From: a virus
Reading direction: 5' to 3' (one strand)
Length of the DNA stretch: 26,072 bases
Virus genome (UHGV): UHGV-0157394
Each line of letters begins with the position of its first letter. Positions within the stretch are counted from its first letter, which is position 1. This document shows, piece after piece, positions 1 through 26,072 of the stretch. The notes below the pieces were generated by a model. The model was not told the origin of the DNA, did no database searches, and was given only the letters and a program-made list of their open reading frames with translations. A program made the translations under genes and the position numbers.

Positions 1-113
1 CTGGTATCACTTAAAGGTATTAAAAACAACTTTTTGTCTTTTTACCTTCCCGTTTCGCTCAAGTTAGTATAAAAAAGCTGAACGTGAAACATTAAAAACC
101 AGTAATATCAATG

Positions 114-122
114 TGTTACAAT
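114..122 (+). promoter_or_regulatory. Candidate extended -10 promoter (TGtTACAAT), no convincing -35
   Basis: TGTTACAAT motif at 114-122 in AT-rich non-coding DNA; a strong terminator lies about 100 nt downstream on the same strand. Confidence 0.3.
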
Positions 123-224
123 ATCTTTAGTCTCAAAAATAGACTACATGATGCTACAAAACACAACATATCCAGTCACTATGAATCAACTACTTAGATA
201 GTATTAGTGACCTGAGACAGAGCA

Positions 225-264
225 TTAGCGCAAGGTGATTTTTGTCTTCTTGCGCTAATTTTTT
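225..264 (+). terminator. Intrinsic terminator: 10-bp perfect stem (TTAGCGCAAG / CTTGCGCTAA) followed by TTTTTT
   Basis: Perfect inverted repeat 225-234 and 249-258 followed by T6 at 259-264; the reverse strand lacks a U-tract, so it is plus-strand specific. Confidence 0.6.
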
Positions 265-403
265 GTTATCAAACATGTCGCACTCCAGAGAAGCACAAAG
301 CCTTGCAATCCAGTGCAAAGATTTGTGTGCCTCAGTTTTGTCTAAGTGTTCTACTGAAAACATAGTAAAATCGGCAACGGCTGGAAATCATTCAATACTC
401 GCA

Positions 404-670
404 CTATCGAAAGTTCGCCAGCCAGCCGCAGCGCGTTCTTGCATACGACGTGTCTGCGGTTTTATATAATCCCAGCCGGTCCAGTTTCCAGACAATCAAC
501 TCATCTCCACTTTTCATCACCGTAATTAATTCCTTTAACACAGGGCGATTAGCTGTTCTGCCACTGGCATATTCTTCATAAATTCGCTCACAGCCAGCTG
601 ACTCAAGTGCAAGACGTTGCAACTCTGTATCCTGATGATTTGTTGATACACGAACATACCCGTAAATCAT
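404..670 (-). pseudogene. pin: Truncated serine recombinase (Pin/Gin/Hin-family DNA invertase), N-terminal about 67 aa only
   Basis: MIYGYVRVSTNHQDTELQ...LIVWKLDRLG matches the invertase N-terminus with the catalytic-serine motif YVRVST; similarity stops near nt 470 and the ORF ends after 88 aa, versus about 185-190 aa for intact invertases. Confidence 0.8.
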
Positions 671-729
671 GAGTGCTTCTCCTGTTGTAAAAACAGGAGA
701 AGAGGCGAAATATCACCTGATTCAGAAAA

Positions 730-755
730 ATATTTGAAAGGTTGGTTTGGGAGAA
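730..755 (-). promoter_or_regulatory. Candidate hix/gix/pix-like crossover site (inner site next to pin)
   Basis: Left half TTCTCCCAAACC is near-identical to the half-site at 1830-1841; the two sites are in inverted orientation. Confidence 0.4.
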
Positions 756-1100
756 GCGGCAAAACGGGATGTGGGAACAGGTTCAGGTCAGATACCGGAT
801 ATGGGAGCATTCGCTTCTGGTTCGGGATGGTTCAGGCTACCAGGTGGATATATTGTTCAGTTTGGCACTTTTTCAGGAAACACGACTCGCTTTATCAGTG
901 GACACTTCCCTATACCATTCCCTAATCAGCCAATGGTTTCAGTCAGTGTTATGTCTGATGCCGTTCAGTCAGACCCGTCGAATCCTGCCCCGCAGGTTTT
1001 GTCTGTAAATTTTGAACATATCAGTAATTCAGCGTGGCGTGTGGCAACCAGTAATATCTCACAGCAATACATATTCAGTTATATTTCGAAAGGACGGTAG
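738..1100 (+). CDS. Silent alternative tail-fibre C-terminal (receptor-binding) segment with no start codon of its own
   Basis: Open frame begins right after a TGA at 735-737 with no ATG; contains WFRLPGG...QFG, paralogous to YFELPGG...QWG in the expressed fibre; followed in the same orientation by tfa. Confidence 0.6.
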   Translation, partial: KVGLGEAAKRDVGTGSGQIPDMGAFASGSGWFRLPGGYIVQFGTFSGNTTRFISGHFPIPFPNQPMVSVSVMSDAVQSDPSNPAPQVLSVNFEHISNSAWRVATSNISQQYIFSYISKGR

Positions 1101-1102
1101 AA

Positions 1103-1528
1103 ATGCAGAAATATATTTTCAGTGCCGATAAAAATGCGTTTTTCCCTGTGGAGCTTAAAGTCGCTTATCAGGAATCCGGCGAATGGCCCGATGATGTAAT
1201 CGAAATTGACGACACTGTTGCCGCCGAATTTATGAAGGAAGCACCAGAAGGAAAATACAGAGGTGTCATCGACGAAATGCCAGCATGGATTGATATTCCA
1301 CCACCAACTCATGAGGAACAAATTGCCGCAGGCGAATTGGAAAAGCAGCAATTGATTAATCAGGTCAACGAATACATAAACAGTAAGCAGTGGCCTGGCA
1401 AATCGGTGCTTGGACGCCTGAAAGATGATGAATTAACGCAGTACAATTTATGGCTGGATTATCTTGATGCGCTGGAAGCGGTGGACGTATCCAGCGCTCC
1501 AGATATTGTTTGGCCCTCCTCAACCTAA
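1103..1528 (+). CDS. tfa: Tail fibre assembly protein (Tfa/gpU-like chaperone)
   Basis: 141-aa ORF with the typical Tfa composition and conserved C-terminal region, positioned directly after a fibre C-terminal segment. Confidence 0.85.
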   Translation: MQKYIFSADKNAFFPVELKVAYQESGEWPDDVIEIDDTVAAEFMKEAPEGKYRGVIDEMPAWIDIPPPTHEEQIAAGELEKQQLINQVNEYINSKQWPGKSVLGRLKDDELTQYNLWLDYLDALEAVDVSSAPDIVWPSST

Positions 1529-1534
1529 ATAAAA

Positions 1535-1557
1535 AGCCGCTCTACGCGGCTTTCTCT
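1535..1557. terminator. Bidirectional intrinsic terminator between convergent tfa and tail-fibre genes
   Basis: AAAAAGCCGC-tctac-GCGGCTTTCTCTT: GC stem with A-run upstream and T-run downstream. Confidence 0.5.
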
Positions 1558-2132
1558 TACATCCCGAGTGCAAAATACGTATAGCTGTCAATATTGTTTG
1601 CCGTGCCGTTTCCATTCCATCCATAAAGGCTAAAGCCAGTTAAGGTATAATTAGCTGACGTCACATACCGACCGTCAGCTGTGATTTTATGCGGAAGAAC
1701 GATAAATGGGGTGACATTAAACGGTTTTTTAAAGCTTACCGTAGCATTGGTCGCCTGAACCGAGCCGTGCCCCCATTGCAGCAGCAATCCTCCCGGTAAT
1801 TCAAAGTACCCATCAGCCTCCAGTAACCGTTCTCCAAATCCAAGGTTTTCGAGAGCCGTTTTCACCGTGCCATCCGATTTGATATCGCCAAACGGATTCT
1901 TGCGGCTTAACAGCAGCGCACGAAGCGCGGTAAGCAGCTGGTCATGCCGCCCCTTCTCCAGGCTGGCACCGGATGCCTCCACCACGCTGCAGAGTTCTTC
2001 CTGCAACATATCAAAGTAGTCATCATCCAGATCGGTGGCAGGTGTGCCGGTCTGGGGGTTACCACGGGTAAAACCGTTCTTACCCGCGCCGAACTTATCC
2101 TTCTGCGCGGTTTTCGTGTCTATACGATGCAT
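1557..2132 (-). CDS. Tail fibre protein (constant N-terminal part plus currently expressed C-terminal tip)
   Basis: 191-aa ORF at the end of the baseplate gene series; its C-terminal half is paralogous to the plus-strand fragment at 738-1100. Confidence 0.8.
1830..1855 (+). promoter_or_regulatory. Candidate hix/gix/pix-like crossover site inside the tail-fibre gene
   Basis: TTCTCCAAATCCAAGGTTTTCGAGAG matches about 20 of 26 positions of hixL as I recall it (TTCTTGAAAACCAAGGTTTTTGATAA); lies at the constant/variable junction of the fibre. Confidence 0.5.
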
Positions 2133-2135
2133 GGA

Positions 2136-2720
2136 TTACTCCGGATATTTAAAAATTACGTAGGTATGCGACGGGCAGAGTTTGTTAAGCACACACTCGA
2201 CAACGGTGTCGCCCCAGATACGCAGCGCGGAATCACAGGGATCGCCACATGTCATCCAGGTGGTGTTTGTGGCGGCTGGCATGTTGACCTGCCAGTAATA
2301 CCGCCATTCCGGCACATTCACCGCGTCAGTACAGGCCGATGAGCAGGTGAACGTGCTTATGTCGTATCGCGTGATGGTAGCGTCTGGTCTGCCCAGGGCA
2401 GCAAGCTGTGCAAGATAAAAATTCTCGTTGATGCCGCCCGCCAGGTTAACCTTCGCATCCAGCCGTTGCTGACGCTGGCGAAGGGTCTGCGTCCCTGCCG
2501 GAATACATTCATCCGGCAGACCGCACAGACGCTCCCAGCGGTTTATCAGTTCAGTGGTGGTGCGCGGATCCAGCTCCCGCATCAGGGCATCCGCACGCTG
2601 ATGAACGCGGGTTAATGACGGTGCCACACCGGCAATCGCCGGATCGCTGGCTGACCACGCCGGACCGGGGGGCAACAGTGCCGACAACAGACGGATGTAA
2701 TCATCGTTTGTCACGTCCAT
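2136..2720 (-). CDS. Mu gp48-like tail/baseplate protein (DUF2313-type; e14 YmfQ-like)
   Basis: 194-aa ORF between baseplate J and tail fibre; family resemblance from memory. Confidence 0.75.
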
Positions 2721-3769
2721 GAAATCGTCCCCAGAACCGCCAGTTCATTTTTTGCAATGGAGATATTATCTGCCGGTGCAAGCAACTGATGGCTGTATTC
2801 CCCGTTCGCACCGGAAATCGCCTCACTGATACGCGATACCTTCAGTTCTCCCTGCGGATAACCATCACGCAGCAGGAACGAACGCAACTCCGCGGTGATG
2901 GCAGCCCGTATTTCCGGTGTATCCGGCGTCACACGGATATGAAAATCCACCGTATGCGCCACCGGCCTGAACACATACAAATCAGAGCCTGCCACCGGGG
3001 CCAGCGGCCCGATATGTTGTCTTGCCGCCGTTTCCGTTGATTCTTCCGGAATGGGATTAATCAGGTCACTACTGGCAATCATCACACCGACAGTCCCCGT
3101 TCCCATCCAGTGACGGTATGCCCATGCGCGGGTAATGCCGGGCACTTCTTTAGCCCAGACGACATAGTCCCCGTCAGCCCCGCCCTGCGGCGTCCAGTAA
3201 TACCGCTCAATGACGCGGGCGCGCCACGTTTCCAGATCTTCAGTATCAAATCCACCTGTCAGGGTATCTGCCACACCGGAAGACGGCAGACCATTCACCG
3301 GCGTGACCAGGATTAATGCCGTACCGTCGTCAGCGTTACCGACCGCGCCTGCAGTTGAACAGGCGATCGGCAGGCGCAGGACACCACCGGAGCTGGTTGC
3401 ATCGGCAGTTGCCGTGTACTGAACCAGGTCATCGCGCTGAATAACACTTCCGGCGGTCACCTTCAGGCCATCGCTGACACCTTCCCAGCGCATATACCCG
3501 CTGGCAGCCGTGGCCCCCTTGCGCGGACACCGTTTCATCGCAGCATGTCGCGCCAGCCAGAACTCATCGCACAGGTCAGGCAGCATGTTCATTGCCAGAT
3601 AATCGATGTACCCGTAAACCGTATGCAGCGCCGCCGCATACACCTTTGCCCGCACGTCTTCATCCATGCGCCGGAGCGTGTCGCTGACGTCCAGCCTGGC
3701 GAATAAATCGTTACGGAGCATACTGATATTTTCTGCCAGCGTCGGGCGCTGAAATTCACTGTCCGCCAT
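2711..3769 (-). CDS. Baseplate J-like protein (Mu gp47-like)
   Basis: 352-aa ORF in conserved Mu-like baseplate order. Confidence 0.85.
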
Positions 3770-4184
3770 GCGTTATCGCACTCCACAGATCATCAAAAGA
3801 AATCATTACCGGTCCGTCACGACGCCAGAGAGTGATACTGTTACCCAGTTCATTAATCCCGGTGCGGCGGATATCCAGATCAATACGGGACACCACGCCG
3901 TCATCAATCATCCATTGCAGGCATTCGCGGATATACCCCCTTACCGTCTGCACCAGCTGATTGGTCAGTTTGCTGCGCTGAAGCAGCCACAGTCGGGAGC
4001 CGTAACGGTCATTCTGTACCGCAGGCCAGGTATCCCCCCACCATCCCATCGGGACTTCGGCGTTGTCATCAGGCTCCGCCCGCCGCCAGGTAAACAGGGA
4101 AATCACCACGGCGCGGGTCAGCGGATCCAGTTGTGCGCTGGCGCAGGTGCGTTTACCGTTCACCGTCAGCCACAGTTCCATCAT
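3756..4184 (-). CDS. Mu gp46-like baseplate protein
   Basis: 142-aa ORF between baseplate V and J homologues. Confidence 0.75.
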   Translation of the reverse strand: MMELWLTVNGKRTCASAQLDPLTRAVVISLFTWRRAEPDDNAEVPMGWWGDTWPAVQNDRYGSRLWLLQRSKLTNQLVQTVRGYIRECLQWMIDDGVVSRIDLDIRRTGINELGNSITLWRRDGPVMISFDDLWSAITHGGQ

Positions 4185-4729
4185 GCCTCCATCACTTTAT
4201 CAGGTTTGTCGGTGTTACTGCCCTGACCGTTCTCTCTGTGACGATGCCCGTTATAGGCAAGCCGCATCGCTGACATGGTGGTGCCGGTGGAGTCGCACAG
4301 GTCTTTCACCTGTCCGGTCACTTCCAGGTCCATTTCAAAACGTGCCTTAGGCGCATTGCGAAACGTGATCGTTTTACCTGCACCGTCCACCACGATCCCC
4401 TCCCGGGCCAGCGTCACGGACTGCCCCTGATCGTCATAGACAGCCACCTCACCCGTCTGCAGCCCTTTCAGGCGGTAGCGCCGGTCCGACACCGTAACAA
4501 CCACCGCATGAGAACGGTCGCCATCCGGAAACAACACCACCGCTTCCGCACCGCTGTTTGCCCTTGCGGTAAAACCGTAGGGTTCAAGATGTTCAACCCC
4601 GGCTTTGGGTTCACCGGCAATCAGGGACACATCCACGGTCTGACATTTCGTGGCGGCACTGATGCTTTTCACCACGGCCCGCCCAATCAGGCCGAGGAGT
4701 TGTCGCTGCATGGCTTCAATCGTCCTCAT
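4181..4729 (-). CDS. Baseplate assembly protein V / spike (Mu gp45-like)
   Basis: 182-aa ORF, translationally coupled to flanking baseplate genes. Confidence 0.8.
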   Translation of the reverse strand: MRTIEAMQRQLLGLIGRAVVKSISAATKCQTVDVSLIAGEPKAGVEHLEPYGFTARANSGAEAVVLFPDGDRSHAVVVTVSDRRYRLKGLQTGEVAVYDDQGQSVTLAREGIVVDGAGKTITFRNAPKARFEMDLEVTGQVKDLCDSTGTTMSAMRLAYNGHRHRENGQGSNTDKPDKVMEA

Positions 4730-5808
4730 CAGAACGGGTCCTCCTGTACTCTGGCTTTTTTCTTTTTCCGCGCGCCGGGGGCTTCGGGTTCAGGCAGATA
4801 AGCATCAGGCGGGCCGACACGGATTTCCGTCAGGGTGCCGTTCTGGTCCTGAGTAAACGTGACTTCCGAAACAAGCAGTTCGGTATTGTCGAAACCACAG
4901 ACCGGATCAAAGACAATCACCCGCTGGTTGGGCTGCCACAGCGTACCGTTACCCTGTCGCCAGCCCTGCACCACATAGGTGGTTTCATCCGTCCGCGCCG
5001 CCCGTTGCCGGGCTTCAAAGTCAGCACGGGCAATACAGCCAGCCCCCGTAGCCTGCCCTGTCTGCCTGATATACATCGGACGGTAACGGGCAATAAATGC
5101 GTCCTCTGTGCGGGCCCGCAGCGCGGTGGTGGTGGCCTCACCGAAATCATCGTCGTTTCCGGCACGCTGCCCCGCCACCTGGTAAACAGAAAACCGCTCC
5201 CGGATACTCTTCTCCGTATCGCAGGAAAGGATGTTTTCCCCGAGTACCAGCGCAGTATGTGCCCGCGTTGAGCCAATACCGCCAATCACCAGCCTGCCGT
5301 GCGGGTCGTCGTAAGCCAGTGCCTGCTGCTGACCGAGTATTTTGTTGATTACCTCAATCACCGTTTCACCGTGATCAGGCTGGACATCAGGAATAACACC
5401 CGACGGCGCACCGTTGTTCACCACCTCAATGCCGAAAGGCGCAGCAAGCACCTGCGCAATCTGTACCAGCGATCGTCCGTTAAACTGTGTCGGTTCGGCT
5501 GCACAGTCAATCAGGTCAGCGGTCAGACTGCGTCCGGCAATACCGGTGCTGACCGAACGGGCATCGTAACGAACGGGCGTCGCCTCCACCCAGCCGGTGA
5601 TCACCAGCTCATCACCAATCAGCACCTCCACTTTTGAACCGTTTTTAATGCGCGGCTGAAGCGTGGTAATACCCTCATCTCCCGGCCACTGGCGGGTGAT
5701 CTCCACACTGAAATCCCGCGCCAGCCGTTCAATACCGGCACCGATGCGCACCGATGTCCAGCCATTCCACTCCCGGCCATTTACCCGTAGCGTGACATTG
5801 TCGTTCAT
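4729..5808 (-). CDS. Mu gpP-like tail/baseplate hub protein (gp44 family)
   Basis: 359-aa ORF downstream of the DNA-circulation protein, as in Mu. Confidence 0.85.
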   Translation of the reverse strand: MNDNVTLRVNGREWNGWTSVRIGAGIERLARDFSVEITRQWPGDEGITTLQPRIKNGSKVEVLIGDELVITGWVEATPVRYDARSVSTGIAGRSLTADLIDCAAEPTQFNGRSLVQIAQVLAAPFGIEVVNNGAPSGVIPDVQPDHGETVIEVINKILGQQQALAYDDPHGRLVIGGIGSTRAHTALVLGENILSCDTEKSIRERFSVYQVAGQRAGNDDDFGEATTTALRARTEDAFIARYRPMYIRQTGQATGAGCIARADFEARQRAARTDETTYVVQGWRQGNGTLWQPNQRVIVFDPVCGFDNTELLVSEVTFTQDQNGTLTEIRVGPPDAYLPEPEAPGARKKKKARVQEDPF

Positions 5809-7133
5809 TGCACTGGCACCTTCAGAGGGATCACCGGCACAAAGCCGGGATGCGTAATGGCATTACGCCGGATAATGTCCGCGTCACGCGCCGCGTTATC
5901 AAACCAGGTCGCCGCCAGCACCAGCGCGGGTAAAACCTCATCCGGTGTGCGCTGAATGATCCGTGCAGACTGTTCAAGGCGCGTGTTGATATCCGCATTC
6001 AGATCTGCTTTCACCCGGCGCAGCGCCAGAAACAGCGCATCACTGGTTGTACGGGACAACTCCTTATCAATTGCCGTATTCAGTGTGTCGCGAATGTCAG
6101 TCAGTTCTTCCCACGTCGGCAGGTCAACCGTGTTTTTCACCGCCGGTGCATTGTTCAGTGCCGGATGCGTGACGGAAGGCCAGCCAGTGCTCTGCGCAGG
6201 TGTTGTTGCCTGCCCCACTGCGGAATTCTGCATCACCGCGGAAGTTGTTGGCGCAGGCAATCGGGTGACGGCATACGCCGCTTCGCTGATTGCGGTCGTA
6301 CGAAGGGTGCTGGCAACCACGTTACGCTGCTGCGTCGCCGTGGCGGTGGTTTTACTGTCCGTTTTCCAGACGCCGCGCGGTTGCAGATCGCTGCCGAGGC
6401 TGACACCGGAAAGCGTTTTGATCATGGTGACCAGGTCGCTGGCGTTACCATAAAGGCGTTTCCCGGTACGCCACATTTTCTGCACCTGCTCAACGAAATT
6501 TTTGCCTGACGATGGCGGCGGCAGAAGTACCGAGATATCCCCCTGCAACAGCCTGGCGGCATCCGATACGGCAGAATCCACCACTTTCATCGCATCAGAA
6601 ACATACCCCAGCATTATGCTGGCATTACCGATAACGTCGTTCTGCACGAAATCCGCCACACCATCGATACTGAAACCGCTGAAGCTGTCACTGATGCAGT
6701 CATCCAGTGCAGAACAGGATGACATCAGCGTCTGCGCCGTCGCCGCACCTGATGTGGGGTAAGAGAGTTCTCCTGCTTCGACAAACTTCAGGTCAAAGCG
6801 GACAATACGCCCTTCATTTTTCGATGTGCTGACCCGAACTTCCCCGTCAACACAGACTTTCAGCTCACCATATGTCGGGTGGACCAGCGTGCCGGGACCG
6901 GGTTTATTCAGCGCGTCAATCAGGCGATCGCGCTGGTCAAAGCAGTCATCTCCCACCACATAAGCTGTGATGGACGGGCGGAAAGTGACTTTTCCCAGAT
7001 CTTCGGTATAGGGCTTGTCGCGGTTCGGGTATTCATGTGTTTCCACACGGCGACCGGTTCCCGCACTTTCTTCTTCAACCTTAAACGGCACACCTCGAAA
7101 TGACGCATCCTGAAGCCTGTCTTTCCACGTCAT
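5805..7133 (-). CDS. Phage DNA circulation protein (Mu gpN/gp43-like)
   Basis: About 442 aa; likely true start is the ATG at 7133 preceded by GGAG (the track begins at an upstream GTG at 7139); follows tape measure as in Mu. Confidence 0.85.
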   Translation of the reverse strand: MTWKDRLQDASFRGVPFKVEEESAGTGRRVETHEYPNRDKPYTEDLGKVTFRPSITAYVVGDDCFDQRDRLIDALNKPGPGTLVHPTYGELKVCVDGEVRVSTSKNEGRIVRFDLKFVEAGELSYPTSGAATAQTLMSSCSALDDCISDSFSGFSIDGVADFVQNDVIGNASIMLGYVSDAMKVVDSAVSDAARLLQGDISVLLPPPSSGKNFVEQVQKMWRTGKRLYGNASDLVTMIKTLSGVSLGSDLQPRGVWKTDSKTTATATQQRNVVASTLRTTAISEAAYAVTRLPAPTTSAVMQNSAVGQATTPAQSTGWPSVTHPALNNAPAVKNTVDLPTWEELTDIRDTLNTAIDKELSRTTSDALFLALRRVKADLNADINTRLEQSARIIQRTPDEVLPALVLAATWFDNAARDADIIRRNAITHPGFVPVIPLKVPVQ

Positions 7134-7143
7134 ATACACTCCG

Positions 7144-7174
7144 AAAATAAAAAAGCCACCTATTAGAAGGTGGC
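7144..7174 (-). terminator. Intrinsic terminator closing the low-GC moron cassette
   Basis: On the minus strand GCCACC-ttctaata-GGTGGC followed by TTTTTTATTTT. Confidence 0.7.
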
Positions 7175-7194
7175 CTTGTAATGAATTTTATTAA

Positions 7195-7725
7195 TTAGCG
7201 AGTCAGAAACAACGAATCTTTATACTTTTGCTGTTGTTCATTTAAATACTTAGCTGTTTCATCGCTGGCAAATGGAAATATTACCGTATTTTTAGGCATG
7301 GTAATTTCTTTTTTGTCCAGCGTCAGAGTAAACATAGGAACATACTGAGCAGAGTAACGCACCGCAGAAACGAGCTCTAGTTTAGACTCTTCAATAACAC
7401 TTAAATTATCCAGGCTAACTTTCTCTTCATCTTTTTTCTTTGACGCATTTAAAGTTTTTATTACTTTATTTAATTTCTCCTGAAAATCCTCCTTAAAGTT
7501 TTCAGGATTGCCGTCGACAACAAGAATCTGTTCACCCTGATTATCTGGAAAAATAATCTTTGCACTTATCAATTTATTTTCTTTATAAACATCACCAAGT
7601 TTTATGGCTCCTCCAGATAACTGAATAATATGTTCATCTTTAAAGGAGATGTTGCCAGAGATTATGAGAGATGAAAAAATAGCCGCTGCTCCAAGAATTA
7701 CACTTGCTGTGATATAGCCTTTCAT
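7195..7725 (-). CDS. Moron gene: exported or membrane-anchored protein of unknown function (176 aa, N-terminal signal peptide)
   Basis: ORF in a roughly 670-bp AT-rich island, far lower in GC than the flanking tail genes; N-terminus MKGYITASVILGAAAIFSSLIISG is signal-peptide-like with no lipobox; Lys/Glu-rich mature part; own promoter and terminator. Confidence 0.75.
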   Translation of the reverse strand: MKGYITASVILGAAAIFSSLIISGNISFKDEHIIQLSGGAIKLGDVYKENKLISAKIIFPDNQGEQILVVDGNPENFKEDFQEKLNKVIKTLNASKKKDEEKVSLDNLSVIEESKLELVSAVRYSAQYVPMFTLTLDKKEITMPKNTVIFPFASDETAKYLNEQQQKYKDSLFLTR

Positions 7726-7760
7726 TTTTCGCCTATTAACATTTTTCTAAATGTGCATTA

Positions 7761-7788
7761 ATTCTATCACTCTATTTATGACTTACAA
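7761..7788 (-). promoter_or_regulatory. Candidate sigma70 promoter of the moron gene (TTGTAA, 16 bp spacer, TGaTAGAAT extended -10)
   Basis: Motifs read on the minus strand about 35 nt upstream of the ATG at 7725. Confidence 0.4.
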
Positions 7789-7816
7789 CCAGCAATACAT
7801 GTGAGGGGAATCCTGG

Positions 7817-9649
7817 CTACCAAAATCGGGTATAGCCAACATCGTGATTTATATCAATGCCACTGGAGCGTGTTTCCGTAACCCGCATACCTGGTGGCAT
7901 ATTTATAAATGATACCTTGATCTCACCATCAACTTTTGGCGCGGTAGCTTTATTAATCATGAAGGGATTCGAGCCTGTGGCATCGGAGGCGTTGTTTGCC
8001 TGAGCCGGATCCACCGCCGGATAAGGAGTGTATCCCCGTGCCGGTATTCCCGTCCCATAAGCATCATAAGCACCCGCGCCCCACTGCGCAGAGTTAATGG
8101 CATCGACCGTGTCACCGGAACTGTCGGTAAACCACTCAATAATTGGCTTCAGCTTGTCCCACATATCCTGAAACCACTTAACAACCGGTCCCCAGTTATT
8201 GATTACCATCCCCAGCGGCGACCAGGCAAAAACCTTCTTCAGAAGTTCCCAGCCAGCCTCAAAATAAGGACCAATGGTTTCCCAGAGCTTCTTGAAATAA
8301 GGTCCGACAACATCCCAATTAGTGATAATTAATCCCGCAGCCAGGGCTATCGCCGTCGCAATCATTCCAATCGGCGTCATCGACATGATCCTGCTGACAA
8401 TACTGATGGCACCGCCAACGCCCATCAATCCCAGTTTCAGAATCGCAAGACCGGCAGCAAGCCCGACGACGCCGCGAATAACCCGGGGATTTTCATCCGC
8501 AAACTTCGTGAATTTCTCCCCCAACTCCCCCAGCCATTGCGTGATATTTTTGGCGTCACCAGAAAATGCGCCGCCAATAGCCGCAAGGCCGTTAGTTGCG
8601 GTCCCCGTCATTGCCTCCCACAGGTTGGACAGCGTACCAAGCTGGGCCTGAACACGTTTATTCAGGCTGGCCTGTTTATTCATCTTCTGCTGGATCTGAT
8701 CGTAACCATCCTTTCCTTTATCGATTAGTGCATTGACCACCTGAAGGGTTTCGGCATCATCACCAAATATTGCCTTAAGTACACCTGTTCGCTTAACGTC
8801 GGTCAGTTTTCGCAGCTTTGCCAGTTGCCTGAACATGTTATCAAGACCGCCAAAACTTCCTTTGCCGTCAGTAAAATCGAGCTGTACCCCGAGTCTCTGG
8901 CGGGCCATGACTTTATTGACGTCCCTGATTTTCTTAACGCTTAATCCGGACTGGATAACTTTTCGCAGGGCATTACCTGCCGACTCCCCGTTCATCCCCA
9001 TCTGATCCATCATGACGCTGATGGGGGCAAGGCTCTGTGCAGCCTGAAGACCGTCCTTGTTCACCATCTTCAGAACAGAACTGGTTTTAGTGAAGAAGGA
9101 CAACATGTTGGTATCGTCAACGCCCAGATAAAACGCCTTCTGGATAGTGTCGAACAGCCCCATCATGTCTTCTGACGCCGTTCCGGTAGCATCCTGCATC
9201 TTTGCAGCAAACTCAGCAGCCGCTTCCGGTGTTTTTTTCAGTTGTACCGCAAGATAAGCTGTCGCTTTACCCACACCACCCAGAATGTTTTCTGCCGGGA
9301 TCCCCTGACGCACCAGCATCTGCATCATGTTCTGGAAATCAGCCGTTGTACCGGGTAGCTGGTTACCCAGGCCAATAGCCAGTTTATTGATGTCCTGAAA
9401 GCTCTTTCCAACCTCGCCGTTCGCATCCATCATGGCGACTTTCAGCCCGGTGGCGGCGTTTTCCTGATCGGCATAAGATTTCAGGGAAAGCGTCAGACCC
9501 GCTGCCAGTCCGCCACCAAGCGCCAGCCCACCCTGTGACGCTTCTTCCGCCTGGCGTTTAAATCCCCGGATTTTCTTTTGCATTTTCGACAGCGCGGGAG
9601 AAAGCCTGTCGACACCGGTGATCAACGCCTTAAGCTCAAATTCCGCCAT
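7817..9649 (-). CDS. Tail tape measure protein
   Basis: 610-aa ORF after the chaperone pair; Ala/Gly-rich coiled regions, hydrophobic central segment, Trp-rich C-terminal region. Confidence 0.9.
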   Translation of the reverse strand: MAEFELKALITGVDRLSPALSKMQKKIRGFKRQAEEASQGGLALGGGLAAGLTLSLKSYADQENAATGLKVAMMDANGEVGKSFQDINKLAIGLGNQLPGTTADFQNMMQMLVRQGIPAENILGGVGKATAYLAVQLKKTPEAAAEFAAKMQDATGTASEDMMGLFDTIQKAFYLGVDDTNMLSFFTKTSSVLKMVNKDGLQAAQSLAPISVMMDQMGMNGESAGNALRKVIQSGLSVKKIRDVNKVMARQRLGVQLDFTDGKGSFGGLDNMFRQLAKLRKLTDVKRTGVLKAIFGDDAETLQVVNALIDKGKDGYDQIQQKMNKQASLNKRVQAQLGTLSNLWEAMTGTATNGLAAIGGAFSGDAKNITQWLGELGEKFTKFADENPRVIRGVVGLAAGLAILKLGLMGVGGAISIVSRIMSMTPIGMIATAIALAAGLIITNWDVVGPYFKKLWETIGPYFEAGWELLKKVFAWSPLGMVINNWGPVVKWFQDMWDKLKPIIEWFTDSSGDTVDAINSAQWGAGAYDAYGTGIPARGYTPYPAVDPAQANNASDATGSNPFMINKATAPKVDGEIKVSFINMPPGMRVTETRSSGIDINHDVGYTRFW

Positions 9650-9809
9650 GTGCGCGTTTCTCCTGCTCTATCCTGTTTGCCTGACTGACCAGCAAGGGAA
9701 TTTCACTGATCGGCATATTCAGCAATTCGAAGGGATTAATGCGCCAGTAGCTGGCGCAGTCAAAGAAGCGATCAGTGAGGTATTCAGCCGTCAGGCCTGG
9801 AGGAAAAAA
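9636..9809 (-). CDS. -1 frameshift extension of the tail assembly chaperone (gpGT / E+E'-like fusion product)
   Basis: Overlapping ORF in the -1 frame relative to 9791..10060; slippery heptamer T_TTT_TTC at 9803-9809 about 10 nt before the zero-frame stop. Confidence 0.6.
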   Translation of the reverse strand, partial: FFPPGLTAEYLTDRFFDCASYWRINPFELLNMPISEIPLLVSQANRIEQEKRAHGGI

Positions 9810-10060
9810 CCAGCCACAAGCCACGCCGCTGCATTCAGGTCTGCCGGAGACATCTGGTCGACAGAGCTTTGCGGCACTTTCGCCAGCCGCACAATGTATT
9901 TCGATACAACATGCGCCAGAAGTCTGACGGACTCATCCTGATTCATCTGGTAGGGATACCCCAGCTCGCGGACATCTTTCCCGGTGGGCTCATCAAACTC
10001 CAGTACGGAGAGTGTCTCGCCATGAGCGGTAATCGGTTTCTTTAACTCAAGCTCTTTCAT
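9791..10060 (-). CDS. Tail assembly chaperone (zero-frame product)
   Basis: 89-aa ORF between tail tube and tape measure, the conserved position for the frameshifted chaperone pair. Confidence 0.8.
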   Translation of the reverse strand: MKELELKKPITAHGETLSVLEFDEPTGKDVRELGYPYQMNQDESVRLLAHVVSKYIVRLAKVPQSSVDQMSPADLNAAAWLVAGFFLQA

Positions 10061-10416
10061 TACTGGTAATCCCCTTCTTCACCGTGGAACTCAAGATCAA
10101 CCGTGCCTTCTTCGGCATTATGGTTCGCTTCGCCGTGCAGCCAGGCTGACGACAATACATAGACCTGACCGTTCGCCAGCTCAGCAGTGATGGTCATCTC
10201 ATCAGACGAGGTGATTTTGCTCACCGGAAAATTCTTCGGCACCTTGAAGGTCCCTTTGACATAAGGCGCACGGTGAGTTTCCTTGCGGTCCACTGAACCG
10301 TCCAGGCCGATGATGTCATCATTGACCGTCCTGTTCATGGGCACCTCAATGCCGCCGGTCAGCGATAGCTGCTGACCGTCAATTTTGAAATAACAGGTTC
10401 CCCCGATACGGGCCAT
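10060..10416 (-). CDS. Contractile tail tube protein (Mu gpM-like)
   Basis: 118-aa ORF immediately downstream of the sheath gene. Confidence 0.85.
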   Translation of the reverse strand: MARIGGTCYFKIDGQQLSLTGGIEVPMNRTVNDDIIGLDGSVDRKETHRAPYVKGTFKVPKNFPVSKITSSDEMTITAELANGQVYVLSSAWLHGEANHNAEEGTVDLEFHGEEGDYQ

Positions 10417-11912
10417 TATGCAGACTCCTCTGAATACTGAAGACGGAACTGGTTAACCACGGCAAAAACACGCAACTGGTTAACATAGTCAGGCGGGAAC
10501 AGCGTGTTCAGGCGGTTCGGATCGCTGGCATCACGCTCAACAACCAGGTACTGCTTAAACAGTTCGTAGTTTTCCACGATCCCCGCACGCTCAAGCTGAC
10601 GGTAGGTTGCCAGCAGTTCCCCTTTGATTACCGCCGGGGTGACAATCGCCTGACCGGGACCAAAGCGGGTACCGTCGCTGGCAAGCTTGTGACGCCCGTA
10701 CTTACTGGTAATGACGGATTTCAGTTTGCGCAGTACATACGCACTGGTATGCAGCGTCTCGCTGTCGAGGTAGCTGTTATCCGCAACCCCGTAAGCATTT
10801 TTCCTGTACGTGGTGACATCACGCTGAATGCGCAGCCCCCCGCTTTCGACATACGCCGTTGCCACGCCATGAGACAGCAGGGTCTGCTGCTCGGTCATCG
10901 TGAACCGTTTCCCCTTCGGCGCAGGCAGCATCCCCACCAGCTCACCGGTCTGCGTGGGACGTGCCGGATCGTTGCGGATAAACACCGCTGCGCGGGCGGT
11001 ACGGCTTGCCGCCAGCTCGTCGGCAGGCGTCTGGGTCTCTTTTTCGTACCCCGCCAGGGTGATGTGCTGCTGGTTAAACTGGTCACCTGCGTTCACCAGT
11101 TCTGACAGTGTGCCGGTCTTTGCCGTATACACATGACCATACAGCTGACGCGCATAGCTCCAGCGACCGCTGGTATCGTTCATCTCGGTCACCAGCGTGT
11201 TAACGGAGGCCGTGTCGTTGAACGGCAGACCGATATAATCAAACGGCTCATCCGCCATGGCAGCCACCGCGCCGGTGAGAACCGGAGCGCCCGTTCCGGC
11301 GGTCCCCGTCGCCACGGCAATCTGTACGCCCGCTGGCAGCACTTCACCCCCACCGAAGCCGTAGTAATTGAGGCTGACAGGAACTTCATTCCCGCAAAGC
11401 CCCTTATGACGCGCGGTCAGCGTGACAACACCAGCCGAAGATGAAGCTGTAAACGGCAGAGTCGGAACGGCATTGATGGCATCCTGGATACTGCTGGCAA
11501 TCGTCGTGACGTTATCGCCGTTGGTCACCGGAGCCTGCACGCGGGTACGTCCCACATAGACATTCACCGTGCCGCTTTCGGTTGCTTCCCCGGTCACCGT
11601 CAGCGTAACCGTTGCCGCCGCGCCTGTGGATTCAGGAACGGCAATCACATACAGCTCGCCAAACGGGTCAGTCTGGCGATAAGCCTCGACCATACGCGCC
11701 AGCTGACTTCCCGCACCACAAATCTGGCGTGCATAGTCTGCCGACGGCATCAGTACCAGACTGTTGGCAACAATCTCTGCACCGTTATTGGCATGACCAA
11801 TCAGCAGCGATGCTCCGCTGTCCTGTGCAGTATTCGCCGCCTGGTTATCCATTTCCGCATAAAACAACGGAACCAGCGTATTCGACGGAATGGTGTTAAA
11901 GCTTATCGTCAT
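10416..11912 (-). CDS. Contractile tail sheath protein (Mu gpL-like)
   Basis: 498-aa ORF, with size and position typical of myovirus sheath. Confidence 0.9.
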   Translation of the reverse strand: MTISFNTIPSNTLVPLFYAEMDNQAANTAQDSGASLLIGHANNGAEIVANSLVLMPSADYARQICGAGSQLARMVEAYRQTDPFGELYVIAVPESTGAAATVTLTVTGEATESGTVNVYVGRTRVQAPVTNGDNVTTIASSIQDAINAVPTLPFTASSSAGVVTLTARHKGLCGNEVPVSLNYYGFGGGEVLPAGVQIAVATGTAGTGAPVLTGAVAAMADEPFDYIGLPFNDTASVNTLVTEMNDTSGRWSYARQLYGHVYTAKTGTLSELVNAGDQFNQQHITLAGYEKETQTPADELAASRTARAAVFIRNDPARPTQTGELVGMLPAPKGKRFTMTEQQTLLSHGVATAYVESGGLRIQRDVTTYRKNAYGVADNSYLDSETLHTSAYVLRKLKSVITSKYGRHKLASDGTRFGPGQAIVTPAVIKGELLATYRQLERAGIVENYELFKQYLVVERDASDPNRLNTLFPPDYVNQLRVFAVVNQFRLQYSEESA

Positions 11913-12066
11913 CGGTGTTCACCTTTTTATTCACGCGCCGGATATCACCCGCTGCTTCACGGCGCAGCCAGTAGTTGTTCTCGTCAACATTTCGCCCTTC
12001 GGCGGGCAAAAGGTCGCCGCGGGCAGGGTCAGGCACTGACCGCCCTTTAACAGGTTTGACAAACAT
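11896..12066 (-). CDS. Small protein (56 aa) preceding the sheath gene; possibly a DUF2635-type Mu-like phage protein
   Basis: Not in the ORF track (under 60 aa); hand-translated as MFVKPVKGRSVPDPARGDLLPAEGRNVDENNYWLRREAAGDIRRVNKKVNTDDDKL; GAGG 9 nt upstream of ATG; overlaps the sheath start. Confidence 0.35.
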   Translation of the reverse strand: MFVKPVKGRSVPDPARGDLLPAEGRNVDENNYWLRREAAGDIRRVNKKVNTDDDKL

Positions 12067-12074
12067 GAGGATCC

Positions 12075-12635
12075 TCAGGAAGGAAGGGTTATTTCGGTGT
12101 GATGTTCGATATCGCCGTCAGGCCCGTTACCGGGATCGAGATAATCAACATCAATCGCCAGCGTTCGCAGTTCATCCAGACTGTTCAGCTCATCCTGCTG
12201 GCGGGTATCGTCTTCGGTCAGCTCGCTGATGACCGAAAAATCGAACTGATAAATCAGCTCATGACGATTCAGATCCAGCAGCGTGCCGCCGTCATAGGTA
12301 ATCGGGTTACCGCACGCTTCCGGGTTCCAGCCCAGCAGGGCCTTAAAGAGCATCTGCCGGACATCGTCCACCACATCATACGAAGCAAACTGACCGCGCT
12401 CATCACGCCCGTTACTCAGTATGACAACCACGGAGAAGCCCTCTTTCAGCTCCTGCCAGTAGTCGGTCTGGCTTTTGTTTTCTCCCGGAGAATCATCCCC
12501 CGGTACCACATACGCCGCCGGGAGTCTCAGCTTTCCGACCTCCGGCAGATTTTTGAACTGTGCCGCGCCTGCCACCCGGTTTTCAAAATACGGGCAGCGG
12601 GCACGCAGCGCAGCAATAACAGGCGTCAGTTTCAT
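12075..12635 (-). CDS. Tail-associated structural protein (Mu-like, DUF1834-type; tail terminator or sheath-proximal)
   Basis: 186-aa ORF between head-tail joining genes and sheath. Confidence 0.65.
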   Translation of the reverse strand: MKLTPVIAALRARCPYFENRVAGAAQFKNLPEVGKLRLPAAYVVPGDDSPGENKSQTDYWQELKEGFSVVVILSNGRDERGQFASYDVVDDVRQMLFKALLGWNPEACGNPITYDGGTLLDLNRHELIYQFDFSVISELTEDDTRQQDELNSLDELRTLAIDVDYLDPGNGPDGDIEHHTEITLPS

Positions 12636-13138
12636 CTGTGTCGTCGCTCCGGCTTCAGTGATTTACGCAATTCCCGCGCCAGAAAATAGCGTGTCCAGCT
12701 GTGGTTCTTTTCAAGCGTTTCCACCATGAAGTTATTACGTGGAGCCAGTCGCCAGCCGCTGCCACCGGATGCACCACGATGATGGCTGCGACGACGCTTT
12801 GCACCTCGCCTCACGCCATAGAACAAAAAAGCCGGATAAAAATCACCGGTGATACGGCGGTTTCCCTCTCCATTACGCTGGTTAGGGGCTATACGTGCCA
12901 TAAAACCAGGGCGATGTTTACTGGCTCTGGGTACCATGTAACCAATCGAACGAGCCAGGCGTCCGGTCTGATAACCGGGGTTTTCACCTGGTGCCGACCG
13001 CGCACGGCGCATCACCAGCCGACGGGCATCACGCATATGACGCTGACCAATCGTGACAAACGCCCGCCGGACACGGGCGCGGTTAAAGCGCATCTCCGCG
13101 GGCTGCTGAAAATCAACGTGCAAAAAGGAAGTCGTCAT
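12632..13138 (-). CDS. HK97 gp10-like tail completion / virion morphogenesis protein
   Basis: 168-aa Arg-rich ORF in the head-tail joining block. Confidence 0.65.
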   Translation of the reverse strand: MTTSFLHVDFQQPAEMRFNRARVRRAFVTIGQRHMRDARRLVMRRARSAPGENPGYQTGRLARSIGYMVPRASKHRPGFMARIAPNQRNGEGNRRITGDFYPAFLFYGVRRGAKRRRSHHRGASGGSGWRLAPRNNFMVETLEKNHSWTRYFLARELRKSLKPERRHR

Positions 13139-13523
13139 TGTTGCCTCCGTGACTCTGCCTACATTCGCCCAGCTCCGTACACTCCAGCAGCAGAAAGCGC
13201 CGCGCCCCGTTCAGATCGCGCTGACGTTTCACCCGGTACACACTGTCACCCCAGACCACCTCATAATCAGCGGTGATCCCCCGGCGGTAACGAATGGTGA
13301 TGTAATGGGTGATGGCGTCACCGGTCTGCGCGGTTTCCTGCCAGGTGGTGGCACTGGTCTGGACAACCTTCGCCCATGTCCGGAACGCAACCGGGTATTG
13401 AGGCTCCACGCCAAAGTTATCCGCGGGCATATCCACCCGCTGGCGGATCAGGACGCGTTTATTCAGTTCACCGGGGTCCGGCAGAATGTAGGTTGCGCTG
13501 GTCTGCGCCTGACGAATTTTCAT
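13113..13523 (-). CDS. Head-tail joining / head closure protein
   Basis: 136-aa ORF following the gp6-like connector. Confidence 0.7.
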   Translation of the reverse strand: MKIRQAQTSATYILPDPGELNKRVLIRQRVDMPADNFGVEPQYPVAFRTWAKVVQTSATTWQETAQTGDAITHYITIRYRRGITADYEVVWGDSVYRVKRQRDLNGARRFLLLECTELGECRQSHGGNNDDFLFAR

Positions 13524-13843
13524 TGCGGAAAGTACCTGTACGGGCCGACAAGCCAGCCAAAACTCTGCGGCATGTCGAGTTTCTCCACTTCAGTAACCGA
13601 CGAGCGGTTTTCGTAAAAATGGCTGATAAGCATCAGCATCCCCAGACGAATATCATCCGGCAGGTGCAGCCCGTCCGGATCGCTGTCCGGAATGGTTTCA
13701 TCCGGTGCATAGAGCTTCCGGTTCAGATACGTTTCCGTCCGCTTTTGTGCCGCACAGGCCAGCAGTTGCAGATGGCGGTCATCAGTATCGAAATCCTCAT
13801 CCAGCCGGAGTTGGGCTTTAATCTCTTCCATTGTCAGAAGCAT
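13520..13843 (-). CDS. Head-tail connector protein (gp6-like, DNA packaging)
   Basis: 107-aa acidic ORF downstream of the capsid gene. Confidence 0.75.
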   Translation of the reverse strand: MLLTMEEIKAQLRLDEDFDTDDRHLQLLACAAQKRTETYLNRKLYAPDETIPDSDPDGLHLPDDIRLGMLMLISHFYENRSSVTEVEKLDMPQSFGWLVGPYRYFPQ

Positions 13844-13845
13844 AC

Positions 13846-14046
13846 TCAGCCCTCTTTACTGGTCGTGGCTTTTTTCTCTTTTGCCGCTTTACTGCTTTTT
13901 GCACTGATTCCGCGCTCTGCTAACCCGGCCTGAAGTGCAATCTCCTGCACCCGGGCAGGAAGCGCCCCGTCGTCATACTCACCGGCCCGAATGACCTCAA
14001 CACGCATACCGTCCGGTGACCATTTCAGATCTTGTTTCAGGATCAT
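13846..14046 (-). CDS. Small hypothetical head-region protein (66 aa, Lys-rich C-terminus)
   Basis: ORF packed tightly between capsid and connector genes; no recognisable family. Confidence 0.45.
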   Translation of the reverse strand: MILKQDLKWSPDGMRVEVIRAGEYDDGALPARVQEIALQAGLAERGISAKSSKAAKEKKATTSKEG

Positions 14047-14067
14047 GATTCTTCACCCGTCAGAACA

Positions 14068-14088
14068 GGGGGCGCGGTTCCGCGCCCC
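14068..14088 (-). other. GC-rich hairpin immediately 3' of the major capsid gene
   Basis: GGGGGCGCGG-tt-CCGCGCCCC 9-10 bp stem; no U-tract follows on the coding strand. Confidence 0.5.
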
Positions 14089-14095
14089 TGAGTGA

Positions 14096-15301
14096 TTACG
14101 CCGCTGCAATCTTCAGCAGTTTGATGGCCTGCGAATCGACCAGCATCCCGCCGGTGCGCTTGGTGGTATAAAAACCGACAAACGGTTTATTGGTGTACGG
14201 GTCACGCAGAATGCGGGTGCCGATACGGTCAACGATGGTGTAACCCCGTTTGAAGTTACCAAATGCAATGGCTTTCGCATCAGCAGCGATATCCGGCATC
14301 TGTTCGTTTTCAGCGATACCGTAACCCGCCAGAGAGGACGGCTGCCCCAGTTCCAGCCCCGGACGCCACAGATAGTTACCCTCGCTGTCTTTCAGCAGAC
14401 GGATGGCAAACAGGCTGTTGTTGTTCATCATGAACTTCGCGCCAGTGCGGTGTGCCTTACGCAGCGTGTAAATCAGTTTGATAATGGCGTCTGCGGTCAC
14501 CGTCGTCGCTTCACCGGATACAATATGCTGAAGTTTACCGAACGCACGAACCTTATCGGTTTCATCAGTGGATTCATACGCCAGGAACCCTTTCGGCTTC
14601 TTGGTGCCATCGCCTGAGGTAAAGGCAATTTCTTCCTGTTCGGCAAATTCGGTTGCCAGCTCGCTGTTGATCCAGGCCTCCACGTTGAAGAAGGCATCGT
14701 CCAGCATTTTCTGGGTAGCCTGCGGGTTGCCGTAAATTTCCCCCATGAGAGGTTCAATCAGCTCCAGTCTGGAGGTGGCAGTCTGGGATCGCGTATCCGT
14801 TTCCCCCACCCATCCGGAAGCCGTACCGCCCAGATTCACCAGTTTTTTGTAGTCGGAACCGCCAACGGTGATCACCGTGGCTTCCTGACGCATCACCACT
14901 TCATCTTTCAGCAGGTTAAGAATGTTGCGATCCAGTTCTTCCGGCACGGCGTAGCCACCGTCTTCATCGGTACCCACCTGCAATGCCTTACGCTCCAGAT
15001 CGCGCAGACCGTCTTCACGGCCTTTACGCAGGAAGCCCACAAACGCCTCTTTATGCTCGGTGGCCAGTTTATTTTGCGCTCCACCAGCCGGACGTTTCAG
15101 CTCAAGCAGCTCTTTTTCAAGGTCGCTTTTGAGATTTTCCAGCTCGCTGAGTTTCCCGTTCAGGGTTTCCACCTGCCCGGCAAGCTTGCCTTTTTCCTGC
15201 TCAATCGCATCCACGCGCTTGTCGTTCTTTGCTTTGAAGTCGTCAAACTTCTGCTGCAGCTCCTGCGCGACCTGTTCGACATCTTTAATATCAACCGCCA
15301 T
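14096..15301 (-). CDS. Major capsid protein, HK97 family (with N-terminal delta/scaffold domain)
   Basis: 401 aa; coiled-coil Lys/Glu-rich N-terminus followed by an HK97-fold-like body; preceded by prohead protease and portal. Confidence 0.95.
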   Translation of the reverse strand: MAVDIKDVEQVAQELQQKFDDFKAKNDKRVDAIEQEKGKLAGQVETLNGKLSELENLKSDLEKELLELKRPAGGAQNKLATEHKEAFVGFLRKGREDGLRDLERKALQVGTDEDGGYAVPEELDRNILNLLKDEVVMRQEATVITVGGSDYKKLVNLGGTASGWVGETDTRSQTATSRLELIEPLMGEIYGNPQATQKMLDDAFFNVEAWINSELATEFAEQEEIAFTSGDGTKKPKGFLAYESTDETDKVRAFGKLQHIVSGEATTVTADAIIKLIYTLRKAHRTGAKFMMNNNSLFAIRLLKDSEGNYLWRPGLELGQPSSLAGYGIAENEQMPDIAADAKAIAFGNFKRGYTIVDRIGTRILRDPYTNKPFVGFYTTKRTGGMLVDSQAIKLLKIAAA

Positions 15302-15315
15302 CGTATTTCTCCTGA

Positions 15316-16002
15316 TTAGAAGTTCAGATTTTTCAGTGCATTCAGTGCAGAGCCCACATCCTCAGCGTCGCGCAGGGACAGTGCGCCATAGCCCCCGGCC
15401 ATGAATGCTTTGGCCTGGGTACGGGAGAGTCCGACATCACGCAGGACTCTTTCGATTTTTTTCTGTTCGGGGATTTCCCCGCGGGCCAGTGCGTTCTTGA
15501 CGTCGCTGATCCGCGCCTCGTCGTTAGACGGGAACGTCACCAGGCTGACTTCCCAGAGGTCGATTTCTTTCAGCAGAAAGGCTTCTTTGCTCCGGTCGTA
15601 TTCCCAGTCTTTCAGGACGTACCCAATAGAAAGGCCGGTTAACGAACCGGCCTTCATGTGTGCATGTGCGCGTTTTGCGAGGGGATCATCATCAATAAGC
15701 AACCGTCCCCTGACGTAAAGCCCGACATCGTCTTCCTTCATTTCGGTGTAAACACCGATGGGTTCATCCATGCGGTGCTGCCAGAGCAGCGCAGGTAACG
15801 CTTTTCTGTCACTCCACGCCCGCAGGGAAGCAGCAAATGCCCCGGACATCACCACATCATCGTGGCTGTCCTTTACACCAAAGACGGAGCCATACCCTTC
15901 AAACTCACCGGAGTCACTGACAGATTTCAGACTCAGCGGTACATCAAGACGTTGTTTCGTCTGCATTGGCGTTATCCTTCTGCTTACCGGCTTTACTGCC
16001 AT
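15316..16002 (-). CDS. Prohead maturation protease, HK97 family
   Basis: 228 aa with FEGYGSVFG...DVVMSGAF motif typical of HK97 gp4-type proteases. Confidence 0.9.
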   Translation of the reverse strand: MAVKPVSRRITPMQTKQRLDVPLSLKSVSDSGEFEGYGSVFGVKDSHDDVVMSGAFAASLRAWSDRKALPALLWQHRMDEPIGVYTEMKEDDVGLYVRGRLLIDDDPLAKRAHAHMKAGSLTGLSIGYVLKDWEYDRSKEAFLLKEIDLWEVSLVTFPSNDEARISDVKNALARGEIPEQKKIERVLRDVGLSRTQAKAFMAGGYGALSLRDAEDVGSALNALKNLNF

Positions 16003-17185
16003 CGGAGGGTTTCGTGGTCATGTTCATCGGTGTGAGATAGACATCACCACCGGGACGCGGATTCATATCTTCCAGGTCGCGGCAGTCATTGGGAGAGTAA
16101 ATTCCCCAGTTAATCCCGGTGGCGTAGGCTTCAAAACGGGACTTCATATCCCCGCGCAGTAACGCCCCGGCGTTAAATTTGGCGTAATAAACGCCCTGCT
16201 TACTTTTTCGTACCAGTCCGGTGTTGATCCGCTGCTCAATGCGGGTCAGATACGGCACCAGTGAATAGTTGATAAATCCCAGCCCCAGTTCTTCGATATT
16301 GTTGAAGGTGGCACGATCGGTGTTCTGCACCATGTGCAATGGCACACGGAACAGACGACAGATTTCTTCAAGCTGAAACTTGCGGGTTTCCAGGAACTGG
16401 CTGTCCTCGGCGTTCAGCGCCATCGACTTCCAGTCCAGCCCCATCTCAAGGATCATCGGGCGGTGAGCATTGCCAAGCCCGGTGTGACGCTCCTCAAAAT
16501 CTTTCTTCAGGCGCTCATAAGCCTGATCTGACAGCGTCTGCTCTGTACGCAACACACCCGACGTCACCGCGCCATTGCTGAACAGTCTGGCCCCGTGCTC
16601 TTCGGTCGCTGCCGCCAGCGATATTGCCTCGCGGGCATAGGCGATGGGATTCAGCCCCACCAGTCCGTCAAGCGTCAGCGTGCGCACATGCCAGATATCC
16701 TCCTGGCTCAGTACATCCGTGGAGCCATCCGGGAATGTGACCTGATAGACCGGCTCCCAGCTACTGTTAAGCTTCGGTACCACACTGCCGGGATCGACGG
16801 GCAGCAGTTCAGCCACTTCGCCAAATGCTTTCACTTTGTAGGCGTAAAAGTTTCCCCGCAGGCACAGACAGGTGACCACCAGCTCCCAGAACTCCTGCGG
16901 CGTCATATAGCCATTGGGATGCGTGGAGATCAGCTTATGCAGACGTTCGCCAGTGGCTCTCTGCTTCAGGCTGCCGTTCAGGTGATACAGATTGCAGGGC
17001 AACATCCCGACCGACTCTGCCAGCACCCTGACGCAGGAAAAAACCGCCGTCAGTCGCATGGCCCGCTGGCTGCTGATCTGCTTTCCGGTATAGGTGTCGT
17101 ATGACAGCCCGATAGCATCCGCCAGCTCTGCTGGCGTGGTCACCGGTGTGTCACTTTTTCGTTGAAATAATCCCGAAAAGAACAC
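15944..17185 (-). CDS. Portal protein, HK97 family
   Basis: 413-aa ORF between terminase and protease. Confidence 0.95.
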   Translation of the reverse strand: MFFSGLFQRKSDTPVTTPAELADAIGLSYDTYTGKQISSQRAMRLTAVFSCVRVLAESVGMLPCNLYHLNGSLKQRATGERLHKLISTHPNGYMTPQEFWELVVTCLCLRGNFYAYKVKAFGEVAELLPVDPGSVVPKLNSSWEPVYQVTFPDGSTDVLSQEDIWHVRTLTLDGLVGLNPIAYAREAISLAAATEEHGARLFSNGAVTSGVLRTEQTLSDQAYERLKKDFEERHTGLGNAHRPMILEMGLDWKSMALNAEDSQFLETRKFQLEEICRLFRVPLHMVQNTDRATFNNIEELGLGFINYSLVPYLTRIEQRINTGLVRKSKQGVYYAKFNAGALLRGDMKSRFEAYATGINWGIYSPNDCRDLEDMNPRPGGDVYLTPMNMTTKPSDGSKAGKQKDNANADETTS

Positions 17186-17367
17186 TATTTACCTCCACCA
17201 ACAGACAGCTGTGTACGGTCGAGATATCGCGCCACCAGCCACGACCAGAACAGGCACAACGCCCCGGCAACAACAAACCCCGCAGGGGGATAAATCAGCC
17301 AGGCACCATACGCCAGCAAAAGCACCCCCAGCACGCCCACCAGAGGCGCGAGAATCAGCATGATCAT
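17185..17367 (-). CDS. Small hydrophobic protein (60 aa, two predicted TM segments)
   Basis: ORF between terminase large subunit and portal; entirely hydrophobic except the C-terminal tail. Confidence 0.5.
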
Positions 17368-17378
17368 AATTACCTCAG

Positions 17379-19112
17379 TTAAAGCGAGCGGATCCCGTAG
17401 GACTCAATGTGATCAGACAGCGTGTCTTCTTTCTCGTACAGCATGGCTCTGCCAACCGCCATAATCAGCGCAACTGCACCGTCAATTTTGTTTTCCGCCT
17501 GCTCTTTGACGGGTTTCACCACATCATCGTTACCCGGCATGTTTTTGCCGACCACGTTGCCGATACACCAGGTCATGATGGGATTGCCGTCATGATGAAA
17601 ACGTCCCGATTCAATCGCTGCTTCCAGCTCTTTCATCGGATCGGACATATTGGTGAAGTTCTGGAAGATAGTGACGGGATTCAGGTCTTCATCAGCAAGG
17701 TCATGTGACAGCCCGGTCGCCCCGAAGGGGTCGATGGGTGACTCGCTGACCGGGCTGATTTTGTTCGCCGCTTTGGCCTCTTCGAGGATGTAGCGATAAT
17801 CCACCTCTGCACCATCGGTAACGGTCAGGACGCCCATTTCCACCCATTTCTGAAAGCGTTCGGCTGTCCGGCGATCTTCATTTTTCTCGACGCTGTACAC
17901 CGTGTCATACGGTACCCAGAAACGCGGGGCCACACTGTAGTAATGCGTTTTACCGTCAATCTCGCGGGTATAAAGTCGCGCCATGCTGTTCATATCCAGT
18001 TTACGCGCCAGGTCAAAGGCCAGAATGCACGGCTGCCCCTCGAATTGCTCAAGAGTCAGTGATTTATCCTCGCAGCTCTGCCAGCTCACCAGGTTGAAAT
18101 ACGCCGAACGCGCCGACACCCAGATATTGAGGTGTTTTGTTTTAAAGACGTTTGCCAGACGGGCGTTATTTTTCGCACGCTGTTGCTGACTTAACAAAAA
18201 CTCACGGTAAACCGACACCCCGATATTCGGGTTGGCTTTTTCCAGCACCTGTGGGTTGGTCCAGTCGTCACCTTCGTCAACGGTATAGATGATCCCGAAC
18301 AGTTCATCGTTGGGTACCGAACCGTTGAGCATCTCGATAACTTCCCGCCGTTTGTCGTAGCACGGCCCCTCAATGTTGTACCCGGCAGTAGTAATGGCCC
18401 ACATCAGTGGCTGACGTCGCGCCCCCATCCCGGTAAGCATCGTGGTGTAAAGCGCATCGGTGGCGTGCTCGTGATATTCATCCACCACCGCACAGTGGGG
18501 TGATGATCCATCACCGGGGTTACCGATCAGCGGTTCAAACCGCGCGCCATCCTCCGGACGGTTCATGTTTGAGGCGTTAACCTCAATCCCGAACGCTTCC
18601 GTCAGCATGGGTGTGCGTTTACACATCAGTCGCGCCGGGCGAAAGACTTCCCACGCCTGTTTCTCTGTCGTGGCACCGGAATACACTTCCGCGCCAAACT
18701 CGTTATCACAGGCAAAACAATACAGGGCGACACCGGCAGAGATTGCCGATTTGCCGTTCTTACGGGGGATTTCGGTATACACCTCACGGAAGCGGCGCAG
18801 CCGGGAGCCTTTATTGACCCAGCCAAACGCGCAGCAGATCACAAAGAGCTGCCACGGCTCCAGCGTGATGGGCATCCTCTTAAATGCCCACTCACCCTTG
18901 GTGTGCGGCAACAGCTGAATAAATTTGGCGGCCCGTTCAGCCAGGTCCTTGTCGAAGCGGTAACGAAACGACTTACTTTTTTCCGCCATCAGGTCATCAA
19001 GATGGCGCTGGCAGGCCTGAATCACAAACTGGCAGGCCACAATCTTTCCCCGCACGACATCACGGGCATACTGATTGGCAGCATTTACGTTGGGGTAAGA
19101 TTTCCGGCTCAT
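17379..19112 (-). CDS. Terminase large subunit
   Basis: 577 aa; size and position typical of HK97-like terminase. Confidence 0.95.
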
Positions 19113-19612
19113 GATTCGATGATTTTCAGAAACGGGTTAGTGGCTTTCTTCTGCCCCGCCAGGCCTATCAGACGCTGGCGGCTGCTGGGGTCGAGTCCGA
19201 GCATTGCCCCCGTGCTGCTCATCTCGGACTCCTGTTCTTTCTTGGCGGTCAGCTCCGGGTTTTTGACCCTGCCGCCCATTGCACCGGTGATGGTGTTGCC
19301 CTGGCTGGCAATATTTTTCACGGCACGTCGCCAGAACTCATAGGCCACGCACCACCGCTCAAGTACCGCCAGGTCAGTCACGCACAGCAGGCCCTGACCG
19401 CAGAGTTCTTTGGTTGTCAGTTGCCACATGATCGTGGCGAGAGGGAGATCTTCTTCTGCGAACCACTCCGGTGGCTCAACACCTTTGATGGGCGTAAAAA
19501 CAGGTTCATCTTTGTTCAGGGCTCGCTTGCCGGGGTTTCCGGCCAGCGCCTTGCGCGCCGTTGGCTTGGGGCGACGCCCGGAACGCCCCGCCGTTCCAGC
19601 CATATGCGGCAC
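19109..19612 (-). CDS. Terminase small subunit (P27/HK97 gp1 family)
   Basis: 167 aa; N-terminal ...[26 protein letters not shown] motif. Confidence 0.9.
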
Positions 19613-19649
19613 TCCTGGTTAAATTTCATTTTTCGCGGGTATAAAAAAA

Positions 19650-19705
19650 CGATGGGGCGGGCAGTCCGGAAGACGTCAGGTCACAGGGATTTGACCCGCC
19701 CCTCC
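19650..19705. other. Candidate cos / packaging-recognition region (nested inverted repeats)
   Basis: GGGGCGGG (19654-19661) and CCCGCCCC (19695-19702) flank GGTCA...TGACC, between HNH endonuclease and terminase small subunit. Confidence 0.3.
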
Positions 19706-19728
19706 CCTCAGACAGTTGAGAATTATTA

Positions 19729-20079
19729 TCACTTTAACCGTTCACGGGCCGTCTTCGCCTTATGGCAGGGCCAGCACAGACTCTGCAGATTACTGTCGGC
19801 ATCGGTGCCGCCATGCGCTTTAGGGATGATGTGGTCAACGGTTTTAGCTTCACGCACCACACCGGCACGCAGACATAACTGACACAGGCCTTTGTCACGT
19901 TTCAGGACACGTGCGCGGATAACATCCCACTTCGAACCATAACCGCGCTGATGCCTTGATTGTCCTGATTTGTAGGATTTCCAGCCTTCGCCTTTGTGCG
20001 ACTCACAGTAACCTGATGGGTCTGTTGTCGTGGAACGGCAGCCGCGAACACGGCAAGCTTTTGGTGTTCGAGGTGGCAT
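19729..20079 (-). CDS. HNH endonuclease (terminase-associated, HK97 gp74-like)
   Basis: 116 aa with Cys pairs and DHIIPKAHGG...N...CHK HNH motif; immediately upstream of terminase genes. Confidence 0.9.
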   Translation of the reverse strand: MPPRTPKACRVRGCRSTTTDPSGYCESHKGEGWKSYKSGQSRHQRGYGSKWDVIRARVLKRDKGLCQLCLRAGVVREAKTVDHIIPKAHGGTDADSNLQSLCWPCHKAKTARERLK

Positions 20080-20091
20080 TTTAACTCCAAT

Positions 20092-20120
20092 AAAAAACCG
20101 CCCGGAGGCGGTTATAGTTT
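20092..20120 (-). terminator. Intrinsic terminator after the 92-aa moron gene
   Basis: ACCGCC-tccg-GGCGGT stem followed by TTTTTTATT on the minus strand; overlaps the stop codon of the 20112..20390 gene. Confidence 0.6.
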
Positions 20121-20390
20121 TTTGTATGGCTTTGGCTTTGGGTTGCCATGCCTGATGTGCGACTTAATCACATCGTCGCTTGGCCTGCGTCCGTTAACTC
20201 CGATCAGATAAATCTCGTCATCCACCTGGAATTCAAAGATCTGATACTCCACATCGGGGATGACCGCCACGCCACCAACCATTTCCCGAGCCTTCACTTG
20301 ACAGTCCGGAACCTTGATCGTCAACTCATGCCTTTCAACGTGGCAAACCGAACCAAAACGCCCAGCGCCGAACACAACTACGTCGAACAT
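20112..20390 (-). CDS. Moron gene: small protein of unknown function (92 aa from the ATG start)
   Basis: Strong RBS GGAGG 5 nt upstream of ATG at 20390 (the track starts at an upstream GTG); own extended -10 promoter and own terminator; AT-rich upstream region. Confidence 0.65.
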   Translation of the reverse strand: MFDVVVFGAGRFGSVCHVERHELTIKVPDCQVKAREMVGGVAVIPDVEYQIFEFQVDDEIYLIGVNGRRPSDDVIKSHIRHGNPKPKPYKKL

Positions 20391-20419
20391 ATGCACCTCC
20401 TTTCCATTGATGCCTGATA

Positions 20420-20430
20420 ATTATATCACA
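20420..20430 (-). promoter_or_regulatory. Candidate extended -10 promoter (TGtgaTATAAT) for the 92-aa gene
   Basis: Consensus TATAAT with upstream TG in the AT-rich spacer, about 30 nt upstream of the ATG. Confidence 0.4.
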
Positions 20431-20520
20431 ATGAAAATAAAGGATTTTATGTCAACCACAATAAAAATTGAGATGTTCATCACCATTATCAAGCCCACCA
20501 GCAGATGAGCTTTGTAATGG

Positions 20521-20778
20521 CTACTTCGCTTTTGCTTCCGCTCGCTTACGCCGGCGCTCTTCTTTCCTCTCGGCTTTTGCCATGTCCATGAATGCCTGCA
20601 TGATCGAGTTCCGCATCATGTAGCTAACAAAGTGATGATTGACACAGCCGTTGAGGCGCAGCTGCTCGCCAAACTCATCCACCGAGGCCAATGCTTCCAT
20701 CATGCCCTTCTCGCCTTTCATGAACTCTGAGAAGTCGCGCCCCGCTCTGGAGGCGCATTCTATTATTCGGGTGCTCAT
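20521..20778 (-). CDS. Small protein of unknown function (85 aa from internal ATG; highly basic Lys/Arg-rich C-terminal tail)
   Basis: ORF beginning 2 nt after the KilA-N gene stop (probable translational coupling); the track's upstream start at 20838 would overlap the KilA-N gene. Confidence 0.5.
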   Translation of the reverse strand: MSTRIIECASRAGRDFSEFMKGEKGMMEALASVDEFGEQLRLNGCVNHHFVSYMMRNSIMQAFMDMAKAERKEERRRKRAEAKAK

Positions 20779-20780
20779 GA

Positions 20781-21509
20781 TCAGGCCGCCGCATAGAGCA
20801 ATTTCATCTGCCCTTTCACCTGGAATGCCGACATGCAACGCGCTTCGAAATCACGATAATCAGAGCACCCATTGGCAATGCTGGTAACGGCAATGATCTG
20901 TCGCTCAACCAATGTCAGCGCGTCAGGTTTAAGGTGCTGATGGATTTTGTCTCCCGTAGCCAGCCGTCTTTTAACCTCTGCATATACTTCTGGTGGTAAT
21001 ACCGGGCCATATACCCACTTGGCACTGATCATCCCAAATAGTGCGGGGCGACGACCTGGTCGATGACGGGGCAGCCCTGACATTTTGAACATCGCAGAAT
21101 AAAACGGATCGCTAAACCTCTTTTCCCATGGCTGAGATTTATCCAGAAGGAAAATAGCCTTTATTCTTTCATCGTCGATATGATGAACGGAACCCTGAAT
21201 GATTGCGTCAATTTGCTCATCACACCAGATCTCAAAATCTACAGAAAGCCATCGAGCAAATCTGACCGCCAGTTTTGGGTGAAGCCATGTTCCGCCACCA
21301 CGATCTTTGCGAGCGCGGCTGGTTTTTACATATGTGATATTCCCATATCTACTCTTTAACGCCTCGATGTAACGGACAGTCTCAGGAAGCCTAAGCCACT
21401 GAGCCGGCTCCTTGTTGAACTTGTCAGCTGCCGCAGTCGCGTCAAACCAGCCATCGTCAGAAAAACGCATGGGATGGCCTTCGAAATCAATCGGGATGAT
21501 ATTGGACAT
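20781..21509 (-). CDS. KilA-N domain protein with an unassigned C-terminal domain
   Basis: IPIDFEGHPMRF...GGTWLHPKLAVRFARWLSVDFEIWC matches the KilA-N hallmark; likely start is the ATG at 21509 with AAAGG RBS rather than the track's 21584. Confidence 0.75.
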   Translation of the reverse strand: MSNIIPIDFEGHPMRFSDDGWFDATAAADKFNKEPAQWLRLPETVRYIEALKSRYGNITYVKTSRARKDRGGGTWLHPKLAVRFARWLSVDFEIWCDEQIDAIIQGSVHHIDDERIKAIFLLDKSQPWEKRFSDPFYSAMFKMSGLPRHRPGRRPALFGMISAKWVYGPVLPPEVYAEVKRRLATGDKIHQHLKPDALTLVERQIIAVTSIANGCSDYRDFEARCMSAFQVKGQMKLLYAAA

Positions 21510-21659
21510 CGTATTTACCTTTTTGGTGATATGAGCCAGTTCTCGCAGACATGGACAGCCCAAGAGCGGCACGATGTAAGCCACCGTCCTGTCTCTGTCT
21601 CATATCCCGAAAAGCTCTTGGTTGATATGCGCACGAGAATGCGCGTTTACTGCGGACAT

Positions 21660-21683
21660 AAAAAAGCCCCGCATCGCGAGGCT
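21660..21683 (-). terminator. Intrinsic terminator downstream of the lysis cassette
   Basis: AGCCUCGC-gau-GCGGGGCU stem (one G-U pair) followed by UUUUUUAUG on the minus strand. Confidence 0.55.
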
Positions 21684-21714
21684 CATTAAATGGACTTTGT
21701 GATTTGCAAAAAAA

Positions 21715-22152
21715 TTATTTCAGGCACTGAGTCCTGATGTACTCCTGCAGGTAGTTAACCTGCGCGGTTATCCTGTCGATTCCACTTCGGAGACGGTAAT
21801 AATTGAGTTCAGCATCTGCTGTAAGTCCTGGGCTTTCTCCATCGCCCATGCCGCTGGCTCCGGTCGTTGACTTTGCACAGGTGGCGGCGACTTGCAGGCG
21901 CTTACGACCAGCAGAAACATCAGCACGGAGGCTTTCGATAGTCGCGTTAGCATCAGCAAGCTCCTTTGTGTATCTGGCATCGAGTTCTGCTACGTCACGT
22001 TGACGCTTCTGCATGTCAGCGATTGTGGATGTGGCTTTATCGCGCTGTTCTTTGTAGGCGATGGCGTTATCACGGTAATGATTAACCGCCCATGACAGGC
22101 AGACGATGATGCAGATAACCAGAGCGGAGATAATCGCGGTTACTCTGCTCAT
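21715..22152 (-). CDS. Rz: Spanin inner-membrane subunit Rz
   Basis: N-terminal [31 protein letters not shown] near-identical to lambda Rz; remainder diverged. Confidence 0.9.
21768..21953 (-). CDS. Rz1: Spanin outer-membrane lipoprotein Rz1, embedded in Rz in the +1 frame
   Basis: Embedded ORF with lipobox-like LVVSAC followed by a Pro-rich segment; exact start among several Met codons is uncertain. Confidence 0.6.
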
Positions 22153-22625
22153 ACCTCAATCTCTCTGACCGTTCCACCTGCTTCTTTGAATTTTGCAATC
22201 AGGCTGTCTGCCTTATGCTCGAACTGACCATAACCAGCACCCGGCAGTGAAGCCCAGATATTGCTGCAACGGTCGATTGCCTGACGGATATCGCCGCGAT
22301 CAATCATCGGTAAAGCGCCACGCTCCTTAATCTGCTGCAATGCCACAGCGTCCTGGCTTTTGGGAGAGAAGTCTTTCAGGCCAAGCTGCTTGCGGTAGGC
22401 ATCCCACCAACGGGAAAGAAGCTGGTAGCGTCCTGCGGCTGTTGATTTGAGTTTGGGGTTTAGCGTGACAAGTTTGCGAGGGTGATCGGAGTAATCAGTG
22501 AATAGCTCTCCTCCTACAATGACGTCATAACCATGATTTCTGGTTTTCTGACGTCCGTTATCAGTTCCCTCTGACCATGCCAGCATATCGAGGAACGCCT
22601 TACGTTGATTATTGATTTCCACCAT
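22149..22625 (-). CDS. R: Endolysin R (lytic transglycosylase)
   Basis: 158 aa, essentially identical to lambda R as recalled. Confidence 0.95.
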
Positions 22626-22932
22626 CTTCTACTCCGGCTTTTTTAGCAGCGAAGCGTTTGATAAGCGAACCAATCGAGTCAGTACCGATGTAGCCGATGA
22701 ACACGCTCGTTATATAAGCGAGATTGCTACTTAGTCCGGCGAGGTCGAGAAGATCACGAATGAACCAGGCGATAATGGCGCACATCGTTGCGTCGATTAC
22801 TGTTTTTGTAAACGCACCGCCATTATATCTGCCGCGAAGGTACGCCATTGCAAACGCAAGGATTGCCCCGATGCCTTGTTCCTTTGCCGCGAGAATGGCG
22901 GCTAACAGGTCATTTTTTTCTGGCATCTTCAT
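22609..22932 (-). CDS. S: Holin S (class I, dual-start S107/S105)
   Basis: [39 protein letters not shown]... near-identical to lambda S, including Met1-Lys2-Met3. Confidence 0.95.
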
Positions 22933-23230
22933 GTCTTACCCCCAATAAGGGGATTTGCTCTATTTAATTAGGAATAAGGTCGGTTACTGATAGAACAAAT
23001 CCAGGCTACTGTGTTTAGTAATCAGATTTGTTCGTGACCGATATGCACGGGCAAAACGGCATGAGGTTGTTAGCGCAACCTCTTGCCACCCGCTTTCACG
23101 AAGCCAGCCATTGAGCTGGTTTTCTTTTATGCAAAGCACACCGCACCGTAGCCACAGCGGATAAGGTGATTATTTTTGTCTGTCTGGTATTTGGTTTGAT
23201 GTGCTTTCAGAAAGGCCGTGCTTAAAACGC

Positions 23231-23262
23231 AAAAAGCCCCGAGCTATTAACTCAGGGCTTTA
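23231..23262 (-). terminator. Intrinsic terminator about 30-60 nt downstream of the pR' start (tR'-like)
   Basis: AGCCCUGAG-uuaauag-CUCGGGGCU stem then UUUUUGCG on the minus strand. Confidence 0.6.
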
Positions 23263-23294
23263 TTTAACGAGTGCATTTATCCATCGTTGAGTCA

Positions 23295-23323
23295 AATTTA
23301 CCCAACTTTATTCAAAAAGTCAA
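23295..23323 (-). promoter_or_regulatory. Late promoter pR' with overlapping qut region (TTGACT, 17 bp, TAAATT)
   Basis: TTGACTTTTTGAATAAAGTTGGGTAAATTTGACTCAACGATGG on the minus strand matches lambda pR'/qut as recalled, directly downstream of Q. Confidence 0.75.
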
Positions 23324-23365
23324 TATTATGCCGTTAATATGTTGCCATCCGTGGCAATCATGCTG

Positions 23366-23989
23366 CTAACGTGTGACCGCGTTCAAAATGTTGTCTGCGA
23401 TTGACTCTTCTTTGTGGCATTGCACCACCAGAGCGTCATACAGCGGCTTAACAGTGCGTGACCAGGTGGGTTGGGTAAGGTTTGGTACTAGCATCGTCAC
23501 AGCGCGATATGCAGCGCTTGCTGGCATTCTTGAATAACCGACGCCTTTGCATCTTCCGCATTCTTTCTCAACAACTCTCCCCCACTGCTCTGTTTTTGCT
23601 ATATCAACCGCACGGCCTGTACCGTGGCAATCTCTGCATCTTGCGCCCGGCGTCGCGGCACTACGGCAATAATCCGCATAAGCGAATGTTGCGAGCACTT
23701 GCAGTACCTTTGCCTTAGTATTTCCTTCGAGCTTTGCCACACCACGGTATTTCCCCGATACCTTGTGTGCAAATTGCATCAGATAGTTGATAGCCTTTTG
23801 TTTGTCGTTCTGGCTGAGTTCGTGCTTACCGCAGAATGCAGCCATACCGAATCCGGCTTGTGATTGCGCCATCCCCATAGCAGCCATCACATCAGTACCG
23901 GAAAGGGAGTCAGAAGCCGTGGCCCGTGGTGAGTCGCTCATCATCGGGCTTTTTGGCGAATGAAATTTAGCTACGCTTTCGAGTCTCAT
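23366..23989 (-). CDS. Q: Late gene antiterminator Q (lambda type)
   Basis: 207 aa, essentially identical to lambda Q over its whole length, including the zinc-binding Cys cluster. Confidence 0.97.
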   Translation of the reverse strand: MRLESVAKFHSPKSPMMSDSPRATASDSLSGTDVMAAMGMAQSQAGFGMAAFCGKHELSQNDKQKAINYLMQFAHKVSGKYRGVAKLEGNTKAKVLQVLATFAYADYCRSAATPGARCRDCHGTGRAVDIAKTEQWGRVVEKECGRCKGVGYSRMPASAAYRAVTMLVPNLTQPTWSRTVKPLYDALVVQCHKEESIADNILNAVTR

Positions 23990-24174
23990 CGTCTTCCCCT
24001 CTTGCCCTGTTTGACCATCAGGACGCCGTTAACTATTACGTGACGCTCACCTTTGCTGTCTCGGTTGTACTTGAGCACTGTTCCTCTTGCGCAGGAAAGC
24101 ATCCTTGCCACTTCGGTCTGATTGCCTCGTGTCTGGATAAGAAGCTCTGGTATCGTTTGAATTGTGGCGTTCAT
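23986..24174 (-). CDS. ninH: NinH
   Basis: 62 aa with NQTEVAR...C.RGTV.KY...G..H.IVN.VLMV pattern matching lambda NinH. Confidence 0.85.
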   Translation of the reverse strand: MNATIQTIPELLIQTRGNQTEVARMLSCARGTVLKYNRDSKGERHVIVNGVLMVKQGKRGRR

Positions 24175-24533
24175 GCGTTCTCCAGTTCGGTGATTTTTAT
24201 TCCAAGCCTTCCGCCTGGTACTTTCACACCACGAATTACGCGAATGTCATCGAATTGCTCGTCGTCTTCCGCAAATCCGGCGTGGATAAGGGAGTCGAGT
24301 AAACCCTTCAGGATGTTATCGAGGTCGCGGCGGCGGGAGTCTGGAACGTCTGCGATGACTTTGATGCGGAGTCGTGATTTGGTGAAAATGTCTAACTTAA
24401 GTTGGCGGATGATTTGCTGAACGTCTTTTCGGTATTTCTGGCCTTTATCGCTGATGTAGTATTGGCTTCCCCGTCTTCGCCAGTAGGTGTTCACCGACGG
24501 CGGGTATGGAAGCACAAACTGATATTCGTTCAT
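24171..24533 (-). CDS. rusA: Holliday junction resolvase RusA
   Basis: 120 aa; MNEYQFVLPYPPSVN...RRRDLDN...KITELENA typical of RusA. Confidence 0.9.
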   Translation of the reverse strand: MNEYQFVLPYPPSVNTYWRRRGSQYYISDKGQKYRKDVQQIIRQLKLDIFTKSRLRIKVIADVPDSRRRDLDNILKGLLDSLIHAGFAEDDEQFDDIRVIRGVKVPGGRLGIKITELENA

Positions 24534-24820
24534 GACTTAATCTTCCCCTCCTTCAGCAGTATCGCCTGCGTCCTGATCACGCCTTCGAGGTGGTAAAGTC
24601 TGGCGTCTTTGTTGTCGAGGTTATGGGTGCGTCGGTCGATCTCCGCGTGGCAGTCACTACAAGCCCATGCGCCGATCAGGTCGTCAGGCTTCATTCCCGT
24701 TCCGCAAATTCCAGCCATCCGGTAATGTGCCAGAACTGTAGTTTCAGGATTGCCATTGCATACGCCGTAAATACGTACCTGGCATTCTCTGTTGCGCGCT
24801 TCTTTGCGTAGGTTAGCCAT
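24530..24820 (-). CDS. ybcO: YbcO-like protein (DUF1364, putative nuclease)
   Basis: 96 aa; RECQVRI.GVCNGNPETTVLAH...CSDCH...DRRTH matches DLP12 YbcO. Confidence 0.8.
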   Translation of the reverse strand: MANLRKEARNRECQVRIYGVCNGNPETTVLAHYRMAGICGTGMKPDDLIGAWACSDCHAEIDRRTHNLDNKDARLYHLEGVIRTQAILLKEGKIKS

Positions 24821-25542
24821 TAAGCAGCCTCCCCTGTTACTTTCAGCATTCCGTTATCGAGCAGCTTTCTGGTCAGCCACTGTTGACCACGCCCGGTGAT
24901 TTTTGTGGTGAACGATATCTGTATTCCGTGATTTGTGTTGACCGCTGTTTCTTTCACTGTGAAATAGCCGCGATCCATATATTCCTGCATTGGCACATTG
25001 CGCCGGGAACCTGAAGCAATAAGGATTTTGTGATCACGCATCCACGCAAACAGTTTGTTTGGACCAATACCGACAACCTTTGCAAAGTTTCCAATCAAAA
25101 TTCCGCTGGCCTCGCCAACGCGATCGGCAAACTCAACTTTAGGTGCGGCAATTGCGAGCTGGTTTTCCAGTTGCATTTTCTGCTCAGCAAGATCAGCAGC
25201 AAGGCGCAACGCTTCTGGTAGCGTTTTGGGGATATTAACCGCAGTTTCTTCAAGCTCTCGCCAACGGTCAACAAGGCGAGCCGTGAATTCCGGCGACAAC
25301 TGGGCAACGACAATAATGCTGTCGCGCTTACCTTGTTCGCCTTCGAAGACGTAAGCCTCGACACTACGGCGCAGTCCTAAGTTATTGATTTTTTCGAAAA
25401 CCTGCAATGCAGGAAGTTGAATAACTCCAGATTTAGCCAGGCGCTCTATTGATATTTTTACGTTATCTGGACGACTTCCCACCAACTCAGCGATTTCAAT
25501 GCTTGTCATTTTGATGGCATTGTCATTTATTAACTCATTCAT
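24820..25542 (-). CDS. Antirepressor-like regulatory protein (Rha-type N-terminal domain plus KilA-C/ANT C-terminal domain)
   Basis: 240-aa ORF in the nin region; N-terminus MTSIEIAELVG...DNV Rha-like, C-terminus KilAC-like. Confidence 0.75.
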   Translation of the reverse strand: MNELINDNAIKMTSIEIAELVGSRPDNVKISIERLAKSGVIQLPALQVFEKINNLGLRRSVEAYVFEGEQGKRDSIIVVAQLSPEFTARLVDRWRELEETAVNIPKTLPEALRLAADLAEQKMQLENQLAIAAPKVEFADRVGEASGILIGNFAKVVGIGPNKLFAWMRDHKILIASGSRRNVPMQEYMDRGYFTVKETAVNTNHGIQISFTTKITGRGQQWLTRKLLDNGMLKVTGEAA

Positions 25543-25711
25543 CGTCTTCTTCCTCGTACATTGAGCTATTCGGATCGCTCATCAGTTCTGCGCAGCAGTG
25601 CTCACACACGTGAACTTCCAGCACATGCAGCTTCTGACCGCAGTTAGCGCACGTTAAAGCTCGCTCGACGCTTTCTTTCTGGTATTGAAGGGATTGGGAT
25701 GGGCTAAGCAT
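25535..25711 (-). CDS. ninF: NinF
   Basis: Not in the ORF track (58 aa); hand-translated as MLSPSQSLQYQKESVERALTCANCGQKLHVLEVHVCEHCCAELMSDPNSSMYEEEDDE, near-identical to lambda NinF. Confidence 0.8.
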   Translation of the reverse strand: MLSPSQSLQYQKESVERALTCANCGQKLHVLEVHVCEHCCAELMSDPNSSMYEEEDDE

Positions 25712-26063
25712 TATTGGCGTCCTGCATCATGAGAAAGACAATCATGGCGGCGCGGAGGGAATTTTCATGTATAGCTCGCTTAGATTTACAGTCGGCCACA
25801 CCACGTGCACCCCACTCGTCTTCATCGAGATTGATAATGCTAATCCTGTACTTCTCAATAATCGGCCATGAGGCGCTAGGATCATTGCAGTAGTCAGGTA
25901 AAGGGTTTAATGGCTCAAAAGTTGTATCAGCGTTTCCGTAATACCATTTGTTGGTATTATTCCCTGACGTTTCCGGCTTACATGCCCAAAGGCCCTTAAA
26001 AATTATGTCTCCTACCATTCTGTTAATTTCAAAATCACTTAACTGTGAATAATCCATTGTCAT
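25704..26063 (-). CDS. Hypothetical nin-region protein (119 aa)
   Basis: ORF with GAGG RBS, 8-nt overlap with ninF start (coupled); somewhat lower GC than neighbours; no family recognised. Confidence 0.55.
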   Translation of the reverse strand: MTMDYSQLSDFEINRMVGDIIFKGLWACKPETSGNNTNKWYYGNADTTFEPLNPLPDYCNDPSASWPIIEKYRISIINLDEDEWGARGVADCKSKRAIHENSLRAAMIVFLMMQDANNA

Positions 26064-26072
26064 TTCCTCGCA

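Follow-up and report, generated by a model that had tools for sequence, protein, structure and literature searches.

One question raised by this locus is what lies between the truncated invertase gene pin and the left end of the window, by which we mean the whole 26,072-bp stretch of viral DNA analysed here. The original prediction regarded this sequence as a promoter-to-terminator unit that could give a small RNA and as a possible rearrangement or prophage boundary at which pin had been disrupted. The GC content is 29-32% over positions 1-200 versus roughly 40-65% further in. An ORF exists at 242..469 (+), however, its start falls inside the terminator hairpin and its translation had no Pfam match. 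The initial view that the stretch is AT-rich and holds no credible ORF, 242..469 included, is therefore supported.

The comparison with bacterial and phage sequences provides an answer for the region as a whole. Positions 1-268 very probably represent attR (P-O-B') of a prophage integrated at the lambda site of E. coli (ybhB/ybhC), plus the tI/sib element, which directly follows the P arm. The 15-bp att core of lambda, GCTTTTTTATACTAA, has a single exact match in the window (chance expectation 0.02), which by coordinate transfer corresponds to the lambda misc_recomb feature at 27724-27738. In a three-way alignment, positions 1-78 are those of attB from strain MG1655, whereas from position 79 onwards MG1655 diverges and lambda attP is followed. 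Moreover, the sequence just downstream of ybhB in E. coli AB66 matches positions 1-465 at 98.3%; in this strain ybhB is oriented towards the prophage, and its stop codon precedes window position 1 by 28 nt. The same junction is found in attR of the bio-transducing phage DN1. The exact core, the switch from host to phage sequence at this core and the adjacent ybhB gene thus identify attR at the classical lambda site, and the suspected prophage boundary could be confirmed. Hence, the AT-rich non-coding stretch is the P arm of attR, which is textbook biology and already known. The genes int and xis as well as attL are absent from the 26,072-bp window, in which the core occurs only once, because the contig stops in the nin region that forms its right end.

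The binding sites of the recombination proteins were placed by transferring the annotation of the lambda Int region through an alignment that runs without gaps over positions 60-331, and by consensus scans. These sites are listed in Table 1 together with the other features of the region.

Table 1. Features of the attR-sib region, the truncated pin gene and the adjoining fibre segment (window coordinates)
Feature	Position	Strand	Remarks
Host chromosomal flank	1-63		B' side of attB-lambda; identical to MG1655
Core-type Int site B', CAAGTTAGT	60-68	+	1 mismatch to CAACTTNNT; inside lambda 'int 3'
att core (overlap region O), GCTTTTTTATACTAA	64-78	-	15 bp; host-to-phage crossover point
Core-type Int site C, CAGCTTTTT	72-80	-	1 mismatch to CAACTTNNT; inside lambda 'int 3'
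IHF site H2, TATCAATGTGTTA	106-118	+	exact to consensus WATCAANNNNTTR
Xis site X2, CATGTAGTCTATT	138-150	-	2 mismatches to lambda X2; same as in ev099 and HK97
Xis site X1, TATGTTGTGTTTT	158-170	-	exact lambda X1
Int arm-type site P2, CAGTCACTAT	173-182	+	exact consensus; lambda 'int 2' (27615-27634) transfers to 168-187
IHF site H1, AATCAACTACTTA	184-196	+	exact to consensus WATCAANNNNTTR; identical to lambda
Int arm-type site P1, AGGTCACTAA	204-213	-	lambda 'int 1' (27583-27602) transfers to 200-219
sib retroregulatory element	214-268	+	CAGAG/UUUUG pairing atop the tI stem, after read-through of the T-run
Intrinsic terminator tI	224-264	+	12-pair stem 224-235/248-259, then T6 at 259-264
Non-coding spacer past sib	265-364		shared with HK106 over the full length and with the lambda b region as far as 331
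Conserved linker	365-462		in phages whose invertase is intact, directly follows its gene
Truncated pin, 88-aa ORF	404-670	-	invertase only in residues 1 to ~66 (nt ~470-670); HTH DNA-binding domain missing
Invertible tail-fibre segment	730-1856		between pin and the fibre gene
Hix-like crossover site, TTCTCCCAAACCAACCTTTCAA	730-755	-	
Alternative fibre C-terminus	747-1100	+	Gp53-like
Tail-fibre assembly gene	1103-1528	+	
Terminator-like hairpin	1531-1555	-	strong; 10 pairs, then TTTTT
Expressed fibre gene	1557-2132	-	opposite to the alternative fibre and assembly genes
Hix-like crossover site, TTCTCCAAATCCAAGGTTTTCGAGAG	~1831-1856	+	

The sites C, H2, X2, X1, P2, H1 and P1 occur in the same order and at the same spacing as in attR of lambda, with which the window also shares the 15-bp core and the host flank on the B' side, and P2, H1 and X1 are identical in both. 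In lambda, X2 overlaps a Fis site, and X1.5 and Fis are located between or overlapping the Xis sites. However, the P arm in the window is the allele of HK97 and ev099: over positions ~60-266 the identity amounts to 99.5% with ev099 and 97.6% with HK97 compared to only ~86-88% with lambda, the differences to lambda being found mostly between C and X2. For P arm and sib taken together, HK97, HK106 and ev099 carry the closest alleles (93-99.5% identity). In these phages, however, the module is present in its attP form beside int and adjoins siphovirus stf/tfa genes, whereas in the window it stands beside an invertase gene and an invertible fibre segment. Among 10 aligned phages, the P1 segment TTAGTGACCT is invariant in all 10, and the ATCA..TTA framework of H2 is retained in nine.

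The hairpin downstream of P1 is clearly a real structure. It reached a folding energy of -19.3 kcal/mol (z = -5.6), and none of 200 shuffled sequences was as stable, which is far beyond chance. A repeat finder reported inverted repeat arms at 217-234 and 249-266. The terminator noticed initially thus stands, on the same strand and with its T6, but its stem consists of 11 Watson-Crick pairs plus one G.U pair and not of 10 perfect pairs. When 20 nt were added on each side of the hairpin, the extended sib fold had an energy of -31.6 kcal/mol (z -5.4) and the same architecture as in lambda (-28.4). The database records of related phages carry corresponding annotations, namely, in HK97, a 'sib retroregulation site' whose position corresponds to 217-266 and, in O276, a 'Transcription terminator tI' whose position corresponds exactly to 225-264. 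Furthermore, the order int - core - P arm - hairpin is found on one strand in lambda, HK97, HK106, ev099 and O276, and this strand corresponds to the + strand of the window, where the hairpin starts 11 nt from P1 and 146 nt from the core. The columns 218-266 are invariant among the window, HK106, HK97, lambda and DN1 except for changes in the loop of HK106; hence the stretch from P1 through the T-run is base-for-base that of lambda. The element also shares with lambda tI/sib its position relative to P1, its strand relative to int, as seen in the relatives with the attP form, and the predicted extended stem. The difference concerns the bases after the T-run, GTTATC in the window versus GTCATC in lambda, so that the predicted outer stem would be longer by a few window-specific pairs; otherwise no structural difference exists. 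Judged from its sequence, the hairpin is the already known tI/sib element of lambda and does not belong to a new small RNA. A generic terminator scan did not report the tI hairpin, which is explained by its restriction to loops of 8 nt or less; accordingly, we rejected the missed call as evidence against a terminator.

The alignment of the 10 phages includes phages with different cores, for example HK022, Stx1a_11KH263 and PPompW. The mean pairwise identity was 71% in the core (64-78), 56% over 79-137, 68% in the X2-X1 part and 82% in the P2-H1-P1 part. It rose to 95% in tI/sib (217-268), the most conserved block of the region, and dropped to 38% in the 22 nt following the T-run. Because tI/sib remains 95% identical in a phage set with different cores, it can be regarded as a sharply bounded, strongly conserved cassette. 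The CAGAG/UUUUG pairs are retained in 9-10 of the 10 phages. Covariation could not contribute to the structural assignment, since the hairpin is nearly invariant: 18 of the 25 stem pairs never vary and none has changed on both sides. The structure therefore rests on thermodynamics, on the identity to the experimentally defined element of lambda and on the record annotations.

Regarding the function in the lysogen, the sequence identity suggests that this copy of the P arm would serve as a platform for DNA bending by IHF on H2, by Xis on X1 and X2, by Fis, and by Int on P2, consistent with the roles reported for H2, X1-X2, Fis and P2 in attR and in the bending of the P arm for excision (PMC4880445). 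The bent P arm would then allow attR to pair with attL for excision. In the integrated state, the whole prophage would lie between tI/sib and int, hence sib would not exert retroregulation on the int mRNA, and in a lambda lysogen the integrated tI/sib is likewise uncoupled from int. This separation of sib and int in the prophage is the classical reason why the induction of a lysogen gives enough Int. Excision or infection would place int, attP and sib side by side again. Transcripts from pI would end at tI with nothing but the terminator hairpin and be stable, whereas N-antiterminated transcripts from pL would continue past the T-run and fold into the longer sib stem. In lambda, this long stem is a substrate of RNase III. 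Its cleavage would permit degradation in the 3' to 5' direction into int, with the outcome that less Int than Xis would be made during lytic growth. Such a scheme corresponds to the reported location of sib distal to int and to the different expression of Int from pI and pL (PMC2951348, PMC5300877).

The host side of the junction should also be considered. In MG1655 (around 807,2xx-807,4xx), bioA, ybhB and ybhC point in the same direction, and the start codon of ybhC follows the attB core at a distance of ~48 nt. Since the core lies between ybhB and the start of ybhC, integration cuts ybhC off from upstream read-through. A stem-loop without T-run is found 3' of ybhB, and its final 4 nt are window positions 1-4. 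As this stem-loop has no T-run, tI would be the first canonical terminator on that strand, and in the lysogen tI may stop bioA-ybhB read-through into the prophage.

It is a different matter whether such an attR still belongs to a functional prophage. The same attR/sib could be part of a dead relic, in which int/xis were lost or the prophage is defective and where the element would at most terminate read-through from ybhB. We consider this unlikely. Although a deletion has already inactivated pin and the contig shows no int, every binding site is intact, and P arm plus sib share 99.5% identity with the sequenced phage ev099. Prophages at the lambda site are often decayed, as exemplified by the related lysogen 203740, whose prophage is a different one, IS-ridden and with a pseudogenised portal gene; here, however, the 25 kb of late and lysis genes form contiguous ORFs with 97-98% identity to the sequenced phages SfII, SfI and vB_EcoM-689R6.

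An independent small-RNA gene of ~135 nt, which would extend from an extended -10 element at 114-122 to the terminator at 224-264, is very improbable. The motif TGTTACAAT is indeed present at 114-122 (+), where it represents a formally good extended -10, and a strong terminator follows ~100 nt downstream on the same strand; yet TGNTANAAT occurs at chance level (3 matches in the window versus 2.6 expected), and when 160-nt sequences of matching composition were simulated, 8% had an equally good extended -10 on the strand in question (P ~0.08). While a TAnnnT hexamer is kept at the -10 position in most relatives, the preceding TG is lost, being replaced by CA in HK106 and HK022, by TA in lambda and by GA in PPompW, and Stx1a_11KH263 has lost T6. 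The motif overlaps the 3' half of the IHF site H2, the consensus of which explains the conserved TTA. Moreover, all bases between the motif and the terminator are already assigned to mapped protein-binding sites. A generic promoter scan gave nothing in 1-640, and none of the best 25 E. coli records bears an ncRNA annotation at this region. No Rfam family was matched: at the gathering score there was no match in the whole window or in the lambda and DN1 loci, and at E <= 10 the best hits in window 1-1200 were unrelated miRNA or sRNA models with E >= 0.5. The missing match to tI/sib is not evidence against this element, because Rfam has no sib model. Hence, the proposed promoter-to-terminator unit could not be substantiated; its -10 is at chance level, not conserved in its TG and placed within H2, and its terminator is tI of the int unit. 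One variant of the idea, which we regard as extremely doubtful, is that the -10 overlapping H2 fires in the lysogen, perhaps at low IHF, to give a P-arm RNA of ~135 nt that ends at tI. If this were true, the RNA or the transcription across X2-X1-P2-H1-P1 would modulate the assembly of the excisive attR complex, which in alleles of the HK97/ev099 type would add a layer of excision control that has not been described before.

With the attR assignment in place, the truncation of pin can be viewed separately. The Pfam Resolvase profile matched residues 2-67 of the pin ORF with its positions 1-76 of 145, hence the pin homology ends near nt 470, as was originally noted. Compared to the intact 188-aa invertase of phage SKA5, which served as reference for the deletion, codons 1 to ~66 are retained (486-670), while codons ~67 to 188 plus 38 nt downstream are gone. 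This deletion of ~394 bp spans 2599-3015 of the SKA5 locus, and the break is situated at ~463-485 in the window. The linker 365-462 is the sequence that normally begins 38 nt downstream of the invertase stop codon. Because the sequence left of the break is thus the usual invertase-downstream segment, pin has suffered an internal deletion, and a replacement of its 3' part by the boundary was rejected. Phage phi458 and the prophage integrated at thrW in E. coli EC596 have the same deletion junction, without any inserted element. In this regard, the suggestion that pin was broken by an insertion sequence, of which the region would be the untranslated end or the terminal inverted repeat, can practically be dismissed, for no evidence in its favour was found, the matches to positions 1-468 all belong to att, sib or phage spacer and include no IS, the host junction falls exactly on the lambda core, and the region is the end of another kind of mobile element, a phage attachment site.

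The distribution of the pin allele supports the distinction between the deletion and the boundary. Exactly the same 88-aa allele occurs beside four modules, namely attB-lambda/ybhB, thrW, dusA-int-DinI and another int/xis pair. The first of these, with attR, sib and the truncated pin next to ybhB-bioA, is found in five other assemblies at 98-100% identity, where the block 1-757 is 99.7-100% identical even when the tail-fibre or baseplate modules differ (OZ249091.1 and JALMEA010000001.1 are among the sequences with this block); none of the complete RefSeq E. coli genomes contains 1-700 as one piece. As the same truncated allele accompanies four integration modules, the prophage boundary did not break pin, and the part of the original prediction that linked the two had to be abandoned in favour of a separate internal deletion.

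The gene resembles the Pin/Gin/Cin/Hin invertases (for example pin of e14 and gin of Mu) in that it is accompanied by alternative fibre C-termini and a chaperone gene lying between hix-like sites, and its N-terminal 66 residues including the region of the catalytic serine are 100% identical to the SKA5 invertase. In contrast to the members of this family, the pin product of the window does not possess residues ~67 to 188 with the HTH domain and would therefore be unable to bind or invert DNA alone. With pin truncated, the invertible segment is probably locked, unless another invertase acts in trans. The terminator-like hairpin inside this segment, which is located directly downstream of the expressed fibre gene, is consistent with an end of the late operon there.

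The sequences between sib and pin showed some further features. The spacer homology with the thrW prophage of EC596 starts at ~270, right after the T-run. An imperfect hairpin of ~40 nt can be drawn at 293-334 on either strand, and the scan listed two weak terminator-like hairpins on the - strand at 320-301 and 298-278. The DN1 record bears the label 'antisense RNA' on the lambda equivalent of 269-430 (-), for which no Rfam family matched. The linker (365 to 462-468) is 93-95% identical to SKA5, HK97 and HK106 and is contiguous with the truncated pin in phi458; it is likely a site, and possibly a hotspot, of module exchange. On its + strand, a hairpin at 424-461 followed by TTTTAT (dG -19.6 kcal/mol, z -2.75) is possibly a second terminator. 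Its - strand gave a weak Rfam match to CssrB (E = 0.53), far below the gathering score.

The prophage body differs from lambda. From 1830 to ~22600 it is 97-98% identical to SfII, SfI, SfIV, SfV and vB_EcoM-689R6, i.e., to phages with contractile tails of the Mu type. The Shigella serotype-converting phages SfII, SfI, SfIV and SfV use thrW for integration; the body in the window is joined to an att-sib module of the lambda/HK97 type at attB-lambda, which makes the prophage a mosaic of this module and an SfV-like morphogenesis block. The window itself corresponds to one entire metagenome contig (ENA ERZ773397, NODE_524_length_26072_cov_52.95). A second metagenome scaffold of 39.6 kb, ERZ28667306, shows 100% identity to it over a compared length of 10.7 kb and extends into ybhB-bioA-bioBFCD-uvrB.

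Collectively, the exact right boundary of the prophage is now fixed at the core at 64-78, its integration site is attB-lambda between ybhB and ybhC, and its integration module is typed as HK97/ev099. The removal of a false small-RNA candidate adds little new biology. Nevertheless, the comparison shows tI/sib to be a tightly conserved cassette with an abrupt end behind the T-run. The movement of the truncated pin allele among at least four integration modules is a case of phage mosaicism, neat but unsurprising. Finally, a myovirus body of the SfV/SfII type can carry a lambda-type att-sib module.

Follow-up and report, generated by a model that had tools for sequence, protein, structure and literature searches.

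The late-gene half of a mosaic Escherichia coli prophage at the lambda attachment site

The stretch of DNA analysed here (the window, 26,072 nucleotides) carries genes of lambda, HK97 and Mu type, which raises the question of how many parents contributed to it and how recently they were joined. The window spans the late-gene half of a prophage that occupies the lambda attachment site in E. coli and is an ordinary mosaic. Very probably, these 26 kb are the bio-proximal part of a lambdoid prophage at attB-lambda, with a single Q-dependent late operon and two recent parents; our reading covers this late half, and int, the repressor and the replication genes of the early half lie outside the window. 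A sequence-only reading had described a lambda-type Q/S/R cassette joined to HK97-family head and packaging genes and a Mu-like contractile tail, of the kind found in SfV and e14, and this headline is borne out by sequence identities, Pfam and NCBIfam. All the genes that it named are present on the minus strand as intact open reading frames in the order given, with the exception of an invertase stump, and no search assigned the tail genes to a siphovirus family or the head genes to a lineage other than that of HK97.

Host junction and the HK97-type lambdoid block

The mosaic had been taken to start at position 1; however, positions 1-78 are E. coli chromosome from the ybhB side of attB-lambda (78/78 bases identical to MG1655 between ybhC and ybhB), which form the bio-proximal junction, and the prophage begins at ~79. 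The 15-bp lambda att core GCTTTTTTATACTAA, which HK97 shares, matches exactly on the minus strand at 64-78 (0 expected by chance). The adjoining P arm of lambda/HK97 type (60-468) contains the sib region (about 217-266) and a ~100-bp conserved element (357-468). Positions 60-266 align with HK97 (NC_002167) 21248-21042 at 97.6% identity and positions 365-468 with HK97 21040-20937 at 93.3%, compared to 88% for lambda (NC_001416). The ~100-bp element is present in 199 phage records; in many lambdoid phages it follows tfa or dinI.

At the other end of the window, a lambdoid block (20484-25677, minus strand) aligns with HK97 33505-38698 in a single 5.2-kb stretch of 96.4% nucleotide identity, comprising ninF, roi/KilAC, ybcO, rusA, ninH, Q, S, R, Rz and a KilA-N gene. 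Q, S and R are essentially lambda proteins, as had been proposed: Q (23366-23989; Pfam Antiterm) differs from its lambda counterpart at 2/207 residues (99% identity), S (22609-22932; Pfam lambda holin) at 3/107 (97%) and R (22149-22625) at 2/158 (99%). Outside these three genes the block is closer to HK97 than to lambda, in which Rz, roi, ybcO, rusA, ninH and KilA-N are absent or diverged; the Rz proteins are 59% identical, the nin regions differ largely, and the structural genes of lambda are unrelated in sequence to those of the window. Rz (21715-22152; Pfam Rz) has an embedded Rz1 with a lipobox read from the sequence. It is followed by a predicted terminator (21684-21664), the KilA-N/P63C gene (20781-21584) and a small ORF (20521-20838). 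A signal scan located pR' at 23323-23295 and a predicted tR'-like terminator at 23261-23233; the pR'/qut region is lambda-like to about +20, after which the transcript differs and runs into the terminator. Beyond the block, a NinX-like nin-region gene (25704-26063, minus strand; Pfam Phage_P22_NinX, E 1.2e-14) is not of HK97 type, with no match in HK97 or lambda.

By analogy with lambda biology, Q would modify RNA polymerase at the lambda-like pR'/qut, and the modified polymerase would read through the terminators at 23233, 21664, 20096 and 7152. The late operon would thus be read from right to left, from the lysis cassette (S, R and the HK97-type Rz/Rz1) through the KilA-N gene into the virion block.

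The lambdoid and virion blocks meet in a joint region (20096-20483, minus strand), which consists of a predicted bidirectional terminator (20096-20113) and orf94 (20112-20396; phrog_17438, E 3.9e-27). The 384 bp at 20100-20483 have no nucleotide match to either parent, any compared reference or the phage collection. The joint between HK97-type and SfII-type DNA (19600-21000) was found in 5 complete E. coli genomes.

The SfII-type virion block

Positions 1830-7157 and 7823-19728 are collinear with SfII (NC_021857) at 97-98% nucleotide identity, and this block, which SfII shares with SfI and SfIV, runs from HNH, TerS and TerL through head and neck to the contractile tail and baseplate. It is interrupted solely by a low-G+C insert, termed a moron below. 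SfII has its own Q, holin, early region, gtr O-antigen genes and integration module, an R gene of ~85% nucleotide identity, and other fibre tips; it lacks both the moron and an invertible fibre cassette.

The packaging genes, all on the minus strand like the remainder of the block, encode an HNH endonuclease (19729-20079; Pfam HNH), a P27-family TerS (19109-19612; Pfam Terminase_4) and TerL (17379-19112; Pfam ATPase and nuclease, NCBIfam). On the window, the linear records of SfII, SfV and ST64B all have their ends within 19618-19729, and this interval is the cos region. HNH genes adjoining cos and terminase are described as a recognised conserved arrangement (PMC3592412), and HNH, TerS and TerL would here serve cos cleavage and packaging. 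The head genes comprise ymfR for a small membrane protein (17185-17367), the portal (15944-17185), the S78 prohead protease (15316-16002) and the capsid protein (14096-15301), which has a delta-like N-terminal region of ~114 aa as judged from its composition. Pfam detected Phage_portal, Peptidase_S78 and Phage_capsid, and the curated NCBIfam equivalogs sm_term_P27, portal_HK97, proheadase_HK97 and major_cap_HK97 (385 bits, residues 6-398), in addition to holin_lambda, were passed, which confirms the assignment of packaging and head to the HK97 family. For the portal, the structure matched is a solved portal of 424 residues (8CEZ/8FQL, E 3e-52); we take this to be the HK97 portal, because 424 residues is the length given by the HK97 gp3 coordinates. 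The capsid protein matches the RcGTA capsid (6TB9) with an E-value of 6.5e-76. The head genes (14096-17367) include no scaffold gene, and protease and capsid genes are separated by just 14 bp. Portal, protease and delta-domain capsid would assemble a scaffold-free HK97-style head, to be joined by the neck and then by the Mu-like contractile tail, baseplate and fibre. The neck group, assigned by Pfam, NCBIfam and PHROGs, consists of orf66 (13846-14046), a gp6-like connector (13520-13843), a head closure protein (13113-13523) and a Neck1/tail completion protein (12632-13138).

The tail genes are collinear with Mu (NC_000929) from gp38 to gp48, in the shared order gp38, L, (M, gp41, gp42), N, P, gp45, gp46, gp47, gp48 and fibre, and eight tail proteins are 27-44% identical to those of Mu in amino-acid sequence, in line with the proposed Mu-like tail. 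They encode a tail terminator (12075-12635), DUF2635/Mu gp38 (11896-12066), the sheath (10416-11912, three Pfam domains), the tube (10060-10416), an assembly chaperone (9791-10060, with an extension to 9636) and the tape measure (7817-9649). The chaperone gene carries a -1 frameshift site T_TTT_TTC (9809-9803) and an overlapping -1 ORF, both read from the sequence. The baseplate genes (2136-7139) are 97.5% identical to SfV and SfII in nucleotide sequence, and comprise the DNA-circulation protein N (5805-7139), the gp44/P hub (4729-5808), gp45/V (4181-4729), gp46 (3756-4184), gp47/J (2711-3769) and gp48/YmfQ (2136-2720). The Pfam families matched were the sheath, Tail_tube, Phage_TAC_7, tape measure, DNA_circ_N, GpP domains, Mu_Gp45, GP46, Baseplate_J and Mu_Gp48. 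The hub fits the Mu gp44 structure (1WRU, E 2e-50). The match for the sheath is a solved tail sheath of 495 residues (9KHY, E 1.8e-80), also contained together with Mu gp44 in entry 9KI1; we take it to be Mu gpL, because the coordinates of Mu gene L give a protein of this length. At the nucleotide level no similarity to Mu exists; it takes family models to recognise the tube, chaperone and tape measure, and apart from the tail nothing in the window is of Mu type.

SfV (NC_003444) had been named as the precedent, and it is indeed of the same kind: its organisation is lambdoid, its head belongs to the HK97 family and its tail is Mu-like. The nucleotide identity of the virion block is 97-98% to SfV as it is to SfII, and the amino-acid identity reaches 96-100% for TerS, TerL, neck, tail and baseplate. 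However, its portal and capsid are only 25-28% identical, its protease and YmfR gave no tblastn match at 1e-3, and window 13845-17439 is replaced. SfV Q is 35% identical, the holin has no match and R is 89% identical; SfV also has gtrV and its own integrase, not the lambda att. The closer precedents are SfII, SfI and SfIV, which have the same portal, protease and capsid set; these head genes are common to the three phages and not SfV, and all belong to the HK97 family (PMC3851460).

The fibre switch, the moron and signs of decay

The tail fibre gene (1557-2132, minus strand) encodes a constant N-terminal part of about 100 aa (PHROG tail fibre families, residues 1-102) and a tip, Sv (Pfam Gp53-like_C, residues 112-190). 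Pfam also detected Caudo_TAP and the Resolvase N-terminal domain. The tip lies in an invertible segment of ~1.1 kb (742-1843) between two crossover sites in inverted orientation, one at 742-757 (+) and the other at 1828-1843 (-). The e14 P-segment repeat TTGGTTTGGGAGAAGG, used as a query from PMC12529663, has two matches only, one at each end of the segment and in inverted orientation (0.16 expected). Within the segment, Sv (about 1557-1830, minus strand) is in the orientation currently expressed, and the plus strand carries the alternative tip Sv' (747-1100) and Tfa' (1103-1528); a bidirectional terminator is predicted at 1531-1555. When the segment is flipped in silico, Sc and Sv' join in frame into one fibre, with Tfa' after it. 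At 1830 the homology to SfV, SfII and e14 ends, and the fibre-tip cassette also occurs in P2-like and other prophages. The arrangement resembles the Mu G segment, with the fibre C-terminus in an invertible segment beside a Gin-like gene, but the Mu segment is 3 kb long, and the window has one tfa and a truncated invertase.

A Pin-type fibre switch at the end of the tail had been proposed; its crossover sites and segment are present, but its recombinase is lost. The remnant of the Pin/Gin-family invertase (470-670, minus strand) retains codons 1-67, including the catalytic serine; tblastn with PinE and Gin aligned residues 1-67 only, at 60% and 57%, respectively, and the match to the Pfam Resolvase profile, 145 positions long, extends over positions 1-76. 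Compared to the 187-aa gene of strain 19-5, a 394-bp deletion has removed the remainder of the catalytic domain and the DNA-binding domain. EC596 has the same stump, labelled 'missing C-terminus' in RefSeq, with an identical deletion joint, whereas strain H2 carries a 96%-identical cassette in the opposite orientation beside a full-length invertase. Judged from its sequence, the cassette's own invertase is inactivated by this deletion, so that the fibre would stay fixed in its Sv orientation unless a different Pin-family recombinase resident in the cell acts in trans. The e14 P segment is inverted by PinQ, PinR and PinE alike (PMC12529663).

The moron (7158-7822, minus strand), delimited by a homology gap, its 33% G+C and its signals, lies between the tape measure gene and gene N. 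Its ORF176 (7195-7725) begins with a hydrophobic helix, continues as a soluble part and matches phrog_5485, a family of unknown function. A promoter-like site (7788-7761) and a terminator (7177-7152) are predicted. The insert is absent from SfV, SfII and 689R6 but present in AP027822; its DNA has no match in the phage collection, and a Leclercia homologue sits in the same slot.

The truncated invertase would fit a defective, e14-like cryptic remnant with a decaying late region, in which the fibre cassette is retained for host benefit; a host anti-phage role has been reported for the e14 P segment (PMC12529663). e14 is a deletion derivative of the same virion block: its TerL, YmfR, portal, J and YmfQ fragments are 92-98% identical to the window genes, its fibre, tfa and pin layout and its inversion repeats at both segment ends are the same, and sequence corresponding to window 3499-16777 is missing from it, as is the start of TerL (truncated at 18515). 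Unlike the window, it retains mcrA and an intact pinE; its segment is 1.8 kb long and has two tfa genes, and it integrates in icd, not attB-lambda. However, except for pin, the virion, lysis and Q ORFs of the window are all of full length, with 94-100% identity to their counterparts in SfII and vB_EcoM-689R6, both isolated phages (the virion ORFs are also full length against AP027822), and the chaperone frameshift signal, Rz1, the MKM dual start of S, kept as in lambda, and pR' are all intact. We therefore consider a cryptic remnant unlikely.

Two probable recent parents

The window had been read as a three-way mosaic, and at the family level three lineages are recognisable. Its recent parents appear to be two, since the nucleotide identities show an HK97-like and an SfII-type block: judged from these, the recent history is that of a two-parent recombinant, an HK97-like backbone with one pre-assembled SfII-type virion block. 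An HK97-like lambdoid parent would have given the att/sib arm, nin genes, Q, lysis genes and KilA-N (96-98%), and a parent of SfII/SfI/SfIV type the entire virion block, from HNH through fibre (97-98%), in place of HK97's own HNH, terminase, head and siphovirus tail. The moron ORF176 and the 1.1-kb e14-type fibre-tip cassette would be smaller, independent cassettes. That this prophage recently acquired its control and lysis genes from lambda, its head from HK97 and its tail from Mu, each in a separate event, is very improbable, even though the head swap against SfV at 13845-17439 shows that head genes can move alone. Head and tail lie in one block that is 97-98% identical to SfII, and the lambdoid part, Q/S/R aside, fits HK97 better than lambda; HK97 head genes are only 25-36% identical and Mu tail genes only 27-44%, and these unions are therefore ancient. 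The fusion of HK97 head and Mu tail is an old one that came as a unit within the SfII-type block.

Module boundaries had been said to coincide with terminators, which holds for 2/10 homology breakpoints (7152-7177 and 20096-20113). A further breakpoint, in the fibre switch (1829/1830), is about 275 bp from the predicted terminator at 1531-1555, and the remaining ones have none.

That the joints are a chimeric assembly of HK97-like and SfII-like prophages is scarcely credible, although related lambdoid prophages are common (median of 4 matching places per E. coli genome) and 80% coverage of the window is reached by no record in the phage collection, because prophages covering at least 80% of window 1-25000 occur in 16 of 5,426 complete E. 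coli genomes with the same overall architecture, the HK97/SfII joint recurs in 5 independently finished genomes, and EC596 shares the pin-deletion joint.

The prophage is of an already known kind and adds nothing new on phage mosaicism. The two-parent recombination would leave HNH paired with its own terminase, and a swap of the virion block would be tolerated, because Q works as an antiterminator at the promoter and does not depend on any signal within the module that lies downstream.

Overall layout and the two recent parents

The element forms one long leftward gene array, and the ORF map of the window assigns the coding role to the minus strand. Megablast search against 50,697 phage records revealed that positions 1830-19728 are 97.8% identical to Shigella phage SfII, with SfI, SfIV and SfV at 97.6%, 97.2% and 97.3%, respectively, and that Escherichia phage vB_EcoM-689R6 (689R6) matches at 96.7% within 1830-22604. 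The right-hand 4.5-5 kb is about 97.5% identical to HK97 and mEpX1. None of the 50,697 records covers at least 80% of the window. Among 5,426 complete E. coli genomes, 16 cover at least 80% of positions 1-25000, taken as the query, at about 97% identity, the top match being a prophage of strain 2017.17.01CC that adjoins ybhB and bioA.

The sequence-only reading had described a three-way mosaic of lambda control and lysis genes, an HK97-type head and a Mu-like contractile tail. As a statement on deep lineages (lambdoid control, HK97-family head, Mu-like tail), this is correct; the recent history, on the other hand, has two parents, a lambdoid backbone resembling HK97 and one SfII-type virion block running from the HNH gene through the fibre. 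Within this block, head and tail were joined long ago and have been passed on together.

The window starts 28 bp from ybhB in the E. coli chromosome; positions 1-78 are 100% identical to MG1655 beside ybhB, and the prophage junction is crossed at the lambda att core (64-78), which indicates that the element is integrated at attB-lambda. The P arm and sib follow (60-266, 97.6% to HK97), then an element of ~100 bp (365-468), a stump of an invertase gene (470-670) and an invertible fibre-tip segment (742-1843). The tail genes at 1830-7157 are 97.5% identical to SfV/SfII and are followed by an insert (7158-7822) absent from SfV, SfII and 689R6. A further SfII-like stretch (7823-19728) is 98% identical, the HNH gene (19729-20080) is about 89.5% identical to SfII and SfV, and 20100-20483 has no match among the references. 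The HK97-like block at 20484-25677 falls into one alignment to HK97 33505-38698 (96.4%), and from 25678 to the end lies a NinX-like gene of non-HK97 type.

The ~100-bp element, in its wider extent at 357-468, is found in 199 lambdoid phage records, among them HK97, the lambda b region, HK106 and Stx phages, where it lies downstream of tfa (as in HK97) or dinI; in strain 19-5, it also lies 3' of a pin gene of full length. No Rfam family matches it, and it may serve as a linker for recombination at the right-hand end of late regions.

Ten homology breakpoints were mapped, at 78/79, 462-470, 1829/1830, 7157/7158, 7822/7823, 13844/13845, 17439/17440, 20080-20100, 20483/20484 and 25677/25678. Module boundaries had been said to coincide with intrinsic terminators, which holds for two of the ten: predicted gene-strand terminators sit on 7157/7158 (7152-7177) and on 20080-20100 (20096-20113). 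A third terminator falls within the invertible segment (1531-1555), at a distance of about 275 bp from 1829/1830, and none is predicted at the other seven breakpoints. Those at 23233-23261 and 21664-21684 have a regulatory role within the HK97-like block and mark no boundary. An Rfam scan of the whole window (E ≤ 0.1) revealed no RNA gene and ARAGORN no tRNA or tmRNA in the window, so that no boundary is marked by a known RNA gene or a tRNA integration site.

At the right-hand joint, the HK97 homology ends at HK97 38698, before HK97's own HNH gene. The HNH gene thereby stays together with its own terminase, in line with the recognised linkage of HNH, cos and terminase (PMC3592412). Between the two parents lies a joint block of 384 bp (20100-20483), which carries orf94, a member of the function-unknown family phrog_17438, beside the bidirectional terminator 20096-20113. 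At the nucleotide level, nothing in the phage collection matches this block; a query of 20060-20520 matched phages only at its last 40 bases, which are HK97-like.

The SfII-type virion block

For every gene named in the sequence-only reading, Pfam gives the predicted family, and no search placed the tail genes in a siphovirus family or the head genes outside the HK97 lineage. The packaging and head genes exceed the curated NCBIfam cut-offs: the portal scores 262 bits with TIGR01537 (portal_HK97; cut-off 112), the S78 prohead protease 158 bits with TIGR01543 (proheadase_HK97; cut-off 59), the capsid protein 385 bits with TIGR01554 (major_cap_HK97; cut-off 27.5) over residues 6-398, and the small terminase 73.7 bits with TIGR01558 (sm_term_P27; cut-off 45.6). 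Together with the Pfam matches, these scores bear out the assignment of this region to the HK97 family. Pfam also identifies the HNH protein, and TerL possesses both ATPase and nuclease domains; the ends of linear records of related phages fall between the genes for HNH and TerS.

Comparison with solved structures revealed that the portal is most similar to a 424-residue portal (PDB 8CEZ/8FQL, E 3e-52), taken here as the HK97 portal (gp3) because its chain length equals that derived from the HK97 gp3 coordinates. The best match of the capsid protein is the capsid of the Rhodobacter gene-transfer agent (PDB 6TB9, E 6.5e-76); compared directly with HK97 gp5, it gives a marginal match (E about 0.007) over roughly 120 residues. 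The residues of the chain-mail crosslink in the HK97 capsid are K169, N356 and E363. The genes for the protease and the capsid protein are separated by only 14 bp, and a separate scaffold gene is absent. In the capsid protein, the Pfam capsid domain begins at residue 115, and residues 1-114 resemble the HK97 delta domain in composition (41% charged residues and 61% helix formers). The 14-bp gap, the start of the Pfam domain, the span of the TIGR01554 match (residues 6-398) and the composition are consistent with an N-terminal delta domain, predicted from sequence, that would stand in for a scaffold.

The head genes are of the SfI/SfII/SfIV type and not of the SfV type. The similarity to SfV covers 7823-13844 and 17440-19670 but not the intervening 13845-17439, a 3.6-kb cassette replaced relative to SfV that takes in the final 20 codons of TerL together with ymfR, portal, protease, capsid and orf66, and that is common to SfII, SfI, SfIV, ST64B and e14. 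Portal, protease and capsid share >90% identity among SfI, SfII and SfIV and little identity with SfV, yet all four phages belong to the HK97 family (PMC3851460). Moreover, the SfV Q protein is 35% identical to that of the window, and its holin gives no match. The combination of modules, previously considered as known from SfV, is thus shared with SfV in plan and not in parts.

The cryptic prophage e14 of K-12, cited alongside SfV, has nucleotide matches to the window at 1830-3498 and 16778-18515 (96%). Its beeE/jayE junction (12136-12139 of locus L007) marks where window 3499-16777 has been lost, and the TerL fragment of e14 begins at window 18515; these limits identify e14 as a deletion derivative of the same virion block.

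The tail genes form a Mu-like contractile module, as had been proposed. The tblastn matches are collinear with Mu from position 21498 to 30952, and eight tail proteins, 27-44% identical to their Mu counterparts, keep Mu's order, which was tested as sheath, tube, chaperone, tape measure, N, P, gp45, gp46, gp47 and gp48; tube, chaperone and tape measure were recognised through family models only. The Mu-specific Pfam families DUF2635, DNA_circ_N, GpP domains, Mu_Gp45, GP46 and Mu_Gp48 are all present. Against solved structures, the baseplate hub matches Mu gp44 (PDB 1WRU, E 2e-50) and the sheath matches a 495-residue tail sheath (PDB 9KHY/9KI1, E 1.8e-80). The latter is taken as Mu gpL, since its length equals that given by the Mu gene L coordinates and 9KI1 also contains Mu gp44. 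Just 5' of the chaperone stop codon, the -1 slippery heptamer T_TTT_TTC (9809-9803, minus strand) is accompanied by an overlapping -1 ORF (9636-9824, minus strand) that runs to 9636, the tape measure start. Heptamer and ORF constitute the predicted form of the conserved programmed tail-chaperone frameshift.

Late control, lysis and the accessory insert

Nucleotide matches to lambda are limited to 21904-23103 (93%), 23266-23999 (96.6%) and a short piece of ninF. At the protein level, Q, S and R are essentially lambda proteins, in agreement with the initial assignment. Q matches the Pfam family Antiterm (E 1.5e-57) and differs from lambda Q at 2 of 207 residues. Its gene lies directly upstream of pR'/qut, with the pR' hexamers TTGACT and TAAATT at 23323-23295; this region is lambda-like to about +20 and then enters a strong terminator with a 13-bp stem (23261-23233). 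S differs from its lambda counterpart at 3 of 107 residues, keeps the MKM dual start and passes the NCBIfam model holin_lambda, and R differs at 2 of 158 (99% identical). Rz (21715-22152, minus strand) matches Pfam Phage_lysis and is of the HK97 type, with 97% identity to HK97 compared to 59% to lambda; its +1 frame contains an embedded ORF for the Rz1 lipoprotein, whose lipobox reads VVSAC. The cassette consequently possesses a class I dual-start holin, an endolysin and an Rz/Rz1 spanin pair, and the HK97-type Rz beside near-lambda S and R places a mosaic joint within it relative to lambda. Polymerase modified by Q would read past the terminator at 23261-23233 and then past those at 21664, 20096 and 7152, and would thereby express the whole block.

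The insert at 7158-7822 has the classical anatomy of a moron. It contains 33% G+C compared to about 55% in the flanks, and carries its own promoter-like site, its own terminator and a single ORF (ORF176), which encodes 176 residues with an N-terminal hydrophobic helix, a predicted membrane anchor. ORF176 belongs to phrog_5485, a function-unknown family, with no match in Pfam and no nucleotide match in any of the 50,697 phage records. Homologues are found only in E. coli, Leclercia and Lelliottia, none of them named; that of Leclercia (53% identity) is likewise encoded between the genes for the tape measure and N. The AlphaFold model (pLDDT 70) has no significant fold match in the PDB (best E 0.04, TM ≤ 0.28) and one weak match in BFVD, a lipoprotein of a Pseudomonas phage. 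PADLOC analysis of six accessory ORFs, including ORF176, gave no credible match to a defence function; the sole match was the KilA-N protein at 19 bits.

A portable fibre-tip cassette

The inversion repeat of the e14 P segment has been defined experimentally (PMC12529663). In the window it occurs only at 742-757 (plus strand) and 1828-1843 (minus strand), in inverted orientation, compared to 0.16 occurrences expected by chance. The segment between these crossover sites encodes two Gp53-like_C tips and one Tfa, with a bidirectional terminator between. The currently expressed tip (Sv) is on the minus strand, and the second tip (Sv') and the tail fibre assembly gene (Tfa') are on the plus strand; inversion in silico places an in-frame fibre ahead of the assembly gene. 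The Pin-type fibre switch recognised from the sequence is therefore present in its crossover sites, alternative tips and in-frame flip, but its invertase is cut to codons 1-67, with no other part of the gene anywhere in the window. The stump thus falls short of an intact serine invertase, which possesses a catalytic domain and a C-terminal DNA-binding domain.

Strain 19-5 carries the same cassette with a 187-residue invertase; relative to it, the window lacks 394 bp of the invertase gene, and the joint of the deletion lies at 462-470. Recombination with HK97 DNA inside pin was considered as the origin of this left joint and rejected, as strain 19-5 has the same 100-bp element 3' of its full-length pin; an internal 394-bp deletion is the simpler reading. 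The retained first 201 bp share about 70% identity with the 5' ends of pinE and gin. In switches of the Hin/Gin/Cin/Pin type, the invertase gene carries near its 5' end a recombinational enhancer that depends on Fis, whose sites are too degenerate for sequence-based prediction. The element retains the pin 5' end along with the two crossover sites, although its own invertase is lost.

Strain EC596 has an identical stump and joint in a prophage that is unrelated, occupies another locus and possesses a different type of baseplate, which shows that stump and cassette travel together. An exact 50-base pattern spanning the deletion joint had no match in a collection of one genome per species. In a P2-like prophage of strain H2 (at 2469-4655 of locus L016), the cassette is 96% identical over its whole 1.1 kb, lies in the opposite orientation and stands beside a full-length recombinase. 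When the cassette flipped in silico was used as a query, the search recovered no inverted copy of exactly this cassette from an SfV-like prophage, and only the P2-like copy in the other orientation matched. In addition, window 737-1515 (about 780 bp), which takes in Sv' and Tfa', shares 93% identity with Klebsiella phages. The occurrence in a P2-like prophage and in Klebsiella phages indicates that receptor-binding modules are exchanged across tail types and genera. The cassette is a portable invertible unit, and this copy cannot flip itself.

By analogy with e14, whose segment is inverted by PinQ, PinR and PinE alike (PMC12529663), inversion of the cassette in trans would be plausible. The recombinase-triggered role that has been reported in e14 for its P segment with PinQ could likewise serve as a model for use of the cassette by the host. 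We regard it as improbable, weighing both possibilities together, that a cassette flipped in trans might act as the host's recombinase-triggered adsorption block rather than as a switch of virion host range, or that ORF176 could be a new superinfection-exclusion protein acting at the envelope.

Altogether, the element is a mosaic prophage of a known kind, with near-identical relatives in finished genomes, and the corrections refine its annotation without biological novelty. For curation, the head genes are SfII-like rather than SfV-like, the control region is HK97-like rather than merely lambda-like, the prophage resides at attB-lambda, and its fibre switch is unable to operate alone. The portable 1.1-kb fibre-tip cassette and the conserved ORF176 moron slot offer small leads for studies of host range and exclusion. 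Although its importance is mostly one of annotation, the element exemplifies textbook modular phage evolution, in which a complete SfII-type virion block was plugged into an HK97-like lambdoid backbone at joints that preserve functional units, keeping HNH with the terminase and the whole block under promoter-proximal Q control.

Follow-up and report, generated by a model that had tools for sequence, protein, structure and literature searches.

The locus at positions 404 to 2,132 of the window (the whole 26,072-nucleotide stretch of virus genome UHGV-0157394) is very probably a Pin-type switch for the tip of a short tail fibre that has lost its own invertase and become fixed in one of its two states, Y. 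It is an ordinary decayed member of the well-known e14/Pin family and not anything new. The frozen state is less secure than the identity of the locus as a switch, which nothing contradicts. The host element is an SfII/SfV-type prophage, with a Mu-like tail module, at att-lambda. Its end is marked by a lambda-type att core (TTAGTATAAAAAAGC, 64..78), flanked on the left by bacterial DNA and on the right by an HK106-like attP arm that reaches 468. The HK106 feature annotated as 'similar to lambda attP' aligns to this core, and HK106 is identical to the window from the core rightwards and different to its left.

Two 26-bp crossover sites lie in inverted orientation. The fibre-side site (1830-1855, plus strand) reads TTCTCCAAATCC-AA-GGTTTTCGAGAG, with its cut point at 1842/1843 and dyad symmetry at 18/26 positions. 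The pin-proximal site (730-755, minus strand) reads TTCTCCCAAACC-AA-CCTTTCAAATAT, with its cut point at 742/743 and a weak outer half-site, which by our own count agrees with the inner half-site consensus at 5 of 12 positions; this site type also adjoins intact pins of the 19-5 type. The two sites are identical to each other at 17 of 26 positions and have AA as the central dinucleotide in both, so that the window holds the inverted ~26-bp imperfect palindromes with identical 2-bp cores that define the Din family. The first-pass annotation had reported the pair at these positions and likened it to invertase sites, and alignment with the e14 pix, Mu gix and annotated P1 cix sites indicates homology. 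The fibre-side site matches the e14 site within stfP/ycfK at 24/26 positions, and the pin-proximal site matches the e14 site beside pinE at 20/26, the first 15 nt all agreeing. The published e14 inversion repeats TTGGTTTGGGAGAAGG and CCTTCTCCCAAACCAA (PMC12529663) are contained in the window sites. The 14-mer TTCTCCMAAWCCAA, common to both sites, has exactly two copies in the 26-kb window, inverted relative to each other, against 0.04 expected, and two or more matches were obtained in 0 of 100 shuffles.

The cut points delimit an invertible segment of 1,100 bp (743..1842), and homology with other genomes breaks off at 737/742 and 1846/1848/1854. Next to it, the constant N-terminal part of the fibre (1843..2132, minus strand, from the ORF list and the sequence) is translationally coupled to the upstream Mu gp48-like ymfQ gene and is 96-97% identical to the fibre N-terminus of SfV, SfI and SfIV. 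The 191-aa fibre ORF (1557-2132, minus strand) contains the fibre-side site immediately before the expressed tip Y (YFELPGG...QWG, gp53-like_C; 1557..1842, minus strand), which matches PF21882 over residues 112-190 (E=5e-9, 37.1 bits; gathering cut-off 24.9 bits). The silent tip W (WFRLPGG...QFG, gp53-like_C; 743..1100, plus strand) also scores above that cut-off (E=3e-8, 34.4 bits). It lacks its own start codon, its frame is open from 738, and the pin-proximal site lies at its 5' edge. The two tips belong to one Pfam family and are 32% identical over 50 aa (E=1e-4), and by this comparison are distant paralogues. The tail fibre assembly gene tfa (141 aa; 1103..1528, plus strand; PF02413, E=8e-33, 113.8 bits against a 22.1-bit gathering cut-off) starts 2 nt past the W-tip stop. 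It runs in the same direction as the silent tip and, in the present state, is antisense to the late operon and fibre ORF. The Pfam matches agree with the earlier placing of one site in the fibre gene ahead of its tip and the other at the edge of a start-less paralogous tip followed by tfa.

In the present orientation the fibre ORF runs directly into an intrinsic terminator found by a terminator scan (1531..1555, minus strand; fold of -15.5 kcal/mol, z = -5.0), which ends the fibre gene and late operon, and no tfa lies downstream of the Y tip, as had been noted before. The plus strand also forms a hairpin after tfa at 1531..1555. A sigma-70 promoter scan for expression of the silent tip and tfa in this orientation gave hits no more numerous than in shuffled sequence. 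In-silico inversion of 743..1842 produces an in-frame 215-aa fibre with the W tip and with tfa 2 nt past its stop, and GGA-GAA (Gly-Glu) is in frame at both sides of the junction. Inversion thus swaps in-frame fibre C-termini together with the chaperone: 191 aa with Y, or 215 aa with W plus tfa. The predicted W fusion to the same fibre N-terminus is contiguous in 19 complete E. coli genomes at 95-97.5% identity, so the alternative fusion proposed in the first-pass annotation exists in nature.

The W-tfa-Y cassette occurs in other prophages, and there in both orientations. Strain 19-5, with an SfV-type prophage at dusA, has the identical cassette in the identical orientation beside an intact 187-aa pin, and shares with the window both the N-terminal part of the fibre and the 5' end of pin. 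Sequence identity to the cassettes of 19-5 and of the P2-like prophages LZYWN_4, H2 and APEC O18 is 95-98%; the invertases of these copies are intact, and their integration sites and phage backbones differ from those of the window. Among P2-like prophages with intact invertases, a 1,117-bp cassette is inverted at 98.0% identity between L015 and L008/L009, the flanks being colinear (98.7% and 95.6% identity) and the inner half-sites exchanged across the central AA. The fibres are 444 versus 468 aa long, which is the same 24-aa difference as between 191 and 215 aa in the window. A lack of inverted copies in relatives with an intact invertase, which had been named as evidence against a switch, is not what the genomes show. 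The informative flip pair among the P2-like prophages is LZYWN_4 versus H2; APEC O18 versus H2 was discarded as a pair since both are in one and the same state. A 1,833-bp cassette is flipped between strains 2824 and 1217KP (L022/L023), again with half-sites swapped across AA, and it uses the window's own site type with the weak outer half. The pin gene of 1217KP is disrupted by IS66. Both orientations with reciprocal core exchange are thus documented for the cassette family, and not for the window copy.

The pin gene next to the segment is truncated. Its 88-aa ORF (404..670, minus strand) encodes invertase in codons 1-67 only (nt 670-470), and the last 21 codons are read-through into unrelated DNA. 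The Pfam Resolvase match covers residues 2-67, which correspond to profile positions 1-76 of 145, and tblastn alignments of Gin, PinE and the intact Pin from 19-5 extend over 670-470 only. Over residues 1-67, and only there, the product matches the intact 187-aa Pin encoded by strain 19-5 (19-5-type Pin: WP_000639149.1) at 98.5% identity, which makes the ORF a remnant of a Din-family invertase; identity to PinE over these residues is ~60%. All three comparisons end where the first-pass annotation had seen homology stop, after ~67 residues at nt 470. The remnant keeps the catalytic-serine motif YVRVST and lacks Resolvase profile positions 77-145 and the HTH, and the fragment is presumably inactive. 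An adjacent serine invertase of ~180-190 aa with resolvase domain and HTH is absent, and tblastn detected no second invertase within the 26-kb window. The deletion junction was read from the sequence common to the window, EC596 and phi458 and by direct string comparison. Clean excision from a 19-5-like sequence was rejected: the last ~15 pin nt and the 9-11 nt of the joint differ from 19-5, and the ancestor of the deletion was therefore a related allele.

The 5' part of pin that survives includes a candidate for the Fis-dependent cis enhancer of Din-family switches, a stretch (581..652, invertase coding nt 19-90) with homology to the recombinational enhancer annotated for Cin at cin nt 19-90 in the P1 record. 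This stretch is fully kept. It is 100% identical to the intact 19-5 pin and 69-75% identical to cin, gin and pinE, which are 76-79% identical among themselves. The nearest crossover site is 126 bp away, compared with 121 bp in e14 and Mu. Third-position conservation, used as a test of DNA constraint on the putative enhancer, was 0.42-0.50 versus 0.32-0.46 with small n and told nothing either way.

In the working version of the mechanism, a ~187-aa serine invertase encoded beside the segment would pair the two 26-bp sites, cut at the central AA and flip the 1.1-kb segment, thereby joining residues 1-97 of the fibre, its constant N-terminus, either to tip Y without a chaperone gene or to tip W plus tfa. 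In the window copy, a ~390-bp deletion took pin codons 68 to the end, and with them the catalytic domain beyond residue 67, helix E and the entire HTH DNA-binding domain. The window element would then no longer be able to flip itself, and would be fixed in the Y state.

The e14 P segment with PinE in E. coli K-12 (stfP-tfaP / tfaE-stfE) has nearly identical crossover sites (the 24/26 and 20/26 matches above), the same published inversion repeats and the same layout: ymfQ, fibre N-terminus, site, invertible tips and tfa, site, divergent pin. Like the window, e14 is lambdoid and has Mu-like baseplate genes. The e14 invertase is an intact 184-aa PinE, whereas that of the window is truncated and of a more distant subtype; the e14 segment is 1.8 kb with two tfa genes, while the 1.1-kb window segment encodes two gp53-like tips and a single tfa; and the pin-proximal outer half-site differs. 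The Mu G/Gin and P1 C/Cin systems are of the same mechanism class, with 26-bp sites around a 2-bp core and an unchanging fibre N-terminus that receives one or other C-terminus plus chaperone. Their enhancer lies in the invertase gene towards its 5' end, ~120 bp from the closest site, where the window has its putative counterpart. However, their segments are 3-4.2 kb with long S/S' fibre parts and U/U', their invertases are intact, and their core dinucleotides and half-site sequences differ from those of the window. The Shigella phages SfII, SfI, SfIV and SfV have a head-tail module 97-98% identical over ~17-18 kb, and this module takes in the fibre N-terminus and the 26-bp site. In SfV the tip is fixed and comes with tfa, invertase and second site are lacking, and gtr genes lie beside the fibre region; unlike SfV, the window has the cassette, the pin remnant and a lambda-type att.

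The truncation junction is present in 11 of 5,426 complete E. coli genomes and also in phage phi458; EC596 is one of the carriers. Exact junction scans gave one phi458-like contig in IMG/VR and one contig in metagenomes, the latter with the same prophage and orientation and 99.8% identical to window 1-6000; the scan of species-representative genomes gave no match. The truncation is thus a shared, inherited allele in several phage backbones, and not a private lesion. In every carrier examined the pin remnant is adjoined by the silent tip and tfa and none is flipped, although this sample is small and partly non-independent. A truncated pin with a flipped cassette was not found at 80% coverage or more in the 5,426 complete E. 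coli genomes, where the unflipped control search retrieved EC596 and eight genomes, most with an intact pin and 1217KP with its IS66-disrupted one. The hybrid site expected after flipping had no match in an exact-pattern scan of IMG/VR. Orientation counts in assemblies are a weak test, because assemblies with an intact 19-5-type pin and the W tip also show one orientation, 9 versus 0.

With two thirds of its own invertase gene gone, the switch has most likely stopped flipping unless the invertase of another prophage acts, and in practice the locus is probably frozen. The verdict of the first-pass annotation, locked unless an invertase acts in trans, is a fair one, with no flipped copy found beside the truncated allele and with cis requirements that seem intact. 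Inversion driven in trans is possible because the cis elements survive, namely both sites and the Cin-enhancer-homologous stretch. The switch may even not be frozen, although we consider it rather doubtful that it is an orphan, cis-only cassette usefully flipped by a Din-family invertase from elsewhere in the cell. The Gin, Cin, Pin and Hin invertases cross-complement, the AA cores of the two sites match, and the enhancer-homologous stretch has lost nothing and does not differ from the intact relative's. Matching pin or tip sequences are found in about half of E. coli genomes, and at least four phage backbones, a viable phage among them, carry this remnant with its end just beyond the enhancer region. 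Candidate enzymes are e14 PinE, PinR/PinQ of Rac/Qin, or a P2-like prophage invertase, which would use the kept sites and the putative enhancer. PinQ and PinR have been reported to invert the e14 P segment in trans, but a K-12 pinE deletion was reported to be locked despite chromosomal pinQ and pinR (PMC12529663). Heterologous invertases may also bind the pin-proximal site poorly, given the 5/12 agreement of its outer half-site with the inner consensus. No invertase is seen in the 26 kb, no flipped carrier of the truncated allele turned up, and the collections searched gave no evidence of trans-driven inversion of this cassette.

It is unlikely that in this lineage the sites serve mainly for module exchange rather than for phase variation, with phages trading tip and tfa cassettes through the 26-bp sites and through conserved fibre and pin sequence on either side. 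Stretches shared with many unrelated backbones do begin or end at 737/742 and 1846-1854, two different silent tips occur with the truncated pin allele, and SfV orf21 keeps the site without any invertase. The backbones sharing these breakpoints are of the SfV, P2, lambdoid Stf and DUF2612-type baseplate kinds. However, such exchange complements the switch reading and does not replace it, and the clean inversion with half-site swap in near-identical prophages shows that true inversion is the primary activity.

That the pin remnant is not mere debris but a selected, cis-only 'free-rider' switch, retaining its DNA signals (sites and putative enhancer) and with catalysis outsourced to co-resident prophage invertases, seems improbable. 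This reading rests on the allele ending just past the enhancer-homologous region and travelling with the site through at least four backbones. If true, whether the fibre switches would depend on which prophages the host contains. A chance inverted repeat beside a dead gene fragment that was never a switch has only the lack of a working invertase in the window in its favour, and is refuted by the 0.04 copies expected, the homology to proven crossover sites, the preserved reading frame and its natural fusion, and the flipped pairs documented elsewhere.

As a Pin-type switch without its invertase, this locus shows a host-range switch at one point of its decay, which matters little beyond annotation. 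SfV/SfII-type phages span the range from a full switch in strain 19-5 to no invertase in SfV. For typing or use of prophages like this one, the fibre probably stays in its Y-tip state, without a chaperone. If orphan cassettes are driven by the invertases of other prophages, fibre phase variation would depend on the whole prophage complement of the cell.

Two 26-bp crossover sites lie in inverted orientation with AA as the central dinucleotide of each, one on the fibre side (1830-1855, plus strand; TTCTCCAAATCC-AA-GGTTTTCGAGAG) and one proximal to pin (730-755, minus strand; TTCTCCCAAACC-AA-CCTTTCAAATAT). A 14-mer common to both occurs twice in the 26-kb window, only at the sites, against 0.04 occurrences expected from shuffles. 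The sites share 24/26 and 20/26 positions with the two P-segment sites of e14 in E. coli K-12, and can be aligned with Mu gixL/gixR and with P1 cixL as annotated in its record, bearing out the hix/gix resemblance noted in the first-pass annotation. The e14 inversion has been mapped by sequencing to repeats that are also contained in the window sites (PMC12529663), and the window sites are homologous to these experimentally defined crossover sites. The outer half of the pin-proximal site, ATATTTGAAAGG, is weaker than in the e14/P2 site type.

The fibre-side site lies within the expressed fibre ORF (1557-2132, minus strand; 191 aa), just before its tip; the C-terminal 80 residues of this ORF match PF21882 (gp53-like_C). 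The pin-proximal site is at the 5' edge of a silent second tip, a plus-strand frame open from 738 that lacks a start codon, has its own PF21882 domain and is followed by the tail-fibre assembly gene tfa (1103-1528, plus strand; PF02413). The expressed Y tip (YFELPGG...QWG) and the silent W tip (WFRLPGG...QFG) are distant paralogues of one family, with 32% identity over 50 aa. In the present orientation no tfa follows the fibre, which ends at an intrinsic terminator (1555-1531, minus strand), and tfa is antisense to it. When 743..1842 is inverted in silico, the second tip becomes an in-frame continuation of the constant fibre N-terminus, as had been predicted, and the present junction (22 residues, not shown) turns into ...LENLGLGEAAKRD...GWFRLPGG; the resulting fibre has 215 aa, and tfa begins 2 nt past its stop. 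A 758-nt query for this inverted junction, comprising the tfa 5' end, W tip, site, fibre N-terminus and ymfQ end, has a full-length, single-piece match in 19 complete genomes. The predicted alternative fusion therefore occurs in nature.

Both orientations are found in assemblies of relatives with intact invertases. Among P2-like prophages, LZYWN_4 and the H2/APEC O18 pair have colinear flanks (98.7% and 95.6%), but their 1,117-bp cassettes, bounded by the sites, point in opposite directions (98.0% identity) and the inner half-sites TTCTCCCAAACC and CTCTCCAAAACC have swapped partners across the central AA. Their fibres are 444 and 468 aa, and the 24-aa gap is the same as that computed for the window. 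This comparison provides direct comparative evidence for inversion. Since the window pin-proximal site has the weaker outer half, its site type was examined separately in strain 2824, which has an intact 19-5-type Pin, and 1217KP. Here the pin-side DNA is colinear (99.7%) and the two strains have a 1,833-bp W-tfa/tfa-X cassette in opposite orientations (96.8%), the breaks falling at the sites.

The truncated pin ORF (404-670, minus strand) matches the resolvase catalytic-domain profile at residues 2-67 only (profile positions 1-76 of 145), and tblastn with Gin, PinE and an intact relative covers only 670-470, in agreement with the earlier reading of about 67 retained residues and divergence at nt 470. 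The same queries found no second invertase in the window. In E. coli strain 19-5 an identically oriented copy of the cassette sits on the SfV-type tail module that the window also has, and the recombinase there is intact (187 aa), its first 186 nt matching the window pin exactly. Intact-gene genomes match both junction flanks with about 394 bp extra in between, and the lesion is therefore a deletion of pin codons 68 to the end. The DNA now fused to the remnant follows pin in 19-5 and adjoins attP in HK106. In 19-5, a terminator-like hairpin (CCGCAG...CTGCGG, window 424-470, -19.6 kcal/mol, followed by TTTTAT) is flanked on one side by a DinI-like gene and on the other by the 3' end of intact pin; in the window it lies exactly at the deletion junction. 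A perfect 11-bp stem (675-702, minus strand; -15.4 kcal/mol, z = -4.5) directly upstream of the pin ATG has the Shine-Dalgarno AGGAG within its 3' arm and is kept in intact-pin relatives; it could throttle invertase translation or block read-through from the invertible segment.

The deletion junction (GGGAT/TATATAAAA/CCGCAG) is identical in the genome EC596, the viable phage phi458 (L003 2350-2628), 11 of 5,426 complete E. coli genomes (H161-H171) and one IMG/VR contig (L018 1688-2077), and a metagenome contig with this junction is 99.8% identical to and colinear with window 1-6000. The truncation is thus an inherited allele. It has spread across several backbones and integration sites, att-lambda in the window and prfC, dusA and the pao region elsewhere, and PGAP annotates such remnants as partial recombinase pseudogenes (EC596 and the E. 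coli carriers L010-L014). Both phi458, which was propagated on MC1061, and the IMG/VR viral contig carry the allele with its crossover site, so the remnant is compatible with a viable phage. An IS1 separates the pin remnant from the tail-fibre gene in phi458, and in the Res13 strains (L014 2714-6828) the allele is flanked by IS2 and ISEc43.

Invertase loss is recurrent among relatives, by independent routes, and decay of the gene seems common in cassettes of this kind. Besides the deletion allele, an IS66 element lies within pin of 1217KP (L023 172-3185), and SW071618 (L017 2817-2939) has 123 bp of pin left beside a DUF262 gene. In three of four examined lambdoid carriers of the truncated allele (L010-L012, about 5445-8008), the Stf-like fibre gene beside the cassette is an annotated pseudogene without its C-terminus, and only L010 has a recognisable second site. 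The switches of these carriers look more decayed than that of the window.

From the Pfam match, the 19-5 comparison and the established domain layout of serine invertases, we infer that most of the catalytic domain is gone from the pin remnant, along with helix E and the DNA-binding domain, and that the window copy is unable to invert on its own. The cis requirements for inversion appear to be in place: both sites are intact with matched cores, and nothing is missing from the region that corresponds by homology to the annotated cin enhancer (coding nt 19-90), which is identical to the intact 19-5 gene, 69-75% identical to cin/gin/pinE (mutually 76-79%), and 126 bp from the nearest site, versus 121 bp in e14 and Mu. 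The switch is most likely fixed in its Y-tip, tfa-less state, which supports the first-pass view of a switch probably locked unless driven in trans.

It is established that invertases can act in trans on the switches of other prophages. Cross-complementation occurs among Gin, Cin, Pin and Hin. PinQ/PinR, encoded by Qin/Rac, flip the e14 P segment (PMC12529663), and Fin of Fels-2 acts on the Salmonella H segment (cited in PMC4272514). With its sites and enhancer-homologous stretch retained, the window copy might flip at a detectable rate in its host, driven in trans, but this is rather doubtful. The silent tip and tfa adjoin the remnant in all truncated-allele carriers examined (window, metagenome twin, EC596, L010-L014), and no flipped cassette beside the truncated allele was found in the 5,426 complete E. 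coli genomes or IMG/VR. This absence is weak evidence against flipping in trans, given that few carriers were sampled, part of them clonal, and that assemblies with intact 19-5-type pin beside the W tip are also all in the window orientation (9 vs 0); e14 too is mostly in one orientation in published data (PMC12529663). Deletion of pinE reportedly locks the P segment although chromosomal pinQ/pinR are present (PMC12529663), which would fit a cis element within pin, though this is our reading and not a claim of those authors. It is unlikely that the enhancer-bearing remnant has been kept because co-resident invertases drive orphan cassettes.

The Shigella serotype-converting phages SfII, SfI, SfIV and SfV, whose tail module is Mu-like, match the window at 97-98% identity from 1843 to about 19,700. 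At the left end, a lambda-type att core (TTAGTATAAAAAAGC, 64-78) within the prophage/chromosome junction (1-468) has bacterial DNA to its left, presumably the bio-side arm of E. coli att-lambda, and to its right an arm 94% identical to the HK106 attP arm. An SfV-type phage thus has a lambda/HK106-type attachment module here. Beside a T-run in the attP arm, a strong hairpin (221-259, minus strand; -16.4 kcal/mol, z = -5.3) is presumably the counterpart of lambda's sib/tI element for retroregulation of int. Homology with unrelated backbones starts and stops at the crossover sites, which fits the long-standing view that such sites double as module-exchange joints.

Unlike the window, SfV has a fixed tip and tfa followed by gtr genes, with no invertase and no second site. 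Like the window fibre, its orf21 (L021, about 3501-3530) keeps the full 26-bp site sequence, and window-SfV homology continues through the site to nt 1827, then ends; the orf21 site is a fossil, left either by an earlier switch or by the exchange of cassettes. By mechanism and descent, the window locus is an inversion system of the Din family (Gin/Cin/Pin/Hin), closest to e14 Pin/P. One defining feature, an intact invertase, is missing through secondary deletion, and the locus is therefore classed as a decayed member and not as a new kind. What sets it apart is minor: the 1.1-kb cassette is asymmetric, pairing two gp53-like tips with a single tfa; its Pin belongs to a divergent subtype, and the outer half of the pin-proximal site is weak; and the truncation allele is common to several phages. 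To a specialist, the locus would be no surprise, an ordinary, partly decayed Pin-type tail-fibre switch.

What the first reader, a model, noticed from the sequence alone, without database searches (positions are those of the whole stretch)
7144..7790. Low-GC moron cassette encoding a 176-aa exported protein inside the tail operon
A roughly 670-bp island with much lower GC than the surrounding tail genes sits exactly between the tape measure stop (7817) and the DNA-circulation gene start (7133). It has the full moron anatomy: candidate sigma70 promoter (TTGTAA, 16 bp, TGaTAGAAT), one gene, and a strong intrinsic terminator. The product has a signal-peptide-like N-terminus (no lipobox) and a Lys/Glu-rich mature part, and resembles no virion protein I recognise. 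Such cargo is typically a lysogenic-conversion function, for example a periplasmic superinfection-exclusion or anti-phage factor, or a host-interaction factor. It is the strongest candidate in the window for an undescribed function.
Basis: partly seen in the sequence, partly recalled or inferred. Interest (0 to 1): 0.75.

Follow-up and report, generated by a model that had tools for sequence, protein, structure and literature searches.

The report
Optional envelope-protein cassette in prophage tail operon
A low-GC, single-gene accessory cassette sits in a swappable slot of an E. coli SfV-like prophage tail operon and encodes an uncharacterised membrane-tethered periplasmic protein; the best guess, untested, is that it blocks entry of other phages.

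Summary
A 176-aa ORF (7195-7725, minus strand; GC 0.34) lies between the tape-measure stop (7817) and the DNA-circulation start (7133), whose genes have GC 0.52-0.56. A sigma70-like site (TTGTAA-16-TGaTAGAAT) precedes it and a strong hairpin plus T-run follows it.

It is not a virion part. Phage SfV has 98-99% identical flanking proteins and only a 45-bp spacer at this junction. In E. coli the junction is a cargo hotspot: empty, this gene, or at least three unrelated low-GC cassettes, one on the opposite strand.

The N-terminus looks more like an uncleaved anchor than a cleaved signal peptide. The gene is also an old resident that has co-diverged with the tail backbone, not a recent arrival.

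Function is unproven. Envelope-level superinfection exclusion is the best-supported guess (about 0.4). This is an ordinary kind of element (a moron) with uncharacterised cargo.

The parts
7155..7816 (-). The variable cassette itself. It runs from just after the tape-measure stop codon to the start of the shared T-run.
   Evidence: Alignment with the SfV and SKA5 junctions shows that homology ends at the TMP stop and resumes at TTTTTTAT..CGGAG..ATG. GC is 0.31-0.34 against 0.52-0.56 in the flanks.
7761..7788 (-). Candidate sigma70 promoter: -35 TTGTAA (7788-7783), 16-nt spacer, extended -10 TG (7769-7768), -10 TAGAAT (7766-7761).
   Evidence: It is a consensus match only, not above shuffle expectation. 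Comparable sites occur in some orthologous cassettes (L011, L007) and are weak or absent in others.
7732..7734 (-). Weak Shine-Dalgarno (AGG) 6 nt upstream of the ATG.
   Evidence: Read directly from the sequence. Orthologues have GAG, AGG or AAGG at the same distance.
7195..7725 (-). CDS of the 176-aa protein (WP_000679479.1, hypothetical protein; phrog_5485).
   Evidence: The family has 77 cluster representatives, nearly all full-length at about 170-180 aa. The exact sequence is seen on at least 1000 contigs.
7657..7713 (-). Codons 5-23: hydrophobic N-terminal segment, predicted to be a membrane anchor (N-in, C-out) or the h-region of a signal peptide.
   Evidence: Kyte-Doolittle 19-residue mean is 2.11. 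AlphaFold predicts a helix at residues 2-23. Long family members carry 50-115 residues before this segment. The remote homologue has a lipobox instead.
7198..7638 (-). Codons 30-176: extracytoplasmic alpha/beta domain (beta-hairpin 33-42, strands 46-58 and 65-72, helix 74-93, strands 114-126 and 132-143, helix 149-171).
7149..7177 (-). Intrinsic-terminator-like hairpin (stem 7177-7152, loop 7167-7162) plus T-run (7154-7149).
   Evidence: Free energy is -15.6 kcal/mol with z = -5.2. A hairpin plus T-run is present at this position in every variant of the junction, including the empty SfV one.
7817..9649 (-). Upstream flank: tail tape-measure protein gene (610 aa).
   Evidence: PF10145 at E 1e-26. 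It is 98% identical to SfV orf14.
5805..7133 (-). Downstream flank: Mu N-like DNA-circulation / baseplate-hub gene (442 aa from the ATG at 7133).
   Evidence: PF07157 at E 3e-34. It is 99% identical to SfV orf15.

Best explanation
SHOWN:
- The window is an SfV-like (Mu-type contractile tail, lambdoid late control) prophage of E. coli.
- The junction between the tape-measure gene and the DNA-circulation gene is a cargo slot. It can be empty or hold one of several unrelated low-GC cassettes.
- Here it holds a single gene for a 176-aa protein with an N-terminal hydrophobic helix and a roughly 145-residue alpha/beta domain of an undescribed family.
- The gene is dispensable for making virions.

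INFERRED:
- The protein is inserted into the inner membrane with its N-terminus in the cytoplasm and its domain in the periplasm, held at the membrane surface. Remote homologues achieve the same tethering with a lipid anchor.
- In the lysogen it is transcribed from its own weak promoter. The hairpin plus T-run stops that transcript before the baseplate genes. During lytic growth, Q-antiterminated late transcription reads through and also expresses it.

MOST LIKELY FUNCTION (about 0.4):
- Envelope-level superinfection exclusion. The tethered periplasmic domain would intercept a component of an incoming phage tail (tape-measure or tail-tip proteins crossing the periplasm), or an inner-membrane entry factor, and block genome entry.
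- This would work as the unrelated HK97 gp15 moron does from its position next to a tape-measure gene.

The anatomical part of this statement (accessory cassette, exported envelope protein, not a structural gene) I hold at about 0.9.
For: Presence or absence between near-identical tail modules:
- SfV has TMP 98% and circ 99% identical to the window but only a 45-bp spacer.
- SfII, SfI and 689R6 are likewise empty.
- 175 of 5426 complete E. coli genomes carry this cassette, out of about 1093 that have the flanks.

Hotspot:
- In an evenly spaced sample of 60 of 1102 records, 29 junctions are empty and 13 carry a roughly 620-bp insert (this gene or the SKA5-type gene).
- Three more carry an OB-fold membrane protein on the opposite strand, and one carries a PH-domain protein.
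- All cassettes have GC 0.31-0.38. The SKA5-type cassette is in 84-85 genomes.

Envelope targeting:
- Residues 5-23 are hydrophobic, and AlphaFold predicts a helix at 2-23 followed by a confident globular domain.
- Long family members have cytoplasmic extensions before the hydrophobic segment.
- A remote homologue in lytic Pseudomonas phage ventosus has a lipobox in place of the helix. Support: Foldseek E 7e-7 with TM 0.66 and hhalign probability 85.5% with E 6e-6 over 124 columns.
- That lipoprotein sits among early or middle genes and is conserved in four such phages.

Accessory contexts elsewhere:
- A copy stands alone beside icd (an e14-type attachment site) in Lelliottia. A remnant of the TMP 3' end is still upstream and no other phage genes remain, so the gene was retained after prophage decay.
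- In Pseudomonas integrative elements it lies in the cargo region next to an Mrr-type nuclease that matches defence models.

Other support:
- It diverges faster than the structural proteins (33% against 48-65% identity), as expected of a gene under conflict.
- The functional analogue has published support: HK97 gp15 is a moron next to a TMP gene, an inner-membrane protein, and blocks genome injection depending on the incoming tail (PMC3594210).
Against: - There is no functional data of any kind, and no homology to any known exclusion or defence protein. PADLOC gives no hit, HK97 gp15 is unrelated, and no PDB fold relative was found.
- The promoter is a weak consensus match not above chance and is not clearly conserved in the Lonsdalea, Cronobacter and Leclercia cassettes. 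Expression may therefore be mainly late.
- Homologues have kept this exact slot down to 33% identity, and their divergence tracks sheath, circ and hub proteins (r 0.86-0.90 over 15 pairs). That would also fit a non-essential role in the phage's own cycle.
- A native-GC chromosomal homologue among housekeeping genes in an Aeromonadaceae MAG suggests the family may have a cellular envelope function unrelated to phages.
- Whether the N-terminal segment is cleaved is unresolved. UniRef's automatic name for one homologue is 'Secreted protein'.
Confidence: 0.4

Rival explanations
1. Host-fitness or lysogenic-conversion envelope factor unrelated to phage exclusion, in the manner of lambda Bor/Iss or Lom, or of periplasmic stress proteins. 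The tethered periplasmic domain would alter envelope properties such as serum, bile, antimicrobial-peptide or stress resistance, or adhesion.
For: - It shares the envelope location and moron anatomy of Bor and Lom.
- Solitary chromosomal copies are retained in Lelliottia, Kosakonia, Enterobacter and Aeromonadaceae, the last with native GC among housekeeping genes.
- The alternative cargo at the same slot includes another secreted protein and a membrane-anchored OB-fold protein.
- It is widespread in human, animal and environmental E. coli.
Against: - It has no similarity to any known virulence or stress factor.
- Homologues occur in strictly lytic Pseudomonas phages, where a host-fitness factor makes little sense and exclusion does.
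- Its fast divergence is more typical of conflict genes.
Confidence: 0.25
2. Non-essential phage late function. The protein would be expressed with the tail operon and act in the producing cell, for example by preventing progeny from injecting into lysing cells, by modulating lysis, or by assisting tail-tip or tape-measure handling at the membrane. It would not act in the lysogen.
For: - It has the same orientation as the late operon and sits inside it.
- The slot position is conserved down to 33% identity, and divergence is correlated with sheath, circ and hub proteins.
- The promoter is weak or unclear in several orthologous cassettes.
- The late operon of a related, nearly identical prophage is under a Q antiterminator. 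Q-modified polymerase is known to read through terminators (established knowledge).
Against: - It is absent from functional phages with 98-99% identical flanks.
- The slot is also filled by unrelated proteins, including one on the opposite strand that late transcription cannot express.
- It survives as an orphan after prophage decay.
- It occurs in non-phage integrative elements.
Confidence: 0.15
3. Periplasmic immunity or inhibitor protein against an exported toxin or enzyme, such as a colicin, a T6SS or CDI effector, or a phage or host muralytic enzyme. It would be carried as orphan immunity cargo.
For: - It is a small membrane-tethered periplasmic protein, which is the typical format of immunity proteins to periplasm-acting effectors (established knowledge).
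- It is carried on mobile elements in several genera.
- It has a conserved polar and aromatic motif (Y47, E49, Y124, E127).
Against: - No cognate toxin gene lies next to it in any of the contexts examined.
- It shows no similarity to known immunity families.
Confidence: 0.07
4. Conserved virion or tail-assembly component whose low GC is incidental.
For: Its location between two tail genes and the long-term conservation of that location.
Against: - It is absent from SfV, SfII, SfI and 689R6 and from about half of the sampled E. coli junctions.
- GC is 0.34 against 0.52-0.56 in the flanks.
- It matches no structural family by Pfam, PHROG or fold.
- It carries an export or anchor segment.
Confidence: 0.03

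Closest known systems
HK97 gp15 moron (superinfection exclusion; Cumby et al. 2012, reviewed in PMC3594210)
   Same: - A single-gene, compositionally distinct cassette inside the tail operon, directly next to the tape-measure gene, with a downstream terminator.
- The product has an N-terminal membrane helix.
- It is absent from close relatives.
- It has bacterial homologues outside prophages.
   Different: - There is no sequence relationship (hhalign probability 0.1%).
- gp15 is 62 aa with almost no extramembrane domain, whereas this protein has a roughly 145-residue folded domain.
- gp15 lies upstream of the TMP gene in a siphovirus. This gene lies downstream of the TMP gene in a Mu-type myovirus tail.
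- The gp15 phenotype is demonstrated. None is known here.
Lipoprotein or periplasmic exclusion proteins of phages (T5 Llp, phi80/N15 Cor, T4 Imm and Sp, P22 SieA)
   Same: - These are phage-encoded, envelope-located, non-structural proteins.
- The family studied here includes lipobox-anchored members in lytic phages.
   Different: - No homology was detected to any annotated phage protein.
- The comparison with Llp, Cor, Imm, Sp and SieA rests on my knowledge of those systems, not on a sequence test here.
- The window protein has no lipobox.
Lambda Bor/Iss and Lom (classical lambdoid morons)
   Same: Low-GC, independently transcribed envelope proteins carried in or next to the late region of lambdoid prophages.
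   Different: - Bor is a lipoprotein and Lom an outer-membrane beta-barrel. This protein is neither.
- Their roles (serum resistance, adhesion) are host-directed.
Variable cargo hotspots of temperate phages and satellites (P2/P4 hotspots, Rousset et al. 2022, PMC9122126)
   Same: A fixed junction between conserved genes holds alternative, unrelated accessory cassettes in different strains.
   Different: - The phage type and the junction differ (TMP|DNA-circulation of SfV-like phages).
- The cassettes here are single small genes with no match to known defence systems.
- I found no paper that describes this slot.
phrog_5485 (PHROGs v4, unknown function)
   Same: Full-length match, residues 1-176 of 176, E 4e-108. 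A Pseudomonas family member also matches at E 4e-14.
   Different: The PHROG carries no functional annotation, so membership gives the family a label but explains nothing.

Membership tests
Moron (Juhala/Hendrix sense) | Extra DNA present at a precise point in one phage and absent from close relatives | tested here: met
   SfV has 98-99% identical flanking proteins and a 45-bp spacer instead. The boundaries lie at the TMP stop codon and at the T-run. About half of the sampled E. coli junctions are empty.
Moron (Juhala/Hendrix sense) | Nucleotide composition different from the surrounding genes | tested here: met
   GC is 0.34 against 0.52-0.56. The same holds in all orthologous cassettes, at 0.35-0.42.
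Moron (Juhala/Hendrix sense) | Own promoter | tested here: inconclusive
   TTGTAA-16-TGaTAGAAT is present, but such matches are not above shuffle expectation. The site is only partly conserved in orthologues.
Moron (Juhala/Hendrix sense) | Own terminator | tested here: met
   The hairpin has -15.6 kcal/mol and z = -5.2 and is followed by a T-run. Caveat: every state of the junction, including the empty one, has a hairpin plus T-run, and the T-run lies in the shared flank.
Moron (Juhala/Hendrix sense) | Expressed from the repressed prophage | not testable with these tools
   This needs RNA-seq, 5'-RACE or a reporter fusion in a lysogen.
HK97 gp15 / YebO family | Sequence homology to gp15/YebO | tested here: not met
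   hhalign of gp15 against the 57-member family alignment gives probability 0.12%.
HK97 gp15-like exclusion (working like, not membership) | Blocks genome entry of superinfecting phage without blocking adsorption | not testable with these tools
   This needs plating, adsorption and DNA-entry assays.
Virion / tail structural protein | Present in all related tail modules, with similar composition and homology to structural families | tested here: not met
   It is absent from SfV, SfII, SfI and 689R6. GC is low. No structural match was found in Pfam, PHROGs, the PDB or BFVD.
Bacterial lipoprotein (Llp/Cor/Bor type) | Lipobox with an invariant Cys after the signal peptide | tested here: not met
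   There is no Cys in the protein. The remote homologue in phage ventosus does have one, in LLTGC.
Known anti-phage defence systems (PADLOC-DB v2) | Match to a defence-protein model | tested here: not met
   0 families at E up to 10.
Cleaved Sec signal peptide (secreted protein) versus uncleaved signal anchor | Short h-region and a small/neutral -3/-1 cleavage motif (signal peptide), or a long hydrophobic helix that tolerates N-terminal extensions (anchor) | tested here: inconclusive
   For an anchor: the hydrophobic stretch is 18-19 residues (Kyte-Doolittle mean 2.11), AlphaFold predicts a helix at 2-23, and long family members carry N-terminal extensions. For a signal peptide: I-I-S|G would be an acceptable cleavage site, and UniRef names one homologue 'Secreted protein'. 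No dedicated predictor was available.
phrog_5485 | Full-length HMM match | tested here: met
   E 3.8e-108 over residues 1-176 of 176.

The most novel reading that the evidence does not exclude
The protein would found a new family of membrane-tethered periplasmic anti-entry (superinfection-exclusion) proteins with a previously unseen fold. The family would be shared by temperate enterobacterial prophages (helix-anchored), lytic Pseudomonas phages (lipid-anchored) and small integrative elements. The TMP|DNA-circulation junction of SfV-like phages would be an undescribed hotspot where envelope-acting defence cargo is exchanged. The persistently low GC over long co-divergence would reflect a regulatory constraint, such as H-NS control, rather than recent transfer.
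Probability: 0.3. Interest if true: 0.65.

Novelty: new member of a known kind. Interest (0 to 1): 0.45.

Why it matters
Morons and prophage cargo hotspots are a main source of new anti-phage and host-conversion functions. This case offers four things.

- **A defined, experimentally tractable slot.** SfV-like prophages are common: about 20% of complete E. coli genomes carry the flanks. The slot has at least five natural states (empty plus four different cargos), which amounts to a ready-made allelic series.
- **An undescribed protein family.** It is widespread, has no Pfam entry, and has a confident predicted structure with no solved relative.
- **A link between temperate and lytic phages.** The two groups use different membrane anchors for the same domain, which argues that position at the membrane-periplasm interface is what matters.
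- **A caution about low GC.** Here low GC does not equal recent acquisition.

If the exclusion function were confirmed, it would add a new mechanistic class to the few known blockers of genome entry. If not, this remains a routine hypothetical prophage gene.

Tried and rejected
- **Direct sequence searches of the protein gave nothing.** Pfam, NCBIfam, PADLOC and PDB all returned no hit. Scanning all 57 family members against Pfam gave only scattered chance hits.
- **tblastn against 50,697 deposited phage genomes gave no match** with the window protein or with a Pseudomonas family member. The family is therefore essentially absent from isolated, deposited phages other than the ventosus group.
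- **The afdb50 library was not available**.
- **The search for related loci failed** with the broad alignments A2, A3 and A4, which had no sufficiently conserved stretch. I replaced it with a degenerate DNA motif scan of genome contigs, of which 4 of 24 hits were real.
- **The 180-aa neighbour in the Pseudomonas island** was tested as a possible paralogue and is not one.
- **The SKA5 cassette protein** was tested for homology to the family and is unrelated.
- **No transposon-like or att-like repeats** flank the cassette.
- **No Rfam family** reaches threshold in the region. The sub-threshold leader-type hits only reflect the terminator hairpin.
- **Literature searches** for the RefSeq accession, the PHROG number and tail-operon hotspots found nothing specific.
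- **Co-evolution with the neighbouring tape-measure protein** was considered as evidence for a TMP-specific partner and rejected. Identity of the cassette protein is uncorrelated with TMP identity (r 0.08), because the TMP is mosaic.
Full report
**1. The observation**

On the minus strand, bases 7195-7725 hold a 176-codon ORF with an ATG start. It is the only ORF of 40 aa or more in the interval between the tape-measure stop and the DNA-circulation start.
- The upstream gene (7817-9649) is a tape-measure protein (PF10145).
- The downstream gene (ATG at 7133) has the Mu N-type DNA_circ_N domain. It is followed by gpP/gp44-type hub genes.
- GC is 0.343 for the ORF and 0.34 and 0.31 for the two spacers, against 0.516 and 0.561 for the flanking genes.
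The scan finds no more such sites here than in shuffled sequence, so it is only a candidate.
- The terminator is convincing. It is a 10-pair stem of -15.6 kcal/mol with z = -5.2, followed by T6-A-T4.
- The protein has no cysteine, so it has no lipobox. Residues 5-23 are strongly hydrophobic, and the rest is rich in Lys and Glu.

**2. What the surroundings are**

The window is an SfV-like prophage of E. coli, with a Mu-type contractile tail and a lambdoid late region. In RefSeq genomes that carry the same cassette region at 99.9% identity, the gene is WP_000679479.1, 'hypothetical protein'.

**3. It is optional cargo, not a tail part**

- Phage SfV has a tape-measure protein 98% identical and a DNA-circulation protein 99% identical to those of the window. 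Its two genes are separated by only 45 bp.
- SfII, SfI and vB_EcoM-689R6 are likewise empty.
- Alignment of the junctions shows that homology stops exactly at the tape-measure stop codon. It resumes at the T-run just before the RBS of the DNA-circulation gene.
- Among 5426 complete E. coli genomes, about 1093 have the flanks and 175 have this cassette.

**4. The junction is a cargo hotspot**

An evenly spaced sample of 60 of the 1102 records that match the empty SfV junction gave the following states:
- 29 uninterrupted (empty) junctions.
- 13 with an insert of about 620 bp. This is either the present gene or a different 164-aa secreted protein first seen in phage SKA5. The SKA5-type cassette occurs in 84-85 genomes and is unrelated by hhalign.
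- 3 with a 148-aa membrane-anchored 'OB-fold protein' encoded on the opposite strand.
- 1 with a 125-aa PH-domain protein.
- The rest are partial matches.

All cassettes have GC 0.31-0.38 between flanks of 0.52-0.56. The opposite-strand cassette cannot be expressed by late-operon transcription. That argues the slot carries independently expressed cargo.

Every state of the junction, including the empty one, has a hairpin plus T-run immediately before the DNA-circulation RBS. The terminator is therefore a feature of the slot. Each cassette brings its own stem, while the T-run lies in the shared flank.

**5. The protein family**

- There is no match in Pfam, NCBIfam, PADLOC or PDB sequences.
- PHROGs gives a full-length match to phrog_5485, which has unknown function.
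- A word-indexed search found only E. coli copies and homologues of about 55% identity in Leclercia and Lelliottia.
- A profile search of 1.8 billion cluster representatives found 77 representatives, nearly all full-length at 170-180 aa and reaching down to about 20% identity.
- The conserved core is the motif G-x-V-x-L-G-x-V-Y-x-E just after the hydrophobic segment, plus V-x-Y-x-S-E-x-x-P-x-F-x-L in the second beta-hairpin.

**6. Predicted structure**

With the 57-sequence alignment, AlphaFold2 gives a confident model (pLDDT 92.1, pTM 0.77):
- a helix at residues 2-23;
- a short linker;
- a beta-hairpin at 33-42;
- then beta-beta-alpha-beta-beta-alpha (46-58, 65-72, 74-93, 114-126, 132-143, 149-171).

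Foldseek against predicted viral structures gives one significant hit, a 144-aa 'lipoprotein' of the 97-kb lytic Pseudomonas phage ventosus (E 7e-7, TM 0.66).
- I located this gene at MG018930 51995-52429.
- It begins MKRLLFLGITALLLTGC, which is a lipobox. It continues TIIHTRSAVVNVGEVTAEG, which parallels HIIQLSGGAIKLGDVYKEN in the window protein.
- hhalign against the family gives 85.5% probability and E 6e-6 over 124 columns.
- It is conserved in four related lytic phages.

**7. Topology**

Evidence for an uncleaved N-in/C-out anchor:
- The hydrophobic stretch is long, at 18-19 residues with a Kyte-Doolittle mean of 2.11.
- It is predicted as one helix.
- Three longer family members carry 50-115 residues before it.
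- In the remote homologues the segment is replaced by a lipid anchor, so tethering to a membrane seems to be the conserved property.

Evidence for a cleaved signal peptide:
- I-I-S|G is a permissible signal-peptidase site.
- UniRef's automatic name for one homologue is 'Secreted protein'.

I could not run a dedicated predictor. Export is well supported, while anchor versus cleavage remains open.

**8. Contexts of homologues**

- Leclercia, Cronobacter and Lonsdalea homologues, at 33-55% identity, all sit in the same TMP|DNA-circulation slot of SfV-like prophages.
- Over six such prophages (15 pairs), identity of the cassette protein correlates with identity of the DNA-circulation protein (r 0.90), sheath (0.87) and hub (0.86). 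It does not correlate with the mosaic tape-measure protein (r 0.08). The cassette protein diverges faster than the structural proteins, for example 33% against 48-65%.
- The gene is therefore an old resident of the slot. It has co-diverged with the tail backbone and has repeatedly been lost or replaced. Its GC has stayed low throughout, at 0.35-0.42.
- In Lelliottia amnigena the gene stands alone about 370 bp downstream of icd, the e14-type attachment site. A remnant of the tape-measure 3' end lies upstream, its hairpin lies downstream, and no other phage genes remain. This orphan retained after prophage decay suggests benefit to the host.
- Other solitary low-GC copies occur in Kosakonia, Enterobacter and Citrobacter.
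- An Aeromonadaceae MAG has a native-GC copy among glgC-like, pitA, ppx and ppk genes.
- Pseudomonas members, at about 23% identity, lie in small integrative elements that carry a serine or tyrosine recombinase and in one case a primase-like gene. They sit beside a 189-aa resolvase, and in one family of elements two genes away from an Mrr-type nuclease that matches candidate defence models.

**9. How it most likely works**

Shown:
- It is an optional, compositionally distinct single-gene cassette in a swappable slot.
- Its product is exported or membrane-tethered.
- It is not structural.

Inferred:
- In the lysogen, transcription comes from its own weak promoter and stops at the hairpin plus T-run.
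- During lytic growth, Q-antiterminated late transcription also expresses it. A Q gene is present in the nearly identical prophage.

Function:
- The best-supported guess is superinfection exclusion at the inner-membrane/periplasm interface, with the tethered domain interfering with genome entry.
- Five observations support this guess. The domain occurs in lytic phages. It is tethered at the membrane by two different devices. It diverges fast. It is retained as an orphan and carried in the cargo regions of other mobile elements. And there is a precedent in HK97 gp15, a moron next to a tape-measure gene whose inner-membrane product blocks injection depending on the incoming tail (PMC3594210).
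- gp15 itself is unrelated.
- I put this function at about 0.4.
- The rivals are a host-directed envelope factor (0.25), a non-essential late phage function (0.15), a periplasmic immunity protein (0.07) and a structural role (0.03, contradicted).

**10. Novelty and verdict**

The kind of element is well known: a moron, or prophage accessory hotspot. I found no description of the following in the searched literature:
- the cargo family;
- its predicted fold;
- the multi-state TMP|DNA-circulation slot of SfV-like phages;
- the link to lipoproteins of lytic phages.

The N-terminus is an anchor rather than a clear signal peptide. The terminator belongs to the slot. And low GC persists over a long residence rather than marking recent acquisition.

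Interest is moderate at 0.45. This is a good candidate for a new exclusion protein, but at present it remains an uncharacterised prophage gene.

Noticed in passing
L017:1666-2178 (phage SKA5, OR670062 27665-28177); L127:526-1020: A different low-GC (0.31) cassette occupies the same TMP|DNA-circulation slot. It encodes a 164-170-aa protein with a classical cleavable signal peptide (MRIFVFFISALLSFNLAA|EE) and matches phrog_8976 (unknown function). It is present in 84-85 complete E. coli genomes and is unrelated to the protein studied here.
   Followed up: partly
L125:546-992 (+) and L124:499-876 (-): Two further cargo types occupy the same slot. One is a 148-aa N-terminally anchored 'OB-fold protein' (WP_096129238.1) encoded on the strand opposite to the tail operon. 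The other is a 125-aa cytoplasmic PH-domain protein (WP_001514801.1). Both have low GC (0.37-0.38) and no PADLOC match.
   Followed up: partly
L007:7633-8693 (Lelliottia amnigena): An orphan copy of the gene lies about 370 bp downstream of icd. A short remnant of the tape-measure 3' end lies upstream, its hairpin lies downstream, and no other prophage genes remain. This looks like a decayed prophage that kept only this gene.
   Followed up: partly
L002:3050-3094 (SfV junction), window 7149-7177, and the junctions of L003, L008, L011 and L017: Every variant of the junction, including the empty SfV one, has a GC-rich hairpin followed by a T-run directly before the DNA-circulation RBS. The stems all differ, but the T-run and RBS are shared. 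This is an intra-operon terminator that late (Q-modified) transcription must read through.
   Followed up: partly
L003:10013-11808; L011:8012-9819; L005:9355-11201: Leclercia-type relatives carry two extra genes between the DNA-circulation gene and the gpP hub gene. They encode 503-520 aa and 94 aa proteins with no Pfam hit, and they are absent from the window and from L008. This may be a second variable slot.
   Followed up: no
L129:6637-7330 (Lonsdalea quercina prophage): Here the slot holds the family member plus two more small genes before the DNA-circulation gene. One encodes 119 aa with a Cys-rich, zinc-ribbon-like C-terminus. The other encodes 83 aa with a C-terminal hydrophobic helix. 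The cargo can therefore be multi-gene.
   Followed up: no
L003 against L011: Two Leclercia-type prophages share 93-98% identical sheath, DNA-circulation and hub proteins and an 85% identical cassette protein, but their tape-measure proteins are only 39% identical. There is a sharp mosaic breakpoint at the TMP gene.
   Followed up: partly
L012:6634-8534; L016:6935-8531 (Pseudomonas integrative elements): Distant family members lie just downstream of a divergently transcribed 188-189-aa resolvase/invertase. In L012 an Mrr-type nuclease matching PADLOC PDC-S02 and mREase_IV lies next to that resolvase. Whether the invertase controls expression was not examined.
   Followed up: no
NZ_CP146678.1 37620-38820 and NZ_CP146675.1 4071094-4072294 (E. 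coli MS 69-1): The same cassette region occurs at 99.9% identity both on the chromosome and on a separate 64-kb record of the same strain. This may be an excised or episomal copy of the prophage, or an assembly duplicate.
   Followed up: no
NZ_CP101274.1 871320-873392 (E. coli EC21Z-014): In one genome the match to the 1.2-kb query around the cassette is interrupted by an IS5-family transposase.
   Followed up: no
window 1-400: This is the second low-GC block of the window (0.355), at its left end near the tail-fibre and tail-fibre-assembly genes. It was not examined.
   Followed up: no

Follow-up and report, generated by a model that had tools for sequence, protein, structure and literature searches.

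A probable moron carrying a 92-aa orphan gene in a variable slot between the lysis and packaging genes of lambdoid prophages

Sequence analysis of the viral genome UHGV-0157394 (26,072 nucleotides, referred to below as the window) indicated that a unit of roughly 400 bp on the minus strand, made of a promoter, a 92-aa gene and a terminator, is very probably a moron inserted in a variable slot between the lysis and packaging genes of lambdoid phages. The limits of homology place this unit at about 20088-20483. Morons are defined as promoter-plus-terminator units that are expressed from a repressed prophage (Juhala et al. 2000; PMC3594210, PMC2629481). The unit described here is extra DNA between genes that are adjacent in relatives, it has its own promoter at the sequence level, and it ends with its own terminator, which is common to at least 40 cassettes of the slot. 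A deviant base composition, a feature usual for morons and not obligatory, was not found: the GC content of the coding sequence is 0.50 (0.48-0.60 for the neighbours), its GC3 of 0.59 is inside the neighbour range, and only the promoter spacer is AT-rich (0.30-0.35). The signals point to a moron that is probably expressed autonomously, and they make its expression in lysogens reasonably likely. The unit is an uncharacterised new member of a well-known kind of element, and its broader interest lies in the slot that it occupies, which is bounded by a hairpin and a terminator.

All late-region genes around the 92-aa gene are on the minus strand. In the order of transcription, Q (23366-23989) is followed by a lambda-type late promoter (TTGACT-17-TAAATT, 23323-23295), the late-promoter terminator (23261-23233), the holin, endolysin and Rz genes (22932-21715), a terminator-like hairpin (21684-21664) and a KilA-N/P63C gene (21584-20781). 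The upstream neighbour of the 92-aa orphan gene is an 85-aa late-region gene (20521..20778, phrog_875) common to HK97-like phages. The coding sequence of the orphan gene itself runs from 20390 to 20112 (92 codons, stop codon included). Downstream, a gene encoding an HNH endonuclease (19729..20079; Pfam HNH, E = 2.4e-16) precedes the terminase genes, and its own ribosome-binding site begins immediately past the terminator of the 92-aa gene. Genes for a P27-type small terminase, the large terminase and the portal protein follow. This gene order, with the 92-aa gene co-oriented with the late genes, agrees with a preliminary description made from the sequence of the window alone, which had placed the gene in the late operon between the lysis and packaging genes. 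An Rfam search across 19000-24500 returned no credible known RNA family.

Comparison with the closest relatives revealed where the unit begins and ends. HK97, HK022, mEp234, mEpX1/2, mEp235 and HK446 match the window at 97-99% from 21700 to exactly 20484, after which the sequences diverge; HK97, HK022 and the mEp phages lack the unit at this otherwise common junction. HK97 carries an unrelated non-coding stretch of ~350 bp at the slot, followed by its own HNH gene 74. At the other edge, homology to prophages with other downstream genes ends at 20088, a few bases past the T run of the terminator. The alignment of E. coli loci gave a shared block of about 20088-20520. The preliminary description had proposed a prophage accessory gene, and the unit indeed behaves as one, being extra DNA in comparison with the closest relatives and having variable neighbours; a conserved late protein present in all relatives at this position is clearly not what these phages contain. 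The unit is missing from the viable phages HK97 and HK022 and has no constant partner module. Both features suggest that it may be dispensable for lytic growth.

The distribution of the gene was surveyed in genome collections. Of 5426 complete E. coli genomes, 9 have the window allele and 23 have some allele of the gene, the carrier strains being gut, food and water isolates; strain NCTC9066 (LR134000.1), for instance, has the unit at 99.6% identity. Three combinations of flanking genes occurred in E. coli: the 85-aa gene with the same HNH and P27 terminase genes as in the window, the 85-aa gene with a different HNH gene and a DUF1073-portal packaging set, and a Rha gene upstream with an opposite-strand gene downstream. 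Family members came from Escherichia, Leclercia, Kluyvera, Atlantibacter, Cronobacter, Enterobacter and Salmonella. A single locus, in Leclercia adecarboxylata, was present among 185,579 species-representative genomes (GTDB), and no member was found in 50,697 isolated-phage records nor in 72,556 plasmids. The family is rare and confined to Enterobacteriaceae prophages. In all lambdoid loci examined, the gene lies after the lysis cassette, often behind KilA-N or Rha, and before the terminase genes, in the same orientation. A synteny survey showed that the neighbours and packaging modules vary between prophages: the adjoining modules are of the HK97/P27, lambda GpA, Terminase_3, Terminase_6C and DUF1073-portal types, and the Q types differ too. 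No partner gene is constant, and the 92-aa protein does not provide a conserved late function. A distant 91-aa branch of the family was found alone after a primase gene, with gaps of ~400 bp on either side.

Iterated searches recovered 32 protein clusters (at 90% identity), every one with a length of 91-94 aa. Pairwise dN/dS values were between 0.12 and 0.5, with dS up to about 2, and by this measure the 92-aa ORF is a real gene under purifying selection. The start codon of the gene is the ATG at 20390, because the GTG at 20396 given in the list of open reading frames falls within the ribosome-binding site. The Shine-Dalgarno sequence AGGAGGT (20401..20395) is located 5 nt before this ATG, as the preliminary description had it, and its GG.G core is kept across alleles. 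An antisense ORF of 89 aa (20148-20417, plus strand) is open in all alleles. It was rejected as an artefact of the exact codon phase, because stops in this frame arise only from sense TTA, CTA and TCA codons (an allele lacks all three with a probability of 0.1-0.44) and because, of the two translations, the sense protein is the better conserved.

The spacer upstream of the gene (20391-20520) is 130 bp long with a GC content of 35%, or 30% once a 38-nt hairpin is excluded; the preliminary description gave an AT-rich spacer of about 120 bp. The spacer contains the predicted extended -10 promoter element TGaTATAAT (TGATATAAT), a perfect match to the consensus, on the minus strand at 20428..20420. 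The preliminary description had named an extended -10 promoter without giving its strand, and the element is indeed present. TGNTATAAT occurs once in the 26-kb window, where 0.5 occurrences are expected, and at least one was present in 37 of 100 shuffled sequences. The lone occurrence is by itself not significant, and the weight comes from conservation. The TG and the TATAAT are invariant in eight representative alleles, in which coding dS reaches ~2, and TG[AG]TATAAT was present in 16 of the 16 lambdoid loci checked; a further locus (L145) has TGATAAAAT at the promoter position. Among cassettes that share the terminator, TGnTAnAAT was found within 90 nt upstream of the gene in 4/4 cassettes of the 92-aa family and in 6/103 others. 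From this we infer that the promoter is a feature specific to the 92-aa cassette and the source of its autonomy.

The alignment of alleles indicated that the promoter of the window is a reduced form of a more elaborate arrangement. An invariant TTGACA (20455-20450, minus strand) forms part of the conserved block ATTGTGGTTGACATA. In the window allele, the distance between this hexamer and the TATAAT is 24 nt, which is too great for it to serve as the -35 element, so that the predicted promoter of the window depends on the extended -10 alone. Most other alleles have TTGnAA-18-TGnTATAAT, with 11 of 12 matches to the consensus plus the TG, and also an upstream tandem promoter, TTGACA-16-TGnAATGAT, of which the TTGACA is the -35 element. 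The window lineage has a 12-bp deletion compared with most alleles; the inner -35 element (TTGnAA) and the outer -10 element are gone and the extended -10 is left. The strength of a promoter that has no -35 element after this deletion could be low. Matches to CRP-like and Fur-like sites seen by eye in the spacer are not conserved between alleles and were dropped.

Conservation across the eight representative alleles was concentrated at the regulatory signals. Invariant columns made up a fraction of 0.70 of the first 30 nt past the stop codon, where the terminator is located, and 0.55 of the promoter core; the corresponding value for third codon positions was 0.26, and past the terminator it was 0. 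Upstream of the gene, the invariant positions are the block ATTGTGGTTGACATA, the TG, the TATAAT and the core of the ribosome-binding site, while the promoter spacer and the 5' UTR are variable. We read this pattern as the probable footprint of function rather than as simple hitch-hiking. Mosaicism was also found inside the gene: allele L003 resembles the window allele in its 5' part, and its last ~68 nt are identical to L018. Part of the conservation of the flanks could come from homogenisation by recombination.

An intrinsic terminator, made of a 7-bp GC-rich stem, a tetraloop and a T run, was predicted on the minus strand at 20089..20113. Its stem (AACCGCC-TCCG-GGCGGTT, 20113..20096, with the T run after it) is opened by the last two bases of the TAA stop codon. 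The folding energy is -12.8 kcal/mol, and 1 of 200 shuffled sequences folded equally well. The terminator is invariant across alleles with dS up to ~2. In viral contigs, an identical terminator is found behind at least 40 unrelated small genes of the same post-lysis slot, and it is a shared 3' boundary element of this cargo slot. The preliminary description had assigned the gene its own terminator: the terminator is strong and does overlap the stop codon as claimed, but it is not private to the 92-aa gene. Several loci carry a second, related hairpin (CCATyAC...TAATGG) past the terminator, and the unit is thus bracketed.

The opposite edge of the slot is marked by a conserved 38-nt hairpin, CCATTACAAAGC..GCTTGATAATGG (20483..20520, minus strand), located directly past the stop codon of the 85-aa gene. 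The hairpin has a folding energy of -21.2 kcal/mol (z -4.3). Over 22 distinct variants, 94% of cells pair, and two pairs show changes on both sides. The hairpin was also found in HK97, which has no unit, and in at least 120 viral contigs, and according to these alignments it is the 5' boundary of the slot, outside the inserted unit. The sequence behind the hairpin is very diverse; the 92-aa unit was found there in only 2 of 120 viral contigs. In 9 further contigs with the hairpin, the same terminator lies 356-424 nt further on, with unrelated genes between the two. Alternative cassettes between hairpin and terminator encode an 87-aa family (phrog_26863), a family of ~100 aa (phrog_31348) and a 120-aa hydrophobic protein.

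Using the terminator and the next few bases as a query, at least 120 further contigs were collected. An ORF of at least 40 aa ends just before the terminator in 107 of 120 contigs, and clustering of these ORFs gave at least 40 groups that are unrelated to one another. The five largest cargo clusters have the holin, endolysin and Rz genes upstream and the terminase genes downstream. Ten representative cargo proteins were scanned; one belongs to a YnfU-like family and one to DUF2513. Another of the ten, a 227-aa DUF4145 protein, matches the PADLOC model for the defence system PD-T7-4 (E = 2.9e-12). Scanning two of the alternative slot cassettes for promoters gave no convincing candidate. As a counterpoint to expression in lysogens, we observed that the slot terminator is also present behind cassettes that look promoterless, and it may serve the slot generally. 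Mosaic joints were found at the slot edges and even within the 92-aa gene, which suggests that cassettes may be exchanged by homologous recombination.

These observations bear on a first alternative, in which the 92-aa gene is an ordinary accessory gene of the late operon, transcribed mainly through Q-dependent read-through, and its signals are conserved merely because they act as recombination joints. This reading fits the invariable co-orientation of the gene with the late genes, the lack of a clear promoter in other cassettes that share the hairpin and the terminator, and the mosaic joints in and around the unit. It does not explain why invariance falls precisely on the TG, the TATAAT and the ribosome-binding site while the spacer and the 5' UTR vary, why most alleles have two tandem near-consensus promoters, or why the extended -10 is a regular feature of the 92-aa family and an occasional one elsewhere in the slot. 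We consider it improbable, and favour a moron with its own transcription.

The 92-aa protein has a predicted mass of 10.4 kDa and a pI of 6.9 (family median, 5.5). No membrane segment was predicted, the highest Kyte-Doolittle hydropathy over 19 residues being 0.99, and no signal peptide, the N-terminus having neither the charged nor the hydrophobic segment. The invariant positions (F7, G10, G13, Y61, L62, G64, P70 and I75) are occupied mostly by glycine or a hydrophobic residue. The centre of the protein (residues 14-50) is the most variable part, and the C-terminal third and the PKPKPYKTL tail are conserved. Two AlphaFold models were mostly beta with one short helix, at low confidence (pLDDT 60 and 48); fold searches with these low-confidence models gave nothing usable and no confident fold.

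Homology searches placed the protein in an orphan family. Pfam, NCBIfam, PADLOC and PDB sequence searches returned no family match, and no defence model of PADLOC-DB v2 was matched at E <= 1. A full-length match was found to phrog_17438 (E = 3.6e-27), a PHROG that has no annotated function and corresponds to the same protein family. A profile (HMM) search against 1.84 billion representative proteins returned five proteins at E <= 0.001; of these, four correspond to short members of the family or to a truncated copy, and the remaining one is a weak match (E = 3.8e-05) within a 6624-aa protein. The profile and structure-based searches that the preliminary description had suggested thus led to no annotated family and no usable fold match, and its statement that the protein matches no known family holds for Pfam, NCBIfam, PADLOC and PDB, the PHROG family being an unannotated one.

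Several assignments were tried and discarded. In RefSeq, one homologue (WP_001548473.1) is labelled a PP2C family phosphatase, and the same accession is named 'hypothetical' in another record. The PP2C catalytic domain is roughly 240 aa long and carries metal-binding motifs, with PP2C, PP2C_2 and SpoIIE as its profiles. The protein is just 92 aa long, none of the 32 family members matched the PP2C model even at E <= 10, and NCBIfam returned nothing. A Rossmann GxGxxG motif (FGAGRFG) was also rejected: many members have an aspartate in place of its first glycine (FDDGKPG), invariance is limited to G10 and G13, the secondary structure predicted past the motif is beta, and the sole match was to TIGR00031 (E = 0.11). 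Relatedness to two other cassettes of the slot, cassettes B and C, was dismissed at an hhalign probability of about 1% or less.

Based on the sequence and on the established behaviour of lambda Q and extended -10 promoters, the following mechanism can be proposed. In the repressed prophage, host RNA polymerase (sigma-70) would start ~7 nt past the TATAAT, near 20413, and would make a monocistronic mRNA of ~320 nt that is stopped at the terminator. As a result of this stop, the HNH and terminase genes would stay silent in the lysogen. After induction, Q-modified polymerase from the late promoter (23295-23323) would read through the unit. The product, predicted to be soluble and mostly beta, has no conserved motif of a catalytic type and would most probably work through binding to another protein.

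What such a binding protein would do for the phage is a more tentative matter. Our best guess, which we hold with limited confidence, is a role in conflict between phages, in which the protein may protect the lysogen, and hence the prophage, against other phages by means of an intracellular target. We favour a role in phage competition because the protein is small, soluble and free of any catalytic signature, because its centre is diversifying, and because of its companions in the slot, among them the PD-T7-4-like gene, taken with the general precedent that hot spots in prophages serve as reservoirs for defence genes (PMC9519451).

Known exclusion morons are membrane proteins or lipoproteins. 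The 92-aa protein does not belong to this class (gp15, SieA and Cor-type proteins), because it has neither a transmembrane segment nor a lipoprotein signal.

A second alternative is that the gene encodes an early, 'first-in' protein for counter-defence or host takeover, which the incoming phage would make from a constitutive promoter near the cos end before Q-dependent late transcription, and which would neutralise a host defence or another host factor by binding. The gene is ~0.5 kb from the HNH/terS junction, where the cos site is located in HK97-type phages, and in lambda the right DNA end enters first. The small size and solubility of the protein, the mostly acidic character of the family, a central region that varies as in an arms race and the lack of a match to any defence model are compatible with such a function. 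The gene is, however, found at the same position next to headful-type terminases (Terminase_3 and Terminase_6C), for which proximity to a DNA end is meaningless; the protein has no likeness to known anti-defence proteins in sequence or fold, and a strong terminator ahead of the packaging genes suits expression in the lysogen better. An early counter-defence role appears unlikely.

We regard as similarly doubtful a third alternative, lysogenic conversion, in which the gene would alter host physiology (stress tolerance, metabolism or colonisation). The expected architecture would be identical to that of the moron described here, such roles have been found for many morons (PMC3594210, PMC7067206), and the origin of the carriers from gut, food and water would fit. 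Virulence factors that are secreted or placed at the cell surface are disfavoured by the lack of a signal peptide, a membrane anchor and an enzyme motif; the family is also very rare, with 23 carriers in the 5426 complete E. coli genomes, and no link to a pathotype was apparent among the records seen.

A toxin or addiction module, suggested by the 'toxin-like' label of the preliminary description and by a gene that is small and autonomous, is supported by no tool result and is very improbable, given neighbours that differ in each context with no conserved adjacent partner, no antisense RNA family in Rfam and an antisense ORF that is a codon-phase artefact, no membrane segment and no known toxin domain, and an unregulated consensus promoter that would make a toxin lethal.

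Collectively, phage conflict as the role of the moron can be combined with the properties of the slot into a joint reading, which we offer as speculative. The lysis-terminase region would be a cassette-exchange slot, with the hairpin CCATTACAAAGC..GCTTGATAATGG and the near-universal terminator CCGCCTCCGGGCGGTTTTTT as its edges, the latter often with a further CCATyAC hairpin behind it. Recombination at the two edges would let phages exchange dozens of unrelated small genes. The 92-aa family would be a new single-gene cytoplasmic effector of phage conflict, and the only cargo here that consistently has its own constitutive promoter.

The closest known counterpart is gene 15 of HK97, a moron whose product, gp15, is a superinfection-exclusion protein (Juhala et al. 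2000; Cumby et al. 2012; PMC3594210). Both are single small co-oriented genes with their own promoter and terminator in a late operon of the HK97 type, both are missing from close relatives, and the homologues of both are restricted to Enterobacteriaceae. Gene 15 lies in the tail operon, whereas the 92-aa gene lies at the lysis-packaging junction. The gp15 protein is located in the inner membrane and is related to YebO, whereas solubility is predicted for the 92-aa protein, which has no homologues beyond the prophage contexts seen; the two proteins share no sequence similarity. Expression and function have been demonstrated for gp15, whereas the 92-aa unit is known from its sequence.

Other variable accessory genes with a fixed, tolerated position in the late operon are lambda bor, which adjoins Rz, and the P22-like 'ant moron' (PMC2629481). 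The bor gene differs in being on the opposite strand and in encoding a lipoprotein, and the ant moron differs in being located before the tailspike gene. In contrast to both, the slot described here has a conserved hairpin at one edge and a shared terminator at the other, and its contents are mostly single small orphan genes. Similarly to the defence hot spots of P2 and P4 (Vassallo et al. 2022; PMC9519451), the slot is a fixed site for many alternative, mostly hypothetical genes, and as in the hot spots that carry PD-T7-4, one of its cargo proteins matches this system. The 92-aa protein itself, unlike the defence systems of these hot spots, matches no PADLOC model. No description of the post-lysis slot as a defence hot spot was found in the literature.

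Morons are the main route by which temperate phages change their hosts, and most small moron proteins have no assigned function. The unit is a clean and compact example of a moron, with regulatory signals that are better conserved than its codons and a true orphan family as its product, and the slot in which it is found also carries a validated type of defence gene. If the 92-aa gene confers no phenotype, the unit would be one more routine hypothetical moron. If a role in defence or counter-defence is true, it would add a soluble single-gene effector of ~90 residues to the catalogue of such proteins, and the post-lysis slot of lambdoid phages would become a site for mining, much like the hot spots of P2 and P4.

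The variable cargo position between the lysis genes and the packaging genes of the late operon is bounded at both edges by recurrent sequences. At its 5' edge, immediately 3' of the stop codon of the preceding gene, lies a conserved 38-nt hairpin (CCATTACAAAGC..GCTTGATAATGG, 20483-20520, minus strand), also present in HK97 (L005, 1033-1070) and in the contigs L025-L144. The hairpin was found in at least 120 viral contigs, and the sequence 3' of it is highly varied. Its inner stem shows covariation (GCTCA/TGGGC versus GCGTC/GGCGC), and the hairpin lacks a U tract. The hairpin could serve in RNA processing or stability, or could act as a recombination joint.

The 3' edge is formed by the terminator CCGCCTCCGGGCGGTTTTTT (20089-20113), which is shared with the contigs L154-L254 and others; in most cases ATTGCCAT and a second hairpin come next. 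This terminator ends at least 40 small genes that are unrelated to one another; all those checked are located between lysis and terminase genes of enterobacterial phages or prophages. One of these cargoes, a 227-aa DUF4145 protein (e.g. in contig L187), matched the anti-phage defence system PD-T7-4, and further cargo proteins are YnfU-like or DUF2513 proteins.

The antisense strand of the 92-aa gene contains an 89-aa ORF (20148-20417, plus strand) spanning most of the gene and uninterrupted in all alleles (81-101 aa). This ORF and the gene share exactly the same codon phase, so that TTA, CTA and TCA codons are the sole source of stops in the ORF. The sense protein is better conserved than the antisense translation, and we rejected the ORF as an artefact. 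A phosphatase identity for the family was likewise rejected. The homologue WP_001548473.1 (3866-4144 in both L022 and L024) is named in RefSeq as a PP2C family serine/threonine-protein phosphatase in one record and as a hypothetical protein in another. Because no profile search supported the first name, it is apparently a spreading artefact of annotation.

A distant branch of the family encodes 91-aa proteins with 26-33% identity (L016, 6001-6276; L017, 366-641). Here the gene stands isolated 3' of a primase gene (Zn-ribbon, Toprim, DUF927), separated from each of its neighbours by about 400 bp; it has a different terminator of its own and no consensus promoter. The element bearing it also codes for a tape-measure protein.

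Compared with L010 (5931-5963) and L018 (5932-5964), the promoter region of the window (20429-20449) carries a 12-bp deletion common to its lineage, including L001-L004 and L145. The deletion has brought the -35 element of the upstream promoter in a tandem pair together with the downstream promoter's extended -10, at a 24-nt spacing predicted to be non-functional. In L145, TGATAAAAT replaces TGATATAAT.

Mosaicism was also detected within and beside the gene. In L003, the first ~70 codons resemble the window and the final ~68 nt (5025-5092) are identical to those of L018 (6212-6279), an allele with only 50% protein identity to the window; these similarities point to a recombination joint within the 92-aa gene of L003. 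The C-terminal protein sequence is the same in L145 and L003. The invariant fraction of third codon positions is 0.41 over the last 32 codons versus 0.18 over the first 60. Another joint lies at ~20760, within the stretch where the KilA-N gene overlaps the 85-aa gene: L001 and L002 are window-like as far as 20760 and then carry a different KilA-N gene (165 aa), that of the window being of the HK97 gp73 type (KilA-N/P63C).

Between Rz and the KilA-N gene, a further hairpin resembling an intrinsic terminator (21664-21684, minus strand) has a stem of 9 pairs and then a T run. Several terminators are thus present in the late operon, and only Q-modified polymerase should be able to transcribe past them.

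Follow-up and report, generated by a model that had tools for sequence, protein, structure and literature searches.

The HK97 gp73/p61 gene pair and the folded leader RNA that precedes it

The gene pair described here lies on the minus strand of the virus genome UHGV-0157394, of which a stretch of 26,072 nucleotides was analysed (the window), and is by sequence the gp73/p61 pair already known from the HK97 genome since 2000. It is preceded by a folded RNA with a pseudoknot, and this fold is supported by covariation. We give roughly even chances to the reading that the locus, as the HK97 gp73/p61 cassette, is an accessory unit of the Bro network (domain-shuffling phage DNA-binding proteins) within a late operon. 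The fixed order of such a unit would be a terminator, a leader of ~150 nt, a KilA-N-P63C gene and a translationally coupled gene for a three-helix protein of 85 aa with a basic tail. More tentatively, with a probability that we put somewhat below even, the leader would be an undescribed class of structured cis-acting RNA, maybe a switch, that serves Bro-network genes as a shared 5' control module in the phages of Enterobacterales and their relatives, and the 85-aa protein would be a dedicated partner of the KilA-N domain.

The gene pair and its counterparts in HK97 and related phages

The first gene, KilA-N-P63C (phrog_1136), occupies 21509..20781 with the ATG at 21509 and the TGA at 20781-20783, and encodes 242 aa. 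The small gene (phrog_875; hkbL in HK620) occupies 20778..20521, with the ATG at 20778 and the TAG at 20521-20523. Once the strand is stated, both genes being on the minus strand, the sequence-level observations of the earlier note hold. The HK97 counterparts gp73 (NP_037755) and HK97p61 (NP_597908) match the pair at 98.5% identity, and the window is colinear with HK97 over 22300..20484, with the gene order Rz-gp73-p61 and a nucleotide identity of 97.6–98.5%. In HK97 the pair occupies a late slot with the lysis genes on one side and the HNH/terminase genes on the other. The statement that such a pair is foreign to the canonical late regions of lambda and HK97 is thereby contradicted for HK97; phage lambda gave no match to the pair in any search, so the lambda half of the statement is not contradicted.

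The pair is also present in HK022, HK446 and mEp234, mEp235, mEp506, mEpX1 and mEpX2, with 96.7–99% nucleotide identity, and in HK97 and all of these phages the genes, their order and their slot (Rz, then the pair, then a gp74-like HNH gene) are as in the window. The small gene deposited for HK97 is only 77 aa long with a frameshifted tail, whereas it encodes 85 aa in the window and in all other copies. The similarity to HK97 continues for 37 nt past the stop codon of the small gene (20484..20520, minus strand), which is the end of a mosaic block common to HK97, HK620 and the Stx phages; downstream of 20484 the window departs from HK97 and has a 92-aa ORF that is absent there. Recent public records already name the first gene of HK97-type pairs 'KilA-N-P63C'. 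No experiments on HK97 gp73/p61 were found in the searchable literature, and no functional studies on P63C, ORF11CD3, the mEp phages or PhiR49 in the literature searched.

Domain composition and linkage of the two proteins

The 242-aa protein carries the KilA-N hallmark, GGTWLHPKLAVRFARWLSVDFEIWC, as had been noted earlier, and residues 8-105 (21195..21488, minus strand) match the Pfam KilA-N domain (PF04383) with an E-value of 1.2e-22 and 80.2 bits against a cut-off of 23.8. From what is known of the family, and solely from that, this domain is putatively DNA-binding. The C-terminal part of about 130 aa, which the earlier note could not assign, is the Pfam domain P63C (PF10546), matched at residues 117-193 with 43.1 bits against a cut-off of 26.1. 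In relatives the conservation reaches the C-terminus, giving the all-alpha domain a full extent of residues ~115-242 (20784..21167, minus strand). The AF2 model of the protein has a pLDDT of 83.5, and in a Foldseek search of BFVD its top match is the archetype of the domain, p63 of Myxococcus phage Mx8 (E 1.6e-4, probability 1.00). The KilA-N-P63C architecture is widespread in Gamma- and Betaproteobacteria; relatives were searched for with an alignment, since the C-terminal half alone as a query gave mainly fragments.

Searches for a nuclease domain (HNH, GIY-YIG, LAGLIDADG or similar) or a catalytic motif were negative for both proteins. NCBIfam gave no match for any of the three proteins tested, and a sequence search of PDB nothing for either member of the pair. 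Informative structural neighbours were found neither for the P63C fold nor for that of the small protein, and no nuclease neighbour for P63C.

The earlier note had considered a standard antirepressor with a KilA-C domain, and in neither protein was there a KilAC/ANT (PF03374), AntA or P22_AR domain at E<=1. An antirepressor module is an unlikely reading in our estimate; in it, the KilA-N protein would bind the CI-type repressor of its own or a co-resident prophage, and the small protein would modulate this. Other Bro-network proteins bind repressors in this manner, the same leader is used by an ANT (KilAC) gene, and one record labels the ORF11CD3-type homologue of RAH1 'antirepressor', although this label is an unverified annotation. 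In ES18-like Salmonella and Klebsiella phages the cassette adjoins an arc/ant immI-like region, with a match to sar RNA there, but this adjacency may reflect nothing more than a permissive insertion slot. Besides the missing domains, the location of the cassette inside a late operon and behind a terminator speaks against such a role, as does its control. Gifsy-type antirepressors are LexA-controlled; there is no LexA box (CTGT-N8-ACAG, at most one mismatch) in or near the cassette, the nearest being at 18249, and the 9 matches in the whole window compare with 8.6 expected by chance. Control of the Arc/Mnt type is not evident either.

The small ORF, which might have been a spurious frame, is a real gene under purifying selection: its dN/dS lies at 0.03–0.16 in comparisons with most homologues and at 0.29 with the most distant one, from Trabulsiella. 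The C-terminus of the protein is basic and ends AKAERKEERRRKRAEAKAK. The AF2 model (pLDDT 89) consists of three helices, 3-20, 26-42 and 48-84, the last being the basic C-terminal helix. Apart from phrog_875 (E 1e-53), the small protein matches the profile of phrog_4284, which contains T5orf172 proteins (E 2.9e-6). A HMMER search of the full library found relatives of 164 and 179 aa (P0266 and P0268) with a C-terminal T5orf172/MUG113 domain, and a solitary 74-aa ORF downstream of a leader (L380) matches both phrog_875 and phrog_4284 and aligns to the small protein with an hhalign probability of 95.6%. As judged from these profiles, the small protein represents, in stand-alone form, the module with which T5orf172 (GIY-YIG-like) proteins begin, and it corresponds only to their non-catalytic N-terminal part. 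A Cys2His2 metal site (C8, C45, H48 and H49) that is invariant or nearly so in close relatives was rejected, as the distant L380 ORF is without C8, H48 and H49. The small gene was matched in 427 of 5426 E. coli genomes, that is ~8% of the complete genomes, including O157:H7 Stx prophages, and the P63C form in only 18.

The stop codon of the KilA-N gene lies 2 nt ahead of the ATG of the small gene, and the TGA-tc-ATG arrangement can be read at the junction TGAtcATG (20776..20783, minus strand). The co-occurrence check proposed in the earlier note was run, and a KilA-N gene directly precedes the small gene in 93 of 93 informative loci. The KilA-N partner ends in one of two domains, P63C or ORF11CD3, and the junction geometry follows the type in these 93 loci, with a spacing of +2 nt in all of the P63C type and a 4-nt overlap (ATGA) in nearly all of the ORF11CD3 type. 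Translational coupling of the pair is predicted from this conserved geometry, and the analysis bears out that the two genes form a conserved unit, placed in an accessory slot that the lysis and the HNH/terminase genes flank.

The ORF11CD3 form is represented by hkbK/hkbL of HK620 and by the pairs of Stx1 and Stx2 phages (for example gp49/gp50 of Stx2-1717), and outnumbers the P63C form about 20-fold in E. coli genomes. These pairs occupy the same post-Rz slot, and the hkbK-type gene starts with KilA-N and has the same class of leader upstream, as in the window. It differs in its length of 165 aa, in the ORF11CD3 domain that takes the place of P63C, and in the hkbK/hkbL junction, where the ATGA overlap stands against the 2-nt gap in the window. 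The KilA-N domains of gp73 and hkbK are only 22% identical, their small partners 97%. Klebsiella phages have both types of partner, at a small-protein identity of ~70%. The small gene is never found behind a Rha-ORF11CD3 gene, and the Rha-ORF11CD3 cassettes are without it. From this distribution, the small protein appears to track the KilA-N domain and not the C-terminal domain.

The reverse does not apply: the small gene always has KilA-N upstream, while KilA-N-P63C genes frequently occur alone, as in the Salmonella phages Oslo, SPN3UB and S107 and in prophages of Yersinia, Pantoea, Gilliamella, Providencia and Acinetobacter. The ORFs 3' of the distant KilA-N-P63C genes (72 aa in Yersinia, 49 aa in Acinetobacter, and others) are not homologues of the small protein. 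An obligatory two-component system, which the earlier description implied, is at odds with this wide occurrence without the small gene, and because KilA-N-P63C stands alone in many lineages the partnership may be modulatory, or a mere linkage preserved by recombination.

The same distribution bears on the possibility of a toxin with its antidote, or of an abortive-infection or exclusion system like P1 KilA or BstA, with a KilA-N protein that does damage and a small partner that counteracts or tunes it. P1 KilA, lethal when expressed, and the abortive-infection protein BstA both contain a KilA-N domain, and the tight coupling to a small partner resembles the gene order of some toxin-antitoxin families. 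Since KilA-N-P63C is common without it, the small gene is not an obligatory antidote. PADLOC-DB gave no meaningful match to a defence system and none to BstA; the weak matches were to QatB (E 0.02) and to the candidate PDC-S22 (E 9e-5), the latter, confined to 30 residues of the KilA-N motif, being the one that would favour a defence role. Prophages normally express their defence genes, but no promoter of its own was found for the cassette, which is not located beside the immunity region. We consider a toxin or defence function quite improbable.

The terminator and the leader RNA

The intrinsic terminator reported between Rz (22152..21715) and the pair was confirmed on the minus strand, where a stem-loop at 21684..21664 with a stem of 9 bp, 6 of them G-C, is followed by a T-run (21659..21684 in all), and it marks the 5' limit of the cassette. 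A crude consensus-based scan revealed no σ70-like promoter on the minus strand between the terminator and the ATG (21510-21664). No terminator was found directly after 20521, the terminator standing upstream of the pair instead.

Between the terminator and the first gene there is a structured leader of ~150 nt (21510..21655, minus strand), which matches the covariance model R1 at 21655..21507, ATG included, with 115 bits and an E-value of 7e-23; this is the sole match in the window. None of the Rfam 15 models, C4, isrK and sar among them, matched the leader of the window at E<=1 or the leaders of seven diverse loci at E<=0.1, and the leader is possibly new as a cis-acting RNA.

The leader is a folded RNA. 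Its covariation is 0.279, compared with 0.15–0.16 in shuffled alignments (0 of 500 reach the observed value) and at most 0.147 in slid registers, and the test gave similar results on the raw (unfitted) MAFFT alignment and on the model-fitted one. Changes on both sides are found in 36 of the 43 base pairs, distributed over four helices, and many pairs are G-U, which fits the sense strand only as they would be A-C mismatches on the opposite strand. These observations weigh against the idea that the likeness among leaders is a DNA-level recombination linker or a protein-binding site and not a functional RNA. The mosaic joints do coincide with the edges of the leader, and short conserved boundary sequences are known to be common to lambdoid phages at such joints; the weak predicted occlusion of the ribosomal binding site (see below) would also be compatible with a linker. 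However, complementarity is kept in all four helices, the pseudoknot helix A occurs in many sequence versions at one place, and the orientation of the element and its distance to the start codon are always the same, making a DNA linker a rather remote explanation.

All elements of the folded RNA are on the minus strand. Other phages have hairpin H0 (GCGCA-N6-TGCGC, 21629..21644) in the versions GTGCA/TGCAC and GTGC/GCAC; its alignment is poor and the counted support therefore weak, with about 50% of cells paired. The 5' strand of the pseudoknot helix A, CCAAGAGC (21614..21621), pairs with 21567..21560. This helix is perfect over 6–8 bp in most of the 51 distinct leaders and occurs at the same place in at least 10 covarying sequence versions, and both sides are changed in 6 of its 8 pairs although it was left out of the model used for alignment. 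Helix B, whose 5' strand (21595..21613) includes the U-rich CUUUU, pairs with 21539..21521; 13 of 17 pairs are compensatory according to RNAalifold, and in alignment A8 82% of the cells are paired and 15 of 17 pairs are changed on both sides. Stacked on helix B is helix E (21586..21594, pairing with 21556..21547), with 85% of the cells paired and both-side changes in 8 of 9 pairs. In the apical region (21557..21585) lie a small hairpin C (21585..21573), a conserved GGG and GCTCTTGG (21567..21560), which is the 3' strand of helix A. Helices E and B are separated by a conserved asymmetric bulge of 6–7 nt, GCGAGAA (21540..21546), seen in alignments A7 and A8, with the equivalents GUGAGA, ACGCGAA and GUGCGG in other leaders. 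The 3' strand of helix B leads into A-rich sequence and the Shine-Dalgarno motif AAAAAGG, which stands 8 nt ahead of the ATG (21517..21539). The pseudoknot is hard to reconcile with the lower helix at the same time, which suggests that the leader may be a switch.

In HK620-type leaders CCUUU pairs with AAAGG, whereas only the A-tract beside AGG is paired in the variant of the window. The predicted unpaired probability of the Shine-Dalgarno region is 0.66 in the window against 0.58 in shuffled sequences, and 0.45 against 0.51 over 44 leaders. For the variant in the window, thermodynamic occlusion of the ribosomal binding site is thus not supported, the prediction not being above that of shuffled controls. 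Rejected were a 19-aa upstream ORF (ATG at 21659) and a GTG-extended frame of 267 aa, which are not conserved and in which the leader indels are not multiples of three, as well as an HDV-like ribozyme topology, suggested by the order of the helices, for which no Rfam ribozyme model matched and no other support was found.

The leader is present in 112 of 114 unique upstream regions of KilA-N genes, and leaders of this class precede KilA-N, Rha, ANT, HNH (HNH_3-AP2) and T5orf172 genes. A pattern scan that was blind to the genes gave 50 model-confirmed loci with 46 distinct downstream ORFs, among them 23 Rha, 16 KilA-N, 2 HNH, 1 ANT, 1 T5orf172 and 1 small-protein-like ORF. Of 44 representative leaders, 34 have a homologous or analogous terminator-like hairpin immediately on their 5' side, and the genomic slots of these vary.

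Proposed role and comparison with known systems

If the locus is a Bro-network unit of the late operon, the cassette would have no promoter of its own and would be transcribed only by the Q-modified late RNA polymerase that reads through the Rz terminator; this late expression is deduced only from the position and the missing consensus promoter. The leader, with its long bipartite helix beside the ribosomal binding site and its pseudoknot between loop and 5' flank, would gate the first gene at the level of translation or processing. Both proteins would be made in roughly equimolar amounts and might act jointly by way of the KilA-N rather than the C-terminal domain. The product would be a non-structural DNA-binding factor that acts on the DNA of the host, a co-resident prophage or a satellite, and not a component of the virion or of lysis.

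The gp73/p61 pair typifies the domain-shuffled KilA-N, Bro and Rha genes that fill phage and satellite genomes. What is added here is that the small ORF is real and selected and appears to follow the KilA-N domain as a free-standing copy of a T5orf172-fused module, that KilA-N-P63C is independent of it, and that one structured leader, absent from Rfam and usually right after a terminator, is common to many Bro-network genes. The 85-aa protein as a stand-alone Bro-network module tied to KilA-N genes and the shared leader RNA both appear to be undescribed. If the leader is a regulatory switch, this would explain how potentially harmful DNA-binding genes are tolerated in late operons, and would give a reporter-based route into the function of Bro-network genes; together, a leader acting as control module and a partner of KilA-N would offer a first experimental handle on the expression and role of a very large family of phage genes.

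A moron as described by Hendrix is a gene with its own promoter and terminator that is expressed in the prophage; for the cassette the consensus-based scan shows no promoter-like site, and no terminator directly follows the pair. The immunity RNAs of P1 c4, P4 CI and isrK and the sar RNA of P22 are, like the leader, cis-encoded RNAs upstream of or within Bro-network or antirepressor operons, but their Rfam models (C4, isrK and sar) fail to match it.

In HK97, HK620 and the Stx phages the cassette follows Rz, and in Oslo, RAH1 and ST11-VIM1phi8.1 it is flanked by tail genes. It is known from at least two unrelated slots, and its mosaic edges are sharp, one at the terminator and the other 37 nt past the small gene; in HK542, HK633 and HK75 it is partly replaced. 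Such mobility would fit a selfish cassette similar to a free-standing homing-endonuclease gene, whose proteins act on DNA and aid its spread while terminator and leader limit the harm to the phage. The same terminator-plus-leader arrangement also precedes HNH_3-AP2 genes and T5orf172 genes of the GIY-YIG superfamily, and Bro-network domains have been noted to resemble homing endonucleases (PMC10111431). The homing-endonuclease genes of T-even phages (I-TevI, segB and mobE of Aeh1) are, like the cassette, DNA-acting accessory genes that lie behind terminators in essential operons, and are controlled by these terminators and by hairpins that sequester the ribosomal binding site; a stable RNA structure is located at or beside this site in both cases (PMC2988022). 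The T-even elements are simple hairpins that are bypassed via an internal late promoter, in contrast to the multi-helix pseudoknot RNA of ~150 nt found here, which precedes many genes and with which no internal promoter is evident. Selfish spread is nevertheless improbable in our view: neither protein of the pair has a recognizable nuclease domain or catalytic motif, the P63C fold is without a nuclease neighbour, the small protein represents only the non-catalytic module of T5orf172 proteins, and mosaic exchange among lambdoid phages requires no dedicated enzyme.

Among the closest known systems is the Bro network itself. The concept of the Bro network reportedly originates with Iyer, Koonin and Aravind in 2002, and the term is used here for phage and satellite DNA-binding proteins. 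This usage follows PMC10111431. The members of the network (KilA-N, Bro-N, Rha, ANT, ORF11CD3 and T5orf172, among others) combine an N-terminal DNA-binding domain with a swappable C-terminal domain, as the predicted gp73-type protein does, and the network and the cassette are alike in being highly mobile and in occurring at many genome positions.

The KilA-N gene pair and its HK97 counterparts

The minus strand of the window carries, in order, holin, lysozyme, Rz with an embedded Rz1, a two-gene pair, an ORF of 92–94 amino acids, an HNH endonuclease, and the small and then the large terminase subunit. The first gene of the pair starts with ATG at 21509 and ends with TGA at 20783–20781, encoding 242 amino acids that contain GGTWLHPKLAVRFARWLSVDFEIWC, and is joined by TGA-tc-ATG to a gene for an 85-aa protein (ATG 20778, TAG 20523–20521) with the C-terminus AKAERKEERRRKRAEAKAK. 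A terminator-like hairpin of 9 bp, 6 of them G-C, followed by a T-run, is located at 21684..21664 between Rz and the pair. Since the ORF coordinates, junction, gene order and hairpin are as read, the sequence-level description of the earlier note, a KilA-N ORF 2 nt ahead of an 85-aa ORF and separated from Rz by a terminator, is correct.

The pair region is 96.7–99% identical to phages mEp234, mEp235, mEp506, mEpX1, mEpX2, HK446, HK97 and HK022 (megablast, GenBank phages). The HK97 counterparts are gp73 (NP_037755, "KilA-N domain-containing protein") and HK97p61, located between Rz and the HNH gene gp74, and in the pairwise comparison the window is colinear with HK97 from 22300 to 20484, 37 nt past the small-gene stop. 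The earlier note was therefore wrong to place the unit outside HK97. No paper on the function of gp73 or p61 was found in the literature searched.

Residues 8–105 of the first protein match KilA-N (Pfam, 80 bits). The C-terminal domain, previously considered unassignable, is a known one, since residues 117–193 match P63C at 43 bits with a cut-off of 26. Alignments with relatives show a conserved unit from about residue 115 through the protein end, and in an AlphaFold2 model residues 106–242 are all-alpha (pLDDT 83.5), with p63 of Myxococcus phage Mx8, the protein that gives P63C its name, as the closest match among viral models. Taken whole, the first protein belongs to phrog_1136 and the 85-aa protein to phrog_875, both labelled "unknown function", NCBIfam and PADLOC added nothing to these assignments, and the label "KilA-N-P63C" is already used in records deposited in 2025. 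The earlier note is thus a correct reading of an already known gene pair, with two comparative claims that are wrong.

Several features lie beside these genes. The Rz1-like ORF (70 aa, 21768–21980, minus strand) lies in another frame inside Rz (22152..21715), as is usual for two-component spanins, and the HK75 record has a second "Rz-like spanin" CDS at the corresponding place inside Rz. The deposited HK97 small gene has 77 aa (loci L001/L003, 3447–3680; window 20521–20778) and departs from all other copies past ...HHFVSYM, a pattern that fits a frameshift in the basic tail, whether genuine or a sequencing error made in the 2000 record. In phages HK542, HK633 and HK75 the similarity to the window breaks off near residue 72 of the KilA-N gene (about 21292); HK542 (L008) has a 75-aa KilA-N remnant followed by two glycosyltransferase genes, and HK75 (L009) instead a 123-aa hypothetical ORF. 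The break is a mosaic joint inside the KilA-N gene, and phrog_13826 corresponds to the remnant. On the other side of the pair, the 92-aa ORF (minus strand, in the region 20112–20430, with its ATG at 20390; phrog_17438) has a strong GGAGG ribosome-binding site, an extended -10 upstream, read by eye, TGATATAAT, at about 20430–20422, and a bidirectional terminator hairpin (20113..20096) directly after its stop. It has no Pfam match and looks like a classical moron; neither HK97 nor mEp234 has it, both ceasing to resemble the window at 20484.

The small gene and its partners

The small ORF is a selected protein-coding gene, with a dN/dS of 0.03–0.16 against homologues at 68–99% amino-acid identity and 0.29 against the most distant, from Trabulsiella (56%); the HK97 copy is an exception because of its frameshifted tail. 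Its relatives form 137 clusters, all from Enterobacterales and none named, and the family is small, as a HMMER scan of 1.84 billion representatives gave only 22 matches at E≤0.001.

We compared 94 loci with the small gene, from phage records, 7 species-representative genomes and 80 IMG/VR contigs, and a KilA-N gene immediately precedes it in every locus having upstream DNA. About 75 of the partners are a 165-aa KilA-N-ORF11CD3 protein (HK620 hkbK, Stx-phage gp49) with an ATGA overlap, about 16 are KilA-N-P63C with a 2-nt gap, and a few have been cut down to remnants. KilA-N domains of the two types share only 22% identity while their small partners share 97%, and Klebsiella phages show both combinations again, with small proteins about 70% identical. 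Cassettes in which ORF11CD3 follows a Rha domain lack the small gene, which links it to the KilA-N domain. The co-occurrence holds in one direction only: KilA-N-P63C also occurs by itself, both in the Salmonella phages Oslo, SPN3UB and S107 and in Providencia, Yersinia, Pantoea, Gilliamella and Acinetobacter prophages, and no hidden small-gene homologue was detected in these loci. P63C also occurs behind a Rha domain in a Pseudomonas phage. Among 5426 complete E. coli genomes, 427 have the small gene and only 18 the P63C form.

The two forms coexist in Salmonella phages S107, S135 and S137 (MH370364, MH370382, MH370383): at about 11.4 kb, in the tail region, KilA-N-P63C stands without a partner, and at about 49 kb, towards the right end, KilA-N-ORF11CD3 is paired with the small gene. 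A 96% identical small gene on a 4-kb contig (L012) binned to a Patescibacteria MAG (Candidatus Nanosynbacter) is most likely enterobacterial phage DNA that was misbinned. In Klebsiella phage ST11-VIM1phi8.1 (L011) the pair, in a tail slot, is followed by a 255-aa ORF (2752–3519) with no Pfam match, whose N-terminus is hydrophobic on inspection by eye and might act as a signal sequence, and then by an arc/arc/Bro-N (immI-like) region (3536–4868) with a sar RNA match of 37.6 bits, just under the Rfam cut-off.

The AlphaFold2 model of the small protein has three helices (3–20, 26–42 and 48–84; pLDDT 89), the basic tail sitting on the last, and its structural neighbours are generic. It weakly matches phrog_4284, a 171-aa family. 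Two ORFs found by the gene-blind leader search described below connect the families: one of 74 aa is distantly but clearly homologous (hhalign 95.6%, E 1e-8) and matches both phrog_875 and phrog_4284, and one of 162 aa is a full-length phrog_4284 member (E 9e-88) with a T5orf172/MUG113 domain as its C-terminal half. The same C-terminal domain is carried by relatives of 164 and 179 aa from an independent library scan. By sequence comparison the 85-aa protein is therefore a free-standing copy of the module at the N-terminus of T5orf172 (GIY-YIG superfamily) proteins, and so a further member of the "Bro network" of shuffled domains (PMC10111431).

A conserved leader RNA

The first clue to a leader, which lies beyond the 20521–21509 stretch of the earlier note, came from the mosaic analysis, where Klebsiella phage RAH1, whose KilA-N gene is of the other type and sits among tail genes, still shares the terminator-to-start-codon stretch (88% identical to window 21671..21507). 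The upstream regions of KilA-N genes align among HK97, Oslo, two Klebsiella phages, HK620, Stx2-1717 and the Providencia, Yersinia, Pantoea and Gilliamella prophages, most starting with a terminator. The leader profile (about 150 nt, 21655..21510) is matched by 112 of 114 distinct regions, and a terminator-like hairpin lies just 5' of it in 34 of 44 representatives.

The predicted minus-strand fold comprises hairpin H0 (21644–21629), helix B (21613–21595 with 21539–21521), helix E (21594–21586 with 21556–21547) stacked on B over a conserved 7-nt bulge, a small apical hairpin C, and helix A (21621–21614 with 21567–21560), which pairs the segment just 5' of B with the apical loop as a pseudoknot. 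RNAalifold finds compensatory changes in 13 of 17 pairs of the long helix. Aligned by MAFFT alone, 30 representatives show two-sided changes in 33 of 43 pairs, with a covariation score of 0.28 against 0.16 when shuffled (reached in 0 of 500) and at most 0.153 for slid registers. The model-fitted alignment of 51 distinct sequences gives 36 of 43 and 0.279 against 0.152, with 82% of helix B and 85% of helix E cells paired. Helix A was left out of the covariance model used for that fit, and its segments form a perfect 6–8 bp helix in most of the 51 sequences, in at least 10 sequence versions. The frequent G-U pairs are compatible with the coding strand only. Rfam 15 has no family matching the leader in the window or seven diverse loci, where sar RNA and tRNA matches served as positive controls.

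Some gene callers start the KilA-N ORF upstream, at GTG 21584 (267 aa) or similar, and database proteins P0140–P0142 (263 aa) are so extended. The extension (21510–21584) is spurious, being part of the structured leader read as an N-terminus.

The covariance model also found copies before another KilA-N gene and before HNH-type genes. Second copies in the same phage regions (L095:990–1128, L255:470–609, L015:2539–2680, L327:28–171) precede HNH_3/AP2-type or other HNH ORFs (170–198 aa) and a second KilA-N-ORF11CD3-like gene. A gene-blind pattern scan of IMG/VR, covering one leader subtype only, gave 53 matches in 50 loci confirmed by the covariance model, with 46 distinct downstream ORFs: 23 Rha family, 16 KilA-N family, two HNH, one each of ANT (KilAC), T5orf172 and small-protein homologue, and two unclassified behind low-scoring matches. 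The leader is therefore a 5' module common to Bro-network genes, and is not specific to the gp73/p61 pair.

Expression and possible role of the cassette

The terminator, the leader, KilA-N-P63C and the coupled small gene constitute a four-part cassette, placed either behind Rz or amid tail genes, with sharp exchange boundaries at the terminator, the small-gene start and 37 nt past the small-gene stop. Neither a consensus promoter between terminator and ATG nor a LexA box for the cassette was found, so transcription probably depends on read-through of the terminator by the late polymerase modified by Q.

By its family the KilA-N domain would bind DNA, and the coupled small protein presumably works with the KilA-N protein. 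A generic late-expressed DNA-binding accessory function ranks first, and we give it an even chance. Antirepressor-like action appears unlikely, interference with the host or a competitor as a toxin or defence gene is similarly doubtful, and a selfish cassette promoting its own spread is just as improbable. As a gene pair, gp73/p61 is unremarkable among lambdoid phages and only modestly interesting; the pairing rule and the assignment of the small protein to the Bro network deserve further work, and most of all the leader RNA, which covariation supports and Rfam lacks.

At the base of helix B a U-rich stretch is paired with the A-rich/SD region, and there seems to be no room for helix A and lower helix B to form together. 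This weakly suggests that the leader alternates between a form that can be translated and one that is closed, or that it is processed. In the window variant pairing reaches only the A-tract beside AGG, and the SD is predicted to be at least as accessible as in shuffled controls. In function the cassette might resemble the homing-endonuclease genes of T-even phages, which are controlled by terminators and by hairpins sequestering the ribosome-binding site (PMC2988022).

Follow-up and report, generated by a model that had tools for sequence, protein, structure and literature searches.

A P22/HK97/HK022-type late cassette with a predicted short pR' leader between lambda-type Q and S genes

Introduction

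How is late transcription controlled in a phage that carries an almost unchanged lambda antiterminator gene Q, followed at the usual place by the holin gene S, when the DNA between the two is much shorter than in lambda? The question is raised by a stretch of 26,072 nt (the window, meaning the whole of the DNA analysed here), whose minus strand is, according to its open reading frames, the coding strand of the late operon. All features lie on this strand unless stated otherwise. A preliminary description of the sequence had proposed that a lambda-type late promoter pR' with its qut site is retained, that the leader RNA is terminated early and that the Q-S spacer has been remodelled.

Two bodies of work bear on the question. 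The lambda 6S RNA is bound by Hfq, is present in lysogens and is processed to about 121 nt, while a second Hfq-bound lambda RNA of about 63 nt, LPR2, is encoded near 6S (bioRxiv 10.1101/2024.10.31.621285). As to the antiterminator, Q-lambda binds its binding element (QBE), engages the paused RNA polymerase and, with NusA, refolds as a torus on the RNA-exit channel. Once 15-16 nt at the 5' end of the RNA have passed through this torus, terminator and pause hairpins cannot form; the role of the pause element in this process is to let sigma bind again at a -10-like sequence (PMC9388147). Lambda Q and the P22 gene 23 protein gp23 have been reported to substitute for each other (PMC8022706).

The Q-S interval is shorter than that of lambda and diverges in its middle part

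The Q gene (23989..23366) encodes 207 aa, 205 of which are those of lambda Q; it had been described as lambda-identical, which is nearly so (99%), but the identity is not complete. Downstream of it lie the holin gene S (22932..22609), identified by alignment to lambda S, the endolysin gene R (22625..22149) and the spanin gene Rz (22152..21715), the latter two with annotated homologues in HK544, and all four reading frames are intact. The Q-S spacer measures 433 bp (23365..22933), while its lambda counterpart (NC_001416), between the Q end at 44509 and the S start at 45186, has 676 bp. The difference of 243 bp bears out the preliminary estimate of about 240 bp.

Aligned with lambda, the sequence from the Q stop codon to position +8 of the late transcript is identical except for three substitutions, one upstream of the -35 hexamer and two in the spacer between -35 and -10. 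From +9 to +23 the match is still 13/17, and true divergence sets in at +24; the sequence does diverge after the early transcribed region, as had been proposed, but the onset is slightly later than stated. Beyond this point the window shows gaps of 135, 56, 39 and 14 columns relative to lambda. Collinearity with the full lambda 6S region had been named as the result that would speak against a remodelled spacer, and the gap of 135 columns shows that the two are not collinear there. The middle of the spacer (23104..23230) is at most weakly lambda-like; it is of the P22/HK97 type and keeps collinearity with P22 and epsilon34, although identity is lower there. Homology to lambda resumes at 23103, 16 nt before a hairpin at 23087-23058, and runs through this hairpin and the S-start element into S, in agreement with the preliminary description. 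The resulting S-proximal block of 171 bp (22933..23103), near-identical to lambda in the alignment, is the sole part of the spacer that matches Sf6, HK75 and BTP1. The lambda orf-64 is absent from the window.

Within the S-proximal block, the hairpin at 23087-23058 has a 12-bp stem (GGCAAGAGGTTG-CGCTAA-CAACCTCATGCC) with an A.A mismatch and is followed by GUUUUG, the whole element covering 23052..23087. It is conserved between the window and lambda, and its variants often carry one mismatch. We considered it as a conserved terminator and rejected it, given the frequent stem mismatch and the absence of the U-run in P22 and epsilon34 (CCUGAUCUGCC); the missing U-run is why we leave it out of the terminator count. 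Closer to the holin gene, the stem-loop CCCCTTATTGGGGG (22952-22939) lies just upstream of S and is identical to its lambda counterpart; we take it to be the lambda sdi structure, which sets the choice between the S107 and S105 starts. S itself opens with the dual start Met1-Lys2-Met3 (ATGAAGATG at 22932-22924), preceded by a CCCCUUAUUGGGGG hairpin identical to that of lambda, and in this respect it is a dual-start holin of the lambda kind.

Some minor features of the spacer lie outside this comparison. On the plus strand lies a CCAGC/GCTGG hairpin (23100..23123), and the invariant AAAAGAAAA stands ahead of it on the late strand; read on the antisense strand, the hairpin therefore looks like an intrinsic terminator. 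The hairpin is conserved in P22, epsilon34 and HK620 with an extra C-G pair (one nt per arm); lambda does not have it, and the search for an antisense promoter gave none. For a 51-aa reading frame starting with GTG (23139..22984), the HK140 record lists the homologue as a hypothetical protein. The frame has no Pfam match and is interrupted in P22 and epsilon34, so it probably does not represent a gene.

The late promoter, qut site and pause element follow lambda closely

A promoter scan of 21000-24200 returned a single sigma-70-like site, located 42 bp downstream of the Q stop codon as measured to the -35 hexamer. This is pR' (23295..23323), with -35 TTGACT at 23323-23318, a spacer of 17 nt and -10 TAAATT at 23300-23295; it aligns base for base with lambda pR', both hexamers being identical, and PR' is annotated at the corresponding site in the records of HK544, P22 and HK140. 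The promoter spacer contains the qut or Q-binding element TTTTGAATAAAGTTGGGTAAA (23297..23317), which agrees at 19/21 positions with the qut string of lambda as given in the mEp/HK records, our reference here. Those records themselves annotate pR' and a qut site 'with 2 bp mismatch', and the variant in the window is the one found in P22, epsilon34 and HK544. Thus the proposal that the -35, the -10 and the early transcribed region match lambda is upheld by the alignment, with two differences in qut.

Are these two differences adapted to the divergent leader? Among the pR' loci compared (L004-L123), every combination of the variants at spacer position 2 (T or A) and position 12 (A or G) is seen, and both leader types have them; hence the variants behave as freely recombining polymorphisms rather than as a co-adapted change. 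They appear to be neutral and to have been shuffled by recombination.

The start of transcription is placed by the lambda alignment at 23288 (+1; lambda 44587), and the P22 record marks the 'probable 5' terminus of late RNA transcript' at the equivalent A. Positions +1 to +8 are identical to lambda, so the sigma-dependent pause element AACGAT at +1..+6 (23283..23288) is intact. By analogy with lambda, the polymerase is predicted to pause at +16/+17, that is at 23273/23272. Position +17 differs between the window (A) and lambda (G), which means that the exact pause site may not be the same.

A strong terminator is predicted at +31 to +58

The top-ranked terminator-like site of the region scanned lies directly downstream, and we designate it tR' (23231..23258) from the scan, the predicted fold and the comparison with relatives. 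It consists of an 8-bp stem, GCCCUGAG/CUCGGGGC (23258-23251 / 23243-23236), with a loop of 7 nt, followed by UUUUU (23235-23231), so that hairpin and U-run span +31..+58. The 64-nt leader folds at -23.3 kcal/mol, compared with -11.8 +/- 2.7 for shuffled sequences (z = -4.3; 0/200 shuffles as good), and the hairpin alone accounts for -19.1 kcal/mol. Across 16 distinct short-leader variants, 97.6% of the stem cells are paired, with one compensatory change from A-U to C-G and several single changes that preserve wobble pairing; covariation support is modest, as the sequences are very similar and of low diversity. A G.U pair of the stem becomes a C.A mismatch on the opposite strand, which makes the hairpin better on the late strand.

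From the positions of start and terminator, the constitutive leader RNA made without Q (23229..23288) is predicted to be about 58-61 nt long, in round terms 60 nt, compared with 194 nt for the lambda 6S RNA. This sustains the earlier proposal of a strong terminator some 30-60 nt from the start and of a leader far shorter than 6S. The U-run comprises just five U before a G. The epsilon34 version of the terminator is weaker (GGGGAUUUUCG, hairpin -13.1 kcal/mol), and since some relatives share such weaker forms, termination efficiency may vary between phages.

The short leader is the ordinary form in P22, HK97 and HK022

The 1.4-kb stretch from Q to S has full-length matches of 97-98% identity in HK544, ECP1, HK140, HK106, the mEp phages, Sf101, HK97 and HK022, and a full-length match of 91% in epsilon34. 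For the spacer alone, identity to the HK544/HK97/HK022/HK140/mEp group is 94.9-98.8%, the Q-S intervals of these phages showing point differences only, and 81 phage records match the spacer query at a coverage of at least 80%. Lambda, DE3 and their relatives match the spacer at its two ends only, over 63% of the query. In a five-way alignment of the window with P22, epsilon34, Emek and HK544, the spacer is collinear with the interval between genes 23 and 13 of P22, with indels of only 1-2 nt until the holin-proximal end is reached.

The likeness to P22 extends to the Q-type protein, the promoter, the qut variant, the start site, the leader from +1 to +30 and the terminator stem at +31..+59. 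The leader as a whole (+1..+59) equals that of P22 except in the terminator loop, which reads UUAAUAG here and UUUAACCG in P22, and it is by this measure a short leader of the P22/HK97 type. Overall the P22 spacer is about 81% identical, its middle being noticeably less alike than leader and promoter, and the last 60 bp before the holin gene, together with the holin itself, are of lambda type in the window and of P22 type in P22. Lambda in turn agrees with the window in Q, pR', pause element and start site, in the initial 23 nt of the transcript but for 4 mismatches, and over the final 171 bp ahead of S with sdi and the dual-start S; it differs in its 194-nt leader, which ends in a compound tR' hairpin, where the window has about 60 nt.

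The short terminator has been annotated before. The record of P22virB-3 lists the late promoter, the qut site and, at +31..+59, 't late or tR'; antiterminated by gene 23 protein action', and in the Emek record a rho-independent terminator is placed on the same hairpin. HK620 also has the short tR' hairpin, yet its annotators put the late terminator, 'tQ', about 650 nt further downstream. Sy et al. (PMC7547250), citing Roberts et al. 1976, mention short RNAs regulated by antitermination from the late promoters of phages 21, phi80, 82 and P22; our literature search found no paper on the short leader of HK97 or HK022. The short late leader is therefore the ordinary form of P22, HK97 and HK022, already known and annotated.

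We then asked how common this form is. An exact-match scan of IMG/VR with a 25-nt pR' core common to both leader types returned at least 120 contigs. Leader types were counted for sequences with at least 250 nt downstream of pR', including the window and four reference phages, and were classified by sequence; a strict terminator finder, which failed to detect lambda tR' or the Salmonella variants, was not used for the counts. Among the matches listed, the short leader is present in 98 of the 119 pR'-bearing sequences, 95 having the leader of the window and 3 another short leader with an equivalent hairpin. The remaining 21/119 among the matches listed are of the lambda 6S type, so that short leaders outnumber it by about 4.7 to 1. 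In complete E. coli genomes, the segment comprising pR' and the short leader is found at a coverage of at least 80% in 333 of 5426. The spacer does differ from that of lambda in the manner described at the outset, but the word remodelled takes lambda as the reference, while the short form is the majority. With about four fifths of the pR'-bearing sequences among the matches listed having a leader of about 60 nt, it is the 194-nt 6S leader of lambda that is atypical of phages with a lambda-type Q. As a discovery the cassette matters little; its main use is as a corrective to a lambda-centred view.

Short-leader phages are without the lambda 6S and LPR2 segments

The probe sequences given in the preprint 10.1101/2024.10.31.621285 define targets at lambda +71..+105 for 6S and at +230..+264 for LPR2 (44816-44850, in the long hairpin that follows tR'). 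Both targets fall in the two largest lambda blocks missing from the window (L001 811-945 and 997-1052; gaps of 135 and 56 columns). The 6S target is absent from the whole window, the best ungapped match being 20/35, and so is the LPR2 target; the leader described here is accordingly neither. Neither probe core was found in any of 97 short-leader loci among the matches listed, and at least one of them was found in 19 of the 21 lambda-type loci among the same matches. Judged from these sequences, short-leader phages are without both late-leader sRNAs of lambda, and since the 6S and LPR2 segments are missing from the short form, whatever functions these RNAs have are not general to phages with a lambda Q.

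A few IMG/VR loci are mosaics of the two forms. In L006, L033 and L053/L092, the first 150 nt after +1 contain the short terminator and then a lambda-like long hairpin, GCACAACAGG...CCGTTGTGC. Compensatory changes (AGGTAAGAGCA/TGCTCTTTCCG vs AGATAATTGCA/TGCAATTATCG) preserve its basal stem, and the apical sequence differs; these long hairpins may represent a variable family of LPR2-like modules. The combination of a short terminator with a lambda-like hairpin indicates that the region is modular. Since in the mosaics lambda-type sequence from beyond tR' follows immediately after the short terminator, the short tR' can be assigned to the slot of lambda tR'. The 3' arms of the two terminators also look alike (CUCGGGGCUUUUU in the short form, UUCGGGAUUUUUU in lambda). 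We considered common descent of the two stems but did not retain it, the stems being too short to prove it, and claim positional equivalence only.

A probable standard Q-dependent late switch and its alternatives

A Q-lambda cassette is defined by the Q gene, pR', the QBE, the sigma-dependent pause element, a terminator and the late genes; the window has them all, in canonical order. We read the locus as a standard late cassette of the Q-lambda type in its P22/HK97/HK022 form, in which the short tR' at +31..+58 is read through when Q is present, and we put the probability of this reading at about 90%. Promoter activity, pausing, termination efficiency and Q-dependent read-through are here carried over from the established biology of lambda and P22; for read-through with Q and NusA, the P22 annotation and the exchange of gp23 for lambda Q lend indirect support. 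On that model, pR' would fire constitutively and the polymerase would pause at +16/+17 because sigma-70 binds again at the -10-like AACGAT of +1..+6. Without Q, transcription would terminate at the hairpin and U-run, and the leader of about 60 nt would be released. With Q, the protein would bind qut in the promoter spacer, load on the paused polymerase together with NusA and form a nozzle at the RNA-exit channel. The nascent RNA would have threaded this nozzle by about 16 nt, well before the hairpin, which begins at +31, is transcribed. A terminator whose 5' arm begins at +31 is compatible with loading at +16/+17, given threading by 15-16 nt, and by analogy P22 shows that this geometry works. 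The modified polymerase would then pass tR' and the later terminators, those after Rz, the morons and at the end of the operon, to transcribe S, R, Rz and the head and tail genes.

Would the released leader be more than a by-product? It might instead be a trans-acting, possibly Hfq-binding sRNA of lysogens, and in P22 or HK97 lysogens the short leader would be an obvious candidate. There is a precedent in StxS, a functional sRNA derived from the pR'-tR' leader of Stx phages (PMC7547250), which shares with our leader the genetic position and logic, a constitutive and prematurely terminated late leader in lysogens; it belongs, however, to another Q family, is unrelated in sequence, and has demonstrated Hfq binding and targets. 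The two Hfq-bound RNAs of lambda (bioRxiv 10.1101/2024.10.31.621285) are moreover encoded in blocks that differ between lambda and the window, and the predicted layout of the leader, which combines a 5' part of 30 nt with an A/U-rich stretch and a U-tailed terminator hairpin, resembles that of an sRNA. Against this, the U-tail is short and the leader is conserved no better than the flanking Q 3' end and promoter. The best complementarity of its single-stranded 30 nt within the 26-kb window is 9 nt, below that of a typical shuffle. An Rfam 15 covariance-model scan of 21500-24200 at a permissive threshold returned no family, the one chance match, to a snoRNA, having E = 0.31, and no RefSeq feature is annotated over the leader. 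On balance we regard a regulatory role as unlikely, and it is doubtful, too, that the leader region between pR' and the holin gene is a swappable sRNA slot, occupied by 6S and LPR2 in lambda, by StxS in Stx phages and by the RNA of about 60 nt here. Were it so, the short leader would be a distinct and widespread prophage sRNA and not an inert by-product.

A different objection concerns the terminator itself. If the hairpin at +31..+58 were weak or partial, the effective Q-dependent block could lie downstream, for instance at 23087-23058 with its GUUUUG, and the leader would be about 235 nt long. The second conserved hairpin with its short U-run in the S-proximal block of 171 bp, the 'tQ' placed far downstream of pR' by the HK620 annotators and the mere five U of the first U-run would all fit. 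Yet the first hairpin greatly exceeds the second in strength, and it is on the first that the records of P22 and Emek place tR' and a terminator, respectively; the second often has an internal mismatch and is without its U-run in P22 and epsilon34, and in lambda it lies downstream of the proven tR'. We hold a downstream block to be very improbable. One might finally suppose that the short spacer is a recent, prophage-specific deletion from a lambda-like ancestor in a degraded or cryptic cassette, the lambda spacer being longer by 243 bp and the alignment showing four gap blocks. But Q, S, R and Rz are intact, short forms outnumber the lambda type about 4.7 to 1 among the matches listed, and the identical architecture occurs in the viable phages P22, HK97, HK022, HK544, mEp and epsilon34 (91-98% identity). 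With the same architecture in so many viable phages, a private deletion is effectively refuted, and the standard Q-dependent cassette remains our reading of the locus.

Further terminators and the genomic setting of the late operon

Downstream of the lysis genes the terminator scan gave four more sites. An intrinsic terminator lies 3' of Rz (21684-21664), and its HK544 homologue is annotated as rho-independent; a two-way terminator-like hairpin (20113-20096) lies 3' of a 94-aa reading frame (20396..20112); another terminator (7177-7152) follows a 176-aa reading frame of the tail region (7725..7195), near which a promoter-like site is found at 7788-7761; and the last (1555-1531) follows the final tail-fibre reading frame (2132..1557; Pfam Gp53-like_C) at the end of the operon. 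The proposal of further terminators after Rz, a small moron and a tail moron is upheld. It is a reasonable inference from lambdoid biology that the late operon would rely on Q antitermination at several of these points.

The Q-S cassette sits in a prophage with a contractile tail of the SfV/SfII type, unlike the virion-gene background of the HK and mEp phages. The virion genes of the window (about 1500-19600) belong to the SfV/SfII/SfI type, to which they are about 97% identical, and they include a tail sheath and a Mu-like tail. A Q-S-R-Rz cassette common to HK97- and P22-like phages on an SfV/SfII-type virion background is typical lambdoid mosaicism. The interval from the Rz terminator to the terminase genes contains a reading frame with KilA-N/P63C domains (21584..20781); the 94-aa frame, which ends in the two-way hairpin, is without a family match, and an HNH endonuclease frame (20079..19729) adjoins the terminase genes.

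Within Q, the plus strand, antisense to the gene, carries TTGC-N6-TTGC at 23689-23702, as in cII-dependent promoters; a terminator-like hairpin with a U-run (23926-23944, plus strand) follows after about 225 nt. Motif and hairpin together would fit a conserved antisense RNA of the PaQ type, as in lambda. A PaQ terminator is annotated at the equivalent place of the Q gene in the epsilon34 record.
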